Assembly: GCA_973895155.1 (NCBI GenBank) | Contig: OZ316896.1 | Span: 10,365,525-10,429,524, forward strand | DNA length: 64,000 nucleotides | Direction: 5' to 3' | From: Marsupella aquatica | Lineage: Eukaryota > Plantae > Marchantiophyta | Part shown: positions 1-64,000 of the stretch, one piece after another | Layout: each line of letters starts with the position of its first letter | Position numbering within the stretch: position 1 is the first letter of the stretch | The notes under the pieces: generated by a model | Database searches by the model: none | Seen by the model: only the letters and a program-made list of their open reading frames with translations | Told to the model about the DNA's origin: nothing | Program-made: the position numbers and the translations under genes

Positions 1-65
1 TTCTCAGAATCTCGGTGGTCCCAGTTCTTATTGGATAGGTTCTTGTTCTTAATCTTTTCCATATT

Positions 66-596
66 ATGCTGCAGTCCTTTGACATGAATCAAAAATCTCA
101 TCGTCAAATGATGATGGAGCGCATTGCACGTGCAAAGGTTATGAACCGAAACATGATATGGAGTCAAGCTGAAGACCTGATACCCGGTCTTCCGGATGAT
201 ATTGTCGAGAAATATATTTGGCCATTAGTCAAAGAGTTTTTCCACTATCTTGGGAATTTGTCAGATATTGCGATTAAAAATCGGGTCATGGACTTGATCG
301 CCATTCAAACAGTCAGTAAGAAGTGGTGCCACATAGTTACTTATAGTAGTACATGGGCGACGGTCACCTTGGTAGCTTACGACTTCACTGATAGACCAGG
401 ATATGAATCGCTTCGAAGGCATTTGACTTCACGGAGTGTAGCATTAAGATTTACAGAATCCATCAGAACTCTCCCGCCGCTGGACATTCTGGGTGGATTT
501 GAAGGATCTGAACTTGACACGTTTAGGAACCTTTGGTTTTGGTTAGATGAAGATGAGCGAGAAGATTGGGTCAGGATAAATGTTCCTAAAATGTAA
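66..596 (+). CDS. F-box-like protein, cargo of cluster A
   Basis: 176-aa ORF with LIPGLPDDIVEKYIWP...TVSKKWCHIV, resembling a plant F-box motif (LPDD...VSKxW). A homologous decayed copy lies at 16056-16599. Confidence 0.55.
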   Translation: MLQSFDMNQKSHRQMMMERIARAKVMNRNMIWSQAEDLIPGLPDDIVEKYIWPLVKEFFHYLGNLSDIAIKNRVMDLIAIQTVSKKWCHIVTYSSTWATVTLVAYDFTDRPGYESLRRHLTSRSVALRFTESIRTLPPLDILGGFEGSELDTFRNLWFWLDEDEREDWVRINVPKM

Positions 597-1379
597 TTCG
601 GCAAGACGCGACCATGCGCGTGTTAGTATTTTATAATAAACATTTAACTTTCAATATTTGTCTGTTTCAGAATGGATCCTACCGGAACCTCAAAGCGGAA
701 AAAAGACTCGTCTAAAGCTGCTTCTCGAAAGAAAGCCAAGACAAAAATGACTCCCGCGGAGACATCCATACTTGCATATCGAGGAAAGTCAATCAGAGAG
801 AGAACAACGGAGACAAAGAGTATCCATCTCTTTGAATCGACTGAGATATCCGATTTTGGAATAGTCGTTCGCAATGGGGCTGTCCGTCTTGTGGTGGCAA
901 GAAATGATAAAGCTACAGTTTTGGAGAGATCAAAAATTCTTGGGTGTTTCTTTGAGAAGAACATGAAAGTTAAAGAGTGTACAGAGGGATTGGTTCTGCT
1001 AGTCAGCGACGACCAGCAGGAAGACAAAATAAGCATTTGTTTGGATCGAACGCAATATGTAACCTTTAATCAGCCCAGAATCGATGATCTTCTAGGTGCA
1101 AGGCATGCCTTGGAAAAGGTTACTAGTGTGGGATATCCTTTCGATCCAGAGGCATCAACGGGAGATTTGATTTGTCAATACATTATTGACGTACTTGAGT
1201 TCCAGAGAGTTCCTTTCAACCAGGGATTTCGCTTGGGAAAGGCCCCGCCAGTGAGCAAGGTTGAAGTATACTTGGCTGAGAATCTTCCGAAAGTAATTAC
1301 CTCAGCGAATGTCGGGGCTCTGTTCGATTCTTTCCTCAAAGAATATAGTGCTGTGAATATATTTAATAGCAAGTCATTT

Positions 1380-1910
1380 TTTGTTGAGACATCACGTTGT
1401 CATCTTGCACCGGACCACATCAAGTGCCGAGAGTGGAATCAGGATTACACAGATAGGCTAAAGAATTCACTCCTCTCTCATTCGGCTATAAAGTTCGAGA
1501 AGCAATGTTGCTTTTTAGTCCCTGTGAAGTGGGTTCAGTCGGAGGCCGACAGAGATCCCGACTACAATGGGACGCCCTACGATTCATCGCCAAAGGAGGA
1601 GGACATTATGACCAGTCATTTCTGGATACTCGGAGGCCAGCACACAATAATGGCGTACAAATTGCTGAGAGAGGACGACAAAGTCAGCCAAGTTGTACGA
1701 GACGCTTGCGGTATTGTAGAAGCTGTAATGTTTTGGGCAACGCTCAACAACGACAATAATGTTCATTTGATGGGATTATCGAAAGCTCTGAACCACTGTC
1801 ATCAAACATCAATGGAAGAAGGATAGTTTCTCACCATTGTACGACAGTGTCGTAATATCTGGAACTCATTTGGGCGGCCTGGATCACATTATCGTCATCC
1901 AAATTGGAAG
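1380..1910 (+). other. ParB/sulfiredoxin-like domain in the cluster A gene
   Basis: IKCREWNQDYTDRLKNSL...FLVPV...HFWILGGQHTIMAY...LSKALN aligns with IRPVDRLHVENIK...FVLCV...YRIIGGNHAARA...LGFQDN in element B. The following VRQCRNIW matches VRACHNIF. Confidence 0.55.
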
Positions 1911-4149
1911 GTATATAAATAACCCTCTTCGATCACATTATCGTATAAACTTTTGTCACGCGAACGGTCGCGTCAAGCTTAGAATTGTCATGTTTCCATT
2001 GTTTTTCAGGTATTTATGAGAGCTACGAGTTTTGTCTGCCCATGGGCTCAAATGGGGAAGAACGAAATGATGAAATTTGGAGAATTGGCTCCGTTTCTCT
2101 TTACAATGGAGGACGAAACATTCAAGAAGTGGATGGAGGTCTACGAACGATCAAGGACAGGAGAGCTTGTAATTTACAACGGAATTTTACAGAGGGACGC
2201 CGTCAAAATTGCGGATAATCCATGTGCTTATCATCTTCTGAAGAAGACGTTCCGTTCTTGTCAAGGGTGCTTAGACTCGGTTCTTCGAAAGGCAGCGGAA
2301 TATATGTTGAGCGGAAGACTGTCTATACTCAAAAACCGAAGCATCAAAGTGAAATCTGGGAAGGCAAGGAAGTCCTCTGAGGCTCCAGTGTTGTCAACGA
2401 CCAGCATGAGTTTGGAGCAATTCTGTATAAAGAAGAAGACGAAAGTTGAGTTTGAGATTTTATTATTGAGTAAACTCAACGGGGAAACATCCACCCGGAC
2501 GAAGCTGAAAAGTCTGACAGATTCAACACGGAAATTGCGGGTCAAAGGAATGATTGATCGCTTTAAGCTCGACAAGATGGTGATGAAGCAGTTGAGAGAT
2601 GCGTTGAGTGGTTATCTGAAGAAGTGCTTAAATGTAAATATTAGTAATGATAATTTGTTGAAGGAGATCGACCCTATATTCTACAGGTTGGTCGAAGGAA
2701 TACAGAAATCAGTTGATAGTCAAGGAAACCAACTAGTGCGGCCGGTCGGTGAGAGGCTGAAATTGCGATCCCTGCAGGATATACAAAATGCTGGGTTTGC
2801 AGACTGTATCATACGTGAAGACAAGAACCTTGCGAGCTTGATTTATTTTGATCCCTCATCAATGGGAGATTTGCGTTCGCCAAATTGCTCATTCTATGAG
2901 GGGTTATTTCGTGCTACTAGCGAGATAGGGGCAAAACCACACCATGTGGTTATTATTGTAGCCTCTCCCATTGAGTCTTACTTAATCAAACGAGAATTAG
3001 GGAAGTACACACACTACGTTGCTGTCGATAGCCATTATATTCAAAGGAGGCCGAAGGAGAAGAAGCTTATTGTAACCTACGCTTTTCACAGCTTGGCCTT
3101 CAGCACAATGGGCGATCCACAAGCCCTCGAGTTCCAATTGGTCTCCAAATATCAGATTGAAAAAATATCCAATTTTGAAGAGAGCGACGAGTTCACGACA
3201 CCTTCCCCAGAAAAGATACTTCCATTCTTTGAAAGTATTGTTAGTCAATTCGTCCAATGTGGGGAATGGGCTATATGCTTCGGTGAGGGAACGAACTTGA
3301 TCCAGTGCTTAATGGTAAGTTTTGAGATTTATATTTTGGGGTTTCGATTTTAAGATTACTTAGATTATTATATTCTCAATTAATATTGTGAACTAATTTT
3401 CGGCTTTTTTTACAGGATGCTGGATCCAATGTAAAATATTACTGCCCTGTGGCAACGCATAGGGAGTTGTCTTGTTTCTTGCAACACACCACGGCGACAA
3501 TTGATACAACGCTGTCATTGATTGACCCAGTACGGGCTAGTATAGAAAAATGTATAGATAAATTAATGAAGTACCGTCCATCCGTAACTGCTCTCAGGGC
3601 TGATGTTTTGGATGTCCTCCACGAACAACATATCCCTGATAATATTTGTAATCAATTATTGCAAGAGTATGCACTCTCTGAAGATTCCGATCGATTGTAC
3701 ATTCGACCAACGGAGTACCCTAGTGGGCCAATCCAAGGTACGTTACTTTTGAAACCTCTTACTTTTTATTGCGTCACGCGAACATGCGCGTGGACATTCA
3801 TAGCATTTCTTTTCACGCGTGAGTCATTCTTATCAAATGATCTGATTTTATTCAGATCAAGTCGACTGCGGCTTCAATGTTGAGGATGCAGGGAGCAATG
3901 GTGATGCGGATGGTGAGGGGGAAGGTGACGCGGAAGGTGACGTGGATGGGGATGTCAATGACCAAGATCCAGAGTGGATGACCGATACACAGAACGACGT
4001 CGGAGATTCCGACAATAGAGGAGATGAAGAGAGTGACGGAGAGGAGATGAAGGACGCTGAGGACGCTGATGAAGAGGACGAGGAGATGGAGGGTTCCGAG
4101 GACGCTGAGGACTCTGATGAAGAAGCCACACAGGAGCCTCGACATGAGG

Positions 4150-4830
4150 TGGACCAAGAGGAGGCGGCCCGGCAGGAGGAGGCCCGGCAGGAGGAGGCCC
4201 GGTAGGAGGCCAGGCTGGAGGAGGCAAGGCTGGAGGAGCTTCAAAAGAAGGAAGCGGCCCGGCAGGAGGCGGCCCGGCAAGAGGAGCTTCAAAAGAAGGA
4301 GGCGGCCCGGCAGGAGGAGGCGGCCCGACAAGAGGCGGCCCGGCAAGAGCAGCTTCAAAAGAACGAGGTTAAGAAGAAAAAGGCAGCAGCTAGAAAAGCA
4401 ACTGCCGCAAAGAAGAAGGAGAAAGCCGAGGTTGAGAAAGCCGAGGCCGAGAAAGCCCAGGCGGAGAAAGCGGATGCCGAGAAAGCCCAGGCTGAGAAAG
4501 CGGAGGCTGAGAAAGCCCAGGCTGATAAAGCCCAGGCTGAGAAAGCGGAGGCCGAGAAAGCCCAGGCTGAGAAAGCAGAGGCTGAGAAAGCCCAGGCTGG
4601 TAAAGCCCAGGCTGAGAAAGCGGAGGCCGAGAAAGCCTAGGCTGAGAAAGCGGAGGCTCAGAAAGCCCAGGCTCAGAAAGCCCAGGCTCATAAAGCGGAG
4701 GCCGAGAAAGCCCAGGCTCAGAAAGCGGAGGCCGAGAAAGCCCAGGCTGAGAAAGCGAAGGCCGAGAAAGCCCAAGCTGAGAAAGCCCAGGCGGAGAAAG
4801 CCCAGGCTGAGAAAGCGGAGGCTGCGAGAG
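4150..4830 (+). repeat. Coding minisatellite (15-18 nt units; QEEAAR and AEKAQ/AEKAE repeats)
   Basis: Tandem GCTGAGAAAGCCCAG/GCGGAG and CAGGAGGAGGCGGCCCGG units, in frame with the acidic exon and probably coiled coil. Confidence 0.9.
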
Positions 4831-5845
4831 TCCTTTTAGTGACAGAGGAAAATAGGGCCAAGGCGGAGAGTGAGGCGGCTGAGAGGCTTCTGGCCGAGAG
4901 GATGGCGGACGAGACCGCAAGACCGGAGAGGGTGGAGGCGGAGACGTTGGAGGCAGAAAAGGTGGATTCCGCAAGACTGGAGAGAGAAGAAGCCGCAAGA
5001 CTGGAGGCAGCGAGGAAGGAGGCCGAGAGGGCCAAGGATCTTTCGCTTATTCCTGAGGCACAACGTCTACCGAAAATAAGGCTGAATTTGAAGAAGCCTT
5101 CTTCACCCTCAGTTGCAGTTAAGAAGAAAATATTAGACTATTTTCTTCGCTCGGAGTTTGAATTTAACGATCCACCCTTAAGTACGGTCTCGTTGGATGA
5201 TTGGAATAAATATTCACCGGAGCAGCTCCGAGTCCAGGCAGTCCTTGCTTTGCAATATTGGAAGGGTCTTTTGATTACCGAGGAGAAGACTGCCACTGCA
5301 TCCAGAATGGAGACAATCATCAATAATGTGCGCTTTTCCGAGAATCGAGTGCAAGACCTGGGAACGTTTTTGGCACCAGACTCGGCTCAAGTCGTTAAGA
5401 GACTAACAGCTGACTTGACGCGACCGGGTTCGTGGTCTCGACCCCGATATATTGTAGAGGTGACTCGCGCAAAAATTGTGGCACCGAATATTTTGGAATC
5501 GGATTCCCAGATTGTGGAATATTTGAATCAAATGCCACAACCATTTGAAGGTCTTCCCGCCTCATCGCTCCAACCTTCGCAAACTCGTCCGGTGGAGCGA
5601 TCATGACGGTCTCGAGGAGGGCTGAAGGATGTTGTTGCGATTGAGGCACCCAAGAGATCAGCTGCGAAAAGGCCGGATCCACCCAATCCAAAGGTCATTC
5701 GCAAGCTATAAGCTTAAAGTTTCTATTATAGACGTCATTATTTTATTATTGATCTGTTATTGTTTCTGTTTTCTGAGGCTACAACCCTTAGGCTACAACC
5801 TCAGTACGTTATTTGAAGGCATTCTGAAATCTCTGTTTTTTGCAG

Positions 5846-6634
5846 TTTTTTGAAAATTTGGCTAGTCGAATAGATCAATGCCTTGATCCTTCTAAGGATA
5901 TGGAAGAGCTATTGACCAAGTTCTTACAACACTCGATCAAGAGGAAACATATGATGTGTCTGAGACCGCGCGAGTTGCTCACCGATGATATAATTAACGC
6001 TTATTTGAGTTTTCTCGAACTGATTCTCGATAGAGTTGGAAAGTCAGACCTTGTCAAATTCTTCCAAACACACCATTTTGAGCTTCTCTCCATGGATCCT
6101 ACCATTTTCAACGAGGAGAGAGCAGCTTGGACAAGGGAGTTTCCGCTAAAAATCAGTGAATACGAGAAACTGGTCTTTCCAGTACACAATGCTGTGAAAG
6201 AACATTGGTCATTGGTAGTCTTGTATCCGAAGGAGAAACGGCTGGAGTACCTAGATTCTCTAGTTCATAATCGACAAAATCTTGGGGTGCTAGATATTGT
6301 TGGGAAGTACTACGCCGACGAAATTGCCTAGAGAATTGGTGTCAACTTGGATCTCTCAGGTTGGGAACGGATATATCGGAATGATATTCCTCACCAGAGT
6401 GACTGCCACAGTTGTGGTGTGTTTATCTTGAGATACGCCAAGTGCTTGTGTCAAGGAAACGGAATTAATTTTGCCGCGGATCAAATTGAGAAATTCCGTA
6501 GGGAGATAGTCTTGTCGTTATTTGACATGGACTTCCGCAAGCCAACGTCCGTAAGTAACCTAGTTACCGGGATCCGTGCTGCTATGATTGACATTTCCGG
6601 TGGAATTCCAGCACTGAATGACCGTCTTGTACAG
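5846..6634 (+). pseudogene. Ulp1/SENP-family (peptidase C48) SUMO-protease exon
   Basis: LTDDIINAYL, FFQTHHF, FPVH..EHWSLVV, YLDSL, PHQSDCHSCGVF. The His-Asp-Cys triad and oxyanion Gln are present. One in-frame TAG at 6329. Confidence 0.85.
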
Positions 6635-6720
6635 GTAATACACTTCATTTCAATGTCTCTCTTTGTAGTCACGCGACCGTTCGCGTTATAAACTTATTTT
6701 CATTTCTTAATGTTTTACAG

Positions 6721-7626
6721 AAGCCTATCCTGAAACCCCCTGATCGAGTATCGAAGGCACCAGTCCGGAAGTCCGGTGATCGTCCAGAGGCGGGAAACAA
6801 ACAGACCGTTCTAGTACGTTCTCCAAACCCTGCGGCACAAAAATCACAGGTACAGATGGCGCCTAATCCATCGGCAAAGAAGTCACCGGTTCAGAAGAGA
6901 CTTGTAATTTTCGATCTGAATCGGGTACTTATCTGGTCAGAGAAGATCAGCCCTGGGATGCCCATTCGGTCAAGGGGTGTGAGACAGATGCACAAGGTTA
7001 TCTATCCAAGGCCTAATTTAATGGAATTTCTTGAGAAGGTGGCAGATCTATACGACATTGCGATCTGGTCGTGCATGTTCAAACGGAATATTCTATCTTG
7101 TGTAAGGCTGATACTTCGACCCGAAGTTTTGAAACGTATTAAATTTATATGGGGACAAGAATCAACTCGACTTATTGGGAAGAATAATAATGACATCCCT
7201 TTATTTGTCAAATGTCTCTCGGACATTGCCGTCGATATTAAAGATTACAACATCGAGAATGTCATTCTTATCGATGACGCTGCATATAAGACGAGCCTTA
7301 ATGACTTCTATTCATCGCTGTATCCCGATGCATATTCTGGGCTCGATGATGACCTATTTTTTAGAAAGAAACTATATCCATATCTATGCGACATGTCAAT
7401 TGACAAGTTGACATTCTGCGAGCTCCTTAGTGGATATGGGATTCCAACGTTCTCTCAAGAAAATCTTGAGAAAGATTATATTGATAAGACGAATCTTTGG
7501 AGGAGAAACGTGATCATTCGTAATCAGGGGAATAAAGACCATTTAGAAAAGTTTGACGAATTTATGAAATACTTATCTGCCAAAAAAGACCGTGCTATAG
7601 AAGCCCGGGATAAGTCCAATAAGTAA
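6721..7626 (+). CDS. NIF/FCP1-like HAD phosphatase domain, copy 1
   Basis: LVIFDLNRVL, RPNLMEFLE...YDIAIWS, FIWGQE, KCLS, NVILIDDAAYK, LYPYL. Confidence 0.8.
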   Translation, partial: KPILKPPDRVSKAPVRKSGDRPEAGNKQTVLVRSPNPAAQKSQVQMAPNPSAKKSPVQKRLVIFDLNRVLIWSEKISPGMPIRSRGVRQMHKVIYPRPNLMEFLEKVADLYDIAIWSCMFKRNILSCVRLILRPEVLKRIKFIWGQESTRLIGKNNNDIPLFVKCLSDIAVDIKDYNIENVILIDDAAYKTSLNDFYSSLYPDAYSGLDDDLFFRKKLYPYLCDMSIDKLTFCELLSGYGIPTFSQENLEKDYIDKTNLWRRNVIIRNQGNKDHLEKFDEFMKYLSAKKDRAIEARDKSNK

Positions 7627-7751
7627 ACGTTTATTGTTTATTATCAATTATTATTTATAAATTGATTGAAATTGAACTTTTGGGAGTGACGCGCCCGGTC
7701 GCGTGGTTGTTTGCAATTGCATAATATGAGAATCGAATTGTTCATTTACAG

Positions 7752-8458
7752 GTGTCTAAGTGGAGCAGGTCGCGTCAACTTCTAGTTTTAGGACTGGAAA
7801 ACTTCCTGTGCTCTGTTCAAAATATACTCCTCAGCTCAAGTCGGCACCCGGAATTCGTATCGGATCTCTATGTGTCGTTCCGAGGCCGCATCTTCATGAT
7901 CTTATAAAATTCTGTTATGATCATTTTGATGTGATGGTCTGGTCTATTCTCGACGATAAACTGGTTTATCAGATACTTTCAGAAGTGTTGTCGAGCACCG
8001 ACCTATCGCAGCTGATATATGTGTTCACGTGGGATCATTGCTAGAATCTTGGTTATGTGAAGAAAAATTATAAGACTGTTGTCTTCAAATCTATCGAGAG
8101 ACTACGTGATATGTTTCAAGATTATCGACCAGAGAATATAATCCAGATTGATGCCTGTCCTTCCCGTACATGCCAGACAGCTGTATGCGAATTATTGTTC
8201 GCTAAGTCGTTTCAAGGATTGTTGGATGATGTCTTTTTGAGGGATGACCTCATTCCATATTTACGAAAGCTATCAAATTCAGGGCTTTGTCTTGCGTTCG
8301 CTAACAAGTTTGATTATCCCATCTGGTCGATTAGAAATCTACATCGAGATTGGGATCTGAACGAGGATATATGGGAGCATCTGTACGTGCAGAGACATGC
8401 GGATCAAGTTCTTATCAAGCACTTCAACAGACGTCACTTATCAATGGCCAGAGTGTAG
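7752..8458 (+). pseudogene. NIF/FCP1-like domain, copy 2 (frameshift near 7815, stop at 8042)
   Basis: After the TTTACAG acceptor it reads QLLVLGLENFL, then RPHLHDLIKFCYDHFDVMVWS, NIIQID, DLIPYL. Confidence 0.7.
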
Positions 8459-8534
8459 AGGATGTTTTCTCTGTAATATGTGACGCGACCATTCGCGTGA
8501 CTACATCCATACGGGCTCTTGTGTTTCTCTACAG

Positions 8535-9263
8535 GAGATTCATTGCAGCAGAGAAAACGGGCTCATAGTTTTAGACGTTGAGCATCTACTCTGCTACACT
8601 GCACCGCATTTCCGACTGATGGCGGTCTCAACTGGAATTCGGATTGGGAATATACACATTTTTCCAAGGCCTCATCTTCACGAATTCTTGAGATTCTGTT
8701 TTGAGAATTTTGATGTAGGGATCTGGTCCTCTCTTGGGAAGAACCTTTTAGATCAGATTTTAGCATCTATTTTTACTGCGATGGAAATGGCCTTATTTAA
8801 GTATATTTGGGATCAGTCTCATTGTTACTTATGCGATGGGGTGACATCAAATAAGCGGATATTTTTGAAGTGTTTTGAGAAGGTTGGAATTTATACGAAG
8901 GCGTATTTGCAGCAAAATATAATGCTTATCGAATCCGATGCATTTCATGCTTGTTTAGATCCTGTTGTTGGATCATTATTTCCGCCCAAATATTTTGGGT
9001 CGGTCGACGACAGTTTCCTGATTAACTTGCTGATTCCGTATCTTAGCAAGCTAGCAAACTCTTGTGAGCCGCTTGTCATTGCCAATGGAAGAGATTATCC
9101 AGATTGGTCAGTTAAATCTATTTTTAGAGATTATGATTATAATCATACTCTATGGAAAGACCCTGTGATTCAGAGGCATGGAGATAGATATCTAGTAGAG
9201 CAATTTAATAGACGCCCAATTTTGGGCGCTTCCAAAATAATAGTCGGCATGAGATCAGATTAA
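8535..9263 (+). CDS. NIF/FCP1-like domain, copy 3
   Basis: After the CTACAG acceptor it reads LIVLDVEHLL, RPHLHEFLRFCFENFDVGIWSS, YIWDQSHC, NIMLIESD, LIPYL, and is open to TAA at 9263. Confidence 0.75.
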   Translation, partial: EIHCSRENGLIVLDVEHLLCYTAPHFRLMAVSTGIRIGNIHIFPRPHLHEFLRFCFENFDVGIWSSLGKNLLDQILASIFTAMEMALFKYIWDQSHCYLCDGVTSNKRIFLKCFEKVGIYTKAYLQQNIMLIESDAFHACLDPVVGSLFPPKYFGSVDDSFLINLLIPYLSKLANSCEPLVIANGRDYPDWSVKSIFRDYDYNHTLWKDPVIQRHGDRYLVEQFNRRPILGASKIIVGMRSD

Positions 9264-9552
9264 TTTGTCTTGTCGTTCTAGAAACCATTTGTAAACTCCT
9301 TATATACTGGTTATCATATATAAAGGATCTCAAAGATTTATTTCTCTATTATTATTATTCGCGTGAGCATGTCTCTTGGTCCCGTCAAGTTGGATTGGTT
9401 AAAATGTGACGTTGCAGTCATTTTCAGGGTTTCACGTGCAGCCACGCGTCATGTCGCCCCCTTTTTATTAAAATAATAATATTTAGTGATTTTCAGAATT
9501 TCCAAAGTTCGGTTTTCCTTAAATTGGGGTTAAGGGTGCAAATGAAAATCAG

Positions 9553-10875
9553 ATGCAACATATGGAGGTCAATCATGGAAGAGTTGTGATGGATCTATCA
9601 CCAGTTTTGGATAGAGTGGGGCATGCAAGAGCAGAGCGAAGACGTTCACCAAGTGTGTCAGTGCAAGTTGAAGATGTACGACTCAGATTAGCATTTGATG
9701 ATATCCAAATCACTAACAATGTTGGGCGAGAAGGATTTATTGCAATAAATGAGAGTGCTAAACATGACAATGTGAGGCACATTGACATGCCCCATGAAAG
9801 GGACTCTTCACATATGGCACATGATCATTGCTCTCCAAGTGAAGTACAGGAGGTTGGAGGAGAAGAAGAAGTCCCTACTACAAAGAAATGTGCTTATTGT
9901 AGACAAGTGAAAGCATTGCACACTTTTGATGATGGTCGGGTAGCTTGTAAACAATGTTTGGCCAAGAAGAGAGACCAATACAAAAAGAAGAAGCAGCATA
10001 TTAGAGGGAAGGATCTTGTGCAAAATTTGCCAACTCTATTTGAGAGTGAATTTATTTTGCCACAATGCATGGGTACAAATGAAAAGGTGTTAGAGGACGT
10101 ATTACATCAGCAAACATTGTTCAACAAAAACCATGCATTCTTGTTTTTGGAGAATAATCAGATGCAACATATGGAGGTCAATCATGGGGGAGTTGGGATG
10201 GATCTATCACCAGTTTTGGAAGGAATAGGGGATGCAAGAGCAGAACCAAGTGTATCAGTGCAAGTTGAAGATGTACAACTCAGACTAGCATTTGATGATA
10301 TTCAAATCACAAATGATGTCAGGCGAGAAGGGCTTATTGCAATAAATGAGAGTGCTCAACATGGAAATGACAGGCATATTCACATGCTCCATCAAAGGGA
10401 CTCTTGACTTATTGCAAGTGCAATACAGGTCGTTGGAGGAGAAGAAGAAGTACATGAAAATGTGAGGCACATTGACATGCCCCATGAAAGGGACTTTCCA
10501 CATATGGCACATGATCATTGCTCTCCAAGTGCAATACAAGAGGTTGGAGGAGAAGAAGAAGTCTCTACTACAAAGAAATGTGCTTATTGTAGACAAGTGA
10601 AAGCATTGCACACTTTTGATGATGGTCGGGTAGCTTGTAAACAATGTTTGGCCAAAAGGAGAGAACAATACAAAAAGAAAAAGCAACACATGATCGAAGA
10701 GGAGGATGTCCAAAACTTGGGACCTCTATTTGAGAATGAGTTATTCTTAGCAAGGTGCATGCCTGGGAATGAAGAGGTGTTAGAGGGGTCATTAGATGAG
10801 CCAACGTTGTGCAAAAAGGACCGTGCATTGTTGCTCCGCTTTCGCAAGGCAATACAACAAATTGAAATTAAATAG
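9553..10875 (+). pseudogene. Probable N-terminal region of the Helitron Rep-Hel protein, with an internal tandem duplication and a CxxC..CxxC zinc finger
   Basis: Duplicated MQHMEVNHG... and KKCAYCRQVKALHTFDDGRVACKQC blocks. It runs toward the Rep region once the MITE at 10962 is removed. Confidence 0.55.
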
Positions 10876-10961
10876 AATATTGCCCAATTTGTGATGAACA
10901 ATGGTTTGAGATTGATGTGAAGGAGAAAGAGGGCATCTATGGGTGCATGTGTTGTCAAAAA

Positions 10962-11258
10962 CTCGGGGGTCTCACTACATGGGGACCTCCCCATCACCTG
11001 CGACGTTTTTAGGCCTTGGACCCCCTAAAATGTAAGAAAAAAATATTATTTTTTAACCCCTATAAAGTTGGAATATTCTTGGAATATTCCAAAAATTGGA
11101 TTAAAAAGGCCCTAATATTCTTATAAGTCTCAAAATTGAATTTAAAAGACCCTATTGTTCTTCTACAAAAATTCTTAAGTCTTCCCTTACAACCAATAAA
11201 ATGACCCTATCCTTCGTCGCACGTGATATGCCATTTTTGTGGAAGTGAAACCCCCGAG
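10962..11258. mobile_element. MITE, family 1 copy a (297 bp)
   Basis: TIR CTCGGGGGTCTCACT / AGTGAAACCCCCGAG and 8-bp TSD GTCAAAAA (10954-10961, 11259-11266). Nearly identical to 22188-22483. Confidence 0.92.
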
Positions 11259-11266
11259 GTCAAAAA

Positions 11267-14200
11267 GACACCAATGAAGTGAAGAAATATAGTGCTGAGA
11301 ATGAAATGCGACCATGTGGTTTGCCCATAGGTGTGGAGCTGCCAAAATTAACCCAATTAGAGGAACAATGCATATCCCCAGTGCATGTTGTGATGCAATT
11401 GCGGAAAGTAAAAGGGTTACAATATGCTTATAGTTCGCATATTTTTAACTTATTGCAAGATCGATCCAAGTTTTTTAGTGTTTTGCCATTACTTCCAAGT
11501 GATTTTGATGTCATTCTTCTTAAACCTAGAGGCCGAGTTGGAGAAGAAAATTCAGTCCAGGTTGCACGACCCTCAAATCATGAGTTTAGGGTGCGTCGGG
11601 GTGCTATCATGGCTTGGTTGACATATCTTTCGGAGCATCATCCTTCCTTTAGACAAAATGTTGATGGGTGGATCACAATCTCCCAAGAAGCTTTAAACCT
11701 TCTATCAGAGGATGCATGTGTGGCTAATAGGTTACGCAACATTGAAGAGACTGAAGTGATCATTGATGGTATGGATGACAATGACAATGAAATATTAAAT
11801 GATTGTGCATTGCAGCCAGCTTTGCTTATAAGAGATTGCATGGTTCCCAATCTTGGTTCAAGAATCACGAAGGAAGATCGTACATGGAGAAGATTTCAAC
11901 AAGATCAACAAAATGGGCCCTTATCTATGCCTACATTGAGATCACAATGATTGAATGAGTTTGGGGATTCTCCATATATCATTGACGCTTTTCCTACATT
12001 ATTTCCAAATGGGAAGTGTGATCTAAAATCTCAACGGGCACATAATGTGAATGCACATGAGTATTTTAAACATCTCATATGATTACGAGATCCCCATTTT
12101 GCTCAACATCCTCGATTTTGATGGTTTGCTGCCAACTCCATATTTAGATGGCAAGCAAAAACTGATGGAGCATTCTATGCTAAGCGTCGTCATCAAAATG
12201 AAGTACAAATCATAGTGGAAGATTTGATGAGACAATTTGAAAGCAATGAAGGAGCTATGGCACGAGAAATAGTACATCATGGAAAGAATATTCGAGAAAC
12301 AAGACCGTTAGTATTGGTCAAATGTGCGATCTGATCTACTTGCAATGGTACAGGACCCGGAGGTGGGATGTCCACATATCTTTTTTACAGTTAGTGCTAC
12401 AGATCATCAATGGCCTGATCTACAACGTTTTATGCCCATACAATATGCAGAAGATGAGATAGAATCACGCAAAGTTCAAATTTACATAAAAAAAATTGGT
12501 GGAGAACCCTCACATAGTATCTTGGTATTTGAATAAAAGATTCAAGCTCTTTTTTGACTTTGTGATGAAGAAGAAATGGTTAACAATTGATTATTGGTAT
12601 CGATTTGAATGGCAAGGAAGAGGGAGTGGACACATTCATGGATTCCAATGGCTTTCAAGGGATCAAGCCATTCAAGATCCAAATACTCTTGATTTTTCAA
12701 AAGAAGAGGATGCAAAACAATTAATGGAGTACTGGAAAGATGACTTCTCTGCAGTAAATCCTGGCCCTAACTTGGAAGTAGCTTTCATCCATCCTTGTGC
12801 TCGAGAGCTTGATACACTAAAAGATACCAAGCGAGAACTAGCTGAAATGCTTAATAGAGTGCAACAACACAGAAGATGTTCTCCTAGGTATTGTCTACGG
12901 CAAACAAAAAAGTCACGTGAGCTTCATTGTAGATTCGAATTTCCAAAAGAATTGAGAAATGAAGCAACAATGGTTAAAACTGAGAGAAACAACTGGAAAT
13001 TTGAGCCTGTACGCAATCAACCTCTCTTAAATTCTTTCAATACATTGATGATATTGGGATGGCAAGCAAACATTGATTTTAAACCAGTGACAACTTTGCG
13101 GTCGGTTTTGATGTACATTTCAAAATATGAATCAACCTGAATATAAAACTGATTCATATGTTGATATTGTGCGTAGTGTATTCTCTAGCACGGCCCCTGA
13201 AGCACGAGGTAGAGATGGTGTGACACGAGTATTGAATCGAATGATAGGAGAAAGAGATTATTCGGCACAAGAAGTTTGTCATCACTTGCTTTTGATCAAC
13301 TTGTTCAACTCAAGTCGTGATGTGCAAACAATTGATATGAGATCTATTGATGAACAGCGTGTTCAAGTAAATATTGAAGGCCAAAATCAAGCAGGATTTG
13401 GTAGAACCCCATTGGAATATTACATGGAGAGGGCTTCCGTATTAGATGATGAGTCTTTTGCTAAAATTTGTCGTGATTTCACGAGAGTAACTCAACGGGA
13501 TAGAGAGAAGAAATGGCCTTACACTATCCGTACTAGAGCAAAAGCAGAGTGCTAAAAATCTATCCACAATATTCATGGGATCCACAATCTCCGTTGTATG
13601 CGGACTGGTGTCGTGCAAAAATGTTGTTGCATCATCCATTTCGAAGGATGGAAGACCTTTTAAGACATTCACATAGAGATGGTCGCATGGCTTGGATTGA
13701 AGCATTTGAGGAATGCAAGGCTCATCACAACCATCAAGTATTAGACTCCTTGGATGAATGTGCACATGCTGAAATGGAGACTACGGAAGAAGAGTTTGAA
13801 AGCGAAGACGTGTCGGATGATGAAAGTGAAAATATTCTATCCGAAGGAATGCTGCATGCTCAAGTGGGGATTCAAAATATAAATGGTATGGTTGGCTCCA
13901 ACGATGAAAATAACAATCTAGGAAAACGAGCTATTGATATCAACTATGATTGGGGAACCAATTCTTATGACTATCCTAATTTAGAACTCGGGGGGTTAAC
14001 TAAGTGTATATTTTGGGGTACCACGTGCGATCCTAGCCTAATATAAATAGGCCTATTTTATAAAGAAAATATTCTAAGAATATTCTCTATTTTCAATATT
14101 AATAACCTATTTTACTTTATAAAAAGTATACATTAGAGAATATTCCATAAACATGAGTTTATAATACCTTCTTTTGCCTCATACGCTTTTTAAAAATTTA

Positions 14201-14614
14201 GTTAATTTCTATCAAAAATACCTATTTTGGATCGCACGTGGGGCCTAAGATTTTTGATAGTCAACCCCCCAAGATTTAGAAGATGCTTTCACTTTTATCC
14301 AAGATCAATGCAAATTGGCTGGAGACTCTATAATTGTTGATGACATTGATCCCAACTTTGAGGTGTCTCTATTGACAGATGAGCAAAAAACATTTTATGA
14401 TTGCGTCATAAATCATTCTGTTACAAAATGCATTGTACCATTGCAACTCAATATTGACGGTGTTGGTGAAACCGGAAAGTCTTTTTTGATTGGAGCTATT
14501 TCGCACGGTATAGCTCAACATAAAGATCCGAGCTTGCCATCAGCATTGATCAGGATTGCACCCATTGGAGTTGTAGCTTATACCATAAAAGGACAAACAT
14601 ATCATTCAGCCTTA
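11267..14614 (+). pseudogene. Helitron Rep (HUH) and start of PIF1 helicase, fragmented
   Basis: FPTLFPNG, FFTVSATDHQWPDL, YWYRFEWQGRGSGHIHG (HUH), YISKY (Y2), ERDYSAQEVCH, HHPFR and Walker A GVGETGKS. Many stops and frameshifts. Confidence 0.9.
13987..14273. mobile_element. MITE, related family 2 (287 bp)
   Basis: TIR CTCGGGGGGTTAACTA / TAGTCAACCCCCCAAG and 8-bp TSD ATTTAGAA. Removal restores the frame YPNLE|DAFTFIQDQCKLAGD. Confidence 0.88.
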
Positions 14615-15531
14615 AACACAATTTCGGACCGACCGAGAAGTGTGTCGGAGTTCTCGTTTAGCCCGATCCCATTTTTTTTCTAAGGCAATGCAATGACCGA
14701 TAAAACTGGCAAAAACTCTCCGAAACGCCACTTTCCTCCATTGCATCGCCGCGGGAATGCAAGGAGCGATACGTGCATTGGGTTTTACATTCTGTCAGTG
14801 AAAAAGTCCGAACTGCGAGTAACTTGGTCCGAATTGTGTAATCCAAGAACGACCACGCACTAACCCAGGTAAAGGGAAAACTTAACCATGGTTAAGGGGA
14901 AATTAACCATGGTTTAGAGCGTCTCCTATATAAAGAGGAGCGGGCTGCCCCTGGGGCTGCCCATAAAACGTTTGCTTTTGCCAGAGCAATATCTCCTGAC
15001 TGAGAGCGAATACCAAACTCCCATCGAGTCTTACCCAAGCGATTTGACTCTTTCTACCGAAAACCCGATAAATTTATCGGAACAACCATTCCTGTTCAAG
15101 TTCTCCATGTAAGACTAACTAGTCATTTAGTGTAAAATGTCTAGATCCGAGTGGACTGCGATAAATTTATCGCATTCTGCATTCCTCTGTTGCAATCATT
15201 TGATCCAGTGTTTAGAGAGGTGTTGCCTTCATTCCGATAAATTTATCGGAGTCTTCATTCCTTTGATGGAAAGAGGAGTAATTGAGAATCCGATAAATTT
15301 ATCGGAGTTGTCATTTTTGTGAAAGATTGAATTCAGGGCTTAGGTGTCTGAGGAAGTCATATTTTCAATTCGAATGCGGAGTGCGATAAACTTATCGCAT
15401 CCTCCTGTGAGAATCATTTTCCTTTGTTTTATTTGGAGACTCATCTTCATCTCTGATGTCGCAGTGTTGCCGGATTTAGGAGGCACAACGGAAGGTCGAT
15501 TGCACTCCGTGCACAACAGGTATGGTGACAA

Positions 15532-15804
15532 ATGGCTGTCTTCCTTGAAAATCATGTCAAACGTGCACGCCGGTTGTACAAGAGACTCGTGCGACTCAAA
15601 GTTCTCCCCATCGGTATAGGAGCATTGTGGATGGGTGGTACTGATCCTGGAGATAGGCAGAATCCTCTCCGCATTGAATTTTACGGAATGAATGATGCAA
15701 GAGTTCCAATTTGTTCGAGGTTGATGTTAACGGCGTGTTTACATTCTTTGGAGTTTTCTTGTAACTATTGTTGTCGTCGTCTTGACAACAAGTACCACAA
15801 ATAG
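15532..15804 (+). CDS. Small ORF of unknown function in element B
   Basis: 90-aa ATG-started ORF on the cargo strand with no recognisable motif. Confidence 0.3.
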   Translation: MAVFLENHVKRARRLYKRLVRLKVLPIGIGALWMGGTDPGDRQNPLRIEFYGMNDARVPICSRLMLTACLHSLEFSCNYCCRRLDNKYHK

Positions 15805-16055
15805 GCTCACTTCTGTTGTAAGATTTGGAACGAAGACCCTTGGGTGAACCTTTCACGATGAGTGTTTCGACCTTTGCATTGAGGCGCGTCTTGTAAGGAC
15901 ATATTTAAATAAACAAGTCCTACCCTTGCGCAGCAAATATAATACGTCACGAGTCCTAATCGTTAAACTGTCGTGCAGAGTTGGTACTGTGGATGTGTTC
16001 GGTTACACCTAGTGATTGAAGGTATTTTTATTGGTGGTTTTGGTAGCTCTGTTTC

Positions 16056-16599
16056 ATGGTTACGTCGGAGAATCTAATCATTGCAAAGATGGGATCCGTT
16101 TTAGCCCACGAGCGTAGGAAATATATTCGAGGAAAAGTGCCCGGTGTGGAATGCGGAAGTTTGTTGAATGGACTTCCCGATCAACTCATTGAATCTCACA
16201 TTTGGCCCCTCCTAGCCTTGTCTTGCACACAAGATGAACACCTTGGCCTTGACCTAAAACTTCTACCAGAATAACGATTGACTCGAATGAGAACAATCAT
16301 TTGTCTTGGAGCCACCTCAAAGAAATGGAACTATCTTGTTGTTGGTACACAATTTTGGGCGCTATTGAAATATGCAGTCCGTGAGATCAATGACATAAAC
16401 AAAATGCTCGCAAACATTCCTAATGCCGACCTTCTCTCAAACATACATATTGCTAGGGTCTTCCGAGAGGAAACTCATTTCCTCTCTCCCATAGATAATT
16501 ATGCTTGGGTGCTTTTCGTATGAGCAGTTAGATCAGTTTCGTAGAGTTTGGATAAATCTTGGAGAAAGCGGGAAGCGGACAATTCTTGCATGGCATTGA
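16056..16599 (+). pseudogene. F-box-like gene, homolog of 66-596
   Basis: LLNGLPDQLIESHIWPL...TSKKWNYLV...FWA. After a frameshift, LGCFSYEQLDQFRRVW matches LGGFEGSELDTFRNLW in A. Stop at 16272. Confidence 0.7.
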
Positions 16600-16923
16600 C
16601 GAGTCTGAGTGGATGAGGCATTGCTGCAAACATCCAATAAATTTATCGCACTCCTCATTCCTCTAGTCGATTTTGGGTGCTCTAAGGTTTGCTCAAGAAG
16701 AGCTTGTAAAGAAACACTTTGAATGTAATTGACTCTGCCTCCCCTGACTTTGGGTTGTGTGGTCCAGAGTGTATTTGTTTGCGCCTCTTCGGACGATTAG
16801 CTGACAAGTGCATTGGCTTCACAGCCCATTATACAAGGTATTGTAAAGTTGGATGAAACTTGTAGAATTGTAATTAGTATGTTCTCCAAAATTTATTCCT
16901 GATTTCTATTCGGTGATCAGGCC

Positions 16924-17641
16924 ATGCTCGAGCGACGCATTTTTGTACCCTACTTGGATCCTCCAGAATGGGGGAATGGAGCCATGCTGGACCAGCTAAG
17001 GAGGCTGGATGAGTCACTAATTTTAAAGATATGCAGGCTGGTAGTAAAACCGTCTTACCATAACGCATTTCACTTCTACGTAGATCAGATAGGGGGAGAA
17101 ATTTATATTCGGTGGGATAGATATGTTGGATTTTCTAGAAGAGTTATCCTACTCTTTGTGAAAACCGGTGCAGTAAGACGTTTTATACTCCACTGCTGTC
17201 ATGTTGTGAAGGGCAATCCTGCTTATGATCCAGAATTCTATGCCGACAACAGACGTAGAGCATTCGATGAGATTCAGGATGTGATTGACGAGCTGGACAA
17301 TCCTCTTGCCACCGAGTTTTTTATTGACACTGGTGGGAAACTATATTCATACAAGATTCATCAACTCCCCCCCCAGCCGGTCTGTGCGCTCTTTAACTTG
17401 ATCTATGTAAGTTGCCTGTGGACGAACGTCCTTGCCAATGGTGAGATCTGTCCATGCTGCACAAATTAATGCTTGTTGTGATATTCCGTCATGCCGGTAT
17501 TCAGTAGCAGTAGTGAATCTTGAGACTGGTGAAGTTGATTTCCATTGGCTGTGGGCTTATGATCATCGCGTCACTCATATTCCCCAATGGCCCAAAAAGC
17601 GGATCGAACGCTTCGCTCTGGCAAGGTTCAACTATGATTAG
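16924..17641 (+). CDS. Unknown cargo protein (probably spliced or frameshifted)
   Basis: 181-aa ORF plus a following 69-aa ORF with protein-like composition; no family recognised. Confidence 0.4.
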
Positions 17642-20570
17642 GATTTAGGTTTAGGGGTTAAGGTTTTGGATTTAGGGTTCCGTAGCTGATTCTTTGACCT
17701 GTACACTCGGCCGTCAATTTAAAGAAGGCTCACTTTTGCGATAATTTTATCGGTCATTTGCATTGCGGGTCTCTTTGTCCTTGTGTGATGAGATGTCGTG
17801 TCCACATGTGTTGTGAGATTGGCGGCGATAATTTTATCGCTCTTTGCATTGGAATTTTTTTATTTGCAGACTTTGCCATGGCTGCTAGTGGAAAGAGTGG
17901 ATCTGCTGAGGCAGAAAGTCTCATGACAAGCCTCACCAATGCAATTTGGACGAGTGAAGACATTTGTGAAGAGGTCAAGTGTATCAAGAAGTCATGGTAC
18001 TTCCGTGACGCCAGATTACAGTCCACGGGTTTCAAAGATTGTGCTACCCCAATCCTTTGGGTCCAGTTGAAAAAATTGGTGAAGGTTAATGTTTCGTATG
18101 GCCCTGTCATTGCTGTTGCCGTCGTCGAGTTCATGGTTGGCCACGGGGAGGGAAAAGTGTTGACAGAGGGCCTTAGTTTCTTGACAATGTGTGGGCGCAA
18201 GGGTTTCACATCTCTCATTGTTACTCTCGATAACTTTGATGAGAAATCGATGGACAGTTATCCAGAAGATCCCCTTGTTGCCGAAGTTTGGGCAGCAAGA
18301 GAGATGAATGTTATGGGTTCGGCTTGGATCGGCCAGTATGTGCAAGATTGTGATGCCATCATGCTTCCAAGGATGAACGCAGAGTACAAGAGACTTGTGG
18401 GTGAAGAGTTCAAACCTGTCCGCAAAATTGTTTTCAAGAAACCAGGTTCAAGTGGCAGCGGTGGTTCTAATGCCGATAAAATATCGGGGCGGAAAGAACC
18501 ATTGCAATCCTCTACACATATTGACGTGGACGAACCTACAACTTCTGGTCAGGTTTTGGGAAGTGGAAGAGGGAAAGGGAGAGGTAGCGGCAAGGGAGAT
18601 GCCGCGGGAACCTCTGACGGTGGGAAGAAGAGCTAGGAAACTGGCGGTAGTGGGAGAGGCCGGGGCAACCGTCGAGGACCATCCGTTAAACCAAGCGAAA
18701 GTAAAGGATCCGAGGGATCCAGGCCATCTGGTTCTGGACTTAGCCCAAAGAGGAAGAGGACTGGCTGGACTGAGACGGTGGCTGCAGAAGTAGATAGAGC
18801 TCCGTCAATTCCATCAGTTCCAGTCGCGGTTCCTGCGGCGCCATTGGTAAGTACTACGTCGTTGTACTGTTTAACAAATACGAAATCCGATAAAAATCTC
18901 GCTGTTTATTTCCTGAATTGCGGATTGTGGAGTTATGTTGAACAAATGCAAACTCCGATAAAAATCTCGTAGTTTCTTTCCTTAATTGAATTTGCAACGC
19001 TTTTGTAGGCTGATTAGGAGGAGGAGACGGCTCTTTCGATGTATGAGACGGACGCGATCAAGGCAGAGCTCAGTCTTCTGATGCAACGAAGGGTGCAAAG
19101 GACAACTGTGCTTCTACATGTCGACAATCTCATATTTGATGAGGAGGGGGATTTGTCAACTTTGATTAGACCAGTGGATAGATTGCATGTGGAAAATATC
19201 AAGATACTTCTCATGAAAAACCCCACCAACTTCAGTGCCCCGTTCGTGCTGTGTGTGGATCCGAAGGATTGTCCCACAACCGCAGATTGGGACATCCTGA
19301 AGTCAAGGGTATGGAAGTATAGAATTATTGGAGGGAATCATGCTGCTCGGGCAAAGTCCGAGTTGTTTAAAATGTACGAGAAGCAAATATATGGTGAGCC
19401 AGAAGCTTGGGTTTACGCTGGGCTTACGAGATCCGAGGTCCGAAAGTTAGGCTTCCAGGATAACTATGACCAAGAGTATCGGAAGAACATGACTAAAATT
19501 GACCCAAGTTCGCGCTTGTCACAATATTTTCCTTGAAATGGGTGTGGGCTCGACTGAAGATGTCCACGAAGCATGTTGTCAAGAATGCATGATGGAGTAC
19601 ACGCCAGGAGTTCGTGACTCCATGGCCAAACATGATCCGGCTTTCCAAATTGCTTTCCGAACAGGTGAAATTTGGGATCTTCAGGAGCAGATTTTCCAGA
19701 TGTGGGAGAAAGGTATTGTCTTAGGATAACCCAAAAAAATTGTGGCAACGACGAACGCAAAGGGAAAGGTAAAACCTTTGACGGTAAGGGAGATTAAAAT
19801 GAATAAACTTGCTGATGACCTCAACTTAAATTCATTTCGAGGTCTCCAAGACTGTCAAATAAGAAGCATGTCAAGCGTCTCTTGAATAGGGTTATCGGGA
19901 AGGTGATCACTTTGGATCAAATGCACAAGGAAGGTGAGAAGTTGAAAAATCTTGCCAAGGTGAAGAAACTATTTTTGCAGTCTGGTCAGCCAGATTGGGC
20001 AACATGCAGAGAAATGTTTCCCAACGAAACAGATGTCTTGGTCCTTGGCATATGGGCGGAGAAATTGAGTGACGCGGTAAGCATTCCTCTCACAACATGC
20101 TCTATCGTGAGATTTTTATCGGCTTTAGCATTCCTTTGTTGGTTTCTAAGCGATTGCATCTATCAGCTAGCGCGCTCCATCACGAGATTTTTATCGGCTT
20201 TAGCATTCATTTGTTGGTTTCTAAGCGATTGCATCTATCAGCTAGCGTGCTCCATCGCAAGATTTTTATCGGCTTTAGCATTCATCTCACACTATTCTAA
20301 CTGTAGATGTGTCTGACATTTTTACAGCTGAAGATTAATTCAAAAAGGAAAAGCAAAGTGGTTCCGATTGTCACTTATAATTCTGCGGGGGAGGTTATTG
20401 TTCCCTCAGCTGAAATCCCTTATGTGTTTAAGAATTTTGTGCTTGTTGCAATCGATAAGTACAATCGGCTGAGGCCCTTAGGCGAGGGCACAGCAGAAGC
20501 GTTTGAACAAACATGGAAAAATGCAGACGGGGATTCTTTTCCCTACTATCTCCCTGGGTCCTCAGCGTTA

Positions 20571-21778
20571 CTAATACAAGGAGGACGTGTGAACAACGCA
20601 AGGGTATTTTTAATGTAATGCAAACTAATTTTTATAATAATTTTTAAAGTAGGCAACATCCATGTATATACATTTGGCACAATATTAGTAATAAGGGTTT
20701 TATCAAATTCATGCCACATTTATCTTATGCAAGGGTACCCAAAATGCCAAAGGACACGCGTCGCTATATGGTTGGCACACATGTCATCATTTTATTGGCA
20801 CACATGTCCATATAGTAAATCAGACATTTAATTATTTGTCGTCTTAAGGCAAGTTTGGTTTCGTGGGCCCCCTTATGGTGGGACAAATGAGTTTGGGTAG
20901 ACATGTTTAGGAATTAAGTCGGGAGTTGAGTACATGTTGGGTCAGGATCCTTGGGCCCAACTTGGCTGGGGTTTTGGGATTGATGGAGACCCATGGATCA
21001 ATCCCACATAGACGGACAAGATTACTTTTGAATTCATTTGAATCAAATGGCCAGGTATGAGGCCACCGATGAAGCCAGATGTGTTTGTGTGTGGAGGGGT
21101 GTACTCCCTTGATCATAGGGGTGGGGGGAGGTACCGGGTGCACAAACAATATTTGTTACAGTTCTCAGTAGTAATGTTTTTGGTATTATCAGTACTTTGT
21201 GTCTAGAATATATGATTAATGTGTGGTTTGATGTGTCAGGTTGAAAGAAGCTGCCAAAACTCTACTTATCATAATTTGGTGTTTATGGTTAATGTCATAT
21301 CATTCTTAGTCAAGATGGAATAATTTAGCAATTAGAGTTTACATAAGTAGTATATATGCAATTTTTTCTCCAGGGACATAGCATAGCATAATATTTCCTT
21401 TGTACTAGTTTAGTTTATCTCTATGAGGTCTACAAGTTACCAAAGTTATAGTCCCATATTGTAGGAATAACCATACTTCTCTAGTACTAATTTTGTTTAT
21501 GATCTATATAAAATATGTATTGGTATGAACATCAGACGTAACAACAGGTCCCCTATGCAAAATAAAATCTTATATGTTTCATTATGATATTTACAATTTT
21601 AAAAATTCAAGGGTGTTTTTAATTCCTTCAAAAACTCTGTTATAATTTACAAAAGGATAAAATTTAATAGGAAAAGTTAATATTTTTACATTAACAAGAG
21701 ATTTTCTTTTGTGAACAAAAATATTAAGAAGGGGTACACAGGGGGTGTCTGTTCTCAGGAGGGTTCACTTAATATAGT
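20571..21778 (-). mobile_element. Putative non-autonomous Helitron-like insertion in the MTase gene
   Basis: AT-rich 1.2 kb. The minus strand starts ACTATATT and ends with a decayed hairpin (CCCTTGCGTTGTTCACACG), about 11 nt, then TTAG. No TSD. Removal restores SSAL|KSEGPGYYLHVGD. Confidence 0.55.
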
Positions 21779-22187
21779 AAGAGTGAGGGCCCAGGGTACT
21801 ATCTCCATGTTGGTGATGTTCGAATTTTGGATTCTTTTGTTCAGCCAAGGGCTTACACCCTTGCGGTTGCGGATATTCCATATGGTTTTAATGCTCCTGG
21901 TTCGGAGTTTGATGAAGTGGCCTTCATAGAAAAGGACATTTTAGACATGTTGACAAGTTTCTCAAAGATGACGACCGCTAAGCAGTGGAGGTTTGTTGTG
22001 ATCCATTCACTACAACAAACGCATATGGTGATGTCTGCACTGGAGAGTGTATGCAACTGTGGGGTCGAGGCTGGAATCTGGGAGAAGACTAACATTCATG
22101 AGCGTCCCGCTGGAGCTCGATTGGCGTGGGGTTTTGAGAACTGGTCGATAGGTTTCTATAGCGAGGAAGGCATTCAGAACATGGACA

Positions 22188-22483
22188 CTCGGGGGTCTCA
22201 CTATATGGGGACCTCCCCATCGCCTGCGACGTTTTTAGGCCTCGGACCCCCTAAAATGTAAGAAATATTTTATTTTTTTAACCCCTATAAAGTTGGAATA
22301 TTCGTGAAATATTCTAAAAATTGGATTAAAAAGACCCTAATGTTCTTATAAGTCTCAAAATTGAATTTAAAAGATCCTATTGTTCTTCTACAAAAATTCT
22401 TAAGTCTTCCCTTAGAACCAATAAAATGACCCTGTCCTTCGTCGCACGTGATATGCCATTTTTGTGGAAGTGAAACCCCCGAG
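22188..22483. mobile_element. MITE, family 1 copy b (296 bp)
   Basis: Same TIRs as 10962-11258; 8-bp TSD CATGGACA. Removal restores the MTase frame IQNMDMYNFQPDE. Confidence 0.93.
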
Positions 22484-23375
22484 CATGGACATGTACAATT
22501 TCCAACCGGATGAGTCTCGCGTCAATATCATCAAGGTTCCATGTGTAACCAAGAAGTCCGTTGATCCATTGGGATTTGTTGTGAACCCGTATCAGAAGCC
22601 TGTTGGTTTGGGGGCTTGGTTTGTTTCCCATTTCTCTGAGAAAGAGGATTGGGTTATTGATCTTTGTTGTGGAACCGGATCGACATTACCTGCTACTCTC
22701 CTCAATTCTCGCCAGGGTTGTGCTGTTGATAAGAGTTCTGCGCAGATTGATTTTGTGAAATCCCGGATCATGATTCTGGAGTCAAATTGGAATTTATATG
22801 AAGAATCCCAGATTGAAGGGCACGGCGTTGAAGGTCATGAGATTCAACCACCAATTGCAGGCCAATTGGGTGTTCTCGGGACATCGACTTACGTAGTTGA
22901 GGTCGTGAAGGAGACCGAAGAGGAACAAGAAGAAACTGAGGAAGAGCCTCCCAGAACACCAAATGAAGATGATCTCAACGACATGTTATTAGATTAGTTG
23001 CGTGTGCTCGTTAGGATAATGTCAATCACCAATGGAGTTGTCGATAAATTTATCGGATTCTATATTCCATGAGGAAGAATCTTTGTCACCTTTATTAATG
23101 CGATAAATTTATCGGACTTTGCATATATCGGATTGTCGCGGTGTTCTAGTTGGGGGAATGGAGTTGTCGATAATCTTATCGGACTTAGCATTGTATGCTC
23201 TAACTGGTTTGTCATTGCAATTATTTAAAAAAAAAGATATCATTATAGCTGCGGAGTACATAGTCCCAGAACGATAACCACTGTACATATTCATGGGAAC
23301 GATAACCATTATAACTTAAACCTGCAACTAGCTTCGACTATCAACGACTACAGTCTCCATTGCATTTTGAATGAT

Positions 23376-26300
23376 TTATCTTGTTTGTATAGGGAGAGTA
23401 CTATTTGCCAATAACGCAAAGTTATAGGCATAAACGGCAGTTTCTGCTAGGGACAATTCATCCTCCAGTACTTTGCTAAACGAAGCCTCTTTCTCCGGAT
23501 AATATCTGCTTTCAATTGCAGACTCTTCCTCCGAATCCATTGCATACCAAGTGATTTTAATCCGCTCCGGGATGTCGTTAATTCTTGTGAGAATCTCAGT
23601 CACTTTTGCCATCCAGAATGGTCTTCCCTTGGGATCCTGATGGGCTGCTACACATATCATTGCAAATTTAGTATTCACCTCTAGATCCTTGAAGTCTCCA
23701 ATTTCCGTGACTTTTCTTCAAATTTCGAAATACATGACTCCTCACACTCGCTACTTTATCAACCAAGCTAGGTTCCATTGCTGCTTCCGTAGGAATACTC
23801 GGAAGTTCTCTCTGTACGTTTACCTTGGGCCAACTCCAATCAAAACTCCATTGTGCAGGTTTCAGGTGGTGCTGAATCACTTCTTTTTGTTTGTCAAAAA
23901 AACGACCCCACCATAGACGATCTTCGTCGTCAAAGTAATTGAATCCATCTTCAATTGCTCTTCGATATTTTTGAAGAGTTGACAAATAACTTTGAGCCGC
24001 CCGCTCATCTTGTTCCTCAGCATCATTCTCTTGCTCTTCATTGTCTCCTATCGCTCCTGTGGCCGACTTCAATGCCATTTGTGGTGCGACCCACATTCCA
24101 GATGATGGAATGTACCGAACAAAATCCACCGTCTCCCCCCAATCGGTTGTCGTTGAAAGATGTTTGGCATGGAATACGGACCGAGCACTTCCATCTTCGA
24201 GTACTCTAGTAATCCGAAATTGTTTTTGAGCACTTATGTCGTGGAGAGTACGTAGAACCTGACCATCCATATCCTTGTCATTTGCTTGATCCTTGTCTGA
24301 CACAAATTTCTTAAAATTGACAACCTCGTCGATGAAAAATATCTTTGCCGTAGGATTGTAGGATTCCTCTATGATTGCTGAAAGAGTGTCCAATCGGAAA
24401 GCTTTCCGCTTGTTCAATTTTGAAGAAAACTTGCTAAACATTTGATCAATTTGATCATGGGTGTGCCTCACCAATAGGAAACCAACCTTTATTTTCTGGA
24501 AAACACCTATCTCCACCAACATATTCAAATATGCCATAAGATATTTATTCTTGTTTTCCCGAGCTGTGTTATCAAGCTGGAGGTAAAGCACTGGAGGGAG
24601 CAGACCTTCCCAGGTATTCAGAATATGCTGGATAACGTGGATGGTCAGGTTGCTATCATTGTGAATATTTGGATAGTTCAAAAAAACATTTGAACTTAAT
24701 TGTTTGTTGAAGATCAAACAACCCACTACGTGTACGGGGATGAAATACTTTTCATCCATATTCTTTGGACACCGAATAAAATGAGGTAACTCTGTCTTCT
24801 TTTGATCCATTCCATCAATATAGATGCCTAAATATTTCTCCGGACTCTTGTAACATTTGCTCCGGTGCTTTGCTAACTTCTCCCTCTCGACGGCTTGTGC
24901 CTTCCGATGCTCGTTTAGCAATGTTGAGAATTTTCCTACAATAATAAAAATGTTTAGGACAAAACATGATAACCGCAATGTTGGACCCTGACAGCGATAA
25001 ATTTATCGGGTTCAGTATTCAAACACGAGACCGTAATGAAAAACCGTGACAGCGATAAATTTATCAGGTTCAGTATTCAAACTGTTCAAACGATATATTC
25101 ACTCACATGGCCAAAGAAGAAGCACATGAATACTCAACCCGATAAAATTATCGGGAGTAACACACAGGTTTAGAAACTTACTCTTTTCTGCTTCGAGTGT
25201 TGCCTTGTCACGGAGTGCTTTGAATTCAGTACACGGGGCGCAGGTGGAGAAACGGCTCCTTTTGGGGATGCGCACGCGAGGAAACTCCTTGTTCCAAATG
25301 CGAAGAAACCACGAATATGTCATGCCTTGTTCTTGGTGCATTAGAGTTTCAGACTGGAAGGCATCAAAAACTTCTGTTTTTGTCCAATTGTCAGGTAAAT
25401 GAAAGATATCCTTGTTGGGGAGACTCTCGATATTTGTGGAAAAAAATCATCTAGCCATTGGATGAGACCAAGATGTGCGGGTGATTTTTCTCGACAAACT
25501 GTACCGATCTGTATCTGAGAAAACATGTTTTGCGAGATTTTTTGGAGACGATTATTTCCTAGTGAAAATAATTTCTTAAAACCACTCCGACAAAAGGATC
25601 TACCGCTAACTGAGTAACCACTTGCACCAGCATGCCCACCCTTCACACATCCTCTTAGAAGGATGTTCTTCTCTGGGTAGGATAGCCCATAGTAATAAGT
25701 GCGTTGTTTCGTCACGGCTAGCAGACCCAAATTCCTCAGACAGTAATTATCACAACACGAATACTTATGAATTTCTCTCATTTTGTTTCTATTCAATTTG
25801 TCATTTATCACATTGTCTTTCCTAGTAATTCGGTCCCTACTAGGCTCATTTGACTTCTCTACAGCCTGAAATCCGTTCATAACATTGGCATTTTTGGGTC
25901 CTTCAGGTGCCTCGCGAATAGATGCATCACTCTCTGCTGAGCTACCATCCTCTACAAATCTCCTTGACACATTTAGAGGGGCACTGAATAGACGACTATA
26001 ACTATTCTCTTCGACAACTCCTTCTAAACATTCAGACACAACTTGTGCTATTATATCGGATTCTCTATCTCCTTCCTCATCTTTGTCCTCCGATGCACTC
26101 GACTCATCTGAAAACACAATTGGACTCCGTGGCTCTCTATACTTAACCCGAACGCCACTAAGACCTCTCCTCGATACTTGGAGCCTGGAACCAATGACAG
26201 TCTGCCCTTGAGAACTTGGAGATTCTGGATTTGCATGTGCAGTCCCAACGACTCCGCGAGCTGCTGGAAAATTGGGCACTTGTTCACCACGATTCCCACA

Positions 26301-26906
26301 GACCATTCGAGAAAGGGCTGAGTCTAGACTTCGCAGTCCAATTCCCTCGCTTGCTCGCACATCCAGTCCAGGCAATGCAAAGACCGATCGTCGTATTGGT
26401 CTTTGTATTTCTGTGTCCCGATCCTCACCCGGAGACTGAAAGATCGGTCGTTGAACTTGTGTTGAATGTGGCGACTTGAATGCCGACTGCGATACGTGTA
26501 TCGGTCGCCGGATACCCTCTCCATAACACGGGATGGATGGACTGAAGCGACATCTCGGACCTAAACCTGGGATTGAAAGTTTCTCATTTCTTGGCGATGG
26601 AACGCTCAAGAGACGACGCTTCTCAGGTTTACTAGGCGACACATAGTAAGCACTGGGCTCAGGACCAGAACTTGCATCAGAATCTGAGTCAGAGATTTCG
26701 GGCACTATTTGCTGTGAGAGAGGTAGAGCTTTAAGTATGCGACTTGGAAAACAGCGAGCAACAAGATTAGGAGAGGATTCAACTGAACTGGAAGGAGAGG
26801 ATTCAACTGAACTGGAAGGTGAATCTGTGTCTGATTGAGACATGGCTATCCGAGACACTATGGGGCTTTGCATTCCTCCCGCAATCAGGGAAAATGAAAG
26901 GCTCAA
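23376..26906 (-). pseudogene. Sola-like DDD transposase with long Ser-rich N-terminus
   Basis: CCDNYC...FCRSGFKKLF, RFSTCAPC, IYIDGMDQ, LYLQLDNTARENKN, FLLVRHTHDQIDQMFS. In-phase intron at 24936-25181; frameshifts near 25430 and 23675. Confidence 0.8.
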
Positions 26907-27130
26907 CGGACAGAATGTTGCTCCAAGAACACAACTCCCAAAACTCTACTCTCGATAATGACGCCAAAAACTTATCGGCGGTGGCCCTTTTATAGTGTCT
27001 GTTGAGGGGTTGGCCCACGTGTCCACTTTTGATTGGCTGTCACCCTAAACGACAAAATAGCAGAAAAGGGTATATTTCTTGGATTTCCAATTTCATTCTC
27101 ACACGTGCATCGTAGCAAAATTATATAGTT

Positions 27131-27335
27131 TTGAAATTGAAGCGATAAATTTATCTGATGTTGGTATTGCAAAAGTGGTTCCTTCATATGGAAGTTGCAA
27201 TTTGAAATTGAAGCGATAAATTTATCTGATGTTGGTATTGCAAAAGTGGTTCCTTCATATGGAAGTTGCAATTTTGAAATTGAAGCGATAAATTTATCTG
27301 ATGTTGGTATTGCGAAGAGTTTTCTTCATATGGAT
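27131..27335. repeat. About 71-bp tandem repeat x3, each unit holding the B palindrome
   Basis: TTGAAATTGAAGCGATAAATTTATCTGATGTTGGTATTGC... is repeated three times upstream of the transposase. Confidence 0.9.
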
Positions 27336-27967
27336 AGGAATTTTAAAATTTAACCGATGAACCGAAGGATCTTAGTATTGTCGACTAGTATTTTTGTTGC
27401 CCGTAGTTTTCGCGATAATTTTATCGGACTGCGCATTGCTGTTGAAAGAATGGCATGTTGACTATGGTCACTTGCGGAGGTAACTGGTCAATTGCGGAGG
27501 TAACTGCAAGGTAAGTTTGACGAACCGTGCAGTAATTCTTATCGACTGTGATGTAAAATATTTTTGGTAAATATCCAAAAACTGAGAAAACTGAGATTGG
27601 GTCGGAGCTTTCATGGCTCAAATCCGGAGTCCGATACAGTTATCGCACTTGGCTCGAAACGTGGATATGGATTTATAGATAAGACCTTTCAGATATCTTT
27701 GGAGAGCGTGAATATGAGGTTGAGGAGAAAGTTTTTCGGATCTAATTGTTCCTTGATAATATGAATGTTTGTTAGCATGAATTTCATTGGTTTTGATCAT
27801 TATTAAATTTGCTGTTTCAATCCGAACTCCGATACGAATTACATTATTTCCCCAAAAACGTGTTTTTGATGAAAAAAACTGCCGATTTCGCGAGATTCGG
27901 CGGAAAATGAAAATAAACTTCTCGTTTAGAGGAAATAGTTCTTGTTCGGTCCGAAATCGTGTTCTTA

Positions 27968-28183
27968 TCGATAAGACCAATGCAAAAATTTGAGGCTTTA
28001 AAAGGAGCTACACTCTTATGATTGCAAAAATGCTGGAAGTACATACAATATTTGATTATCGATGAAAAATCCATGATAGGATTAAAATCACTTGCAAAAA
28101 TAGACTCGCGCTTGCGACAAGCATTTCCCAGCTCCTCAGATAAATGTTTTGGTGGGATTTTGATCCAAAAGTGGTCCAAATAA
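27968..28183 (+). pseudogene. Continuation of the Helitron PIF1 helicase (Walker B region)
   Basis: In frame with YHSAL at 14614: SIRPMQKFEALKGATLL*LQKCWKYIQYLIIDEKSMIGLKSLAKIDSRLRQAFP...FGG. Confidence 0.88.
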
Positions 28184-29466
28184 ATGCACAGGTTAATCTT
28201 GTACACTTTGGTTTATGACATTGATGAGTTTCCGTTCACTTTGTATTTCAAAAGGAAGATGCCTGAATGTGATCTCAGGGTGGACCTAGTATTCAAAGTT
28301 CCATACAAGAGAACAAAGGTGAGACCTAGAGTATTATTTCCATTACTTAGTGCCTTTGGTCTCCAGATTGGGATTAGAGAATTATGAATTTCTCTCGTAC
28401 TTCGACACATAATAAAAGAGAAAAATCTCTGACGTATTTAAGTGTATTAGTGCCCTTCTAAGTGGGCATTATGGAAAATAATTATAACATCTCAAGAGAC
28501 AAGCTGCAGTATTATTTTTATCAAGGCACACAATGCTCTTTACCAGAAGGTTACTCCATAAAATATTTGGAACTCTACCCCTCCCCTTTCATGAATTTTT
28601 CATATTTATGTAATGTGGAGAAAAATAATGAGTGCATGCAAGACTTGGTAATTTGGTTAGGACTAATAAATAGTAGAAATAAAAACCTTTTGGACCTTAA
28701 ACTCCTTTCACCACAACATTGGCTATAAGAACCCCTCCAAATTGGACCTAGACCCCTCATTTGGGGGAGTACGTTATGGCCCACAATGCCCTATAAACCT
28801 TACAAGTGAAAGGGGCAAAGAGGGGTGTCAGAAATGGAGTGACTTACCAAATGGACTACAAAATTCATAGTCCCAGGCTAGCATTTTGTCTGTCGTTGTT
28901 ATGCCAAAGACAAGAAATTGTAGGGCTACCGTAGTGGAAAATCAGGGGAAAAACCACTTTTACATATTAACAATAATAAAGGATGTGGCCATTTGTTTGA
29001 AGCCAAAAGCCATGGTCCCCAACTTTGAAGCTAGTTTGAAGCTTTTCCTTGTTGTAGCCTGGTTCTACATTATTGGACTCCAAAGTCACACGAATCAGAC
29101 ATTGGCCAACACGCATGGCAGGGTGAGGAAAGGGTGTCTCAAACTTGCAAATTCCCAATAATTTTTGGACAGTGGTGATGGAGAAATTCTGTCCCCTGTC
29201 TTGACCAAACCTGACCACACCACGCCCGTGCAGAACAGTGCCCCATCATCGATATTCCCATCATTGATATTTCAAAGGGCGCTGATGCATTTCTTGCAAA
29301 ACAATTCTTTGTGCCGACGTCAGTGCCCCGACCTCACGAGTTACTGATGGACATGGTTCGCGGGAACTACAGATTTTTGGTGCGCAACCCGGCCCATAAC
29401 ATGTCAGTCAGGGGAAACCTCTAGGACATGGGAAAACTCCAGGAAATGGCTACGTCGAGATTCCCT

Positions 29467-29785
29467 AATAGGGCGTCTCAACCCTGCACGTTCTAGGATT
29501 CCTTCCGGTCACCCGGATGTCTCTAATCGCCGCCCGATATTGAACACCGGTACCCAAAATCGGGTCCCAAAAAACTGGGGGTCTGAACTTTACCTCGCAC
29601 CTCAAAGGAGTCCCGGCACGGGTTAGACCTGGGTTTTTCCAAAGAAAAATTGTAATAAAAAAAACCCGGGAAAAACTTTACGGTCACCAAATCGGTGGGC
29701 CGACCACCTGATCCGGGCGGCCCGCGACTGTGAAATCCCGGGTGCCATTCGGAATTCCAAATGCTTAAGTTTGAGACGCCCTATT
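29467..29785. mobile_element. Possible MITE
   Basis: Perfect 15-bp inverted repeat AATAGGGCGTCTCAA / TTGAGACGCCCTATT about 320 bp apart; no TSD seen. Confidence 0.4.
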
Positions 29786-31869
29786 GGATAGCTTCCCCAG
29801 TAGTAGATTGAAGGACTTCCGGCCTGCACAGCAACTGCACTATGCCCAATGAATTCGATGAAAAAATTGTCACGACTTAAAGCCAGATTGGAGGCACGGA
29901 CAAGGACTACGATGATTTTGACTCGATCAGCTTCGGCCCACTCAGCAGAATCTCATTCTGCACAAGTTGTCCATGCAAACGGTCAGGCCCTGAGCTGTTT
30001 GTTCCGTTTTTCAGAACGGCAAACTTTCTTGAAATTGGCTGCATGTGCCCGAGAAATCTGGTGGAACAGAGTGATGATCACGGATGGCACGGCGATGAGG
30101 GAGAAGATCCGAAGGAGATGTACACAAGACGGTCAAGGTGGTAAGTAACGTTCGTGCTTCCAACGGTGACTGGATGGAGACCACCACGACCTGGCCCCTC
30201 CATGACGACCCCGACTGCACAGAAAGTTTGGGTCAAGTTGGGGAGACCTGATAATGAAGTGGGGTTGACTCACGAGTTTGAGACGGGGTGCGAGGAGAGT
30301 ACGGAAGGTTTCTTCAGGTTTCATCAGCTCCAAGGTTGTGGAGTGTTCTTCCATTGGAAACTTCGAGCAGCCTCGATCATAGGAATGACATGGACTTCGA
30401 GTAATAATGTAGGGACCTCCGTAAGTTGTGAGTTAATAGTGGAGCAACAGATTGAAGTAGCAAATGATTGGAATAATTTGGAATGAGATCATTTCTGTCA
30501 ATTGGCTCATGAAACCACCCGAAAAAAACTCTATTTAACATCATTTGTGATTCAATAGCATCACATATTGTTATACATCCTGGAAGACTGAATCCAGTTG
30601 TGGTTTGTAGTAGGACCACTTATTTATCTAGCCCACTAAGGAATTAAATGTAATTCTAACCCAATTAGGTTAGCTAGTTAGCTAATTGTGCCATTCGGTA
30701 CAACAACAGAACTCTGAGATACGTATGAATGCGAACAGTGCTCCGGACTGGGTACACAGCCTACAGAAAGCAGCAGCGCATGGACCCCCCTCCTCAGGCG
30801 TCTTACATATCCAATATGATGGCCAAAAAATACAATCACCCACATGATGTCCGAAGTCGCCACTTCCGCCAATCACACCATGTCTGGCCAAGGGTGCCCC
30901 GATCGCTCCAAGCAACGAATCACCCGGCTCACAATGAAGAACTCCACGAACAGTTTCATCCGAGGGTCCAAGCTCCTTGCCAACACTTTTAAAAACGTCA
31001 TCCAGATATTTCTCGACAAAGGCATCCAGCAACCTAGCTAAGTTGTGCCGGGGGGCACGATCTTCCATCCGCCGATTAAACAAGGCCATCTCCTTGCCCA
31101 TAGCGCACACGACCACCAAATTGCACGCAAAAGTCGATACACACTGTACAGTAGCATAAGCTTCACAGTGAACAGAATGAAATATGAAATGTCACGTTTC
31201 TGAACGAAGTGTCCCACTATTGTCTTACTTGACAACACGAAATAACCTCCAGACTATTCACGAAGCTGAATACAAGATGCCACAATGAATGGAACACTCT
31301 CTCGGAACTCCCTTTTATTCCCATTCTATATACTCCTTTCCCGACCCAAAATAGAATAACTTGCTTCTATGTATGGGCAATCAACCGACCAAGTCGAAGG
31401 TGCATGGGCCTCCATTCACTTCGCCTCTCCTCTCCTGCAGCTAGCCGTTTGCTAAGTTTTACCAGAGGCCCCATGCCACCGGCCAGCTAGTACTCCTGCT
31501 AATTTTAACAGCAGCCACATCGGGCCCCGATGCCCCGTCAGCCTAGTACTGTTGCTAATGTTCGAAGCGGGCCGGGACGCGGGTCCATGACCCGTGACTA
31601 GTACTCTTGCTAATTTTAGCACCAGCCAAGAATTCTCGATTAACACATAGCCCCAACTTATACATGGTAGATGTGGAGTTGGTCTGATGCGGTAACCGTG
31701 AGCGGACAGATTTGGAATCTGGGACCAACAAAGCTGCAACACCAACGAAGCTATTCTGGTGAGCGGACAGATTTGGAAACGGGGAACAACAAAGCTGCAA
31801 CCCCAACGAATCTATTCTCGAGACCCCTAACTACATCAGGATGGGTCCTCCTACTTCGAAGGGCAAACG

Positions 31870-32280
31870 GAAAAATGCAAGATGAGCACGTACGTTCACA
31901 CGATGGGCCGGGGACAGTAAGGATGATGTTCCAGAACCCCGTGCAGAATAGCCCAGAAGTAGGACTGCTGCGGCACATAGGTTGGCCGAAAAGCCTCGTT
32001 CGAGAGCCGCATCAACGGGTGCATTACAAAGTTTCATTTGGAGTTTACAGATTTGGCCGGCCATATATTCCAATCACAAGGCTGGTATTAGACTCAGGTA
32101 TCGAAGGCCTGCTGATGCTCATCTCTAAATACAAAGCTCTGATGCCTAAAAGGAGGTAAAATTTCCAACACTTCACCGGGCAGCAATATCATGATTTCAG
32201 CATGCAGTTGCAGTTGCCAACAATACAACGTGAGGATGATGAGCACATTGGACGTCAAGGAGCGATCTCCTGCCTGCATT
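31870..32280 (+). pseudogene. Frameshifted paralog of the bHLH gene
   Basis: Across frames: DSKDDVPEP..RSRTAAAHRLAE, RINGCITKFHLEFT, LDSGIEGLLMLISKYKALMPK, YHDFSMQLQLPTIQRED. Colinear with the 48365-48976 protein. Confidence 0.75.
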
Positions 32281-35200
32281 GAAAACCCCACACGATTTCA
32301 GGCCAACGAGGATATATGCATGGGAGATTTCAGGGACTGCGTATAAATTGTAAGTGAAATAAGCAGATGTTACCTAGATCGACTAATTAAGTTCACGTAC
32401 CAGGGAGATGACTTGGTCTTCAAACTAAAAGAACTGCAAGGAATTTGGGAATGCTTGATGCGATGGGATGCGAAGTACGTTCGAGGAAGCTAAAACAAAT
32501 AGCCCTACCGAGATGTCAGTCCATCCGGAAAGAAGTTCAGTTAGCAGGATTTTAGTTCCCGAATTGAAACAATTCTGGAACTAATAACAACTTAGTAGAG
32601 AACTAAAATAAACACGTACTTATCAAAAACACATGACGCTAGTGGAGCCATAAGGCTGCAGTAGAAGCTGCTTTCATTGCTAGAGGAACTCCAGGTGACA
32701 GGCCTCAGACCGGAAACACAATACACAGAGCCGTCCATTATATTGCTGCAAAACGATAATTGCATATAGCTCGGTGAGAACTGTGGCACATGGTGCCTGT
32801 CAGCAATATGAAGGAAAAGATGAATCCAGGGTTGGTTTACGCTATCGAGCTTCAGTACCTTCTTAACGTGATCTACTTGTTCATCATGAATTTTCCATAT
32901 CGACGTCAGTCCCTCTTTCATTTCTCGACCTACACGAACTTTCAAGTATGGACATTTTCTTACACGGACTTAATTTCAAGATGCGCGTTACAACGTTGCG
33001 GGAATGTAGCCCGGCATCCTGCGCTTCTTTCACAGCATCCTCAATAGTTATTTGCGTCAAGGTCTGCGAATCATAAGATTGATATATTAAGGAATGGAGA
33101 GAACAGCGTTTAGAGAACAGTTCTTAACATGAGCAACAAACGGCTGTGAGAAATTAGGTCCTTAAGATCGGAACGAAATTATACGACAACGTACCTTCCG
33201 CGCGTCTCTCTTGGTCTGATCGATTAATTTTCAAAAACTTACTGGGGTCATCGATCTCTGCCATAAGAACGTCAGGCTCGGCGGCCTTTTCCACAGCGTC
33301 AAACAATTCTTATCCTTCTTCATCCTTCGCGCCTTGATGGTGATTTGGAAGTGTCGCAACAAGTTTTAGTTCCAGTATATATAGCTTCCTCCGCTGCTTA
33401 CTGTAGCGAGCCTGATCCACAGAAAGGTTCCACAGTGATCTTTATTCTAGGATTCTATGGCCAGCGTCCACTAAATCCACTTCTAAGTAAACTTGTTTTC
33501 TACTCTGGGCATTTTTCGGCTGATCTATCAAATAGTGCAAGTGTGCAGACAAGATGCAAACCTTCGCTCAAACGGGTTCGAAGCTAGTTCTTCCGCACGA
33601 ACGGACCGGACCATAGAGGTACCGTCAGCAGATGTGATTCGATTGAAATTGACATTATTTTCCGTAAAACAAGCAGAAACTGCTCAAAGAGTACAATCAC
33701 AAATTCATGAGAATTCAGAATGAAGGCGCAGAAATCGAACTACAACTACGATTCATAAAGTTTGTGTTGAATGTTTTCCTGAAACAACTGAATGCAAGGG
33801 GTAGAACGAAAGGCGAATACCAAATTTATTTAGAACGAATGTCAAAAAGTCAAGAACGAATTCATGTTGAGAAGTCAAGAACGAATGTCGCCAAGTCAAG
33901 ATTGAACGAGCATACTCAAGATGCCAGACATTCTCGGCGCCCATGAAAAGGATCCATGAAATAAATTTCTAGACGACAGGCAGGTCGACCGAGTTACTAC
34001 AACCTCCTCTTCTATATATATGCATCGAAAATCAAAGAGAGCTAGGACCGAGCTTTTACCATCTATATATGGTCCCAGTATAGCCCGATGATGAAGATTG
34101 CCAGTGTAGGTGTTCCTTGGAGGCTCCATTTTCATCACTATCATGGCGTATCTATTGCTGAGATAACAGGACTATTGGCCGTGAAGCTGAAGATCGAATC
34201 GCCTTCTATTGTAATTCGAGTTGCAGATCGACAGCCACACAACGACGAATGATGGAGAGAAATAAACAAACCATGAATCAGACAATCGCTGACTTCCGAA
34301 GTACTTGAGAACACCATGGCGAATAGAATCCTTTGTACTTAAGCTCGTCAAGAACAGTCGATCATCCTAAATGTCGACTGCGCAGAACACAGGAGCTAGC
34401 TAGAAGCAGATCGACGTCCAATGATCGGGAAACATGAGCACAGATCGACTGAAAAAACGAGAGCTGCGACTGCCCGCGCTCGAACACAAGAGAGATACCA
34501 ATTCACAATCTATACCATCAATAGCAGAAATGAAGACTCTGAGAAAGGGGCACTTCATTTAACAACACAACAAAGCGACAGCAGTCCAGACGTGATGCAA
34601 TGCAAACGAGGTGGCGCGGCTGCCGATACACAAAGGGCTGGCCGCGTACGTCCCGCGCGCTTGTCACATTCCAAAGCCCGTTAGGCGCAGGCTCGTAGAT
34701 TGAATAGATTCTTCGCTGTCTTCGCTGTTCTTGCTGATCAGACTTGAATGTGACCACGCATATCTGTAAGTAATGCATGTCCTGTCTGACATGTAAACAT
34801 CGACCCTGATTAGTCCCAACAAGAGGTACTGTCGCTGGTCCAAAGGTAGGGAATCAACCGGAGGATGAGAAGGGGACAGGAAAACAAGCCATGCAAATTG
34901 GTTGGAGACCGAAGCACACGAGGCAGTGCCTAGTTCACTCTTGAATTTCCTGATCTGATCACCGACCTAGTCACCAGGCACCCGTCACGCCTGCATGAGA
35001 GAGTTGTAATCAGCCGGGTAATCAGAATGTCGTTATTCCCGCTGCAAGCTTCCAGGCTTAGGCGGTGTCCCTGTCGTTCGATACTGATTCTCAAGGTACG
35101 CGTCCCAGTCGTTGTATACTGATTAAGACCATGGCTGGTAGACAGAACATTCGACATTCAAAGAAATCTGACTAGCTAGCTAATAATCACCAAGCGTCTG

Positions 35201-36637
35201 AAAGAGTTGTAATCAGCGAAATTGCATCTCAAATTTGCGAAAATAATTATCGAGCTGAATGAATTTGGCTGTTCAATCCGGTAAAATGGATCATTCCCGT
35301 CCCTTAATGATGAGTAATTGGCTCGAGTTGAATCGACACCAGCAATATACGACCCACTTAGGTCACCCATGTCATGACTTTTAACTTTGGGTTTCCGGCC
35401 TCTTTGTTTTCTAGTAAAAGGTGCCATTGCACGAAATGGAACCATGCTCTTGTAGCTGGGACCGGCACTCCCAGAAATTAGTCCATGGAACCCGGTGTCA
35501 TGGTGCACCCAATCACTGAGGGTCTGGTTACATCGCATTAGCCCCCTGTGGCCCTGTCGCTTCTGCACCCATGCGCATCTGATCAAAGGCACTTAATGAA
35601 CTCAAATGCAAGCCCATTGGCCCAGCACGAGCTGGCTTTAGGCCAACACAGTTTTTGATTTATTTGCTCAAGTCAAGGGCTTGAATTCAAATGGCAGGAA
35701 GGTATGTGCAAGCCCCAGGACTCAACCTCACAACCTTGGCCGTATGAACATTCAGGGCAATAAGTCCCCAGAAGTGGGTTTATTAACAATGGCAGCCAGA
35801 CTAGAGGGAACTCTAGGGTATAGAATTTTTGTTTTTCAGGACGCAAAGACTACAAACTTACTGAGATGAGAATAAAATAGTTAGAGGTACACTACAGACC
35901 ATCACTTGTAAGCAAATTTGTCAGGCGAAAATAACAACCAAAGGAGATGAGAACTTGTCACCCAAAGATAGGAGTGAGAGTGAGTGGTTAATTATATAAC
36001 CAGTGTAGCCTGAGAACCCAGATTAAGTGATTGAGCTACACTCAGGTTTAACAAAGTACACTAGAGGTCCAACCTTCAAACCTATGAGAAATCTCAGGTT
36101 TTGCAAACTACACTGTTCCTCGTAATTGATGATATGTAACAATTAGCATTACTAACATCTCGACTGTGGAACCCCTAAATTTTCTATATCCAACTGCCTC
36201 ACCCAACAACAACCTGGTTCATAACATCCATTTTGGGGACTCCTCGTTTTGCTAGCAAACTCACTAGCCGTTTTGAGTCATAAAAAAACACAAAATATAT
36301 ACAAGGCAACGGAAAGCAAAAGAAATTTTAAAACATCTAGTGTCTCGCTAACAAAATTCATGTTTGCTAGCACTATACAATGCCTCACGATCAGAAATTA
36401 ACTTATCACACTGCCAAAAAGACTGGAGCGTCAAACCGGGAGACATGGTTCCAAAGGCGAAAAAACACAATAAAGGGGGGAAGCAAAAGACCCAAGAAGA
36501 CCAAAAATGCCCAAGAAGTCAAGGACTAACCTAGCAAATAAAATCAAAAGACAAAGGAGGGAGAAACAAACAAACAAACAACTCTACTGGGCAACAAACA
36601 AACAAACAACTCTACTGGGCTGTAAACTGAAAAGCGT

Positions 36638-39600
36638 GGGAGAACTAGATAAAAAATATTCCTAGGCACACCAGGGAATATCTCAATACATCTGAAAAAC
36701 TCTGTAAGTTTTACACACTATTGTTTTTCCAGTTATTTGTTAAGTGTGGTGGGAAAATGTTAAATCGCCCTCAGATCCATTAGCACGGGACGCTTGGGAT
36801 GAGATACGAGTAGTCGCAAAGTGAACTTGCGAGCCCTGGCATTTGCTCCAGTTGACCGTTCACTCATTGGGTCTGTGGTACTTGGGCCACAGTTCCTCCA
36901 ATATCTTCGGTTTCTTCCTTTGACCTTCCCTTCCTTTCTTCACGACAATCTACTGTGGTTATAAAGATTATATAGGGATACAGGAGTAAGAATTGTAATT
37001 TGCCTACGCCCACGATCTGTAGTGTGCAGGTTTCCCTGGCTCCTGGAATGGTACTCCTTGTTGTGAATTTGCCAATCTTCCTTTTTCGGAAGCGCAGAGC
37101 TCATTTACTCAGTTGACTACCTTGTCGTTGCTATCCCTCGATCCGTCGAAGAACCGACAGCTATAATACGATGTCCAAGGTGCTGAATATTACGAGCACT
37201 GATCTACCGAGCCCGATCAACCCTCCAGTGCCACTGCATGTTGATTCATCATCATCCAGCGATTTTCTGGATTTCAACCATGAACACAAGGAGACTGAAT
37301 CTGCATTATATCACATTCTTTCTAGATACTAACCATGTCTGGAACCCTTCATTGAAGAACTTCACGGCCATCTGATTCCCTGTACAGATCATTTACTTCT
37401 GCCAAGAACGTACCGGTTCAATACCTTGCCTTGACCAGTACATATCTTTAATAAGAAATTAGTAAACTGTGCAATATATTGCAGTTCTCTGTGTTTTATC
37501 CGACCCAAAATGTAGTGAACGATTAAGAAGGTTATTTGCAGATGATTTCCATCTCTGTCATAAAAGCTAGCTTTCTAGGTACACAAGGAGGTTCCCTTCC
37601 GCCCTAAGTTACAGGGGCACACACGAGTTTTGCCCACCATGTACGAGGCACTAGTCTACATATTAGTCACAATGGGTGAGTTGTCGATCTATGCTGGACC
37701 TCAGAGCTCCACATACTCGAGCTTTGTTCCATGGCGGGTTCATCTCCCGAGCCAGTGTCGATGTCGAGATGACTTCTGATCACATGGTAAATTCCAAGAG
37801 TACCCGAAAGGATCACACTGTATTACTTGGAGAAAACTAAGGAAAGGTAGAAGGGTTTGCTAGGCGCCCAACACATTTTGATCTGGATGCAGTTGACAAC
37901 CAGCTGCACTGGAGTGATTCGTCCCCAATCCAGTGTAATCCCGCCCTAAAGAAGTTCTATGTCCTCTAACCCGCCAAACAATTCCATGGTCTCATCTTCA
38001 GTATCGGTAGCCTCTGCCCTTTGATGTTGCTGCTGCTCTTGCTGACGATGTGTTGCGTTGGCGTCCACAACATCCTCACGTTGTATTTCTGGCAATTGCA
38101 ACGGCATGCTGAAGTCACGATACTCCAGCTCAGTCAAACCGGGGGAGAAGCACCTTCCTTTCGGCACCAGAGCGTTGTATCTACAGATTAGCATCTGCAG
38201 GCCTTCGATACATGAGTTTAGAACCGAGACTTTGTCAGCCTTGCGATTAAAAGGGGTGGGAAAACCCGTTAACTCGAAATGGACAGCGTTCAAGCCCTCC
38301 TTGATTCGCTTTCGACGAATCTGTTCTGCAATTCTATGGGCTTCAGCAGTCCGACTTCTTTTGCCGGTGCTGGGTTGTTCTTAACTGGGTTCTGGAAGCC
38401 CATCCTTGCTCTCCCCATCGTGTGACCCCGCAGCATCGGGGACCTGCTCGTGTTGCATCGTTTTGCCCTTCAAAGCCAGACGACGTGACATACTCCCGTC
38501 GTCGCTGGTCTGCATCCAGAACGGCTTCGTTAGTGTTCGAGCTCCAAGATGCTCCAACTGACAGTGCGCAAATTGTGCTAGACGAAAACAATTGATTCAG
38601 TATTGCATGCGCAATGTGTATTCAATTTTCGCCAAAGGAAAGGAAACATGAAGGCCACGAACAGTCGAGTCCCGCAGAGAAGGAGAACGAGGGCGCAGAT
38701 ACAAACATCCCAGGCGCGTTACCCTCGCAGTGAGTGGCAAGTTAAATAGTGAAATAGACCGCACGCGAGACTTGGAACTCCCGTTCTACTTCGATCGCTT
38801 CTCCTCTCCTGCAGCTAGCGGTCTGGTCGGGCTGGCTCCCCTCCCGTCAGAATTTTCTTCTGTCCTCTTGGATCGGCAGAGAGATCAGATCTTCGCTCTG
38901 CGCTACTGAAAACTTATGAAGCACCGAGAGTTCCTTGTTGTTGATGTTGTATCTAGTGTAGGAGCTCAAGGGTGTCGTTGGTACTTATATCTGCATGGTA
39001 AAAGAATGGTACTCCAGTTCGGTGAAGTCTCGGAAGCACCAGCTTTCATGCATCAGACTGATATTTGAACAATCAGCAACGCAGTCCCCTTATGTAGTGC
39101 AAATTTGTGCTTTTCGCGCTCCCGAGCTATTGTTGAACGAACGGGTGCCAGTAGGCCACGCGTATAATTGCTAATTTTGACCAGTGGCCCCGTCAGCCTA
39201 GTTCTCTTGCTAATGTTGAAAGGGGGTCCATGCCCCCTGACTCTAGTACTCTTGCTAATTTTAACACCAAGAACCCTCGATTAATGTATAGCCCGAACTT
39301 ATACATGGTATATATGGAGTGGTCTGATGAGGCAACGGTGAGCGGACAGATTTGGAAACTGGGACCAACAAAGCTGCAACACCAACGAATCTATTCTTGA
39401 GACCCCTGACTACGGCAGGATGGGTCCTGAGCTCCTACTTGACTCAACGAACCAGCTCAAGATCTAAGAATTGCAACGCTAGTTGCGTAAGCTAGAAGCT
39501 AGCTAACTTTGTGCGAACCGCATTGGAACGCTAATTGTGTCAGCAAGAAGCTAACTTTGTGCAACGTAGTCGCAGATTTGTTGAGCAACTTGTGTCGCTG

Positions 39601-40013
39601 CGCAGATTCAGCATCTCTTGTGGAGGTAATTAGTCACTATTATCTTCATTCTAATTAGACATCTGAAGACTGCAATGATATATCTGTATGTTTCTGGCGC
39701 TACGTGCTTCTCGGGACGCACAATTGACTCTACACATCTGATTTAGGAAATATGCGTAGTTGCCAGGTACTCTCTGTAGGTGACCCCCGCTCTTTACTCT
39801 ACCTTAAGCTCGTTCTTGTCTTTGTGACATATATATATTCGTTCTAGAGTTCTCGACATTCGTTCTCAGCTTGTCGACATTCTTTGCACGCCTTGCATTC
39901 AGTTGCACTAATCCTGACAGAGGTCTTGTTCCCAAGACATAACTCGGAGTTGCTCGAGTGTATCCCATTTTGTGTAAACAAACGTGAGTATCGCGTCCAG
40001 GAAAACAACAGGA
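36638..40013 (+). repeat. Segmental duplication, copy 1 (direct repeat of about 47004-50374)
   Basis: Long near-identical stretches from GGGAGAACTAGATAAA to GAAAACAACAGGA, with internal indels. Confidence 0.9.
37946..38557 (-). pseudogene. bHLH gene copy with premature stop
   Basis: Near-identical to 48365-48976, but CAA>TAA at 38381-38383 falls before the basic region. Confidence 0.85.
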
Positions 40014-42192
40014 ACTTCTGTAAACGTAGATTTAGTTTCTACTGTAGCCGCCCCTGCTGATCGAAGTCTCATTGATTTGTAATTGTATTGTTCGAGCAGT
40101 TTGTGGCTTGTTTTGCGGAAATATTGTCGTTTGTTTCAATCAAATTGGCCAGATCTGCTGAGCTTCGAACCAGTTTGAGCGAAGGTTTGCATCTTGTCTG
40201 CACGTCGCACGTTGGTACTATTCGATAGAACAGCTGATGAATGCGCAGCGTTGTAAAAAGTTTAGTAAATGGCTAGATTTAATGGACGCTGGCCTTAGAA
40301 TCCTAGAATGAAGATCATTGTGGGACTTTGGGGGAACTTTTGTGTGGATCAGAAGTAGCGGAGGAAGCTATGCTGAAACTCGAAAATTCTTGTGACCTTC
40401 CCAATCTGAAGAAGAGAAGGATGAAGAAGGATATGATTAGCTACAGAGCTGTGCAATCACACAGTTATACTAATAGGAGTAATTCTAAATCACTCTGTGA
40501 AATGGAAATAGGTGGGCAATTAATCCTTAAAATGATTGCGGAGCAAACGGTGAGTGGAGTACGTGTCTCTTTACCTTTTATTACTGGATGAATATATGGA
40601 GTGCCGGGGAAAAACATGGAGCTCTAGAGCAAACAATTCACGAAGTATGCTCTAGCTAGAAACACTAGAAACATAGCCAGGGGTGGAACAACACACCACC
40701 TCGACGTCGCGTTCCTTAGGGTGTATGCCTTGCACTTCCGCGAAAGTCTCTCATCAGGGGGACATTCGACCAAGGCGAAGTGGCTCTTTGGTTTCTTCCA
40801 AACTTGAAACCGCGATTTCCCGAGTCTTACTGCATCCTTCTCTGTTAAAACTGGATTCTCCTCCATTAGAAGGTTGATGAGTTCTGGCTTACCCAAGCCC
40901 TTTCCATGGCGCACATGTGGAAATTTAGCCCCATTACTTAAAATTTGTGCTGGAGATCAGCAATATCTACTGGTGGTACTTTCACATTTAATAAAGATTC
41001 TGGAATAATTTATTATTCTCATGCAACTTAAGGGCGTCCCAATCGTAATATCAATTGAGTAGATCCATACCTCGTAACTTCTTGCATCATTGAAGAGCCT
41101 CGCCGCTTTTTCCATGGCAGCTATGATTAATTCCTTGTCAGGCCTAGTTTCGAGAAAGAAGGGACTGAATGTGAATGTACTGTAGGAATGGAGTATAAAC
41201 CAAGTGGGCATCCAGCTTCAATTGCGAAGCTCCAGTTTGCAAACTCTTCCATGTACTCTAAGTCTATAGTGAGCTTGCATCGTGCAGAACTGAATCACGG
41301 TAGAATTTGAGGTCAGATGCTCGAAGAAGATTTATCAGGTCGATCAGATCTGCACCCGCAACTTTAGATATCTCCGGAACACTGTTGAGACTCCCGTCCT
41401 TTTTACAGGTGGAAAATACCCGGGTGACATTTCAACCATCACTATTATGACATATACAACCGATAGCAAAGTCTAGTTTAAACATTCCAATACTGCTTCA
41501 GAGACTACCTCAGCACGATGGATTGCAACCAAGTGGTGGGATCTCATAAATGTTGTCACCAGATTCTTGAGATATCAGGAACTAATCTAAAAGCGTCCAA
41601 GTCTGTCAACAAAATGTCCCGTCTGGGGTCGATCTACATAGCTATATATTTCTAGGACCGCTTTTTTTTCCCTTAGTTCTTTATGGCACTGAATTTAACT
41701 AGTACTTGGCCCACCTCATATACCCACCAACTCTGCCCCGCAGCTGGGTCCCGAGACTCAACCAGTTTCTGGACTTGATCAACTGTCAATCCTTGGCTCA
41801 ATTGGAAGGGGGCCCATAGGGGAGGCATGCCACTGTTTTGCCACGTACTTTTATCAAGGCTATCAAGTGGCCAAACACTCGAAAAAATGAATGAAAGGGC
41901 TAAATAAATATCAGAGTAAACGGGGTGAGAAGAGTGAGGACCGATCATGACCACTCAGGAGCCATAAAGAGTGTCACCCAAAATATGGACGGATGGCCTC
42001 TCAATTGGGGTGGTATAGAAACTTGTCTAAAATTAATCAAGCGGGGCTAAAACTATCTGAGTGAGAGTGCGTGAGAAGATAGAAGATCAACCCTACAGTC
42101 AAAACACATCAGTATCTGAGAACAAAGTCAGGGGCCCACTGAAAGCAAACTAGGATCGTCATTCTCAATGCAAAGCATTATGCGCGGCTGCC

Positions 42193-42590
42193 TTCTTGTG
42201 AAGGCAAGGTACTTTGCCCAAAATGCCTGATTCAAGGGCCTAAGTTACATCCAACCCCGTCCATTGCACATTTCACAACTGATCCTTAATAGATCTCATC
42301 AACAGAGCGTGATTTCAAGTCACTTCGAATCCAGCTTCAAGTGAAGACAAGCACAAGTTAGACTCAATCAGCCCATATATGCTTTTCTTATTTCTTGTGA
42401 AGGCAAGGTACTTTGCCCAAAACGCCTGATTCAAGGGTCTAAGTTACATCCAACCCCGTCCATTGCACATTTCACAACTGATCCTTGTATAGATCTCATC
42501 AACAGAGCGTAATTTCAAGTCACTTCGAATCCAGCTTCAAGTGAAGACAAGGACAAGTTGGACTCAATCAGGCCATATATGCTTTTCTCA
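42193..42590. repeat. 199-bp tandem duplication
   Basis: TTCTTGTGAAGGCAAGGTACTTTGCCC...GCTTTTCT occurs at 42193 and 42392. Confidence 0.9.
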
Positions 42591-45059
42591 TTTCTTTCTC
42601 AAACAGTTTGCCGAAGTCCATATTAACCATTTTGAATTTAAATTTTAGTCTAGCTTTGCCCCTTGTTTCCTGGATATAAACGTACCAACACCATGAGGGA
42701 ACCTAATCTGTAGAGACTGGCGTGGACCCCCCTTGATTTGACGACTTCTTCAAGGCCATTTGCTTCCTTGTGCAAATAATATACTTTTGCAAACCACTGG
42801 TTCAATTCCTTGCCTTGGGAATCTTCAATAAGAAATTTAAATACTGTCCAATCCCAGTTCTGTGTGTTTTATCCTACCTTGAATGTAGCTAATGATTAAG
42901 GGGGGTTATTTCTATTTGATTTCCATATCTGTCATAAATGCTTTGTACCAAAAGAGGTTCCCTCCCTCCTCAAGTTGCCAGGACAAGTAAGTTTTGCCCA
43001 AAATGCGTCACTCATAAACATATTTGATTCACAATATTGCAAAGAAACTACAAAAACTTGCCCATGCTATATAGTCAATCCAAGTGACAAGAAAGACATA
43101 CTCCACATTCCACAAAAGGCACAAAGCACCAGACCCCACATTGCGGGGAAGTCACAAAACCAAACAATCTAAAACATGAAAGACCAAGGCCAGAAAAGCA
43201 CAATAGTCGGGGTCAAGTTTATGGTGTCAAGTATAAGTCCTAAATCCAACGGAGCACTATTAAAACCAAAAGGCCAACCTCAGACAAACCAAGTTCAATT
43301 TAAGTCATATAATGCCAACCATTAACTCTATACTCCCAGTGGGCAGCCAAAAGAAAATTAAAATAGCTAGCCACCCCCCGACCCTAAGCTCATTGTCAAT
43401 TGGTCGCAAGCAGAGATTCAAGAGCACCCGTCCTTCACTCTGTCACTGAGCACCCCAAATCAGCACTTTGGTCTACAGAATCTATTGCACCAATATCAAT
43501 ACTTCTGTCTACTCAAGAGCTAAATGTCCCAAGCAAAACCAGAAAAAAAGCACTTTCAGCCAATCAAGAGTCAATCCTATAATGTGCAAGTTCAAACAGC
43601 ATGGCTGAATGGCAGCAACAAAACAATGACTTGTTGGTGTCCCGTCTAAGGGCAAGGAAAACAAGTGCACTGTGCAGTACGTACTAGTAAAGCACTTAGA
43701 GGAAAGATATGGCAAAACAGAGGAGAAGCGAAAAGGGCGGTGGCATCAACATACCTTTCATCCATGCGGGAACTGTCATTCCACGGCCTCGGCAAGCCCC
43801 TGGGCCATGCTGCTGCTGAGGAGGAATGCCGGCATTCACAAGGCCCCACCGCTTCCCTCCAAAGAAGAACAAGCATTCCTGAAGTTTAAACTGAAGCTTT
43901 AGACTACTGATTTTCTTTTGCCTTGGACCGCCAAAATTTCCACTGGGATGTCAATATCCACCAGATCTCGGCCACGGTTGTTTAGCGAAAGCGTAAAGTG
44001 AGATATCTGGTTTTCCTCTAATAGATAACCCTGACAATTTGCAGTATCTGTAAGTCAGTAAACATCCAAGAACCTCCGCACAAAATGCAAAGGGAGTTCT
44101 GAACTTAATTAGGGTTGAAAGAAACTAACTCTTTCGAGCAAGACATAGATGTCGGCATAAATGAAACATTACGCTGCTAGGATTGCAGTGTGTGAATTTC
44201 ACTTGAACCTGCAGGATCTCCCCCCCCCCCCCCCCCCCCTTGTACACAAATGGTTACTTTGCACTGTCAACTTTGGCAGCTAAATCAGAAAGGGCCAGTT
44301 GCGTTGCAATAGCAGGACTCACCAGCCATGGAATTATAGAACCATGCTAGGTAGATGAATGGTTGATGCAGCTGGAGCACATCCTCAAAGGTGTCCAGCT
44401 CCCGTAGGGAGAGGTAGATTGCAAAAGCTCATGGTGATTTTCATAAGTAAGCTGCACTGGACATTATCAGCCTAGCTAGGATTTGACTAAAACCCAAGAC
44501 AGACCCATCATTTGATGGACTGAAAAGCCAAATTAAAAAGTGAGATACAATGATTTAGTGAGTTGTCAATGACCATTTGTTGGTAACATGTATTAAACAG
44601 AAACTTGCCTGACTAGCATATTATTTGTGTTTTGACTTGGACAAACACACCTAATGAAGTTTATTATTTCTTTGTGGGCCTTCAAAAAAGGTGGTAGATT
44701 TAGTTTGTGGTTACAGTGCAACCAAGTTCTGGTTCCAATTTCTGAATTTGGGTTTTGATCCCTTCCAAAAGTTATAAGACTATTCTTATTAAGCTTAAGT
44801 CTGTATTTGGGATGTATTTCCTCACCAAGCCCTTGTTGTGGTGACCTATTTCTTTGCAATTGTGGTCAAGGATCTATGACCAAAAAACCAATTAATGGGG
44901 GCAAATGAGAGGAAGCACACCCAGAGAAAAAAGGAGGACCCTCCCTTCCAGACTGCCGGAGAGAGGGGCTAGTCAAAGATGGCAGGAGAGAGCCAAACAA
45001 AACCAGATGGTAGAGAGTACCTATGGCAGACCACCCTTTTAATGACCTGTTTTTGAAAG

Positions 45060-45945
45060 TGGGTCAAATGGCCAGCAAGGGGTGGCCATTTAATTTATGA
45101 GAGAGTAAAAAATTTTGCCAATGAGGTGGCCCCATTTTCTGAGTATTAAAGTGTCCAGCCATGGGGAGCGGCCCATTTATGAGAGTGTTAAATCAGGCCA
45201 ATGAGGTGGCCCAGTTTTGTGAGTGTTAAAATATCCGCCCTCATATTTGTCATAATTGTTTATCCTATATATAGCCCACCAATGGGGTTCGCCCATTTTT
45301 AAAGCCTCGAAAATAGGGCCAATGGTTTTGAAAGTGTTAAAATATGGGGGCAATGGGAAGGCCCCATATAAATATTAATGTATTTTCTTATATCTGACCC
45401 GGTGGCCCCCCATTTTTGACAGTGTTCAATTCAAGTGACTATTGCTACATCTGACCAATGGGGTGACCCATTTTTTAGAGCCTTCAAATCTATGGCCAAT
45501 GGGATGACCCAGTTTTTAGAGCCTTAACATGTCTGGCAATTGGGATGGCCCTATGTTCCACAGTGTCAATAGGGTGGTCCTATTTGACGGTGTTCAATCT
45601 CTAGCTCTGACCAATGAGGTGGCCCATTTTTGAATGCCTTCAAATGTCTGGCAAATGGGATAGTCCTTGAAAACTGTGAAAATTCCTACCTGTGTCCCAA
45701 TATTTGAGAACATTGCTCGTTGTTTTGTGGGTATATCCCATTTTTTAGAGCCCTAACATGTCCGGCCAATGGGATGACCCATATTTGACAGTGTTGAATT
45801 TTTCCGCTATGTCTGCCAAGAATGATTAAGAGTAACTATAACTGTTCTGTCAAATAAAAGTGCTCACTACATATTGTGCCAATTGTGACCCATATTTGAT
45901 AGCGTTAATTTATTTTGTTGGATGTGCGAATGGGATGGCCTTACT
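45060..45945. repeat. Degenerate array of a CCAATG(A/G)G(G/A)TG(G/A)CCCA(T/G)TTT motif
   Basis: More than a dozen variants, often spaced about 40 bp apart. Confidence 0.7.
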
Positions 45946-47003
45946 CTTCAAATTGTTCAAATAACTCTACATATTGAACCAACATATAGGTGGTCATTCA
46001 CAGCCTCTATACTTAACAAAGGCTTTTGGTAATTTGGCCATGGCCCTATATTCTATAATGTTGAGATATTCAATGAATGGGGGAAACCAGCTCCTCAAGT
46101 TTGCTTATTCAACTGCTTGCCATATCCATCTAGCAAATTTGGGGCAAAATGTAAAATTAAATTGCTCTAAATAAAACCCTCAACTAATTCACATTCGTGA
46201 CATATGGCAAGAATGATAAACATAGTATGTGTATGGTGCTAAATGAACACATTACCTGTGTTGAGGTGACGTCCCTTGAAAATGATTTTGAGAGAATGAG
46301 ACTTGATATTGAAATTTTATAAACTTTAATTTAGATGACATCAGCATTTGTGATTTCAGATGTTTTATTGTCTGATGTCACACTCTGATGTAGTGTGACA
46401 TCAGTGAGCCTGGCTTTGTAACATTTTTGGAAAACTAGTGTTTGAGATTGATGGTAATTATGAGACTTTGGTGAACAGTTTCATGTTATGGAGGTTTTCA
46501 CAAAATCATGGTAAAATTCAAGCAAAAAGTGAATAGTATAAGGAAAAGTATGGAAATTTTGATAAAATATATGAAAATACTGGTTGCAACATATTGCATT
46601 CCCTATATATATAAAGGAAATTGCTAGTTGCTGATAAATCAACAGTTTCACGGGAGGGTTGTTTGGGTCTCGGTAGGTGTAGTAGGAGACAAGCTTACAC
46701 TTTTTTTGAATTAAACCATGGCTATGCCATAGCCAAAATGGAGATTGCTAAGGAAATCAAGGAACAAAATATGATCAACCCAAGGTAACAGTGGAATTTT
46801 CATGATTGAATTTTGACTTTGGATTTCCGGCCAACTTCTTTTTCCCCTGACAAATATTGGCCACTTTAGGCTAAAATTGACAAAATTGACACATAGCCAC
46901 TTACTCTATTAAACCACACCTGCTCATAAAAATGCCCCGGGATACAGCTCATTCCATTTTGTGGTGAAGGGATCTAGGGAAATCTGATTATCACAAATTT
47001 ACT

Positions 47004-50000
47004 GGGAGAACTAGATAAAGAATCTTCCTAGCTAGCCACACCTGGAAAATCTAAATAAATACTAAAATTTGTGTAAGCTTTACACACTGTTGTTTTTCCA
47101 GTTATTTGTTAAATGTGCTCGGGTAATGTCAAAACGCCGTGAAAAAAAGAAAAGAAAAAAAAGACTTCTCTCTTTGGTCCAATTCATTGGGTACAGTCAT
47201 ATGAGTAGATTACCTTCGCAACATCCACCCTGGTCCAATCCACTACCAAATTGATAGTTAGCATGTATCTAGTACTTTTGGAAGGTAAAATTTTGACTTC
47301 GTCCCTTACATACAAAATTAGTCGGTAAGTACTATCAAATTTAATGGACGTGCATACTAATGAAAAGTCAGTGACATTCTTATCTTCGGGGAATTCAATG
47401 TTGCCGAAATGGTGCTTGCAATCGATGGGCCTTATTTCGACAGCTCCCGTATGCGTGTTCATTTCCGATAGATCCACTAGCACAAATTCTTGGGACGCTT
47501 GGGATGAAATACGAATAGTCGCAGTGAAAGTGAGCTAGCTTGCGAGCCCTGGCATTTGTTCCAGTTGACCGTTCACTCGTTGGGTCTGTGGTGCTTGGGC
47601 CACAGTTCCTCCAATACCTTCGGTTTCTTTCTTTGACTTTCCCTTCCTTATTTCACGACAACTAGTTATAAAGATTAGGGATACAGGAGGAAGAATTGTA
47701 ATTTGCCTAAGTCCACGATCTGTAGTTTGCAGGTCTCCCTTGGCAGTGAAGGGCCCTGCAATGGTACTCCTTGTTGTGAACTTGCCAATCTCCTGGCGTG
47801 CGGAAGCGAGTTCCTGTACGCAGTTTACTACCTTCTCGGTGCTATCCCTCGGTCAAAGAACCGACACCTATAATACGATGTCCAAGGTGCTGAATATTAC
47901 GATCGAGCACTGCATCTACCGAGCCCGATCAACCGAATGTAGCGAAGGATTAAGAAGTTTATTTGTAGATGATTTCCATCTCTGTAATAAAATGCTAGCA
48001 TTGTACACAAGGAGGTTCCCCCCCGCCCTAAGTTACAGGGGCACACACGAGTTTTGCCCGCCATGTGGCACAATTATATCGCGAAGAGTCTACAGTGGGT
48101 GAGTTGTCTGTGCTGGACCTGAGAGCTCCACATACTCGAGCTTTGTTCCATCGCGGGTTAATCTCCCGAGCCAGTGTCGATGTCGAGATGACTTCTGACC
48201 ACATGGTAAATTCCAAGAGTACCCGAAAGGATCACACTGTATTACTTGGAGAAAACTAAGGAAAGGTAGAAGGGTTTGCTAGGCGCCCAACACATTTTGA
48301 TCTGGATGCAGTTGACAACCAGCTGCACTGGAGTGATTCGTCCCCAATCCAGTGTAATCCCGCCCTAAAGAAGTTCTATGTCCTCTAAACCGCCAAACAA
48401 TTCCATGGTCTCATCTTCAGTATCGTTAGCCTCAGCCGTTTGATGTTGCTGCTGCTCTTGCTGACGATGTGTTGCGTTGGCGTCAACAACATCCTCACGT
48501 TGTATTTCTGGCAATTGCAACGGCATGCTGAAGTCACGATACTCCAGCTCAGTGAAGCCGGGGGAGAAGTACCTTCCTTTCGGCACCAGAGCGTTGTATC
48601 TACAGATTAGCATCTGCAGGCCTTCGATACATGAGTTTAGAACCGAGACTTTGTCAGCCTTGCGATTAAAAGGGGTGGGAAAACCCGTTAACTCGAAATG
48701 GACAGCGTTCAAGCACTCCTTGATTCGCTTTCGACGCTTCTGTTCTGCAATTCTATGGGCTTCAGCAGTCCGACTTCTTTTGCCGGTGCTGGGTTGTTCT
48801 TGACTGGGTTCTGGAAGCCCATCCTTGCTCTCCCCATCGTGTGACCCCGCGGCATCGGGGACCTGCTCGTGTTGCATCGTTTTGCCCTTCAAAGCCAGAC
48901 GACGCGACATACTCCCGTCGTCGCTGGTCTGCATCCAGAACGGCTTCGTTGGTGTTCGAGCTCCAAGATGCTCCAACTGACAGTGCGCAAATTGTGCTAG
49001 ACGAAATCAATTGATTCAGTATTGCATGCGCAATGTGTATTCAATTTTCGCCAAAGGAAAGGAAACATGAAGGCCACGAACAGTCGAGTCCCGCAGAGAG
49101 GGAGAACGAAGGCGCAGATACAAACATCCCAGGCGCGTTACCCTCGCAGTGAGTGGCAAGTTAAATAGTGAAATAGACCGCACGCGAGACTTGGAACTCC
49201 CGTTCTACTTCGATCGCTTCTCCTCTCCTGCAGCTAGCGGTCTGGTCGGGCTGGCTCCCCTCCCGTCAGAATTTTCTTCTGTCCTCTTGGATCGGCAGAG
49301 ATATCAGCTCTTCGCTCTGCGCTACTGAAAACTTATGAAGCACCGAGAGTTCCTTGTTGTTGATGTTGTATAGTGTAGGAGCTCAAGGGTGTCGTTGGTA
49401 CTTATATCTGCATGGTAAAAGAATGGTACTCCAGTTCGGTGAAGTCTCGGAAGCACCAGCTTTCATGCATCAGACTGATATTTGAACAATCAGCAACGCA
49501 GTCCCCTTATGTAGTGCAAATTTGTGCTTTTCACGCTCCCGAGCTATTGTTGAACGAACGGGTGCCAGTAGGCCACGCGTATAATTGCTAATTTTGACCA
49601 GTGGCCCCGTCAGCCTAGTACTCTTGGTAATGTTGAAAGGGGGTCCATGCCCCCTGACTCTAGTACTCTTGCTAATTTTAACACCAAGAACCCTCGATTA
49701 ATATATAGCCCGAACTTATACATGGGATATATGGAGTTGGTCCTGATGGGGCAACCGTGAGCGGACAGATTTGGAAACTGGGACCAACAAAGCTGCAACA
49801 TCAACGAATCCAATCTTGAGACCCCTGACGAGGGCAGGATGGGTCCTCCTACTTCGACTCAACGAACCAACTCAAGATCTAAGAATTGCAACGCTAGTTG
49901 AGTAAGCTAGAAGCTATCTTTGTGCGACGTACGTACTCGCAGGTTTGTTGAGTAACTTGTGTCGCTGCGCAGATTCAGCATCTCTTGTGGAGGTAATTTT

Positions 50001-50374
50001 TTCTATTCTCTTCATCCCCATTGGACATCTGAAGACTGAGATGATTGCATCTTTCTGGCGCTACGTACTTCTCGGGACGCACAATTTTACTCTACACTGT
50101 ATCTGATTTAGGAAAAATGCGTAGTTGCCAGGTACTCTTTGTAGGGGGGCCCCGCTCTTTACTCTACCTTAAGCTCGTTCTTGTCTTTTTGACATATTTT
50201 CGTTCTAGAGTTCTCGACATTCGTTCTTGGCTTTTCGACATTCTTTGCACGCCTTGCATTCAGTTGCACTAATCCTGACAGCGGTCTTGTTCCCAAGACA
50301 TAACTCGGAGTTGCTCGAGTGTATCCCATTTTGTTTAAAGAAACGTGAGTATCGCGTCCAGGAAAACAACAGGA
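47004..50374 (+). repeat. Segmental duplication, copy 2
   Basis: Direct repeat of 36638-40013. Confidence 0.9.
48365..48976 (-). CDS. Divergent bHLH transcription factor with PIF/subfamily VII-like basic region
   Basis: KRSRTAEAHRIAEQKRRKRIKECLNAV...KADKVSVLNSCIEGLQML resembles RSRAAEVHNLSERRRRDRINE...KTDKASMLDEAIEYLK. The ORF-track TTG start follows a splice acceptor, so the first ATG is at 48934. Confidence 0.8.
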   Translation of the reverse strand: MEHLGARTPTKPFWMQTSDDGSMSRRLALKGKTMQHEQVPDAAGSHDGESKDGLPEPSQEQPSTGKRSRTAEAHRIAEQKRRKRIKECLNAVHFELTGFPTPFNRKADKVSVLNSCIEGLQMLICRYNALVPKGRYFSPGFTELEYRDFSMPLQLPEIQREDVVDANATHRQQEQQQHQTAEANDTEDETMELFGGLEDIELL

Positions 50375-51369
50375 TCCTCTCTCTGGTCCAATTGTATCTG
50401 GCTCTTTTGTATATGGTTTAAGTTTGACGTCCTCCCTGACATGCGAAACTACCCGGTGAGTAACGTTAAATTAAATTTAATGAACATGTATGCATACTGA
50501 TGAAAAGTCAGTGTCTAACCTTCAGTCTACTGATGAAAAGTCAGTTTCATGTTGCAGCAACTTAGTTGCTTGTAGTCGATGCCTGGGCCTTATTCCGACG
50601 TCTCCTGTACAAACCAATGAGTGTTTATTGTGACGGATCCATCTCTAGAAACAACCCTGGGGGCGATTGGCATGGGATGAGATACAAATACGCGCAATAA
50701 AAGGGAGAGCGGCTAATTGTGTTTTGGAGTGGGACAATTGATCTCTGGGTAAGTGAAATCAGCCCAGTTAACGTCCCTTTGTCTTGAGACACAAGCCATA
50801 GGGTCGTCTTTTGTGGACTGCAGTATCCTTGGCCTGAATATCTTGTGGTGTGCTCAATGCAGGCGTCGGACTCGCTACGGAGTCTCACCCACGGTATGAT
50901 ATGTGTCCCAAGCTACGTGCTCAGTGGTACTCGATCATTCTAAGGATCGCAAACCAGATCGAAACTGCGTCTTCTGGGAAGCATCCGATTTGTTTGAGCT
51001 TCTTGAGGTTATCTTCCATTTTCTCTTTGCCCTTTGCATCACGAAGACACGGACATTCTGCTGGAGTCGTGTGGTCTGGAGAATAGCTTCGTTGCTGTTG
51101 AAGCTTTCGTTTCCAGGTTTTCAAATCTGTCCGCGCGCTCACACCATTTGCACACGATAGAAGAGTAGGGGGTACGTTATCGAGGGTTCTGGGCTGGTGT
51201 TAAAAATAGCAAGAGTACTAGCTAACGGGCCATGGACCCGCTTCTAGAACTAGCAAGAGTACTAGGCTGACCGGCATGGGGATCCTTTGTGGCTGCTGTT
51301 AAAATTAGCAACAAACTAGTGACAGGGCCATGGGGCCTGAGTGCCCGTTCTCTGAACGAAAGCTCATCA

Positions 51370-51552
51370 GCTAGAACATCACAGATACTCATTTGGAACT
51401 GGCCCATTCAAATTACAAGGCCGATTAGCGGGTCTGCATTGCTCATTTCTAAATATCGAGGTATGATACATGAAAGGTGGTGGTTCCGAGACTGTGCTTC
51501 CGAAACTTTACCGAACAGGACCTTCACTTTCACTTTGTGGTTTAGATCATAG
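51370..51552 (+). pseudogene. Highly decayed fourth bHLH remnant
   Basis: HLEL..NYKAD and LLISKYRGMI match HFEL..NRKAD and MLISKYKALM/MLICRYNALV. It is preceded by the shared TAGCAAGAGTACTAG motif. Confidence 0.45.
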
Positions 51553-52659
51553 TTGAGAACTTCGTGAGTGCGAATGTCCGGACTGTACGAGTTTGGGGCA
51601 GAGCCATGGATCATTACAAAACAGTAGAATTTTGTGGGTAGAGACATAACCCTAGATGATGTTTTTTGCCTCGAAAAACTCACTATAATGAACAGCGCAC
51701 ATTCGGGGGAAGCTCTAGATTCCGCGGGCCTGAACATTGGAGGAGTGTAGTTAAGTGATCTTCCAGGAATGTCCTCCGATCCTCATTTGATCATCTTTCC
51801 AGAAGGTCTTCTTGCCACAACTTTACTTCACTGCGCAGCAGGGGCCAAACAACATTGAGTCAATTCAAATTAATCAGTTCCAAAATCACCTGGCTCGTAG
51901 TCTCAGCTCTCTCGCAAACTTCGTACAAGCAACGAATCTGAGTAGAGTTTTGGGATGTGAAAATTAAACAATAAATCGTGTTAATCCCATGGTTCACGGC
52001 TATGATGGAAGAATAGTCAAATTGATAAGACCTCGTTCCATCTACAGAAGAATAGTCAAATTGGAACCACCTCGTTCCATCTACCCTGTTCCAAAAATAG
52101 TGTGTTATATAATTGGTGTGACACCAAAATTAAAGTGATTCACACTAAATTGCGTGAACATTTTTCTTTAACCTGAATCACACTAATTAAGTATATTAAG
52201 TCACACACTTTACTTTACAGTATTGAGAGTGTGCTTGAGTCTCACTTTTATGCCTCGATAATTGAGAGTGTGCCCGAGTCTCACTTTTATGCCTCGATTC
52301 TAAGTGTTGCTTGAGTCTCACTTTTATGCATCGATTAATTCTAAGTGTGCACTATTCACGCCCGTGAGACCAAAAGTGTGAATTCATGTAATTACAGTGA
52401 CACCTGAAGTAATGTGAGTGACATGATTTTATGTCCTCAATATGTAAAGTTTGAAGGGCTACGCAAGTAGTGTAACTAACACTAATTATGGTGTACAGTG
52501 TAGCTCCTTACATACTACTCGCATACCCAAGTCAGTGTCCTTGAAGCTTAACTGAGAGCTGAGCAGAAAGGGAGCATATATTCAGACATTTTTCATCCAC
52601 CAAATACATAATGAAAACAGTGCAAGGAAGCTTCGTTGTCAGGTGAGTGAAGAAGGCTC

Positions 52660-52910
52660 CACGTGCTTTCAATTGATCTCATTGCAGCAATTCAACACAC
52701 CCGAAAACACACGGGAATAAAATTCTTGGGAAAGCAAGCCCTCAATAGAAATAGCTCGTCCATCTGAGGAATTCTGTGCCAACCAGGATGTTCATGACGT
52801 GTGACCGATTTGTCAATAATGTCATCCTCAACGAGAAAGTAAGCTTGTACACGTGCGCAAGGACGAACGTTTTCCTTCTCAGTCATTCAGTCACTCAAGT
52901 CTCCACCTTC
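52660..52910 (-). pseudogene. Farnesyl-diphosphate synthase fragment
   Basis: VQAYFLVEDDIIDKSVTRHEHPGWHRIPQ matches the FPPS first Asp-rich region, QAYFLVLDDIMDNSxTRRGQPCWFRxP. Confidence 0.65.
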
Positions 52911-54519
52911 TCAAAGCGGGTTCCAGTCAACAAGAAGGTACTCTCAAGACTAGTTACTCTGACAATCTATCAATCAGGCCATCTTCCAAGGACCAAGTAA
53001 TAGGCGGTCGAAAGTGAAAGAATATGCGTTGAACGGGGCGTTGAATACATCTTCCGGGTTGGAAGATCATCTAAGCAACTATGGTTAGAAATTTGAGATG
53101 GCATAAGGTTGTGTAAAATACCCACTCATGCACCAGCCGAGTGGGTATTCGGTAAGCTCGTCTTCGTCAACGAAGCAAGCTAGACGGTCGACCACTGACA
53201 ACCCTCTGTTCAGCTTGCCAGGATGACAATGAAGACCAGCCTTGTTAATTGTAGCCGTTGGCATTTTCTGTCGAAATGGACTATTGCCACGTAGTTCACA
53301 AACAGAAACTGATCGATACTAAACTATCGAGAATAGAAGATACATTCCGAACAATTGTCCTCCGATGCATCCACTCTGGCGAATGCGGCAGCTTGCTTGA
53401 CAAGGGGAAATCTAACCTCAGGGCACATTGTAGTGGAGCTTCCGTCCACAGCAAGCAAAGGAAGAGCGACTTGGAGTAGAAGTACAGTAAGATAAGCGAT
53501 CCACAGGCTCGGTAGAGAGTAGCATTCAAAAGAGTGCAAATCAAACGCAGGGAAATGCGGTGGGCGGATCTATCACCGTTTCCACCCATAGTGTTGACTC
53601 TTAGGTTTTATGAAATGGATGGGGGTCGTTGAGCTTGCATTCCGTTTTCAGCTGCTTGTAGACATCTAAGGATTTTCCTTCATCTGCCATACTCCAATCT
53701 TGATCTTTCTGGGGCGTCGCACTGGCAGTGCCATTAGCCTCTGCGAGAAAAGGAAGCAGCAAATGAATTCAAAATGTACTTGTATTCGCAGGCAGGCTAC
53801 TCCAAATCCATTCCTGAGAAAGGCTTGCAAGATGCCTCAAGAGAGTCAGAGCTCAAGCACTCGATCGGACCTCTAAAATCATCATATGTCTGCCGTGTCT
53901 AAGTGCAACCATGTCTAAGTGCAAGCTCCCGGGAAGACACCCAAGCCTGCAGTTAACCCCGGTATGCACTTCATCATATGGTGCATGTTGCAACTCCATA
54001 TGTGCTGGTTGCACTTTTCAATAAGTACATATGAAATGGCTTATGCACTTACATATATGTCATGTCAGGTCATACTTATGGATTTGTCATACCCCGAATA
54101 CTCATGGATTTGTCATACTCATGGATTTGTCATACCCCGAATACTCATAGTGCACAATTCAATAATTGGATAAGTGCATGAAACTATAATGTGTAGGTGT
54201 CTACTGCACTTATCAATAAATGCTTCTAGCATATGTGTTAAGATAATTGATTAATGCATCTATACTTTTATGGGGGAAATGTCCTTATATATTTGTCTTT
54301 TAGTGTGGGGGCCAATTTGGACTTACAATAGGTGCATTTTTTGGTGTATTTACAAAGGAATTTGCTGTATTATTGAGGGGAGTACACAACCACCCTGCAG
54401 TTATCCATGGAATGCAGCTATACACCTGCACTCATCAACAGTAGACTGTATTCTTCTCCATATCCCCATATCCTACAGTTTGGAAAAACTTTTTAAGTCA
54501 TGAGCTACATAATGACCCT

Positions 54520-54862
54520 TGTTGAACATAGACGACACTCGTAACAGTAAGCACATGACACATCCAACGCGCAAGTAGTCAAAACAAGAGATATGTGGTT
54601 CACCTCCTCGAGGCTACGTCCACGGGAACACACAAGAGAGCTTTACTGAACTCTAAGCCCGTTGGCCATACCAAATCTCCACAGTATAAGCTCTCCTCTT
54701 CTCTCAAGTGGCTCCATAACAATGAGCCTAAGTTCCACTTATCCAAGCAAACATTGCTTGGTATATAGTGTGCATCCTAGTTAACCTAACCACGTCTCCG
54801 ACTACGGTTAGTCTAACTATGGTTATATGTCGTAACCCTAGACCTTGAGTAAATACCTAACA
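54520..54862 (-). repeat. 3' LTR
   Basis: TGTTG...TAACA; about 21 differences from the 5' LTR, counted by eye. Confidence 0.95.
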
Positions 54863-55089
54863 ATCTCCCCCTTGACTCTGGTCTAGGGGAGGGTAATACT
54901 TCTAACCTATATGATTCCTCAGCGGGAAGTTCTGGACGGAAACCAACATGGTTTCCCCTCTCTAACTAGAGCAAACCATAACTAAGCCGTAGCCTATTAC
55001 TAGGAGTGAAGAAGAGCATATATCAGTAATTACAGCGAATGTTAAGAAAAACCCTTACTTGTGACGCAATTGCAAAACCCGCAACACAT

Positions 55090-58000
55090 CACGATGTCTA
55101 GAGAAACTTTCCAAAGGAATCACTTTGGTAAATGCGTCAACTAGGTTGAGTTTATCGTCTATCTTGACTAGCTCAAACAAATTATCAGACACAGCCTACC
55201 TGATAAAATGGTACTTGACGTCTATGTGCTTCACTCTACTGTCCATTACCTGGTTCACAGCAAGATGAAGCGCACTCTAACTATCACAATGGAGCTTCAC
55301 ATTCCCCCGTGGCAATCCCATTTCATTGATAAGTCTATCCAACCAAATTGTTTCCTTCCCTGCTTCCGCTGCTGCAACATACTATGCTTCTGTAGTAGAC
55401 TGAGCAATACACTTCTGCAAAGTAGACCTCCAACTTATGCATCCACCGCCAAGTGTGAACACGTACCCTATTATTGATCTCCTTCGGTCCAGATCTTGTC
55501 CATAGTCAGAATCTACATAGCCAATCAATGATCTTGCATTATTTGTATTTGCATCAAATAAAAGACCATGATCCATGGTACGTACCCTTCAAGTACCTAA
55601 TAATCCACTTCACTGCTTCCTAGTGTACTTTCCCTGGATTCGACATGTACCTGCTTACCTTGCCCATAGCCATGGCAAGATCAGGTCTAGTGCAAGTCAT
55701 CAAATACATGAGACTTCTCACTGCCTTATCATAAGGAACCTTTGACATCAGCCCCTTCTCTGTTGCATATGTGGGACAAAAAGCTGATGACAATTTGAAG
55801 TGTGCAGCCAAAGGGGTACTTACTGGCTTACTATCCCCCATGTTGAACCTGGCAATTACCTTCCTTGCATAACTGCTCTGTGTCAACCATAGCTTACCAG
55901 CCTCCAAGTCCCTAGTGATCTCCATACCCAAAATCCTCTTAGTTGGCCCTAAGTCCTTCATCTTAAACTCTGCACTTAGCAGTGCCTTGAGCTTAACAAT
56001 CTCAGACCTATCCTTGGCTGCAATAAGCATGTCATCCACATAAAGTACTAAAACAATGAACCCAAAGACAACATTTTTCACCGGTTTCAAATATACACAA
56101 GGGTCAAACACACTCCTGTGAAAACCTTGTGACCGAATCCAATCGTCAAACCGCTTGTTCCACTGTCTTGATGACTGCTTCAACCCATACAAGGATTTCA
56201 GCAATCTGCAAACCAATTCCTCTTGTCCTCTCTTCACAAAACCTAGCGGCTATCTCATGAAGATCACCTCCTCCAAGGTGCCATAGAGGAAACCTATGAC
56301 AACATCCATCTGATTTAGCAACAGACCAAACATTACAACAAGCACACACAATAGCCGTATTGTTGAGTACTTAGCAATTGGTGAGAAGACCTCATTGTAA
56401 TCCACACCTTTTTCCTGTGTGAATCCCTTGGCTACCAACCTAGCCTTGTAGACCTTTGATCCACCTCCCGTAGATTTTGATCTTTCAGCTTGTATGTCCA
56501 CTTGCTAACCCTTAGGCAACTTAACAAGCTCCTAAGTTTTGTTGTCCTTCAGTGACTGCATCTCCGTTTGCATTGCTGCAGTCCACTTCTGCTTCTCCTT
56601 TGAAGCACTTGCGTCATCAAATGAAGAAGGTTCTCCTTCTTCCAAAATTAACGCATCACCCTCATCATCAGCTGCAAAATCGTTCTCTTGCAATTGAGAT
56701 GAATCAACCCACTGTCCATACCTAGGAGGAGCGCGTACAGTGCGACTAGATGTTCTTCTAGCCGATGACTCCGGTTGAATTGCGTCTACTGGTACAATTT
56801 GAAGCTCAGCAGCATCCACTTGCTGCTCACCAACATCAACAAACTCCTCTTGTTCCTCTGGCACAGGAACCAGCTCCATACTTGGAGCACCTCCTTCTCT
56901 CCGATCATGCACTTCATGATCAATCTCTCCCTCAACGAGATCCGGGATATGAGATTTTCCTTTGTCAATACGGGGGACCTGAGTATTCTCCCCCTCCTTC
57001 AATAATCTGGATTCATTGAAGGAAACATCCCTACTGACAATGAGCTTACAGGCAATAGGATCTCATAGCCTATAGGCTTTCACACCACTCTGGTACCCAA
57101 GAAAAACATATTTCTTGGAGGTAGGATCCAACTTGGTCCTTTTCTGCTTTGGTGTGAGAGCATATGCATCACTTCCAAAAACTACCAAGCCATGATAGTC
57201 TGCTTGCCGCTTATAGCGCATATCAAATGGCGTTTTGAAATTGATAGCACTAGAAGGAGAAAGATTTACCAAATAAGCTGCGGCATTGACAGCTTCTGCC
57301 CAAAATTCTTGTGGTAAACCTGATTGGCTCAACATACTCCGTGACCGCTCCAATAGTGTCCAATTGAGCCTCTCAGCGATACCATTCTGCTGCAGAGTAT
57401 AAACTGTGGTGAGATGGCGAGTTATCCCCTGTTCTAAACAGTACTCTTCAAATTCCACTGAAGTGTACTCCCCGCCGTTGTCTGACCTCAGACTCTTCAC
57501 CCTTGTATCCAAACACTTCACCGTGTTTTTAGTCTGATTCTCCACCTGGGCCTTCCACTTCTTAAAAATGGAGAAAACATCAGACTTATGCGTCATGAAA
57601 TAAATCCACACAAATCTTGAGTAATCATCAATAAATGATACATAGTACAACTTTCCAGAGTGTGAGGAAGTTGGGGATGGACCCCACACGTCACTATGTA
57701 TGTACTCAAGAACCGCTTTGGAACGATGAGTTCTGACATCGAAAGCATGACGATGCTGCTTTCCAAAAATGTAATGCTCACAAAAATCCAATTTACAAGA
57801 CTGCAAATTAGAAATGAGCCCATTCTTCCGCAAGGTAGCCAATCCCTTCTCACTCAAGTGGCCTAGCCGTGAATACCACAGTTGAGTCATTTTCTCGTGA
57901 GACTTGGTTACATTGGCCTCTCCACATATTGTATTGCCCTGCAGCACATACAAATTCTTCTGTCTGCTCCCCTTCAAAATAACTATCTCTCCCGACATGA

Positions 58001-59307
58001 CTTGAAGTTCACCATCAATTACTCGCCATTGATGACCATTTGTATCCAACACACCGAGTGAAATCAAATTCTTACGCATGCCAGGTACAAACCTGACTCT
58101 AGACATTGTGCGCACAATGCCATCAAACATTTGAATCTTTACAGACCCAATACCCTCAACTCAACATGAGTGATCATTTCCCATCAGAACTGAACCGTTT
58201 GAAAGAGAGTAAGAACTGAAATACTCGCAAATATAACAAATGTGAAAGGAGCAAGCACAATCAAGAATACACACATCGTTTGCTCTCCTAGATTATGTGC
58301 ATAGGGCATACTCCTAGCTTCCTAAAACATACTCATCATTGAGTAAACCAACTTCTCCATCAGCACTAGCCACATTGGCTGATGAAGATTCAGCTGCTGT
58401 ACCCTTACAATCCCTCTTAACGTGACCAACCTTGTGACACTTCCAGCAGACTACTGGCTTTCTCTCCTGGGACTTCCCCCTTGAAGCAAATCTTGTCCTA
58501 GATTTATTTCTTCCCCTGCCATTCGTGCTACTCTGGATGCTTCTATGACCTCCCACGATTCACATTCAAGGTAGCACTAGACGACGATAATGGCTGATAG
58601 GGCATGGTCATTTTCTGTTGCAAGTCATCAGTCAATAGAGCACTTATAACTTTATTGTAAGTGATAGTCTTTCTGTCACGATGAAGCAGCACTCGTAACA
58701 ATGACTGATATGACAAGGGTAAAGAGCTAAGCAAGTGAAGAGTCTGCCGCTCATCACTCAAATCCTCCTCCAGATTTTGCAAATCAATGACCAGGTCGTT
58801 GAAACCATCGATATGGTCCTGAATCTTTGCACTTCCCTCCTTCATCTTGAAGCTCATCAGCTTCAAAGACGTGTAGAGCCGATTCGACAGCTCCTTCTGA
58901 TGGTACTTTTGCTCCAACGCGGCAAACAATGATGCACAATCGACATGGTCTACCACTTGCTTGATGACATTAGGCTGAAGATAGAGCATCACAGTGCTCA
59001 CAACCTGCTCATGCATGTCCTGCCAGTCATCATTGTCGACATCATTTGGCTGGTCCTTCAGCAATTTCCCAAGCCCGGTTGCATGGAGTACCCCCTTCAC
59101 TTGTCACTCCCACAACAAGTAGTCTGTGCGACCATCATATTTTGTAACCTCAAACTTGGGACCTCCAAGCTTGATTGTCCCCATCCTTTTTCTTATCACT
59201 CGCCGCAATACCGGTGACCACAATTCTGCTAGATCTTCCGCTTCCTCCTCTGTTCTCTCCAGTGACTCAACAAAACCCTCCTCCAAGTCACTCATGTGAG
59301 AAATCAA
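55090..59307 (-). pseudogene. Copia gag-pol, fragmented
   Basis: Gag CWKCHKVGHVKRDC; protease ILDCACSFH; integrase HSDVWGP, LRSDNGGEY, QQNGIAER; RT YKARLVAKG, LYGLKQS, LYVDDML; RNase H GYVDSD, STTEA. Confidence 0.95.
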
Positions 59308-60704
59308 GAAAAAATGACATTTTTCTCAACTTCTCAAAAAACTCAAAATTTATCACCGCCACGTAGCCCACAAGCCTAGCTTTCCAACGCTGAAAACCAA
59401 AATCAAAACCGAACTCCGACGTAAAAGTTATTCACTTTTCGGTTGGGGTGGGTAAAACTTGGAATTCTCCCCCGTTTTGACCACCTCGGGGAATAACCAA
59501 AATGTGAACTAGTACCCAACGTCGGAAATGCAATTCAATTTGTGCACCGCGTTGCCAACTCCGATGGCTAGCAACTTGGCGAAGACGAATGAAAAAAGTT
59601 ACCTTTCGGCGAACAGAATCTTCGACGGACGGACAAAAAATAGCTCTCTGGTTTTTTAGAATATTCTATGACCCTTGTACAGGCCCTGTGGGAATTTTGG
59701 AAGAACAATCGAGGGGCTGACACGTGTCCTCGAACCCCCAAAACCCCCTACCACCCTTTGTCGTCGAAATCTAGTCGCGCGCGCAGAAAATACACACGGC
59801 AGAATGTACCCCTCGACACCAAACACAAGATATCTCACTCGGGTTTTGACGAAATCAAGATCTGATTTTAGATTTAGAAACTAGACTCCGAGACGGTGAA
59901 GATCGATATAAGAAGCACCCAAAACGAGGAAAGAACGAGGGAGAAAACAATTGGTAAAGATGATAGATTTCTCTCAATTGCCATAGCCAATTTCGAATCA
60001 GTTTTTCAAAGAGAAAAAAATGGTACCTTGTCAACAACGAATGTTGATGAATTGCACTTGGTGCCATCATCAAGTCCAACAAGGTGATTGATTTCGCTTA
60101 GCCTTCCTCTTCGCATCAAAGAGCCAATCCCGGACTCAAAACAATCGTCTTGCCTCAATCTCTCCATTGAGTCAAAACACTTGACGCTTCTCCCTCCAAG
60201 TCGATTGCCAGGACAAGAAATCCCGCTCAGGCAAAAGAGGACTCTATAGCCGGTCAAAAAATCAGAATGTTTTTTTTGCTCGTCCCGTCGCACATGGTAC
60301 TCACTTGGTAACAAATCAGCTACCAAAACAAACAGCTCGTCCCGATCTACAAGCAAAGCTACAGCATGCGATGCCTCCTTCGCCGTAGAGCTCACACCGT
60401 CGAGAAAATAAACTCTGGTCCCTCCAAAAAAACCGTCAAACACGAATGTTGCCGACTTTCTTCACAAAATCCAGAACGACAAAAACTTAGATCTCTCCGC
60501 ACCACGAGCTCCGTTCAGCGATTTTTCTCACACCGTTAGAAAGCTCTTGCCCCGATCTATCCGTTGAGCCCATAAACTCCAACTTCCATGCGACGGAACT
60601 CCAGGAATCCACCGACACTCAACGTTGGAAAAACCGTCACAAAATCCCGTCATGAAATCCCGTCACGAACACACGTCACCTCCCAGGCATGTTCTGATAC
60701 CAAT

Positions 60705-61047
60705 TGTTGAGCATAGACGACACTCATAACAGTAAGCACATGACACATCCAACGCGCAAGTAGTCGACACAAGAGATACGTGGTTCACCTCCTCGAGGTT
60801 ACATCCACGGGAACACACAAAAGAGCTTTACTGAACTCTAAGCCCGTCGGCCATACCAAGTCTCCACAGTGTAAGCTCTCCTCTTCTCTCAAGTGGCTCC
60901 ATAACAATGAGCCTAAGTTCCACTTATCTAAGCAAACACCGTTTGGCATATAGTATGCATCCTAGTTAACCTAACCACATCTCCAACTATGGTTAGTCTA
61001 ACTATGGTTATATGTCGTAACCCTAGATCTTGAGTAAATACCTAACA
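60705..61047 (-). repeat. 5' LTR
   Basis: Adjacent to the PBS and followed by TSD ACCCT at 61048-61052. Confidence 0.95.
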
Positions 61048-63041
61048 ACCCTTTCATGGTTTGTTGTGTACCATCAAATCCCTGGCTTTTAGTATCTTTG
61101 TTACTTACAAACTAAGACAGATCCATTTCCTCAATTGCAGCTAAAATAGTTTCAGTTCCTTTATCAGTTGTGCTGTGCACCCCGTTATACACTGACTAGC
61201 CTGATTACTATGAAGGAAAATTTTAATTGCAAAAACCAAATTCTGAGCTATCTCCCAAAGATATTTACCCCATCCCAGTTGTTTGTTCACCCTCACTTTG
61301 TCTTTCTTTAGAGTCTAGTATTGTCCTTATTTTTTAGTCAAGTTTTGCGGCCTTATTAGGAGTTCACTCTAGACCCTAGCCTGTGAAATTAGCTTATGTA
61401 AGCAATTTATTAGTAACATGATAGAATCAGCAGAGTGATCTGTATTCAGAGGCTGGAACATGATTCTAAACCCTAAACTGAATCGTTTTTATAAACTTAA
61501 ATCAAAATTTCCATGTGCACCATGTTACTCACCGGAGTTTCTATACACTCATACATTTCCTGCGGTATCAGTACTGTAGTTTTCTCAGTAGGATACAAGG
61601 CTGCCATTCATTGGTAAAAACCAATACTAAATATAAGAAGTACCCGGTTAGGGTGGGGTTCCACCACTCACTTAAATGAAGATCTACTGTAATTGTGGAT
61701 GATGTGATTTACATTTTAGAGGAGATGAGTGAGGACTAGCCTGAGTACCCATTCCTTGAACCTAAACAGAGATGAGGAGAGGAGACCAAAAAAACACTTG
61801 CACAAAAATAAATTACCTTTTACTGCCTAGTCATCTTTGCCTCCTCACTCTCGCTTGTGCCTTCAGTTGGAGTTACGGATTCACTCTACAGTAGGCCCAC
61901 AAAGTACCTCTAGATTGCGCTTCATAGTTAAATATGATCCAATGAGGGCAGAGCCTATCTTAGCTTCAGTAGCCAGCCTGACTACCCGTTCCTTGAACAT
62001 AAATAAAATTGAAAACAAACAAATAGAAAATAGAAAAATCTATACTCTTTTCCTTATCTTTGCATACCTATTTTTTTGTGCACCTTTTAGATTTGTTTTA
62101 TTCAGAGTCATTATACAATTTGTCCTTATTTGAGCTACTGTCTAGAGGTTTCACTCTAGAAAGTAGCCTTTAAAAGTAGCTTCTGTTTGTGATTATATAG
62201 TAAGATTCTGATTATTACTTTTTGAATTTGCCGTAATTTGTCACTTTGGTAGTTTTGGGCCGTCTCATACATTTCAGGAGTACCCTCCTTCTGAAGTTCC
62301 CAGTTATGTTCTGGGGCATTGCGGAGGTTTAGGAGGCAATCCCACTAAGGGCCCGTCTTCTAAAAGTACAGTCATATCTCCTGCACCTGCAAAAAACACC
62401 AAATTCTATCAAGACAAGGAAATTTGCTTTCAACTTCTATTTAATGTAGATAAGACAACTTGGCCATGGCTTCTCTTTAGTCTAGGCTCCAAATGGCAAA
62501 ACAGGCATTGTGGCTCCTTCCATGAATAGATTTAGGCCGCCCATTAGTTCTGGGCACAAAGGAATGAAATCAATATCATCTAACACTATCATAGGCAATC
62601 CCGCCCATTTGGCCGCTTTTGTCCGTCGTCTCATTACGAAACGAATATCAGCGGGAATGAAACTGAACCATCAGATTAAAGCATCTCTTTTTTGTATCCA
62701 TCCGATCGTGAAACGAGACATGCATCAGATTTTGCTCCCTTCCGTGCACCCCCGTGCACTCATTATGCCCCTCCATCCCCACCCGCAGCAAGGACCTCCG
62801 CATAGGGCTTTGCGACCCACGTTTACATTCCATGCACTTTCTCCCTATGGGACCGGCCCTCCTTGCACAGTGCAACGCACTGGCATAGGGCTCGTTTGTT
62901 ATGAAAGTGCAACCCATCGTTCCCTTAGGACCAGTTGGCAAAGCAATGAAGGCACATGTGGCTCCTCAAGCAACTACAGTAACCTACTCATTGGTTTTTG
63001 GCGAACAGGGCTTCCAAAGTAACCTACTCATAAAAAAAAAG

Positions 63042-63065
63042 TTTAGGGTTTAGGGTTTAGGGTTT
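63042..63065 (+). repeat. Short interstitial plant telomere-type repeat (TTTAGGG)x3
   Basis: TTTAGGGTTTAGGGTTTAGGGTTT read directly; a degenerate run also lies at 17640-17680. Confidence 0.7.
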
Positions 63066-64000
63066 AAATAAATAAAGTAACCTATTCATATGGTGGCTCC
63101 TTCGCAAATAGATCTACTCTAGGCCATATGCAGATTTTTAGGCAATGGGGCTCCCAAAGTAACCCTTTGGAGGAGAATCTCATTTTTGTTGGTTGTAAGG
63201 GACTGCAAACCACCAAAATGAGGCTAAAGATTCTACACTGGTCGTTCACTCAATGACAGCACAAAACTGAAGATAGGAGATTCTGAGGAGTACAAAGAAG
63301 CCACGTGTACTGTAAATGTGCCACGTAGACAGAAGTGTAAAGTGTACCTTAGACTTTTAGGGTTTCCAATGCCACGTGTCTCTTGTAGGGACAAGAGAGA
63401 GCCCTCTGTTTGGACTCTCATTGACTGCCTTTGTACCATTCACCTCTATCTAGTCCCAATATTATTCACCTCCTTTCATTTTTATTTTACAAACAATATA
63501 TTGTATTTTCTATATTATATCTATATTCAAACGTTTCTTTCAAAATTCAAATTTAATTAAGTTTTTTCATCTTGGGCAGGGTAAGGGCAGCCCAGGCAGA
63601 GGCAATTGAGTTTGTAGGGGGTATGGATAGATCTAATGGTGCCACAAAAAAACAATTTTTTGATGAAGGGCGAGGATTGGTTTCCTATGTTTCTGATTTT
63701 GTAAAGGGCAAAGGACATTTCTGGCTGGATAGGGTATTGCAGTAGTAGATTGCATGAGCTGGGATGACATTACCAGAAGCTCTAGAATTGGGAATCTAAG
63801 CTAGGAAGGATTAATGTCAGGGGATCCCAATGGACTGTGAGATGGACACTGACCACTAACAAGAGGGGTACTTGGGTTGTCCTCTATACAAAAGATGACT
63901 GCATCTTTCAATAAGCTCTCATTGTGTGTGTTTCAATCAATGCTTTGGCTGAGTATCTGGAATTGGGGAGAGCAAAATCATGTAATCATTGAAGCAATTT

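Follow-up and report, generated by a model that had tools for sequence, protein, structure and literature searches.

ParB-like genes and element-specific palindromes in two plant DNA transposons: sequence comparison suggests that motif type tracks the ParB tree

A 64-kb window (64,000 nt of Marsupella aquatica contig OZ316896.1, the whole stretch analysed; element coordinates are window-relative) contains one decayed copy each of two plant DNA transposons, A and B, both multicopy and each pairing a ParB-like gene with its own repeated 16-bp palindrome. What is new, on sequence comparison, is that four of five metagenome loci with a relative of B's ParB have different 16-bp palindromes, with motif type appearing to track the ParB tree. 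We lean towards the reading that each ParB-like protein binds the palindrome of its own element and brings a fused enzyme to it, possibly resisting silencing.

B looks like a decayed Sola1-type transposon. It spans 14615-27963 between 32-nt terminal inverted repeats (TIRs; AACAC...GTGTT), with a 4-bp target-site duplication, CTTA, on both sides; once B and one CTTA are removed, a Helitron helicase frame reads through. Its transposase has a DUF7869 domain, which we take to be Sola-linked, and the transposase intron (about 24938-25181) holds three palindromes, at 24994, 25052 and 25139. VANDAL transposons are Mutator-like; a Pfam scan of 26 ORFs found no Mutator-type or VANC-type family, and B has DUF7869 instead. 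The right end of A, read inward, is AACCCCAATTT and resembles the TIR of B, the two elements having similar AAC termini. Neither gene copy in the window is intact. The transposon setting proposed for both gene sets in the initial annotation is supported, but its right limit for A (66-9263) fell short, as A runs to about 9531.

Both elements place an F-box-like ORF upstream of a spliced ParB-like gene. The two ORFs are homologous (27% identity, tblastn E 2.5e-8), but the F-box call itself falls below the Pfam cut-off. Splicing was predicted from GT-AG sites and reading frame. The predicted A gene (exons 672-1910, 2010-3314, 3416-3737, 3856-5693, 5846-6634 and 6721-7626) has 2,132 codons with five internal stops. 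It encodes, in order, an N-terminal domain, a ParB-like region (GGQHTIMA at 1632), a degenerate methylase-like region (FDPSS at 2847, CFGEGT at 3276), an acidic/EKAQA repeat, Ulp1 (H/D/C motifs at 6200/6248/6401) and a NIF-like domain; Peptidase_C48 and NIF both score above the Pfam cut-off. In the B gene, exon 1 (17878-18846) is followed by exon 2 (19009-20076), which carries the ParB N-domain and an HTH_ParB-like region and is frameshifted in the window copy, and by exon 3 (20328-22997), which contains DIPY and DLCCGTG and is interrupted at about 20544-21796 and 22188-22483 by insertions. Homology between the N-terminal domains of A and B was not detectable.

Table 1. Features of elements A and B in window coordinates.
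Feature	Position	Strand	Basis
A F-box-like ORF, 176 aa	66..596	+	Pfam F-box E 0.02, below cut-off
A palindrome 1, F-box/ParB spacer	606..621	.	
A single predicted spliced gene	672..7626	+	exons stay in frame across five GT-AG introns
A palindrome 2, intron 1	1958..1973	.	
A palindrome 3, intron 3	3776..3791	.	
A palindrome 4, intron 5	6671..6686	.	
A palindrome 5	7689..7704	.	
A two more NIF/FCP1-like exons or ORFs	7752..9263	+	Pfam NIF E 0.0017 and 2.6e-14
A palindrome 6	8483..8498	.	
A palindrome 7, 1 mismatch, subterminal	9434..9449	.	
A right end; left end and any transposase outside window	9492..9531	.	loose ends of 6 contigs at 9531, depth drop in last bin, TIR comparison
B left TIR (AACAC...), CTTA before	14615..14646	+	
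B palindrome cluster, 5 sites	15065..15398	.	
B F-box-like gene, broken, bounds approximate	16090..16600	+	homology to A copy
B spacer palindromes at 16634, 17738, 17825	16634..17840	.	
B ParB-like and predicted beta-class amino-methyltransferase gene	17878..22997	+	profiles; fold of relative P0001
B variant palindromes, intron 1, CCGATAAAAATCTCGC/T	18887..18970	.	
B variant palindromes, intron 2, three 75-nt units	20107..20272	.	
B palindromes, methylase/transposase spacer, 3 sites	23041..23182	.	
B DUF7869 (Sola-type) transposase, broken, convergent with ParB gene	23376..26872	-	PF25273 E 3.7e-48
B palindrome cluster upstream of transposase, 6 sites, three in 71-nt tandem repeat	26963..27646	.	
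B right TIR, CTTA after	27932..27963	-	

Each element has its own palindrome. Motif A (ACGCG-N6-CGCGT) matches seven times at <=1 mismatch (six times exactly), against 0.27 expected by chance and at most 2 in a shuffle, and every match lies in 606-9449. It is present in seven of the nine non-coding segments of A and absent from introns 3315-3415 and 5694-5845; other copies of A have a second intron-3 site near 3815, in an insertion row. Motif B (SCGATAAATTTATCGS) gives 18 matches at <=2 mismatches (six exact; 0.09 expected), all within 15065-27646, and 22 at <=3 mismatches, 21 of which lie outside coding DNA. Cross-scanning found no motif A in B, no motif B in A, and neither motif in the Helitron or the remainder of the 64-kb window; these counts agree with the initial claim that each set has a palindrome absent from the other. 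An unbiased spaced-dyad scan recovers both motifs, motif A ranking second in A after a 10-bp dyad from a coding 15-nt repeat. Sites avoid coding DNA in A, B and the related loci L001, L002 and L003 (p 6e-6 to 8e-9). We rejected an introner-like mini-element origin for the A sites because the motif-bearing segments have no other stretch longer than 10 nt in common.

Relatives of B's ParB point to joint divergence of protein and site. We compared five metagenome loci (L001-L005) encoding proteins 50-62% identical to B across the common N-terminal stretch. Four carry repeated palindromes of the SCGA-N8-TCGS form seen in B, with other centres: GCGAGAC-NN-GT(C/A)TCGC in L001, L003 and L005, and CCGATGTTTGGATCGG in L002. 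The fifth, L004, is 1,086 bp long. Motif type agrees with the ParB clades among B and its independent relatives, in support of the proposal that site and protein diverge together. This co-variation with the ParB tree is based on three motif states and that of A, and it is equally expected if whole elements descend together. Scans of viral and prokaryotic genomes found no relatives of the ParB exon, A exon 2 or the transposase; no full-length spliced relatives appeared among longer proteins, which is weak evidence. A sixth candidate locus, L006, was dropped as a 17-residue chance match.

The B-clade site is bipartite, consisting of the 16-bp core and YATT exactly 6 nt outside it. YATT occupies this position in 17 of 43 distinct arms in B and in 22 of 38, 18 of 39, 12 of 15 and 4 of 6 distinct arms in the other B-clade sets, where shuffle means across sets are 0.08-0.74; it does so in none of 14 distinct arms in A. 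The signal persists after identical arms are collapsed. It is rather unlikely, though conceivable, that this YATT/AATR is a 6mA target. That the palindromes serve host transcription factors, or arose neutrally through local duplication, as the tandem repeats around some B and L003 sites might suggest, we consider very unlikely: one fixed architecture carries different motifs in different families, none lies outside its cognate element in the 64 kb, the A sites are single and stand in otherwise unrelated introns, and the YATT signal outlasts the collapsing.

Site placement bears on which protein reads the palindromes. Many B sites lie 2-5 kb from an end and A sites up to 8.9 kb from its one known end, with no site inside a TIR. 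A and B both look Sola-like and L003 has a convergent transposase like that of B, so the transposase is a possible binder. On this account it, or another element-encoded factor, would recognise the palindromes, much as TnpA and the AtMu1 transposase target family-specific motifs (10.64898/2026.08.24.746577), and the ParB-methylase gene would be co-inherited cargo. The B clusters 300-1,000 bp from both ends, the three transposase-intron sites and the similar AAC termini fit such a reading. TnpA, however, binds terminally in the passages cited (10.64898/2026.08.24.746577), whereas sites here fall one or more to a ParB-gene intron, kilobases from the ends and outside the TIRs. A 16-bp dyad also suits recognition of the ParB/Noc type, with its palindromic parS, and ParB adjoins inverted-repeat arrays in Plavaka/EnSpm elements with an unrelated transposase as well (10.1101/2025.02.11.637652). 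We regard binding by the transposase or another such factor as unlikely.

Modelling gives reasonable support for a ParB/Srx N-terminal fold in the B clade. With a moderate model (pLDDT 59, pTM 0.39) of the relative P0001, which is 83% identical to B, all 16 Foldseek matches listed above rank 25 were ParB, Noc, PadC, Spo0J or pNOB8 ParB, the best ParB match at E 1.5e-3 and none at E<=1e-3. The best VIA ParB match, PadC, ranked third (Z 5.5, rmsd 3.5, 83 aligned), and KorB was among the structural neighbours. A PDB sequence search placed Spo0J, Noc and ParB as the top six of seven matches; HTH_ParB (PF17762) reached E 8.6e-4 in L002 at 19.9 bits, below the cut-off of 22.6 and with the recognition helix unaligned, and was weakly matched in 6 of 15 members. 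L001-L003 have G at the residue equivalent to G201, where B-type proteins have H, R or N. The ParB-like call of the initial annotation is reasonably supported in B and its relatives by fold and profiles, and weakly in A, where hhalign gave a weak P of 0.024, Pfam, PHROGs, NCBIfam and PDB returned no ParB or methylase match, the B ParB-exon profile detected no homology in exon 2, and a single-sequence fold of that exon had pLDDT 34. At the position of GxxRxxA, the CTP-binding motif of ParB (PMC7383237, PMC10419367), the B clade reads GNHGARA and A reads GQHTIMA; parS-style CTP clamping is doubtful because the arginine is absent from both. A Pfam scan of 26 ORFs found no ParA partner, A being incomplete in the window.

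The B clade is predicted, with reasonable support from sequence profiles, to encode a beta-class amino-methyltransferase (N6A/N4C). N6_N4_Mtase (PF01555) scores 31.5-33.8 bits in all three relative exons against a cut-off of 26.7, and the piece in the B window copy scores 22.5. Motif IV, D[IVL]PY, stands before the SAM-binding motif I, DLCCGTG, and is present in every aligned row that covers it; the canonical form is [DNS]PP[YF], from which it departs. The methylase call is supported by profile in the B clade but not in A, where the degenerate region matched neither Pfam nor the B-clade HMM, its motifs reading FDPSS and CFGEGT; homology there is weakly suggested by P 0.041 and an Atlas lead of 0.85.

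We propose that the ParB domain is a targeting module. It is likely to bind the cognate palindrome, probably as a dimer, and would act as a static module rather than a CTP clamp because in place of GxxRxxA B has GxxGxxA and A has GxxTxxA. Like VANC, it would act on the element that encodes it, bringing a fused effector to that DNA, with a payload that differs by family: the amino-methyltransferase in B, and an Ulp1 SUMO protease with a NIF-like domain in A. By analogy, a purpose of VANC-like self-protection or self-activation is plausible but tentative. More speculative, and doubtful as a whole, is a picture of ParB as a reprogrammable address reader of bacterial origin with swappable effectors in eukaryotic transposons, including those of land plants: the B methylase would write 6mA on YATT/AATR, while A, its methylase decayed and YATT gone, would deliver the SUMO protease and phosphatase-like domain, in either case as self-marking against silencing.

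CpG content and mutation footprints bear on the anti-silencing role. A and B retain CpG where most neighbouring transposons have lost it: observed/expected ratios are 0.90 in A, 0.81 in B and 0.77-0.86 in L001, L002, L003 and L005, against 0.25-0.58 in the Helitron pieces, Copia and the nested insert, the exceptions being a MITE that keeps CpG (0.82) and L004, which does not (0.57). The window copies were probably methylated, because C>T changes private to them are over-represented at CHG in A (12 of 19) and at CG in B (9 of 21) relative to context shares of 0.15-0.20, in a tally of rows picked by hand, 33 from about 900 and 27 from about 1,360. These methylation-type mutations would also fit a ParB that binds the palindromes in a mechanical or regulatory role, such as bridging, compacting for synapsis or KorB-like autorepression, as would the sites upstream of each gene and along the entire element, the structural resemblance to KorB and the retention of sites in A despite its degenerate methylase. 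We find that role quite unlikely, since the enzymes fused to ParB are of the chromatin type (an amino-methylase, Ulp1 with its H/D/C motifs and a NIF-like domain, and in Bostrychia a 2OG oxygenase) and CpG is kept relative to most neighbouring transposons.

Viewed against published elements, A and B do not form the new system first suggested, because algal Sola1 cargo of ParB and methylase, ParB beside inverted-repeat arrays and the self-binding idea are already in print. Sola1-1_Ec32 of Ectocarpus, for which the authors proposed self-binding and self-modification, is a giant Sola1 with AAC- termini (AACCG-CGGTT) and a 4-bp target-site duplication that tends to end in A; opposite in strand to its transposase it has a ParB-like plus N4C/N6A methyltransferase gene. 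B matches each of these features, and the passages cited describe no binding motif (PMC12477816). B differs in its plant host, F-box-like cargo, family-differing intronic palindromes and bipartite site. PAG3, in a red-algal Plavaka (EnSpm) element of Bostrychia, likewise fuses a ParB-like domain to a modifying enzyme near inverted-repeat arrays, and its authors stated the parS analogy and the self-modification idea; it differs in transposase superfamily, in its 2OG oxygenase effector, in having the methylase in a separate gene and in arrays that adjoin the gene, and the cited passages make no motif-versus-protein comparison (10.1101/2025.02.11.637652).

Other known systems resemble single parts. 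In Arabidopsis VANDALs an accessory protein, VANC, recognises family-specific motifs in introns, spacers and termini, and proteins and motifs co-diverge; A and B likewise have family-specific non-coding motifs, but those of VANDALs are short, share one orientation and are not palindromic, VANC has a proven function, and the cited passages describe no ParB or methylase for VANC (PMC5735166). Bacterial ParB and Noc bind palindromic parS/NBS sites, a few residues can switch their specificity, and they resemble our proteins in having, after the ParB N-domain fold, a helical region that contains G-H-x-R-A-L (PMC7383237, PMC10419367); here the GxxRxxA arginine is missing, enzymes are fused, and sites are intronic in a eukaryotic transposon. 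MpDN4MT1 (10.1101/2021.02.12.428880) and bdelloid N4CMT (PDB 8s9m) are also prokaryotic-type beta-class amino-methyltransferases in eukaryotes, MpDN4MT1 being a host gene with TSPPY, whereas the predicted B-clade enzyme has D[IV]PY, is ParB-fused and is transposon-borne.

No motif-ParB co-divergence, bipartite site or land-plant case emerged from the literature searched, and the algal data sets could already contain motifs of this kind. That ParB-bearing accessory proteins bind and modify their own transposon was a conjecture of two algal papers of 2025, which name no target motif in the passages cited. The window and four relatives supply candidate protein-site pairs, with three related motif states and one unrelated, so specificity is testable by cross-binding. 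If confirmed, this would add a route of sequence-specific self-recognition to those that transposons have in VANC and TnpA. It might then also account for some local 6mA/4mC in plant genomes, and the compact DNA-binding domains, with their swappable 16-bp targets, would form a natural set. A GACG-N14-CGTC dyad in the rest of the window was set aside, as it comes from a duplicated segment (four sites, two near-identical pairs).

Each of the two decayed multicopy transposons in the window, A and B, carries its own palindrome that is absent from the other, and here the initial annotation was right. Motif A (ACGCG-N6-CGCGT) occurs seven times at ≤1 mismatch against 0.27 expected, and motif B, the 16-bp palindrome of element B, 18 times at ≤2 mismatches against 0.09 expected. 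Cross-scanning found no motif A in B, no motif B in A, and neither in the Helitron or the remaining window. An unbiased scan for any repeated spaced dyad recovered both motifs and nothing comparable in the Helitron. None of seven A sites (p = 4e-7) and one of 22 B sites in a relaxed set (p = 1e-8) lie in coding DNA. The palindrome feature is real in both elements, and we regard a host or neutral origin of the palindromes as very improbable.

B is a transposon copy with recognizable kin. It splits a Helitron helicase whose frame is continuous again once B is taken out, and B's termini, TSD and gene orientation match those of Ectocarpus Sola1-1_Ec32. Its three-exon gene encodes, in order, an unknown N-terminal domain, a ParB-like exon and a methylase exon. 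B belongs to a multicopy family and is itself dead, since copies without its two nested insertions and its frameshifts are present in three public runs. The right end of A, read inward, is AACCCCAATTT and resembles B's TIR. In A, removal of five GT-AG introns would leave a single 2,132-codon reading frame that is interrupted by 5 stops. The protein predicted from it is a fusion that the initial annotation does not mention: ParB-like and methylase-like regions are followed by a repeat, by Ulp1 with its H/D/C motifs and by a NIF domain. Any transposase of A would lie beyond the window.

The ParB fold and methylase first claimed for both elements are reasonably supported in the B clade (B plus its metagenome relatives) and weakly suggested for A. 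P0001, 83% identical to B's ParB-like exon piece, gave a model with pLDDT 59. All 16 Foldseek rows listed above rank 25 were ParB, Noc, PadC, Spo0J or pNOB8 ParB (best E 1.5e-3; none at E ≤1e-3 among the matches listed), and VIA placed PadC third (Z 5.5, rmsd 3.5, 83 aligned) behind two designed helical proteins. Viral matches were mostly ParB-like among those with names. The metagenome relative L002 matched HTH_ParB below cut-off (E 8.6e-4), and its top PDB sequence matches, which cover the GHxRAL helix, were Spo0J, Noc and ParB. The ParB-like protein lacks the arginine of the CTP motif GxxRxxA; bacterial ParB/Noc and their sites are the subject of PMC7383237 and PMC10419367 in the parts consulted. 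Atlas neighbours of P0001, nearest among them fungal DUF3723 clusters (0.94–0.95), suggest that DUF3723 is ParB-like; our literature search found no paper naming the two together. Methylase exons of L001–L003, further metagenome loci included, exceed the PF01555 cut-off, show beta order with D[IV]PY, and are nearest in the PDB, weakly, to N4CMT and M.RsrI. For A, profile and sequence library searches returned zero ParB or methylase matches; hhalign gave P 0.024 for the ParB-like and 0.041 for the methylase-like region, the latter with Atlas N6_N4_Mtase at 0.85.

Most metagenome relatives of B's ParB also sit among palindromes. A metagenome scan confirmed five loci of 160 candidate stretches. 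Repeated palindromes surround the ParB exon in four, all with flanking non-coding DNA; L004, which spans 1,086 bp, has none. At ≤3 mismatches we counted 19 (L001), 20 (L002), 8 (L003) and 3 (L005) sites, using consensuses derived from the same loci; an unbiased dyad scan ranked the consensus palindrome first in each. These palindromes and B's all read SCGA-N8-TCGS with differing centres. L001, L003 and L005 share GCGAGAC-NN-GT(C/A)TCGC and ParBs 80–85% identical (support 94/93, slightly below the starred threshold), and L002 and B belong to other ParB clades with other motifs. Motif type thus matches clade, as the annotation predicted, but the match is no proof of co-evolution, since there are just three states and kin share labels.

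A second element of the site stays constant across the B clade while the core varies. At a fixed distance of 6 nt outward from the core, YATT is found in 17/43, 22/38, 18/39, 12/15 and 4/6 distinct arms (shuffles of those arms: means 0.08–0.74, maximum 5). In A it occurs there in 0 of 14 arms (one family), and A, the sole family without the flank, has a degenerate methylase. On one reading YATT/AATR would be the methylase target; on another, a contact for a conserved second domain.

We think it reasonably probable, judging from sequence, that the ParB domain, working as a targeting module that dispenses with CTP clamping, docks on the palindrome of its own element and would carry a family-specific effector to that element's own chromatin. 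Binding by the transposase or another element factor is an unlikely alternative; TnpA and AtMu1 transposase act on family-specific motifs (10.64898/2026.08.24.746577, in part). Slightly less likely still, ParB would bind the palindromes for mechanical or repressive ends. The targeting reading is a variant of a type already proposed and still hypothetical. In the portions consulted, the Ectocarpus Sola1-1 authors propose self-modification by ParB plus an N4/N6 methylase (PMC12477816), Bostrychia PAG3 has ParB adjoining inverted-repeat arrays, with the parS analogy drawn (10.1101/2025.02.11.637652), and Arabidopsis VANC demonstrates the same logic experimentally (PMC5735166). Likewise in part, Iyer 2016 records methylases fused to ParB-HTH in chlorophytes and chytrids (PMC4738411), and MpDN4MT1 is a eukaryotic beta-class N4C methylase (10.1101/2021.02.12.428880). 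No paper in our literature search gave family-specific motifs for such ParB genes, described the YATT flank or reported the Ulp1/NIF fusion. New here are pairs of protein and site that lend themselves to testing, the bipartite nature of the site and what looks like an exchange of effectors.

CpG retention is consistent with A and B having long escaped 5mC or having arrived recently. Masking the motifs gives a CpG o/e of 0.90 for A and 0.81 for B (L001/2/3/5 unmasked: 0.77–0.86), against 0.58 and 0.25 in Helitron pieces, 0.42 in Copia and 0.33 in an insert inside B; the MITE (0.82) and L004 (0.57) break this pattern, and values of 0.8–0.9 occur in other 3-kb stretches. Full protection is disfavoured because private C>T changes of the window copies are enriched at CHG in A (12/19; 33 rows picked among the differences listed) and at CG in B (9/21; 27 rows, likewise picked).

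Features of the window and their positions
Feature	Position	Strand	Remarks
Element A	before base 1 to ~9531		contigs diverge at right end
Joined frame of A	672-7626
NIF/FCP1-like domains of A	6721-9263		three in tandem; altered motifs FDLNRV, LDVEHL
Helitron	9532-14614, 27964-28200		decayed, hosts B; DUF6570, Helitron_like_N, PIF1
MITE, ~296 bp	10961-11260, 22188-22483		ends CTCGGGGG...CCCCCGAG; second copy with 8-bp CATGGACA duplication
Short segment in Helitron	13966-14270		starts CTCGGGGGG (by eye)
Element B	14615-27963		32-nt TIRs, CTTA duplication
DUF7869 transposase	in B	minus
F-box-like gene, three-exon gene	in B	plus
Cysteine-rich ORF	15529-15804		small, upstream of ParB gene; looks common to L005:83-550 (by eye)
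Intron sites of B's ParB gene	18887-20272		asymmetric variants, one CGAGA arm (arm type of L001/L003 motif)
Frameshifts of B	19503, 19849, 19980
Insertion in B's methylase exon	~20544-21796		1.25 kb, AT-rich; 10-bp duplication (TACTATCTCC); CpG o/e 0.33; missing in most other copies
Duplicated segment	38044-38500, 48365-49006		~10.4 kb apart
bHLH-like ORF	in 48365-49006	minus
Copia-like retroelement	55620-59103	minus	broken (by eye)

The canonical NIF/FCP1 motif is DxDx(T/V), and the tandem domains of A are possibly pseudo-phosphatases. The DNA of the window is eukaryotic and of plant type: its introns are GT-AG, and it contains a Helitron besides a Copia-like element and a bHLH-like ORF, both labelled by eye. 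Before the Helitron lies an ORF, present in duplicate, with a zinc finger that is weakly SBP-like. The MITE, whose 8-bp duplication is hAT-like, has a depth in three runs that far exceeds that of B elsewhere, and the short segment inside the Helitron is probably a further MITE of its group.

Follow-up and report, generated by a model that had tools for sequence, protein, structure and literature searches.

Element-specific palindromes in the introns and spacers of a Sola-like transposon, candidate docking sites for its ParB-like methyltransferase

The transposon and its genes

Within the window, the whole stretch of 64,000 nucleotides that was analysed, a Sola-like cut-and-paste DNA transposon (element B, Table 1) interrupts the PIF1 helicase ORF of a Helitron. 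This host ORF has PIF1 and Helitron Pfam matches and reads HSAL / LSIRPMQKF across the insertion. The termini, AACAC...GTGTT, are of the AAC...GTT type with terminal inverted repeats (TIRs) found in Sola-1 elements, and the 4-bp target-site duplication (TSD, CTTA/CTTA) ends in A, as is their bias. Element B is called Sola-like from its DUF7869 domain, TSD and termini.

The methyltransferase (MTase) gene is disrupted by stops, frameshifts and two insertions, and the nested MITE has a twin at 10961-11258. This copy of element B is broken and could be served only in trans. The main ORF of gene 2 had no Pfam match, no PDB relative of the DUF7869 transposase was found, and no relatives were found among viral contigs. 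As the transposase tree was mostly without resolution, no co-evolution claim is built on it. CpG observed/expected is 0.81 in element B, 0.34-0.60 in its flanks and 0.79 in the 29-37 kb region, an ambiguous pattern that gives no clear sign of protection of the element, and no 4-mer is strongly depleted within it.

Table 1 Features of element B (positions in the window)
Feature	Position	Strand	Basis or remark
Left TSD	14611..14614	+	4 bp, CTTA
Element B, Sola-like cut-and-paste DNA transposon, 13,349 bp	14615..27963	.	TIR and TSD; helicase reading frame resumes across insertion
Left TIR	14615..14632	+	18 bp, begins AACAC, 17/18 identity with right TIR
Left-end site cluster	14634..15397	.	Sites 14634, 15066, 15159, 15235, 15291, 15384
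Gene 1, F-box-like (weak), internal stop	16089..16523	+	Pfam F-box-like E=0.038, under cut-off; ORF list
Site between genes 1 and 2	16635..16648	.	
Gene 2, function not assigned, probably spliced (GT/AG)	16924..17641	+	ORFs and sequence
Two sites upstream of ParB-MTase gene	17739..17839	.	
ParB-like + helical/HTH-like + beta-class N6/N4 MTase gene	17878..22997	+	tblastn of homologues, fold, N6_N4_Mtase, alignment
ParB-MTase intron 1	18847..19008	+	GT/AG in sequence; variant sites 18888, 18956
ParB-MTase intron 2	20077..20327	+	Variant sites 20108, 20183, 20258 in 75-bp tandem repeat
AT-rich, CpG-poor interruption (intron and/or insertion), ~1.2 kb	20601/20604..21790	.	CpG o/e 0.29; 0 sites
Nested MITE, splits MTase exon	22188..22483	.	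8-bp TSD
Three sites between convergent 3' ends of MTase and transposase genes	23042..23181	.	
DUF7869 (Sola-like) DDE transposase, two exons, frameshifted	23358..26845	-	PF25273 E=3.7e-48; homologues
Transposase intron	24936..25181	-	Three sites (24995, 25053, 25140)
Exonic site, perfect arms	26490..26503	.	Transposase N-terminal low-complexity region
Right-end site cluster	27143..27645	.	Sites 27143, 27214, 27286 (71-bp tandem repeat), 27413, 27632
Right TIR	27946..27963	-	
Right TSD	27964..27967	+	4 bp, CTTA

The predicted ParB-like methyltransferase

ParB, Noc and PadC were all top Foldseek matches of a model of the homologue P0112 (best E=3.6e-5, to ParB), and the VIA comparison gave a middling Z of 7.0 (rmsd 3.1-3.3 Å over 87-139 residues), tied with sulfiredoxin. 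On this model of low confidence (pLDDT 56, pTM 0.35), an N-terminal ParB/Srx fold is predicted. The best PDB profile match, a weak one, is the Spo0J DNA-binding region (residues 152-192, E=0.065); Pfam HTH_ParB reached E=0.05 in one of six homologues scanned, and the model has pLDDT <50 over residues 200-267. Full-length fused ParB-MTase forms were recovered by the profile search and were not found in the 90% database, while PHROGs and NCBIfam returned MTase matches and no ParB match. A homodimer prediction for P0112 (scores 0.01, 0.43, 0.01) allowed no verdict and was counted neither way.

In the MTase domain, motif IV precedes the SAM-binding motif I, which together with the similarity to N6_N4_Mtase places it in the beta class of N6A/N4C enzymes, and the homologue P0147 has adenine MTases (DpnA-like, CcrM) as its nearest solved relatives. 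The catalytic motif IV is DIPY in element B, not DPPY or SPPY; among 74 homologues, 3 carry DPPY and 11 carry D-x-P-Y/H with x other than P. In place of the GxxR CTP motif stands G[GN]xH, with R next in 2 of 80 (159 proteins examined), and the ENxxR position holds an HNxxxEYR-type motif, so that neither nucleotide motif as defined in PMC12409273 was found. Because GGxH replaces GxxR and motif IV is DIPY, clamp sliding and catalysis by the protein appear doubtful. Kinship with MpDN4MT1 or rotifer N4CMT was considered and rejected, as those have SPPY and no mention of ParB.

Number and distribution of the palindrome

At up to two mismatches, CGATAAATTTATCG has 19 matches in the window (7 exact), all within 15066-27645, compared with a mean of 0.18 and a maximum of 1 in shuffled sequence; at exactly three mismatches, 5 further matches lie inside element B and 3 outside. 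A pattern based on the arms (CGA[TG]A-N4-T[AC]TCG, at most one arm mismatch) finds 26 sites in element B (0.57 expected), while the remaining 50.6 kb has 2 (2.2 expected); a host-wide repeat was rejected on these counts. Look-elsewhere shuffles gave at most 3, with 17 observed in element B and 6 in the neighbouring element A. The "more than 20 copies" of the preliminary description is thus reached once variants are counted and not at two mismatches, and the confinement within the TIRs that it claimed applies to the closer matches, the three-mismatch and arm-based matches outside being as just given. Its site coordinates were correct, except for being one base early.

Copies had been placed in both MTase-gene introns and three times in the transposase intron. 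The latter three are as described, while those in the MTase gene are variants that carry 3-4 mismatches and have one arm of the CGAGA/TCTCG type. The near-absence from exons is borne out as well, with 1 of 25 sites in coding sequence (14634 excluded, exon bounds approximate; binomial p=5.5e-11, in a test where tandem duplicates make the sites non-independent). The single exonic variant first reported, at 18473, is a 13-bp copy at 18474, one base short, and the perfect-armed site at 26490 is a second exonic copy that had been missed. No site was found in the non-coding 15805-16090 or in the nested MITE, and the short introns presumed for gene 2 contain no listed site.

Sites precede most ORFs of element B. 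Their density is highest within about 820 bp of the element ends (11 of 26), and the site at 14634 abuts the left TIR. The outermost 300 bp hold no site at up to two mismatches, and 15 of the 26 lie more than 1 kb from both ends, a layout unlike that of ordinary subterminal transposase repeats, as had been proposed.

Structure of the site

The core is two-fold over 14-16 bp, with fixed arms and a variable centre, and the extended consensus, AATR-N7-CGAKA-N4-TMTCG-N7-YATT (36 bp), is longer than first described. The outer YATT at +8..+11 occurs in 17 of 41 half-sites in the window (background 1.3%) and in 10 of 20 in relatives. Many copies of the palindrome sit in tandem repeats, and in elements A and B many precede a probable 3' splice site by a few tens of nucleotides. 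The palindrome could therefore act in RNA, as a hairpin or a signal for splicing, or could have arisen neutrally through tandem duplication, rather than being a DNA-binding site. However, the flanks pair no more than by chance (7, 9 and 5 of 25 pairs, permuted 9.2, 8.5 and 6.2), on which ground the RNA hairpin was rejected, and the site therefore reads as a double-stranded DNA site. The common arm variant also disrupts pairing, and sites recur amid unrelated flanks and at orthologous positions in elements whose proteins share ~60% identity. Together with the shuffles above, these observations make an origin other than protein binding quite improbable.

The palindrome in relatives

Conservation of the internal copies among family members was a test set beforehand, and the palindrome is indeed kept in the transposase intron and spacer orthologous to those of element B in three relatives (L001, L003, L007). 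The palindromes of relatives have a family-specific centre and the same intron position as in the element B transposase, while farther relatives and element A have palindromes of their own. Palindrome and ParB/MTase gene occur together in L001, L006 and L013 and, in a weak association, in element A. In L030, the palindromes lie in a 3' fragment of a ParB-MTase gene, with no DUF7869 match in 48 kb. Palindromes are also present in L015 and L017, where no ParB gene is recognisable, and as arrays in L029/L031 with neither gene nearby; a repeated palindrome is missing from 8 of the 12 metagenome loci. L015 carries several genes without identification, of which gene 5 gave a structure model too poor for use (pLDDT 36), no usable Atlas match and an hhalign probability of 1.3%.

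Candidate binding proteins

We consider it probable that the palindromes are bound by the ParB-like MTase of element B, which would keep the element active or self-marked, as VANC or VirB/BisD do. The restriction of the sites to non-coding DNA of the element, the 36-bp consensus, the family-specific versions and the ParB/Srx-fold and N6/N4-MTase gene tip the balance towards such docking, as do the joint occurrence of palindrome and ParB/MTase gene in relatives, the published algal elements and the bacterial precedent of VirB and BisD. Against it stand the peak of site density at the ends and the site abutting the TIR, the loci with palindromes and no ParB gene (L015, L017, L029/L031), the metagenome loci without a repeated palindrome, the CpG values with no clear sign of protection, and the weak ParB model with the GGxH and DIPY motifs of the protein. 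Of the first interpretation, the unusual layout is borne out, the coating of the whole element by a protein is a candidate reading, and the transposase is a live rival as the binder.

The DUF7869 transposase could bind the palindromes itself, either to activate the element in a sequence-specific way or to scaffold the transpososome, the internal copies being extras spread by duplication. The same terminal peak and loci L015 and L017 would suit it, CCGA is common to half-site and TIR, all plant loci with the motif were found via their transposase, and intrinsic sequence-specific activation by transposases is possible according to the available part of bioRxiv 10.64898/2026.08.24.746577. However, most sites here are internal whereas the AtMu1 transposase and TnpA bind termini, the outermost 300 bp are empty of close matches, and element B has a separate terminal word, TCCGAA, with 7 occurrences in 759 bp and 7 in 12.6 kb. 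In addition, the transposase core of L005 is free of stops, yet neither the intron nor the flanks there contain a palindrome, and L030 has sites with no transposase found. Binding by the transposase is thus rather unlikely. Alternatively, the reader could be gene 1, gene 2, the unassigned domain at the N terminus of the ParB-MTase protein, or a transcription factor of the host that is drawn to the upstream side of each gene, as the sites preceding most ORFs and the other genes of L015 would allow; VANC-type regulators are themselves unrelated accessory proteins (PMC5735166, as far as its available text goes). Yet introns and the space between convergent 3' ends carry sites too, the family-specific divergence and the lack of enrichment in the other 50 kb speak against a host factor, and the short loci L001-L012 showed no homologue of either gene 1 or gene 2. 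Such a reader is very improbable.

If the ParB-like MTase is the binder, the palindromes would be element-specific, parS-like docking points on double-stranded DNA, and an MTase dimer would read the two-fold site via its helical domain. Copies would multiply by local tandem duplication wherever coding permits, and site and protein would drift jointly between families. Perhaps the protein spreads between clusters 1-3 kb apart and deposits methyl groups, with anti-silencing as a possible result. A broader scenario, which we hold only as a doubtful conjecture, is that a bacterial module of the ParB/parS type was taken over by eukaryotic transposons and serves them as a portable cassette for self-recognition, in which a nucleotide-gated ParB-like clamp would load at family-specific palindromes, spread over the element in chromatin and write 6mA/4mC or block host 5mC silencing. 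This cassette would pass from one transposase superfamily to another and from kingdom to kingdom, with versions in streptophytes, animals, algae and perhaps, as the DUF3723 genes, in fungal Starships.

Comparison with known systems

The combination of a ParB-MTase with a Sola-1 element (PMC12477816) and the occurrence of inverted repeats next to a gene for a ParB-like protein (bioRxiv 10.1101/2025.02.11.637652) are already published. Relative to the portions of the literature available to us, a member from what is likely a land plant, a map of the sites down to single introns and their divergence between families are new. These two 2025 papers, as available, proposed from domain content alone that ParB-like accessory proteins bind their own transposon and modify it. 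Element B offers a precise candidate site in a setting that is likely a land plant, along with several natural variants of the site that go together with variants of the protein and form a specificity series, and the proposal of ParB self-binding thereby becomes directly testable. If true, this would add a second self-protection system of transposons to that of VANC, and possibly a case of a ParB clamp and amino-methylation acting on plant chromatin. Our searches found no paper on DUF7869, on ParB together with a DNA transposon and Chara or fern, or linking DUF3723 and ParB.

Among the closest systems in the accessible literature is Sola1-1_Ec32 of the brown alga Ectocarpus, a Sola-1 element with a ParB-MTase gene for which self-binding and self-modification were proposed (PMC12477816). 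Both are giant Sola-type elements with AAC...GTT termini, a 4-bp TSD ending in A and the MTase gene opposite the transposase strand. Sola1-1_Ec32 is larger, with 21.5 kb and a 282-bp TIR versus 13,349 bp and 18 bp; its termini (AACCG-CGGTT) agree with AACAC...GTGTT in the first three bases only, and internal palindromic sites are not described in the available text. PAG3 of red-algal Plavaka elements is likewise a ParB-like accessory protein with inverted repeats within the element, in adjacent arrays; it is proposed to bind its own transposon and was likened to VANDAL by its authors (bioRxiv 10.1101/2025.02.11.637652). There, however, the fusion partner of ParB is a 2OG oxygenase, the MTase is encoded apart from it by PAG2, the transposase type is unrelated, and the part of the preprint at hand describes arrays beside PAG3 and none across introns or spacers. 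The chlorophyte ParB-HTH-Dam fusions of Iyer 2016 are, from the excerpted account, distinct from the element B family.

Bacterial ParB-fold proteins of mobile elements with palindromic loading sites, among them VirB, BisD, KorB and ParB/Noc, serve to regulate genes or in anti-silencing rather than in segregation (PMC10653881, PMC12409273, in the portions available). They differ in having GxxR/ENxxR motifs and CTP binding where element B homologues have GGxH, and in their few sites (two for BisD) versus 26, while element B has an MTase fusion and a eukaryotic chromatin setting.

Studding introns with motifs is not new in kind, as VANDAL elements carry, in intronic, intergenic and terminal non-coding DNA, family-specific short motifs that are multiplied in tandem repeats and co-evolve with the element-encoded VANC protein (PMC5735166, as available). 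Element B shares the family-specific non-coding and intronic motif in tandem repeats. The VANDAL motifs differ in being 8-9 bp long and, as printed, not palindromes, and anti-silencing was demonstrated there whereas for element B it is a conjecture. VANDAL elements are Mutator-like, the transposase of element B is a DUF7869 protein, and no VANC-like Pfam family was found among the 18 ORFs scanned. A final comparison is with Spm TnpA and the AtMu1 transposase, which are also element-encoded, recognise clustered family-specific motifs and activate cognate copies; according to the accessible part of the Arabidopsis ChIP study (bioRxiv 10.64898/2026.08.24.746577), their binding and hypomethylation are confined to the termini, a confinement from which the predominantly internal sites of element B differ.

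The palindromic array of element B

At up to two mismatches, the palindromic 14-mer repeated in element B, the Sola-like DNA transposon in the window, occurs 19 times against 0.18 expected by chance, and all 19 copies lie inside the element. An arm-based pattern, broadened once the sites of relatives had been inspected, finds 26 sites inside element B (expected 0.57) and 2 elsewhere in the window (expected 2.2). The preliminary claim of more than 20 copies thus holds for the arm-based pattern but not at two mismatches, while at two mismatches the sites are confined to the interval between the terminal inverted repeats (TIRs), and with the arm-based pattern those outside do not exceed expectation. 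With qualifications such as these, the preliminary description is accurate. Their reported near-absence from coding exons was also borne out: in an element that is about two thirds coding, coding DNA holds 1 of 25 sites (p=5.5e-11, with exons approximate and copies non-independent). In a look-elsewhere control for any spaced palindrome, element B yielded 17 and none of 25 shuffles more than 3. The sites form nine clusters spaced 0.65-2.8 kb apart, several being contained in 68-75-bp tandem duplications. The array is a real, conserved feature, and it is improbable that the palindromes have no DNA-binding role.

The site itself is longer than 14 bp, its core being bordered by S. After de-duplication, 17 of the window's 41 half-sites have YATT at +8..+11, against a background of 1.3% and no more than 2 occurrences at every other offset; in relatives, 10 of 20 half-sites have it. 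The resulting consensus, about 36 bp long, is AATR-N7-CGAKA-N4-TMTCG-N7-YATT, and in most sites the outer word is one-sided. Base pairing of the flanks does not exceed that of permuted flanks, which favours recognition of double-stranded DNA by a protein over a hairpin.

Coordinates of features in the window and in related loci
Feature	Position	Remarks
Element A	1 to about 9450	CpG o/e 0.93; genes F-box-like, ParB-like, Ulp1 protease, two NIF phosphatase
Element A palindrome ACGCG-N6-CGCGT	606, 1958, 3776, 6671, 7689, 8483	six exact copies
ORFs	596-672, 16839-16924, 17840-17878	several begin a few bases past a polypyrimidine-AG acceptor, with scant promoter room; suggests possible introns in the 5' UTR, or common leaders that are spliced alternatively
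TIRs, 18 bp	14615-14632, 27946-27963	bound element B
TCCGAA (TIR core), candidate transposase subterminal site	14615-15060, 27650-27963	7 copies in these two end regions (759 bp together), as many as in the 12.6 kb between them
MITE, 296 bp	22188-22483, 10961-11258	presumably hAT-like; 8-bp TSDs; copies 94.6% identical
Duplicated segment, 2.5 kb	37509-40019, 47936-50380	92.9% identical
bHLH-like ORF	48365-49006	in second copy of the duplication (by eye)
Copia-type LTR retrotransposon	54519-61048	LTRs 345 bp, 93.9% identical
Short GTTTAGG tandem	63041-63066	similar to plant telomere repeat
OTU-DUF7869 transposon	L015:3866-7002, L017:3712-3955	without introns, eukaryote-like contigs; 468-aa gene also noted
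Further L013-palindrome array	G001:C6:47988-48580, G001:C12:2669-3233	28-bp period; 99.5% identical; in apparent intron of an unrelated gene; neither ParB nor transposase gene nearby

Related loci and element A

Among 12 metagenome loci, element B arms around a CC-type centre (CCGG, CCAG, CCTG) occur in L001 (4 sites), L003 (7) and L007 (2). Those of L001 and L003 lie in the orthologous transposase intron and the downstream spacer also holds sites in this group, with internal copies conserved in these relatives; L001 further carries a convergent MTase gene (62% identity). L006 has a different palindrome, of TCATGATATCATGA type (7 copies; shuffles at most 3), one copy of which again lies in the transposase intron. 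It also has a divergent gene with 34% identity to the N-terminus of a ParB-like protein. No repeated palindrome is present in the other 8 of 12 loci: the cores of L002 and L004 contain stops and L008-L012 are fragments or decayed, yet L005, whose core is free of stops, is a real counter-example.

The genome_contigs set comprises seven loci (six distinct) on eukaryote-like contigs. L013 combines a transposase and a ParB-like gene (E=1e-30) with 30 exact copies of TTGAAATTTCAA in two seemingly intronic arrays, and in its assembly a second ParB-MTase-like gene, preserved as a 3' fragment, has this palindrome in the equivalent intron, with no transposase found in 48 kb. GCGATCA-N-TGATCGC occurs in three intergenic spacers of L015 (identical to L016) and downstream of the transposase in L017; no recognisable ParB gene was seen in either, and L014, L018 and L019 have no palindrome.

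In element A, at the left edge of the window, all six palindromes lie in apparent introns or spacers, each with a likely splice acceptor roughly 30-65 nt downstream. One ORF is weakly ParB-like (E=0.0014; hhalign 41%); the transposase and left end fall beyond the window. That palindrome sequence varies by family while position is kept is as predicted for a co-evolving, element-encoded binder.

The putative binding protein

Element B, flanked by a CTTA target duplication, splits a Helitron PIF1 ORF. Its minus strand codes for a DUF7869 transposase with named relatives in Riccia, Adiantum and marine invertebrates, which suggests that the host is probably a land plant without flowers, and its plus strand for two small genes and the spliced ParB-MTase (ParB-like plus methyltransferase) gene; stops, frameshifts and insertions break both main genes in the sequence as assembled. 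A PDB profile search of the ParB-like region gave the Spo0J DNA-binding region as sole relevant match (E=0.065), a predicted, low-confidence model of P0112, an 83%-identical homologue, resembles ParB, Noc and PadC, and the region is fused to N6_N4_Mtase in proteins of Chara, Riccia and Ginkgo. The look-alikes that ESM Atlas gives for P0112 belong to fungal DUF3723 clusters (score 0.94-0.95; shared features 160-168), which is a lead only; DUF3723 is a conserved cargo gene of Starship, and the literature search found no DUF3723-ParB link.

A two-fold site of 14-16 bp is what a ParB-family dimer would naturally read (PMC10653881, PMC12409273). ParB-MTase probably binds the element B sites. Binding by the transposase seems unlikely: published transposase/TnpA binding is terminal (bioRxiv 10.64898/2026.08.24.746577, as far as its accessible text describes), and element B has a separate terminal word. 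Another protein altogether is a very slim prospect. Bound by ParB-MTase, the array would most likely work as a parS/VANC-type self-recognition array, with an effect that may be envisaged by analogy with VANC and VirB/BisD; CpG content of the window gives no clear support for it. The ParB-like part lacks the canonical GxxR motif and the MTase part canonical DPPY/SPPY, and since these motifs are altered, sliding and methylation are speculative.

Relation to known systems

In the accessible text of PMC12477816, Sola1-1_Ec32 carries a ParB-like plus N4/N6 MTase gene for which self-binding is proposed, and in that of bioRxiv 2025.02.11.637652 inverted-repeat arrays adjoin the ParB-like PAG3 and are likened to VANDAL by its authors. 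Systems of this kind have therefore already been published, as a hypothesis. Neither the literature searches nor the accessible text of these two papers turned up a member from streptophytes, a site map covering the whole element at intron level, a bipartite 36-bp site or between-family site divergence. The element B system does not belong to VANC, and its protein differs from ParB CTPases in the canonical motif. The termini and TSD of element B match those described, in the accessible text, for Sola1-1_Ec32.

Follow-up and report, generated by a model that had tools for sequence, protein, structure and literature searches.

The closest described analogue of the gene analysed here is the accessory protein of Sola1-1_Ec32, a giant Sola-type element from the brown alga Ectocarpus (PMC12477816). 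As laid out in the accessible part of that report, a gene joining a ParB-like domain to a 4mC/6mA methyltransferase (MTase) lies on the strand opposite to the transposase, its 1104 aa product compares with about 1,050 aa here, the element has AAC..GTT termini and a 4-bp duplication whose last letter is A, and a self-binding, self-modifying role is proposed, all as for the present locus; the likeness is one of described layout, termini and size. The two elements differ in their hosts (a brown alga versus a likely land plant, probably moss-like), their length (21.5 kb versus 13.3 kb) and their terminal repeats (282 bp versus 24 bp), and no binding site is named in the available sections on Sola1-1_Ec32, whereas one is described below. 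The Plavaka elements of the red alga Bostrychia, with their accessory genes PAG2 and PAG3, also carry, as far as covered by the part of the preprint available (bioRxiv 10.1101/2025.02.11.637652), a PF01555 methylase and a ParB-like domain, with arrays of inverted repeats beside the ParB gene; unlike here, these functions are divided between two genes, one of which joins ParB to a 2OG oxygenase while the other joins the methylase to a SET domain, and the transposase is of the Plavaka type. The design is therefore not new, having been proposed in print in 2025 for these two algal systems.

Other systems resemble the locus in part. VANC, encoded by the Mutator-like VANDAL elements of Arabidopsis, has family-specific motifs of 8-9 bp, tandemly multiplied in intronic, intergenic and terminal non-coding DNA, and its action was shown experimentally; the accessible text (PMC5735166) names no ParB or MTase domain, and the comparison concerns only the way it works. 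The bdelloid N4CMT (PMC8885841) and MpDN4MT1 from Marchantia (bioRxiv 10.1101/2021.02.12.428880) are, like the MTase here, prokaryotic-type, beta-class, PF01555-type amino-MTases found in eukaryotes. The original prediction had pointed to these 4mC enzymes, which are not the nearest analogues: N4CMT is a top fold match of the MTase, but the portions of both sources available describe SPPY/TSPPY motifs, 4mC, host genes and no ParB fusion (N4CMT has a chromodomain), and the Sola1-1_Ec32 protein is nearer. ParB-MTase fusions from phage ParB-terminase loci, in the part of PMC4738411 available, likewise place a ParB domain before a beta-class MTase, but they lack introns, the linker and the long N-terminal domain; one example (L015) groups outside the family, its MTase part can be aligned with that of the family over 209 columns at 24% identity (probability 98.6), and its ParB part gave no alignment with the family. 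Finally, the nearest named clusters to the ParB-helical module by language-model features are DUF3723 (0.94-0.95, from 160-168 shared features, a lead only), which, according to the accessible part of the Starship preprint (bioRxiv 10.1101/2021.12.13.472469), is a conserved cargo of giant fungal elements, as ParB-MTase is here; Starships are, unlike the present element, mobilized by tyrosine recombinases.

In the window (the whole 64,000-nucleotide stretch analysed), the ParB-MTase gene is cargo of a complete Sola1-like DNA transposon (Table 1) with both terminal inverted repeats and a 4-bp target duplication, two Sola1 features. The empty site was recovered, with contigs joining 14610 to 27964 in 4/4 runs and four letters matching both sides, so that carriage by a transposon, as predicted, is borne out. 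CTTA is the only target site seen, against the AWWT preference of insect Sola1, and it agrees with the preference of the Ectocarpus family for sites that end in A. The ParB-MTase gene and the DUF7869 transposase are convergent. The ends of the element, its transposase and the repeated site described below were missing from the original prediction.

Table 1. Coordinates of the Sola1-like element, its genes and its repeated sites in the window
Feature	Position	Strand	Remarks
Left target duplication, CTTA, 4 bp	14611..14614	+	Within Pif1 helicase gene of a Helitron
Sola1-like DNA transposon, whole, 13,349 bp	14615..27963	.	About 11.8 kb minus two nested insertions
Left terminal inverted repeat, starts AACAC	14615..14638	+	21/24 letters identical to right end
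Five CGAT-N6-ATCG dyads	15066..15397	.	Cluster in 5' non-coding DNA
F-box-like ORF, weak assignment	16089..16523	+	One stop at 16272; E 0.038, below cut-off; E 5e-6 to ORF 39-596
Cargo ORF, 180 aa	16927..17469	+	Without family
Short cargo ORF	17468..17640	+	Without family
Two dyads	17739..17839		Directly upstream of ParB-MTase start
ParB-MTase exon 1	17878..18846	+	N-terminal domain and Gly/Ser/basic linker; stop at 18634
Intron 1 (inferred)	18847..19008	+	Two dyads, at 18888 and 18956
ParB-MTase exon 2	19009..20076	+	ParB/sulfiredoxin-fold domain (RPVD; GGNHAARA 19330-19353) and helical region; stops 19015, 19727; frameshifts near 19503, 19849
Intron 2 (inferred)	20077..20327	+	75-bp repeat holding one exact dyad and two with one mismatch
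ParB-MTase exon 3	20328..22997	+	Beta-class amino-MTase (DIPY 21872-21883, NPYQKP, DLCCGTGS 22659-22682) and acidic tail; interrupted by two insertions
Nested non-autonomous element	20552..21796	.	Ends CCCTGGG..CCCAGGG; 8-bp duplication
Nested high-copy MITE	22188..22483	.	8-bp duplication; second copy near 10963-11258
Three dyads	23042..23181		Between convergent gene ends
DUF7869 transposase	23376..26870	-	E 3.7e-48; spread over four frames in the window's copy
Likely transposase intron (by eye)	near 24936-25181	-	Contains three dyad copies
Two exact and three one-mismatch dyads	27143..27645		Upstream of transposase
Right terminal inverted repeat, ends GTGTT	27940..27963	-	24 bp
Right target duplication, CTTA	27964..27967	+	Helitron helicase frame picks up again

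The gene runs from an ATG at 17878 to a stop at 22995-22997 and encodes an N-terminal domain, a Gly/Ser linker, a ParB/sulfiredoxin-fold domain, a helical region and a beta-class amino-MTase, in agreement with the original prediction as to start, stop, folds and motifs, including the order GGNHAARA, DIPY, DLCCGTGS. The N-terminal domain shares about 30% identity with relatives and matches no family in Pfam, nor did an Atlas search return a usable match. The two predicted introns, both GT..AG and in phase 0, are probably spliced out; their sites recur in related loci: the intron-2 donor falls at the same codon in 5/5 loci reaching that point, its acceptor was found in 4/4 loci read (in L004 the pattern fell on the wrong place) and the intron-1 acceptor in 3/3. 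The two insertions are real as well, since contigs bypass the first (20543>21797) in 3/4 runs and the second (22179>22484) in 4/4 and both have 8-bp duplications. The domain features seen after removing introns and insertions stand, although the frame stays closed in a way that had gone unmentioned, with stops at 18634, 19015 and 19727 as well as a frameshift near 19503 and another near 19849; other copies deviate from it at 19503, 19849 and 19980 in 4/4 runs. Because of these three stops and two frameshifts, the window's copy is a pseudogene. In the related locus L002, by comparison, each of the three exons has an open frame.

Relatives of the gene are under purifying selection: pN is lower than pS in 42/42 pairs, dN/dS is 0.06-0.08 in the closest pair, and in the window's subfamily synonymous sites are saturated while the MTase motifs persist. 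Named homologues come from Chara, Riccia, Adiantum, Ginkgo and Cymbomonas, and the ParB-like and amino-MTase parts form a single protein in P0046, P0055, P0061, P0088 and P0172. Seven further loci (L001-L007) all come from one metagenome and are thus not independent samples; a convergent transposase lies beside the gene in four of them, the contigs of the other three being short and giving no match. When the broad family alignment was used as a protein query, only Ginkgo paralogues and one weak match were recovered. The old horizontal acquisition proposed in the original prediction holds as far as an old prokaryotic origin fits these sequences, and it falls short on the donor, which was not found in the phage and bacterial comparison: the tree, which omitted a phage protein lacking PF01555 motifs and 20 near-duplicate or long-branch rows, separates 28 family rows from 11 phage or bacterial rows (support 99/95), and the best-ranked phage match is only 22.7% identical. 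Among viral contigs, the close MTase alignment found none in 27 stretches and the transposase none in 92, and a deeper alignment gave seven weak loci (23-38%). A literature search found no paper on land-plant members, some of which may already be included in Iyer 2011, the Sola paper, Repbase (Sola1-1_PPa) or the algal supplements.

The non-coding DNA of the element contains a composite site, CGA-N8-TCG-N8-ATT, for which the literature search returned no paper. Its core, CGA-N8-TCG, ranks first of 960 spaced dyads (20 versus 2.14 expected) and is also at the top in L001 (12 versus 0.91) and L002 (22 versus 1.63), counts that are inflated because the copies of a site in any one element include tandem duplicates; L006 has only three sites, and no dyad is among the top five of L007. 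Seventy of 76 sites lie in non-coding DNA (12.3 kb) and six in 23.0 kb of coding DNA. An ATT is placed exactly 9 bases outside the dyad, on at least one arm, at 16/18, 28/31 and 19/20 sites, against a background of 2-3%, giving the three-part site (CGA, TCG, ATT) an 11-bp period. The outer letters of the composite site are invariant across three subfamilies, and the spacer differs by subfamily.

The protein that reads these sites could be the transposase, which may bind the dyads, since it accompanies them wherever the locus is of sufficient length (4/7). According to this explanation the transposase or another cargo protein is the binder, and ParB-MTase would be an active methylase whose work lies elsewhere or does not need the dyads. 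There are precedents in Spm TnpA and the AtMu1 transposase, each of which, in the accessible parts of the sources, binds motifs clustered within its own element and activates that element, and one dyad (14634) lies on the inward-facing border of the left terminal repeat. However, the right terminal repeat has none, the sites extend beyond the termini through mid-element introns and gene ends, the action of TnpA is described in the available text as limited to termini, and in the red algal report, as far as available, dyad arrays stand beside ParB-like genes with a transposase of a different superfamily, so that binding by the transposase instead of ParB-MTase appears unlikely. That the repeats function in RNA, as hairpins or splicing signals, and that the enzyme methylates RNA, would agree with the many sites found within introns close to acceptors, with a fold match to METTL3 (E ~1e-6) and with the frequent move of eukaryotic amino-MTases to RNA noted in the accessible part of the literature. 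But the sites are found in either orientation and also lie outside genes, the L002 spacer is not self-complementary, Rfam gave no family match and DNA MTases rank far above METTL3, all of which makes a role in RNA very improbable.

The preferred binder, the ParB-like part, was recognized by structure. Pfam gave nothing for the ParB piece or for P0001, NCBIfam nothing for P0001, and a sequence search of solved structures returned only E values of 0.02 or worse, but a structure search with the model of a close homologue placed ParB, Noc, PadC, KorB and Srx in the top rows, ParB/Srx-type chains occupying the first 19 ranks in one fold search and the first 34 rows in a second. SerK, SbnI and Atu1540 are among these matches, and we take them to belong to the ParB/Srx superfamily. 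The best ParB alignment has Z 8.9 and rmsd 4.9 over 166 aligned residues, a Z of 7-9 being middling on its own, and the alignments reach residue ~309 with rmsd 5-10; with a mean pLDDT of 59, and values below 50 for residues 190-267, the model is too modest in quality to reveal a helix-turn-helix of the kind with which ParB CTPase clamps read a palindromic site. ParB CTPase clamps such as Spo0J, Noc and KorB have a GxxR box with its arginine. As had been predicted, this arginine is missing, in 13/13 of the family proteins listed, GGNH being followed by G/A, so that the domain is more likely a dimerisation and DNA-docking module than a CTP-hydrolysing clamp. A second ParB-like gene in the window (648-3883) has a 14-bp dyad of its own and may be a distant relative, a tie that is not firm: against the family its ParB half gives E 0.056 and 0.0054 and its MTase half E 0.04 and 0.31.

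In the MTase domain, motif IV (DIPY) precedes motif I (DLCCGTGS), which is the beta-class order. P0011 matches PF01555 with 30.5 bits against a curated cut-off of 26.7 (the window's own fragment, with 22.5, is below it), and its model has a permuted Rossmann fold that best matches CcrM (E 5e-12), followed by TTHA0409, N4CMT, BceJIV and RsrI. The target base had been considered undeterminable from the motif, which is right in that the motif is no proof and goes too far in that it leans to one side: a Ser opening motif IV is, in the accessible part of the literature, a mark of N4C enzymes, and this position is Asp in 47/48 family rows and Ser in 1/48, so that an active enzyme would probably produce 6mA. 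An enzyme active on its own element could also write 4mC, for instance on the CG pairs closing the dyad, against host 5mC. CG is found at both dyad ends in each of the three subfamilies and likewise in the second element, repeated changes of target base by the N6_N4 domain are described in the source sections available, and PvuII joins N4CMT among the top fold matches; the near-invariant Asp and the conserved adenine-bearing arm at a fixed distance from the dyad point the other way and render 4mC quite improbable.

The protein might also work like VANC, binding the sites without any methyl transfer, either shielding CG or recruiting host demethylation, with the MTase fold as a DNA- or SAM-binding scaffold. 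VANC itself, according to the accessible text, exerts its effect through motifs that it binds in intronic and intergenic DNA, and the family can persist without catalysis because DxPY, present in 38/48 rows, is lost in 10/48 and the second gene, which retains a ParB-like half and a dyad, has an MTase-like half whose match is not significant. Against this, D[IV]PY and NPYQKP are kept in 15/15 and DLC[CS]GTG in 14/15 close homologues despite saturated synonymous sites, and the variant DLPY is found in 3/10 aligned phage MTases; loss of methyl transfer is, on balance, rather unlikely.

The reading that we prefer, with a chance somewhat short of even, is that the intact protein docks on the dyads, writes 6mA on its own element and counters silencing. 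In intact copies, the ParB-like part, predicted to dimerise, would dock on the CGA-N8-TCG dyads of the non-coding DNA, and the methylase part would add a methyl group, likely on adenine, the candidate target being the ATT/AAT arm that lies 9 bases out from the dyad. The methyl mark would label the element as self and likely oppose host silencing, an effect proposed by analogy with VANC of the VANDAL elements. Extending this scheme to transposons of the green lineage (to mosses, ferns and Ginkgo), with a parS/ParB-like address joined to an adenine methylase, a spacer code for each subfamily and 6mA as a self mark, is possible, though somewhat doubtful.

If the transposase were to bind the dyads, the finding would be reduced to one more cargo gene. 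The algal papers just predict self-binding and self-modification, whereas the present elements offer a likely target with single-base definition and in three natural versions, and binding, base and specificity can therefore be tested by swapping them. If the preferred reading is true, land plants, in which a review, in the part available, counts few adenine methylases, would gain an element-encoded, transposon-tied source of DNA 6mA, together with a second anti-silencing route alongside VANC and a compact methylase addressed by sequence.

The ParB-MTase gene, which encodes a ParB-like, beta-class amino-methyltransferase protein, is real and decayed, and belongs to a class of transposon accessory genes that was put forward recently. 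Two GT-AG, phase 0 introns, both probably spliced, separate its three exons; the intron-2 donor falls at an identical codon in all five related loci reaching it. Two nested elements, each flanked by an 8-bp duplication, interrupt exon 3, and contigs lacking the first and the second are found in three and four of four runs, respectively. The introns and insertions of the original prediction stand, but the frame is still closed after excising all four: it is interrupted by three stop codons (18634, 19015, 19727) and by shifts of frame close to 19503 and 19849. Other copies differ from the window at both frameshifts, and also at 19980, in all four runs. The window's copy is a pseudogene; the protein would be about 1,050 aa long (323 + 357 + 370).

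The predicted carriage of this gene by a transposon is borne out by empty-site contigs: in four of four runs position 14610 runs straight on into 27964, four letters being compatible with either side, which delimits the element. At its ends are a terminal repeat of 24 bp (21/24 matching) and a duplicated CTTA. The insertion site is the Pif1 gene of a Helitron. The element's DUF7869 transposase (E 3.7e-48), on the minus strand and convergent with the ParB-MTase gene, is also broken in the window copy. In run X1 the element is covered at 15 to more than 100 times the depth of the right flank, a hint of many copies, depth itself not giving copy number. At the end of the transposase lies a conserved domain, marked by PFWMAKV (59-63% identity in three loci, in frame in metagenome locus L006), which may have a chromatin-reader fold.

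Coordinates of the features in the window
Feature	Position	Strand	Remarks
Element	14615-27963		Sola1-like
ParB-MTase exon 1	17878-18846	+	ATG at 17878
ParB-MTase exon 2	19009-20076	+	
ParB-MTase exon 3	20328-22997	+	stop at 22997
First nested element	20552-21796		in exon 3
Second nested element	22188-22483		in exon 3
Telomere-like repeats	17636-17679		degenerate plant-type TTTAGGG, within element, upstream of ParB-MTase gene
PFWMAKV domain	23376-23717	-	transposase end
Helitron Rep/helicase	11249-14683 + 27968-28181		decayed (DUF6570, Helitron_like_N, PIF1), interrupted by element
Second cargo array	39-9450		
F-box-like ORF	39-596		second array
Distant ParB-like ORF	648-1826		second array; GGQH
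MTase-like region	1983-3883		second array; possible, degenerate
Ulp1 protease	5828-6331		second array
NIF/FCP1 phosphatase ORFs	6622-7626, 8484-9263		second array
Coding tandem array	4141-4905		long, 15-bp unit; Ala/Glu/Lys/Gln-rich repeat
Duplicated block	36826-40019, 47539-50380		93-99%, ~10.4 kb apart
bHLH ORF	48365-49006	-	in duplicated block
Copia-type LTR element	54519-61003	-	decayed; long repeats 93% identical

The exon-2 piece recovers 10 relatives among 312 candidates (54-83% identity) and the motif-IV piece 15 among 154 (59-74%), these 15 all with PF01555. The closest exon-2 relative has a structure model (pLDDT 59) that matches the folds of PadC, Noc, ParB, KorB and sulfiredoxin; in a second comparison (best Z 8.9, rmsd 4.9, 166 aligned) 34 rows of the ParB/sulfiredoxin kind precede unrelated rows at Z under 3. 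That of the closest exon-3 relative, at pLDDT 62, matches CcrM first (E 5e-12); further beta-class DNA enzymes come next, and METTL3 lower down (~1e-6). These fold matches of close homologues, with PF01555 in the motif-IV relatives, agree with the two domains originally proposed. An arginine is part of the canonical ParB box motif; here the box reads GGNH followed by G or A, and the arginine, whose absence here was originally pointed out, is present in none of the 13 proteins listed. The N-terminal domain shares about 30% identity with two relatives, and family searches (including Pfam) gave it no assignment. The nearest language-model clusters of P0001, an exon-2 homologue, are those of fungal DUF3723, a Starship accessory protein that might itself be a ParB-like module.

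Searched with a profile, a set of 1.84 billion proteins yields 1,193 hits at E ≤0.001, several long ones joining the ParB-helical and MTase parts in a single chain. Of 20 looked up among the 150 hits listed, eight protein records have a named organism: Chara braunii (4), Ginkgo, Riccia sorocarpa, Adiantum nelumboides and Cymbomonas. Ginkgo has at least six paralogues. In one Chara braunii protein (P0046, GBG86584.1) the ParB-helical-MTase unit occurs twice within the predicted chain, which may be a fused gene model. In a 39-row tree (midpoint root, small outgroup, rows picked by similarity), 28 family rows separate from 11 phage or bacterial rows (support 99/95), and the proteins of Riccia and Ginkgo join the close family (95/91), Chara and Cymbomonas falling outside. 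This grouping and the telomere-like TTTAGGG repeats suggest a seed-free land plant as host. The top-ranked phage match has 22.7% identity. An ancient prokaryotic source fits, as in the old horizontal acquisition originally proposed, but neither donor nor direction emerges.

A metagenome scan of 56 stretches provides seven related loci, all from one sample: two contain all three exons, in three more the MTase exon is accompanied by the ParB exon, whole or in part, and the convergent transposase is seen in four. All three exon frames are open in L002, with breaks in L001 and L004. pN is lower than pS in 42/42 pairwise comparisons (dN/dS 0.08 and 0.06 for the closest pair). L007 contains a divergent (39%), frameshifted MTase locus (488-1438) that is poor in CpG (0.54) and has one dyad.

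When 960 spaced trimer dyads are scanned without bias, CGA-N8-TCG ranks first in the element (20 vs 2.14 expected), L001 (12 vs 0.91) and L002 (22 vs 1.63), and lies within the top five in L003, L004 and L005 and outside them in L006 and L007; the window flanks contain 5 vs 1.9 and 5 vs 3.4 expected. Some copies are tandem duplicates, so that these counts overstate independence. With hand-set exon limits, 70 of 76 sites lie in non-coding DNA (12.3 kb) and six in 23.0 kb of coding DNA. The spacer differs by subfamily: TAAATTTA in the window element, GACNNGTC in five loci and TCCAAACA in L002. In 16/18, 28/31 and 19/20 strict sites of the three subfamilies, one or both arms have an ATT that begins exactly 9 bases outside the dyad (background 2-3%), so that CGA, TCG and ATT follow one another every 11 bp, roughly a turn of the helix. 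The sites occur in either orientation and the spacer of L002 is unable to pair, which favours recognition of duplex DNA over an RNA hairpin; an RNA role is very improbable. Half of the one-mismatch copies in the window (4/8) are C-to-T or G-to-A at CG, the pattern expected of a methylated dead copy. The second cargo array, which may be part of the Helitron or of some other element, carries a different dyad: ACGCG-N6-CGCGT occurs there in 6 exact copies (0.04 expected), mostly directly before exon starts and with the same CG-N10-CG span as the element's.

An intact protein would bind the dyad in dimeric form, by means of its ParB-helical part, and methylate nearby DNA, the ATT/AAT arm at fixed distance being the natural candidate adenine. 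Asp opens motif IV in 47/48 family rows; Ser is the mark of N4-cytosine enzymes and DPPY that of bacterial adenine enzymes, though the domain has repeatedly switched target base (PMC4738411; PMC8885841). The sites lie in promoters, introns and gene ends, a placement like that of the motifs of VANC, the anti-silencing proteins of Arabidopsis VANDAL elements (PMC5735166), and this suggests an anti-silencing role. The whole chain has somewhat less than an even chance. The chief alternative has the transposase as binder of the sites, since Spm and Mutator proteins are known to bind in this way (bioRxiv 10.64898/2026.08.24.746577) and no locus separates the two genes; we consider this unlikely. That the ParB-MTase protein binds without catalysis is also unlikely. 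A 4mC writer is quite unlikely.

PMC12477816 describes Sola1-1_Ec32 of Ectocarpus, a 21.5-kb element whose 1104-aa ParB and 4mC/6mA methylase gene lies opposite the transposase, with self-binding and self-modification proposed for its product, AACCG..CGGTT termini and the moss Sola1-1_PPa transposase as best match. The window element shares with it this gene arrangement and a 4-bp duplication ending in A. In Bostrychia, inverted-repeat arrays adjoin a ParB-like accessory gene (bioRxiv 10.1101/2025.02.11.637652). Since these papers propose or report it, the design is already known as a prediction; the literature searched (Iyer 2011, Repbase and sequence supplements being outside its scope) described no land-plant members and no three-part site of dyad and ATT arm. 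The present family is of value for catalytic motifs that are conserved in a plant lineage, and for a candidate target that is precisely defined and comes in three natural versions.
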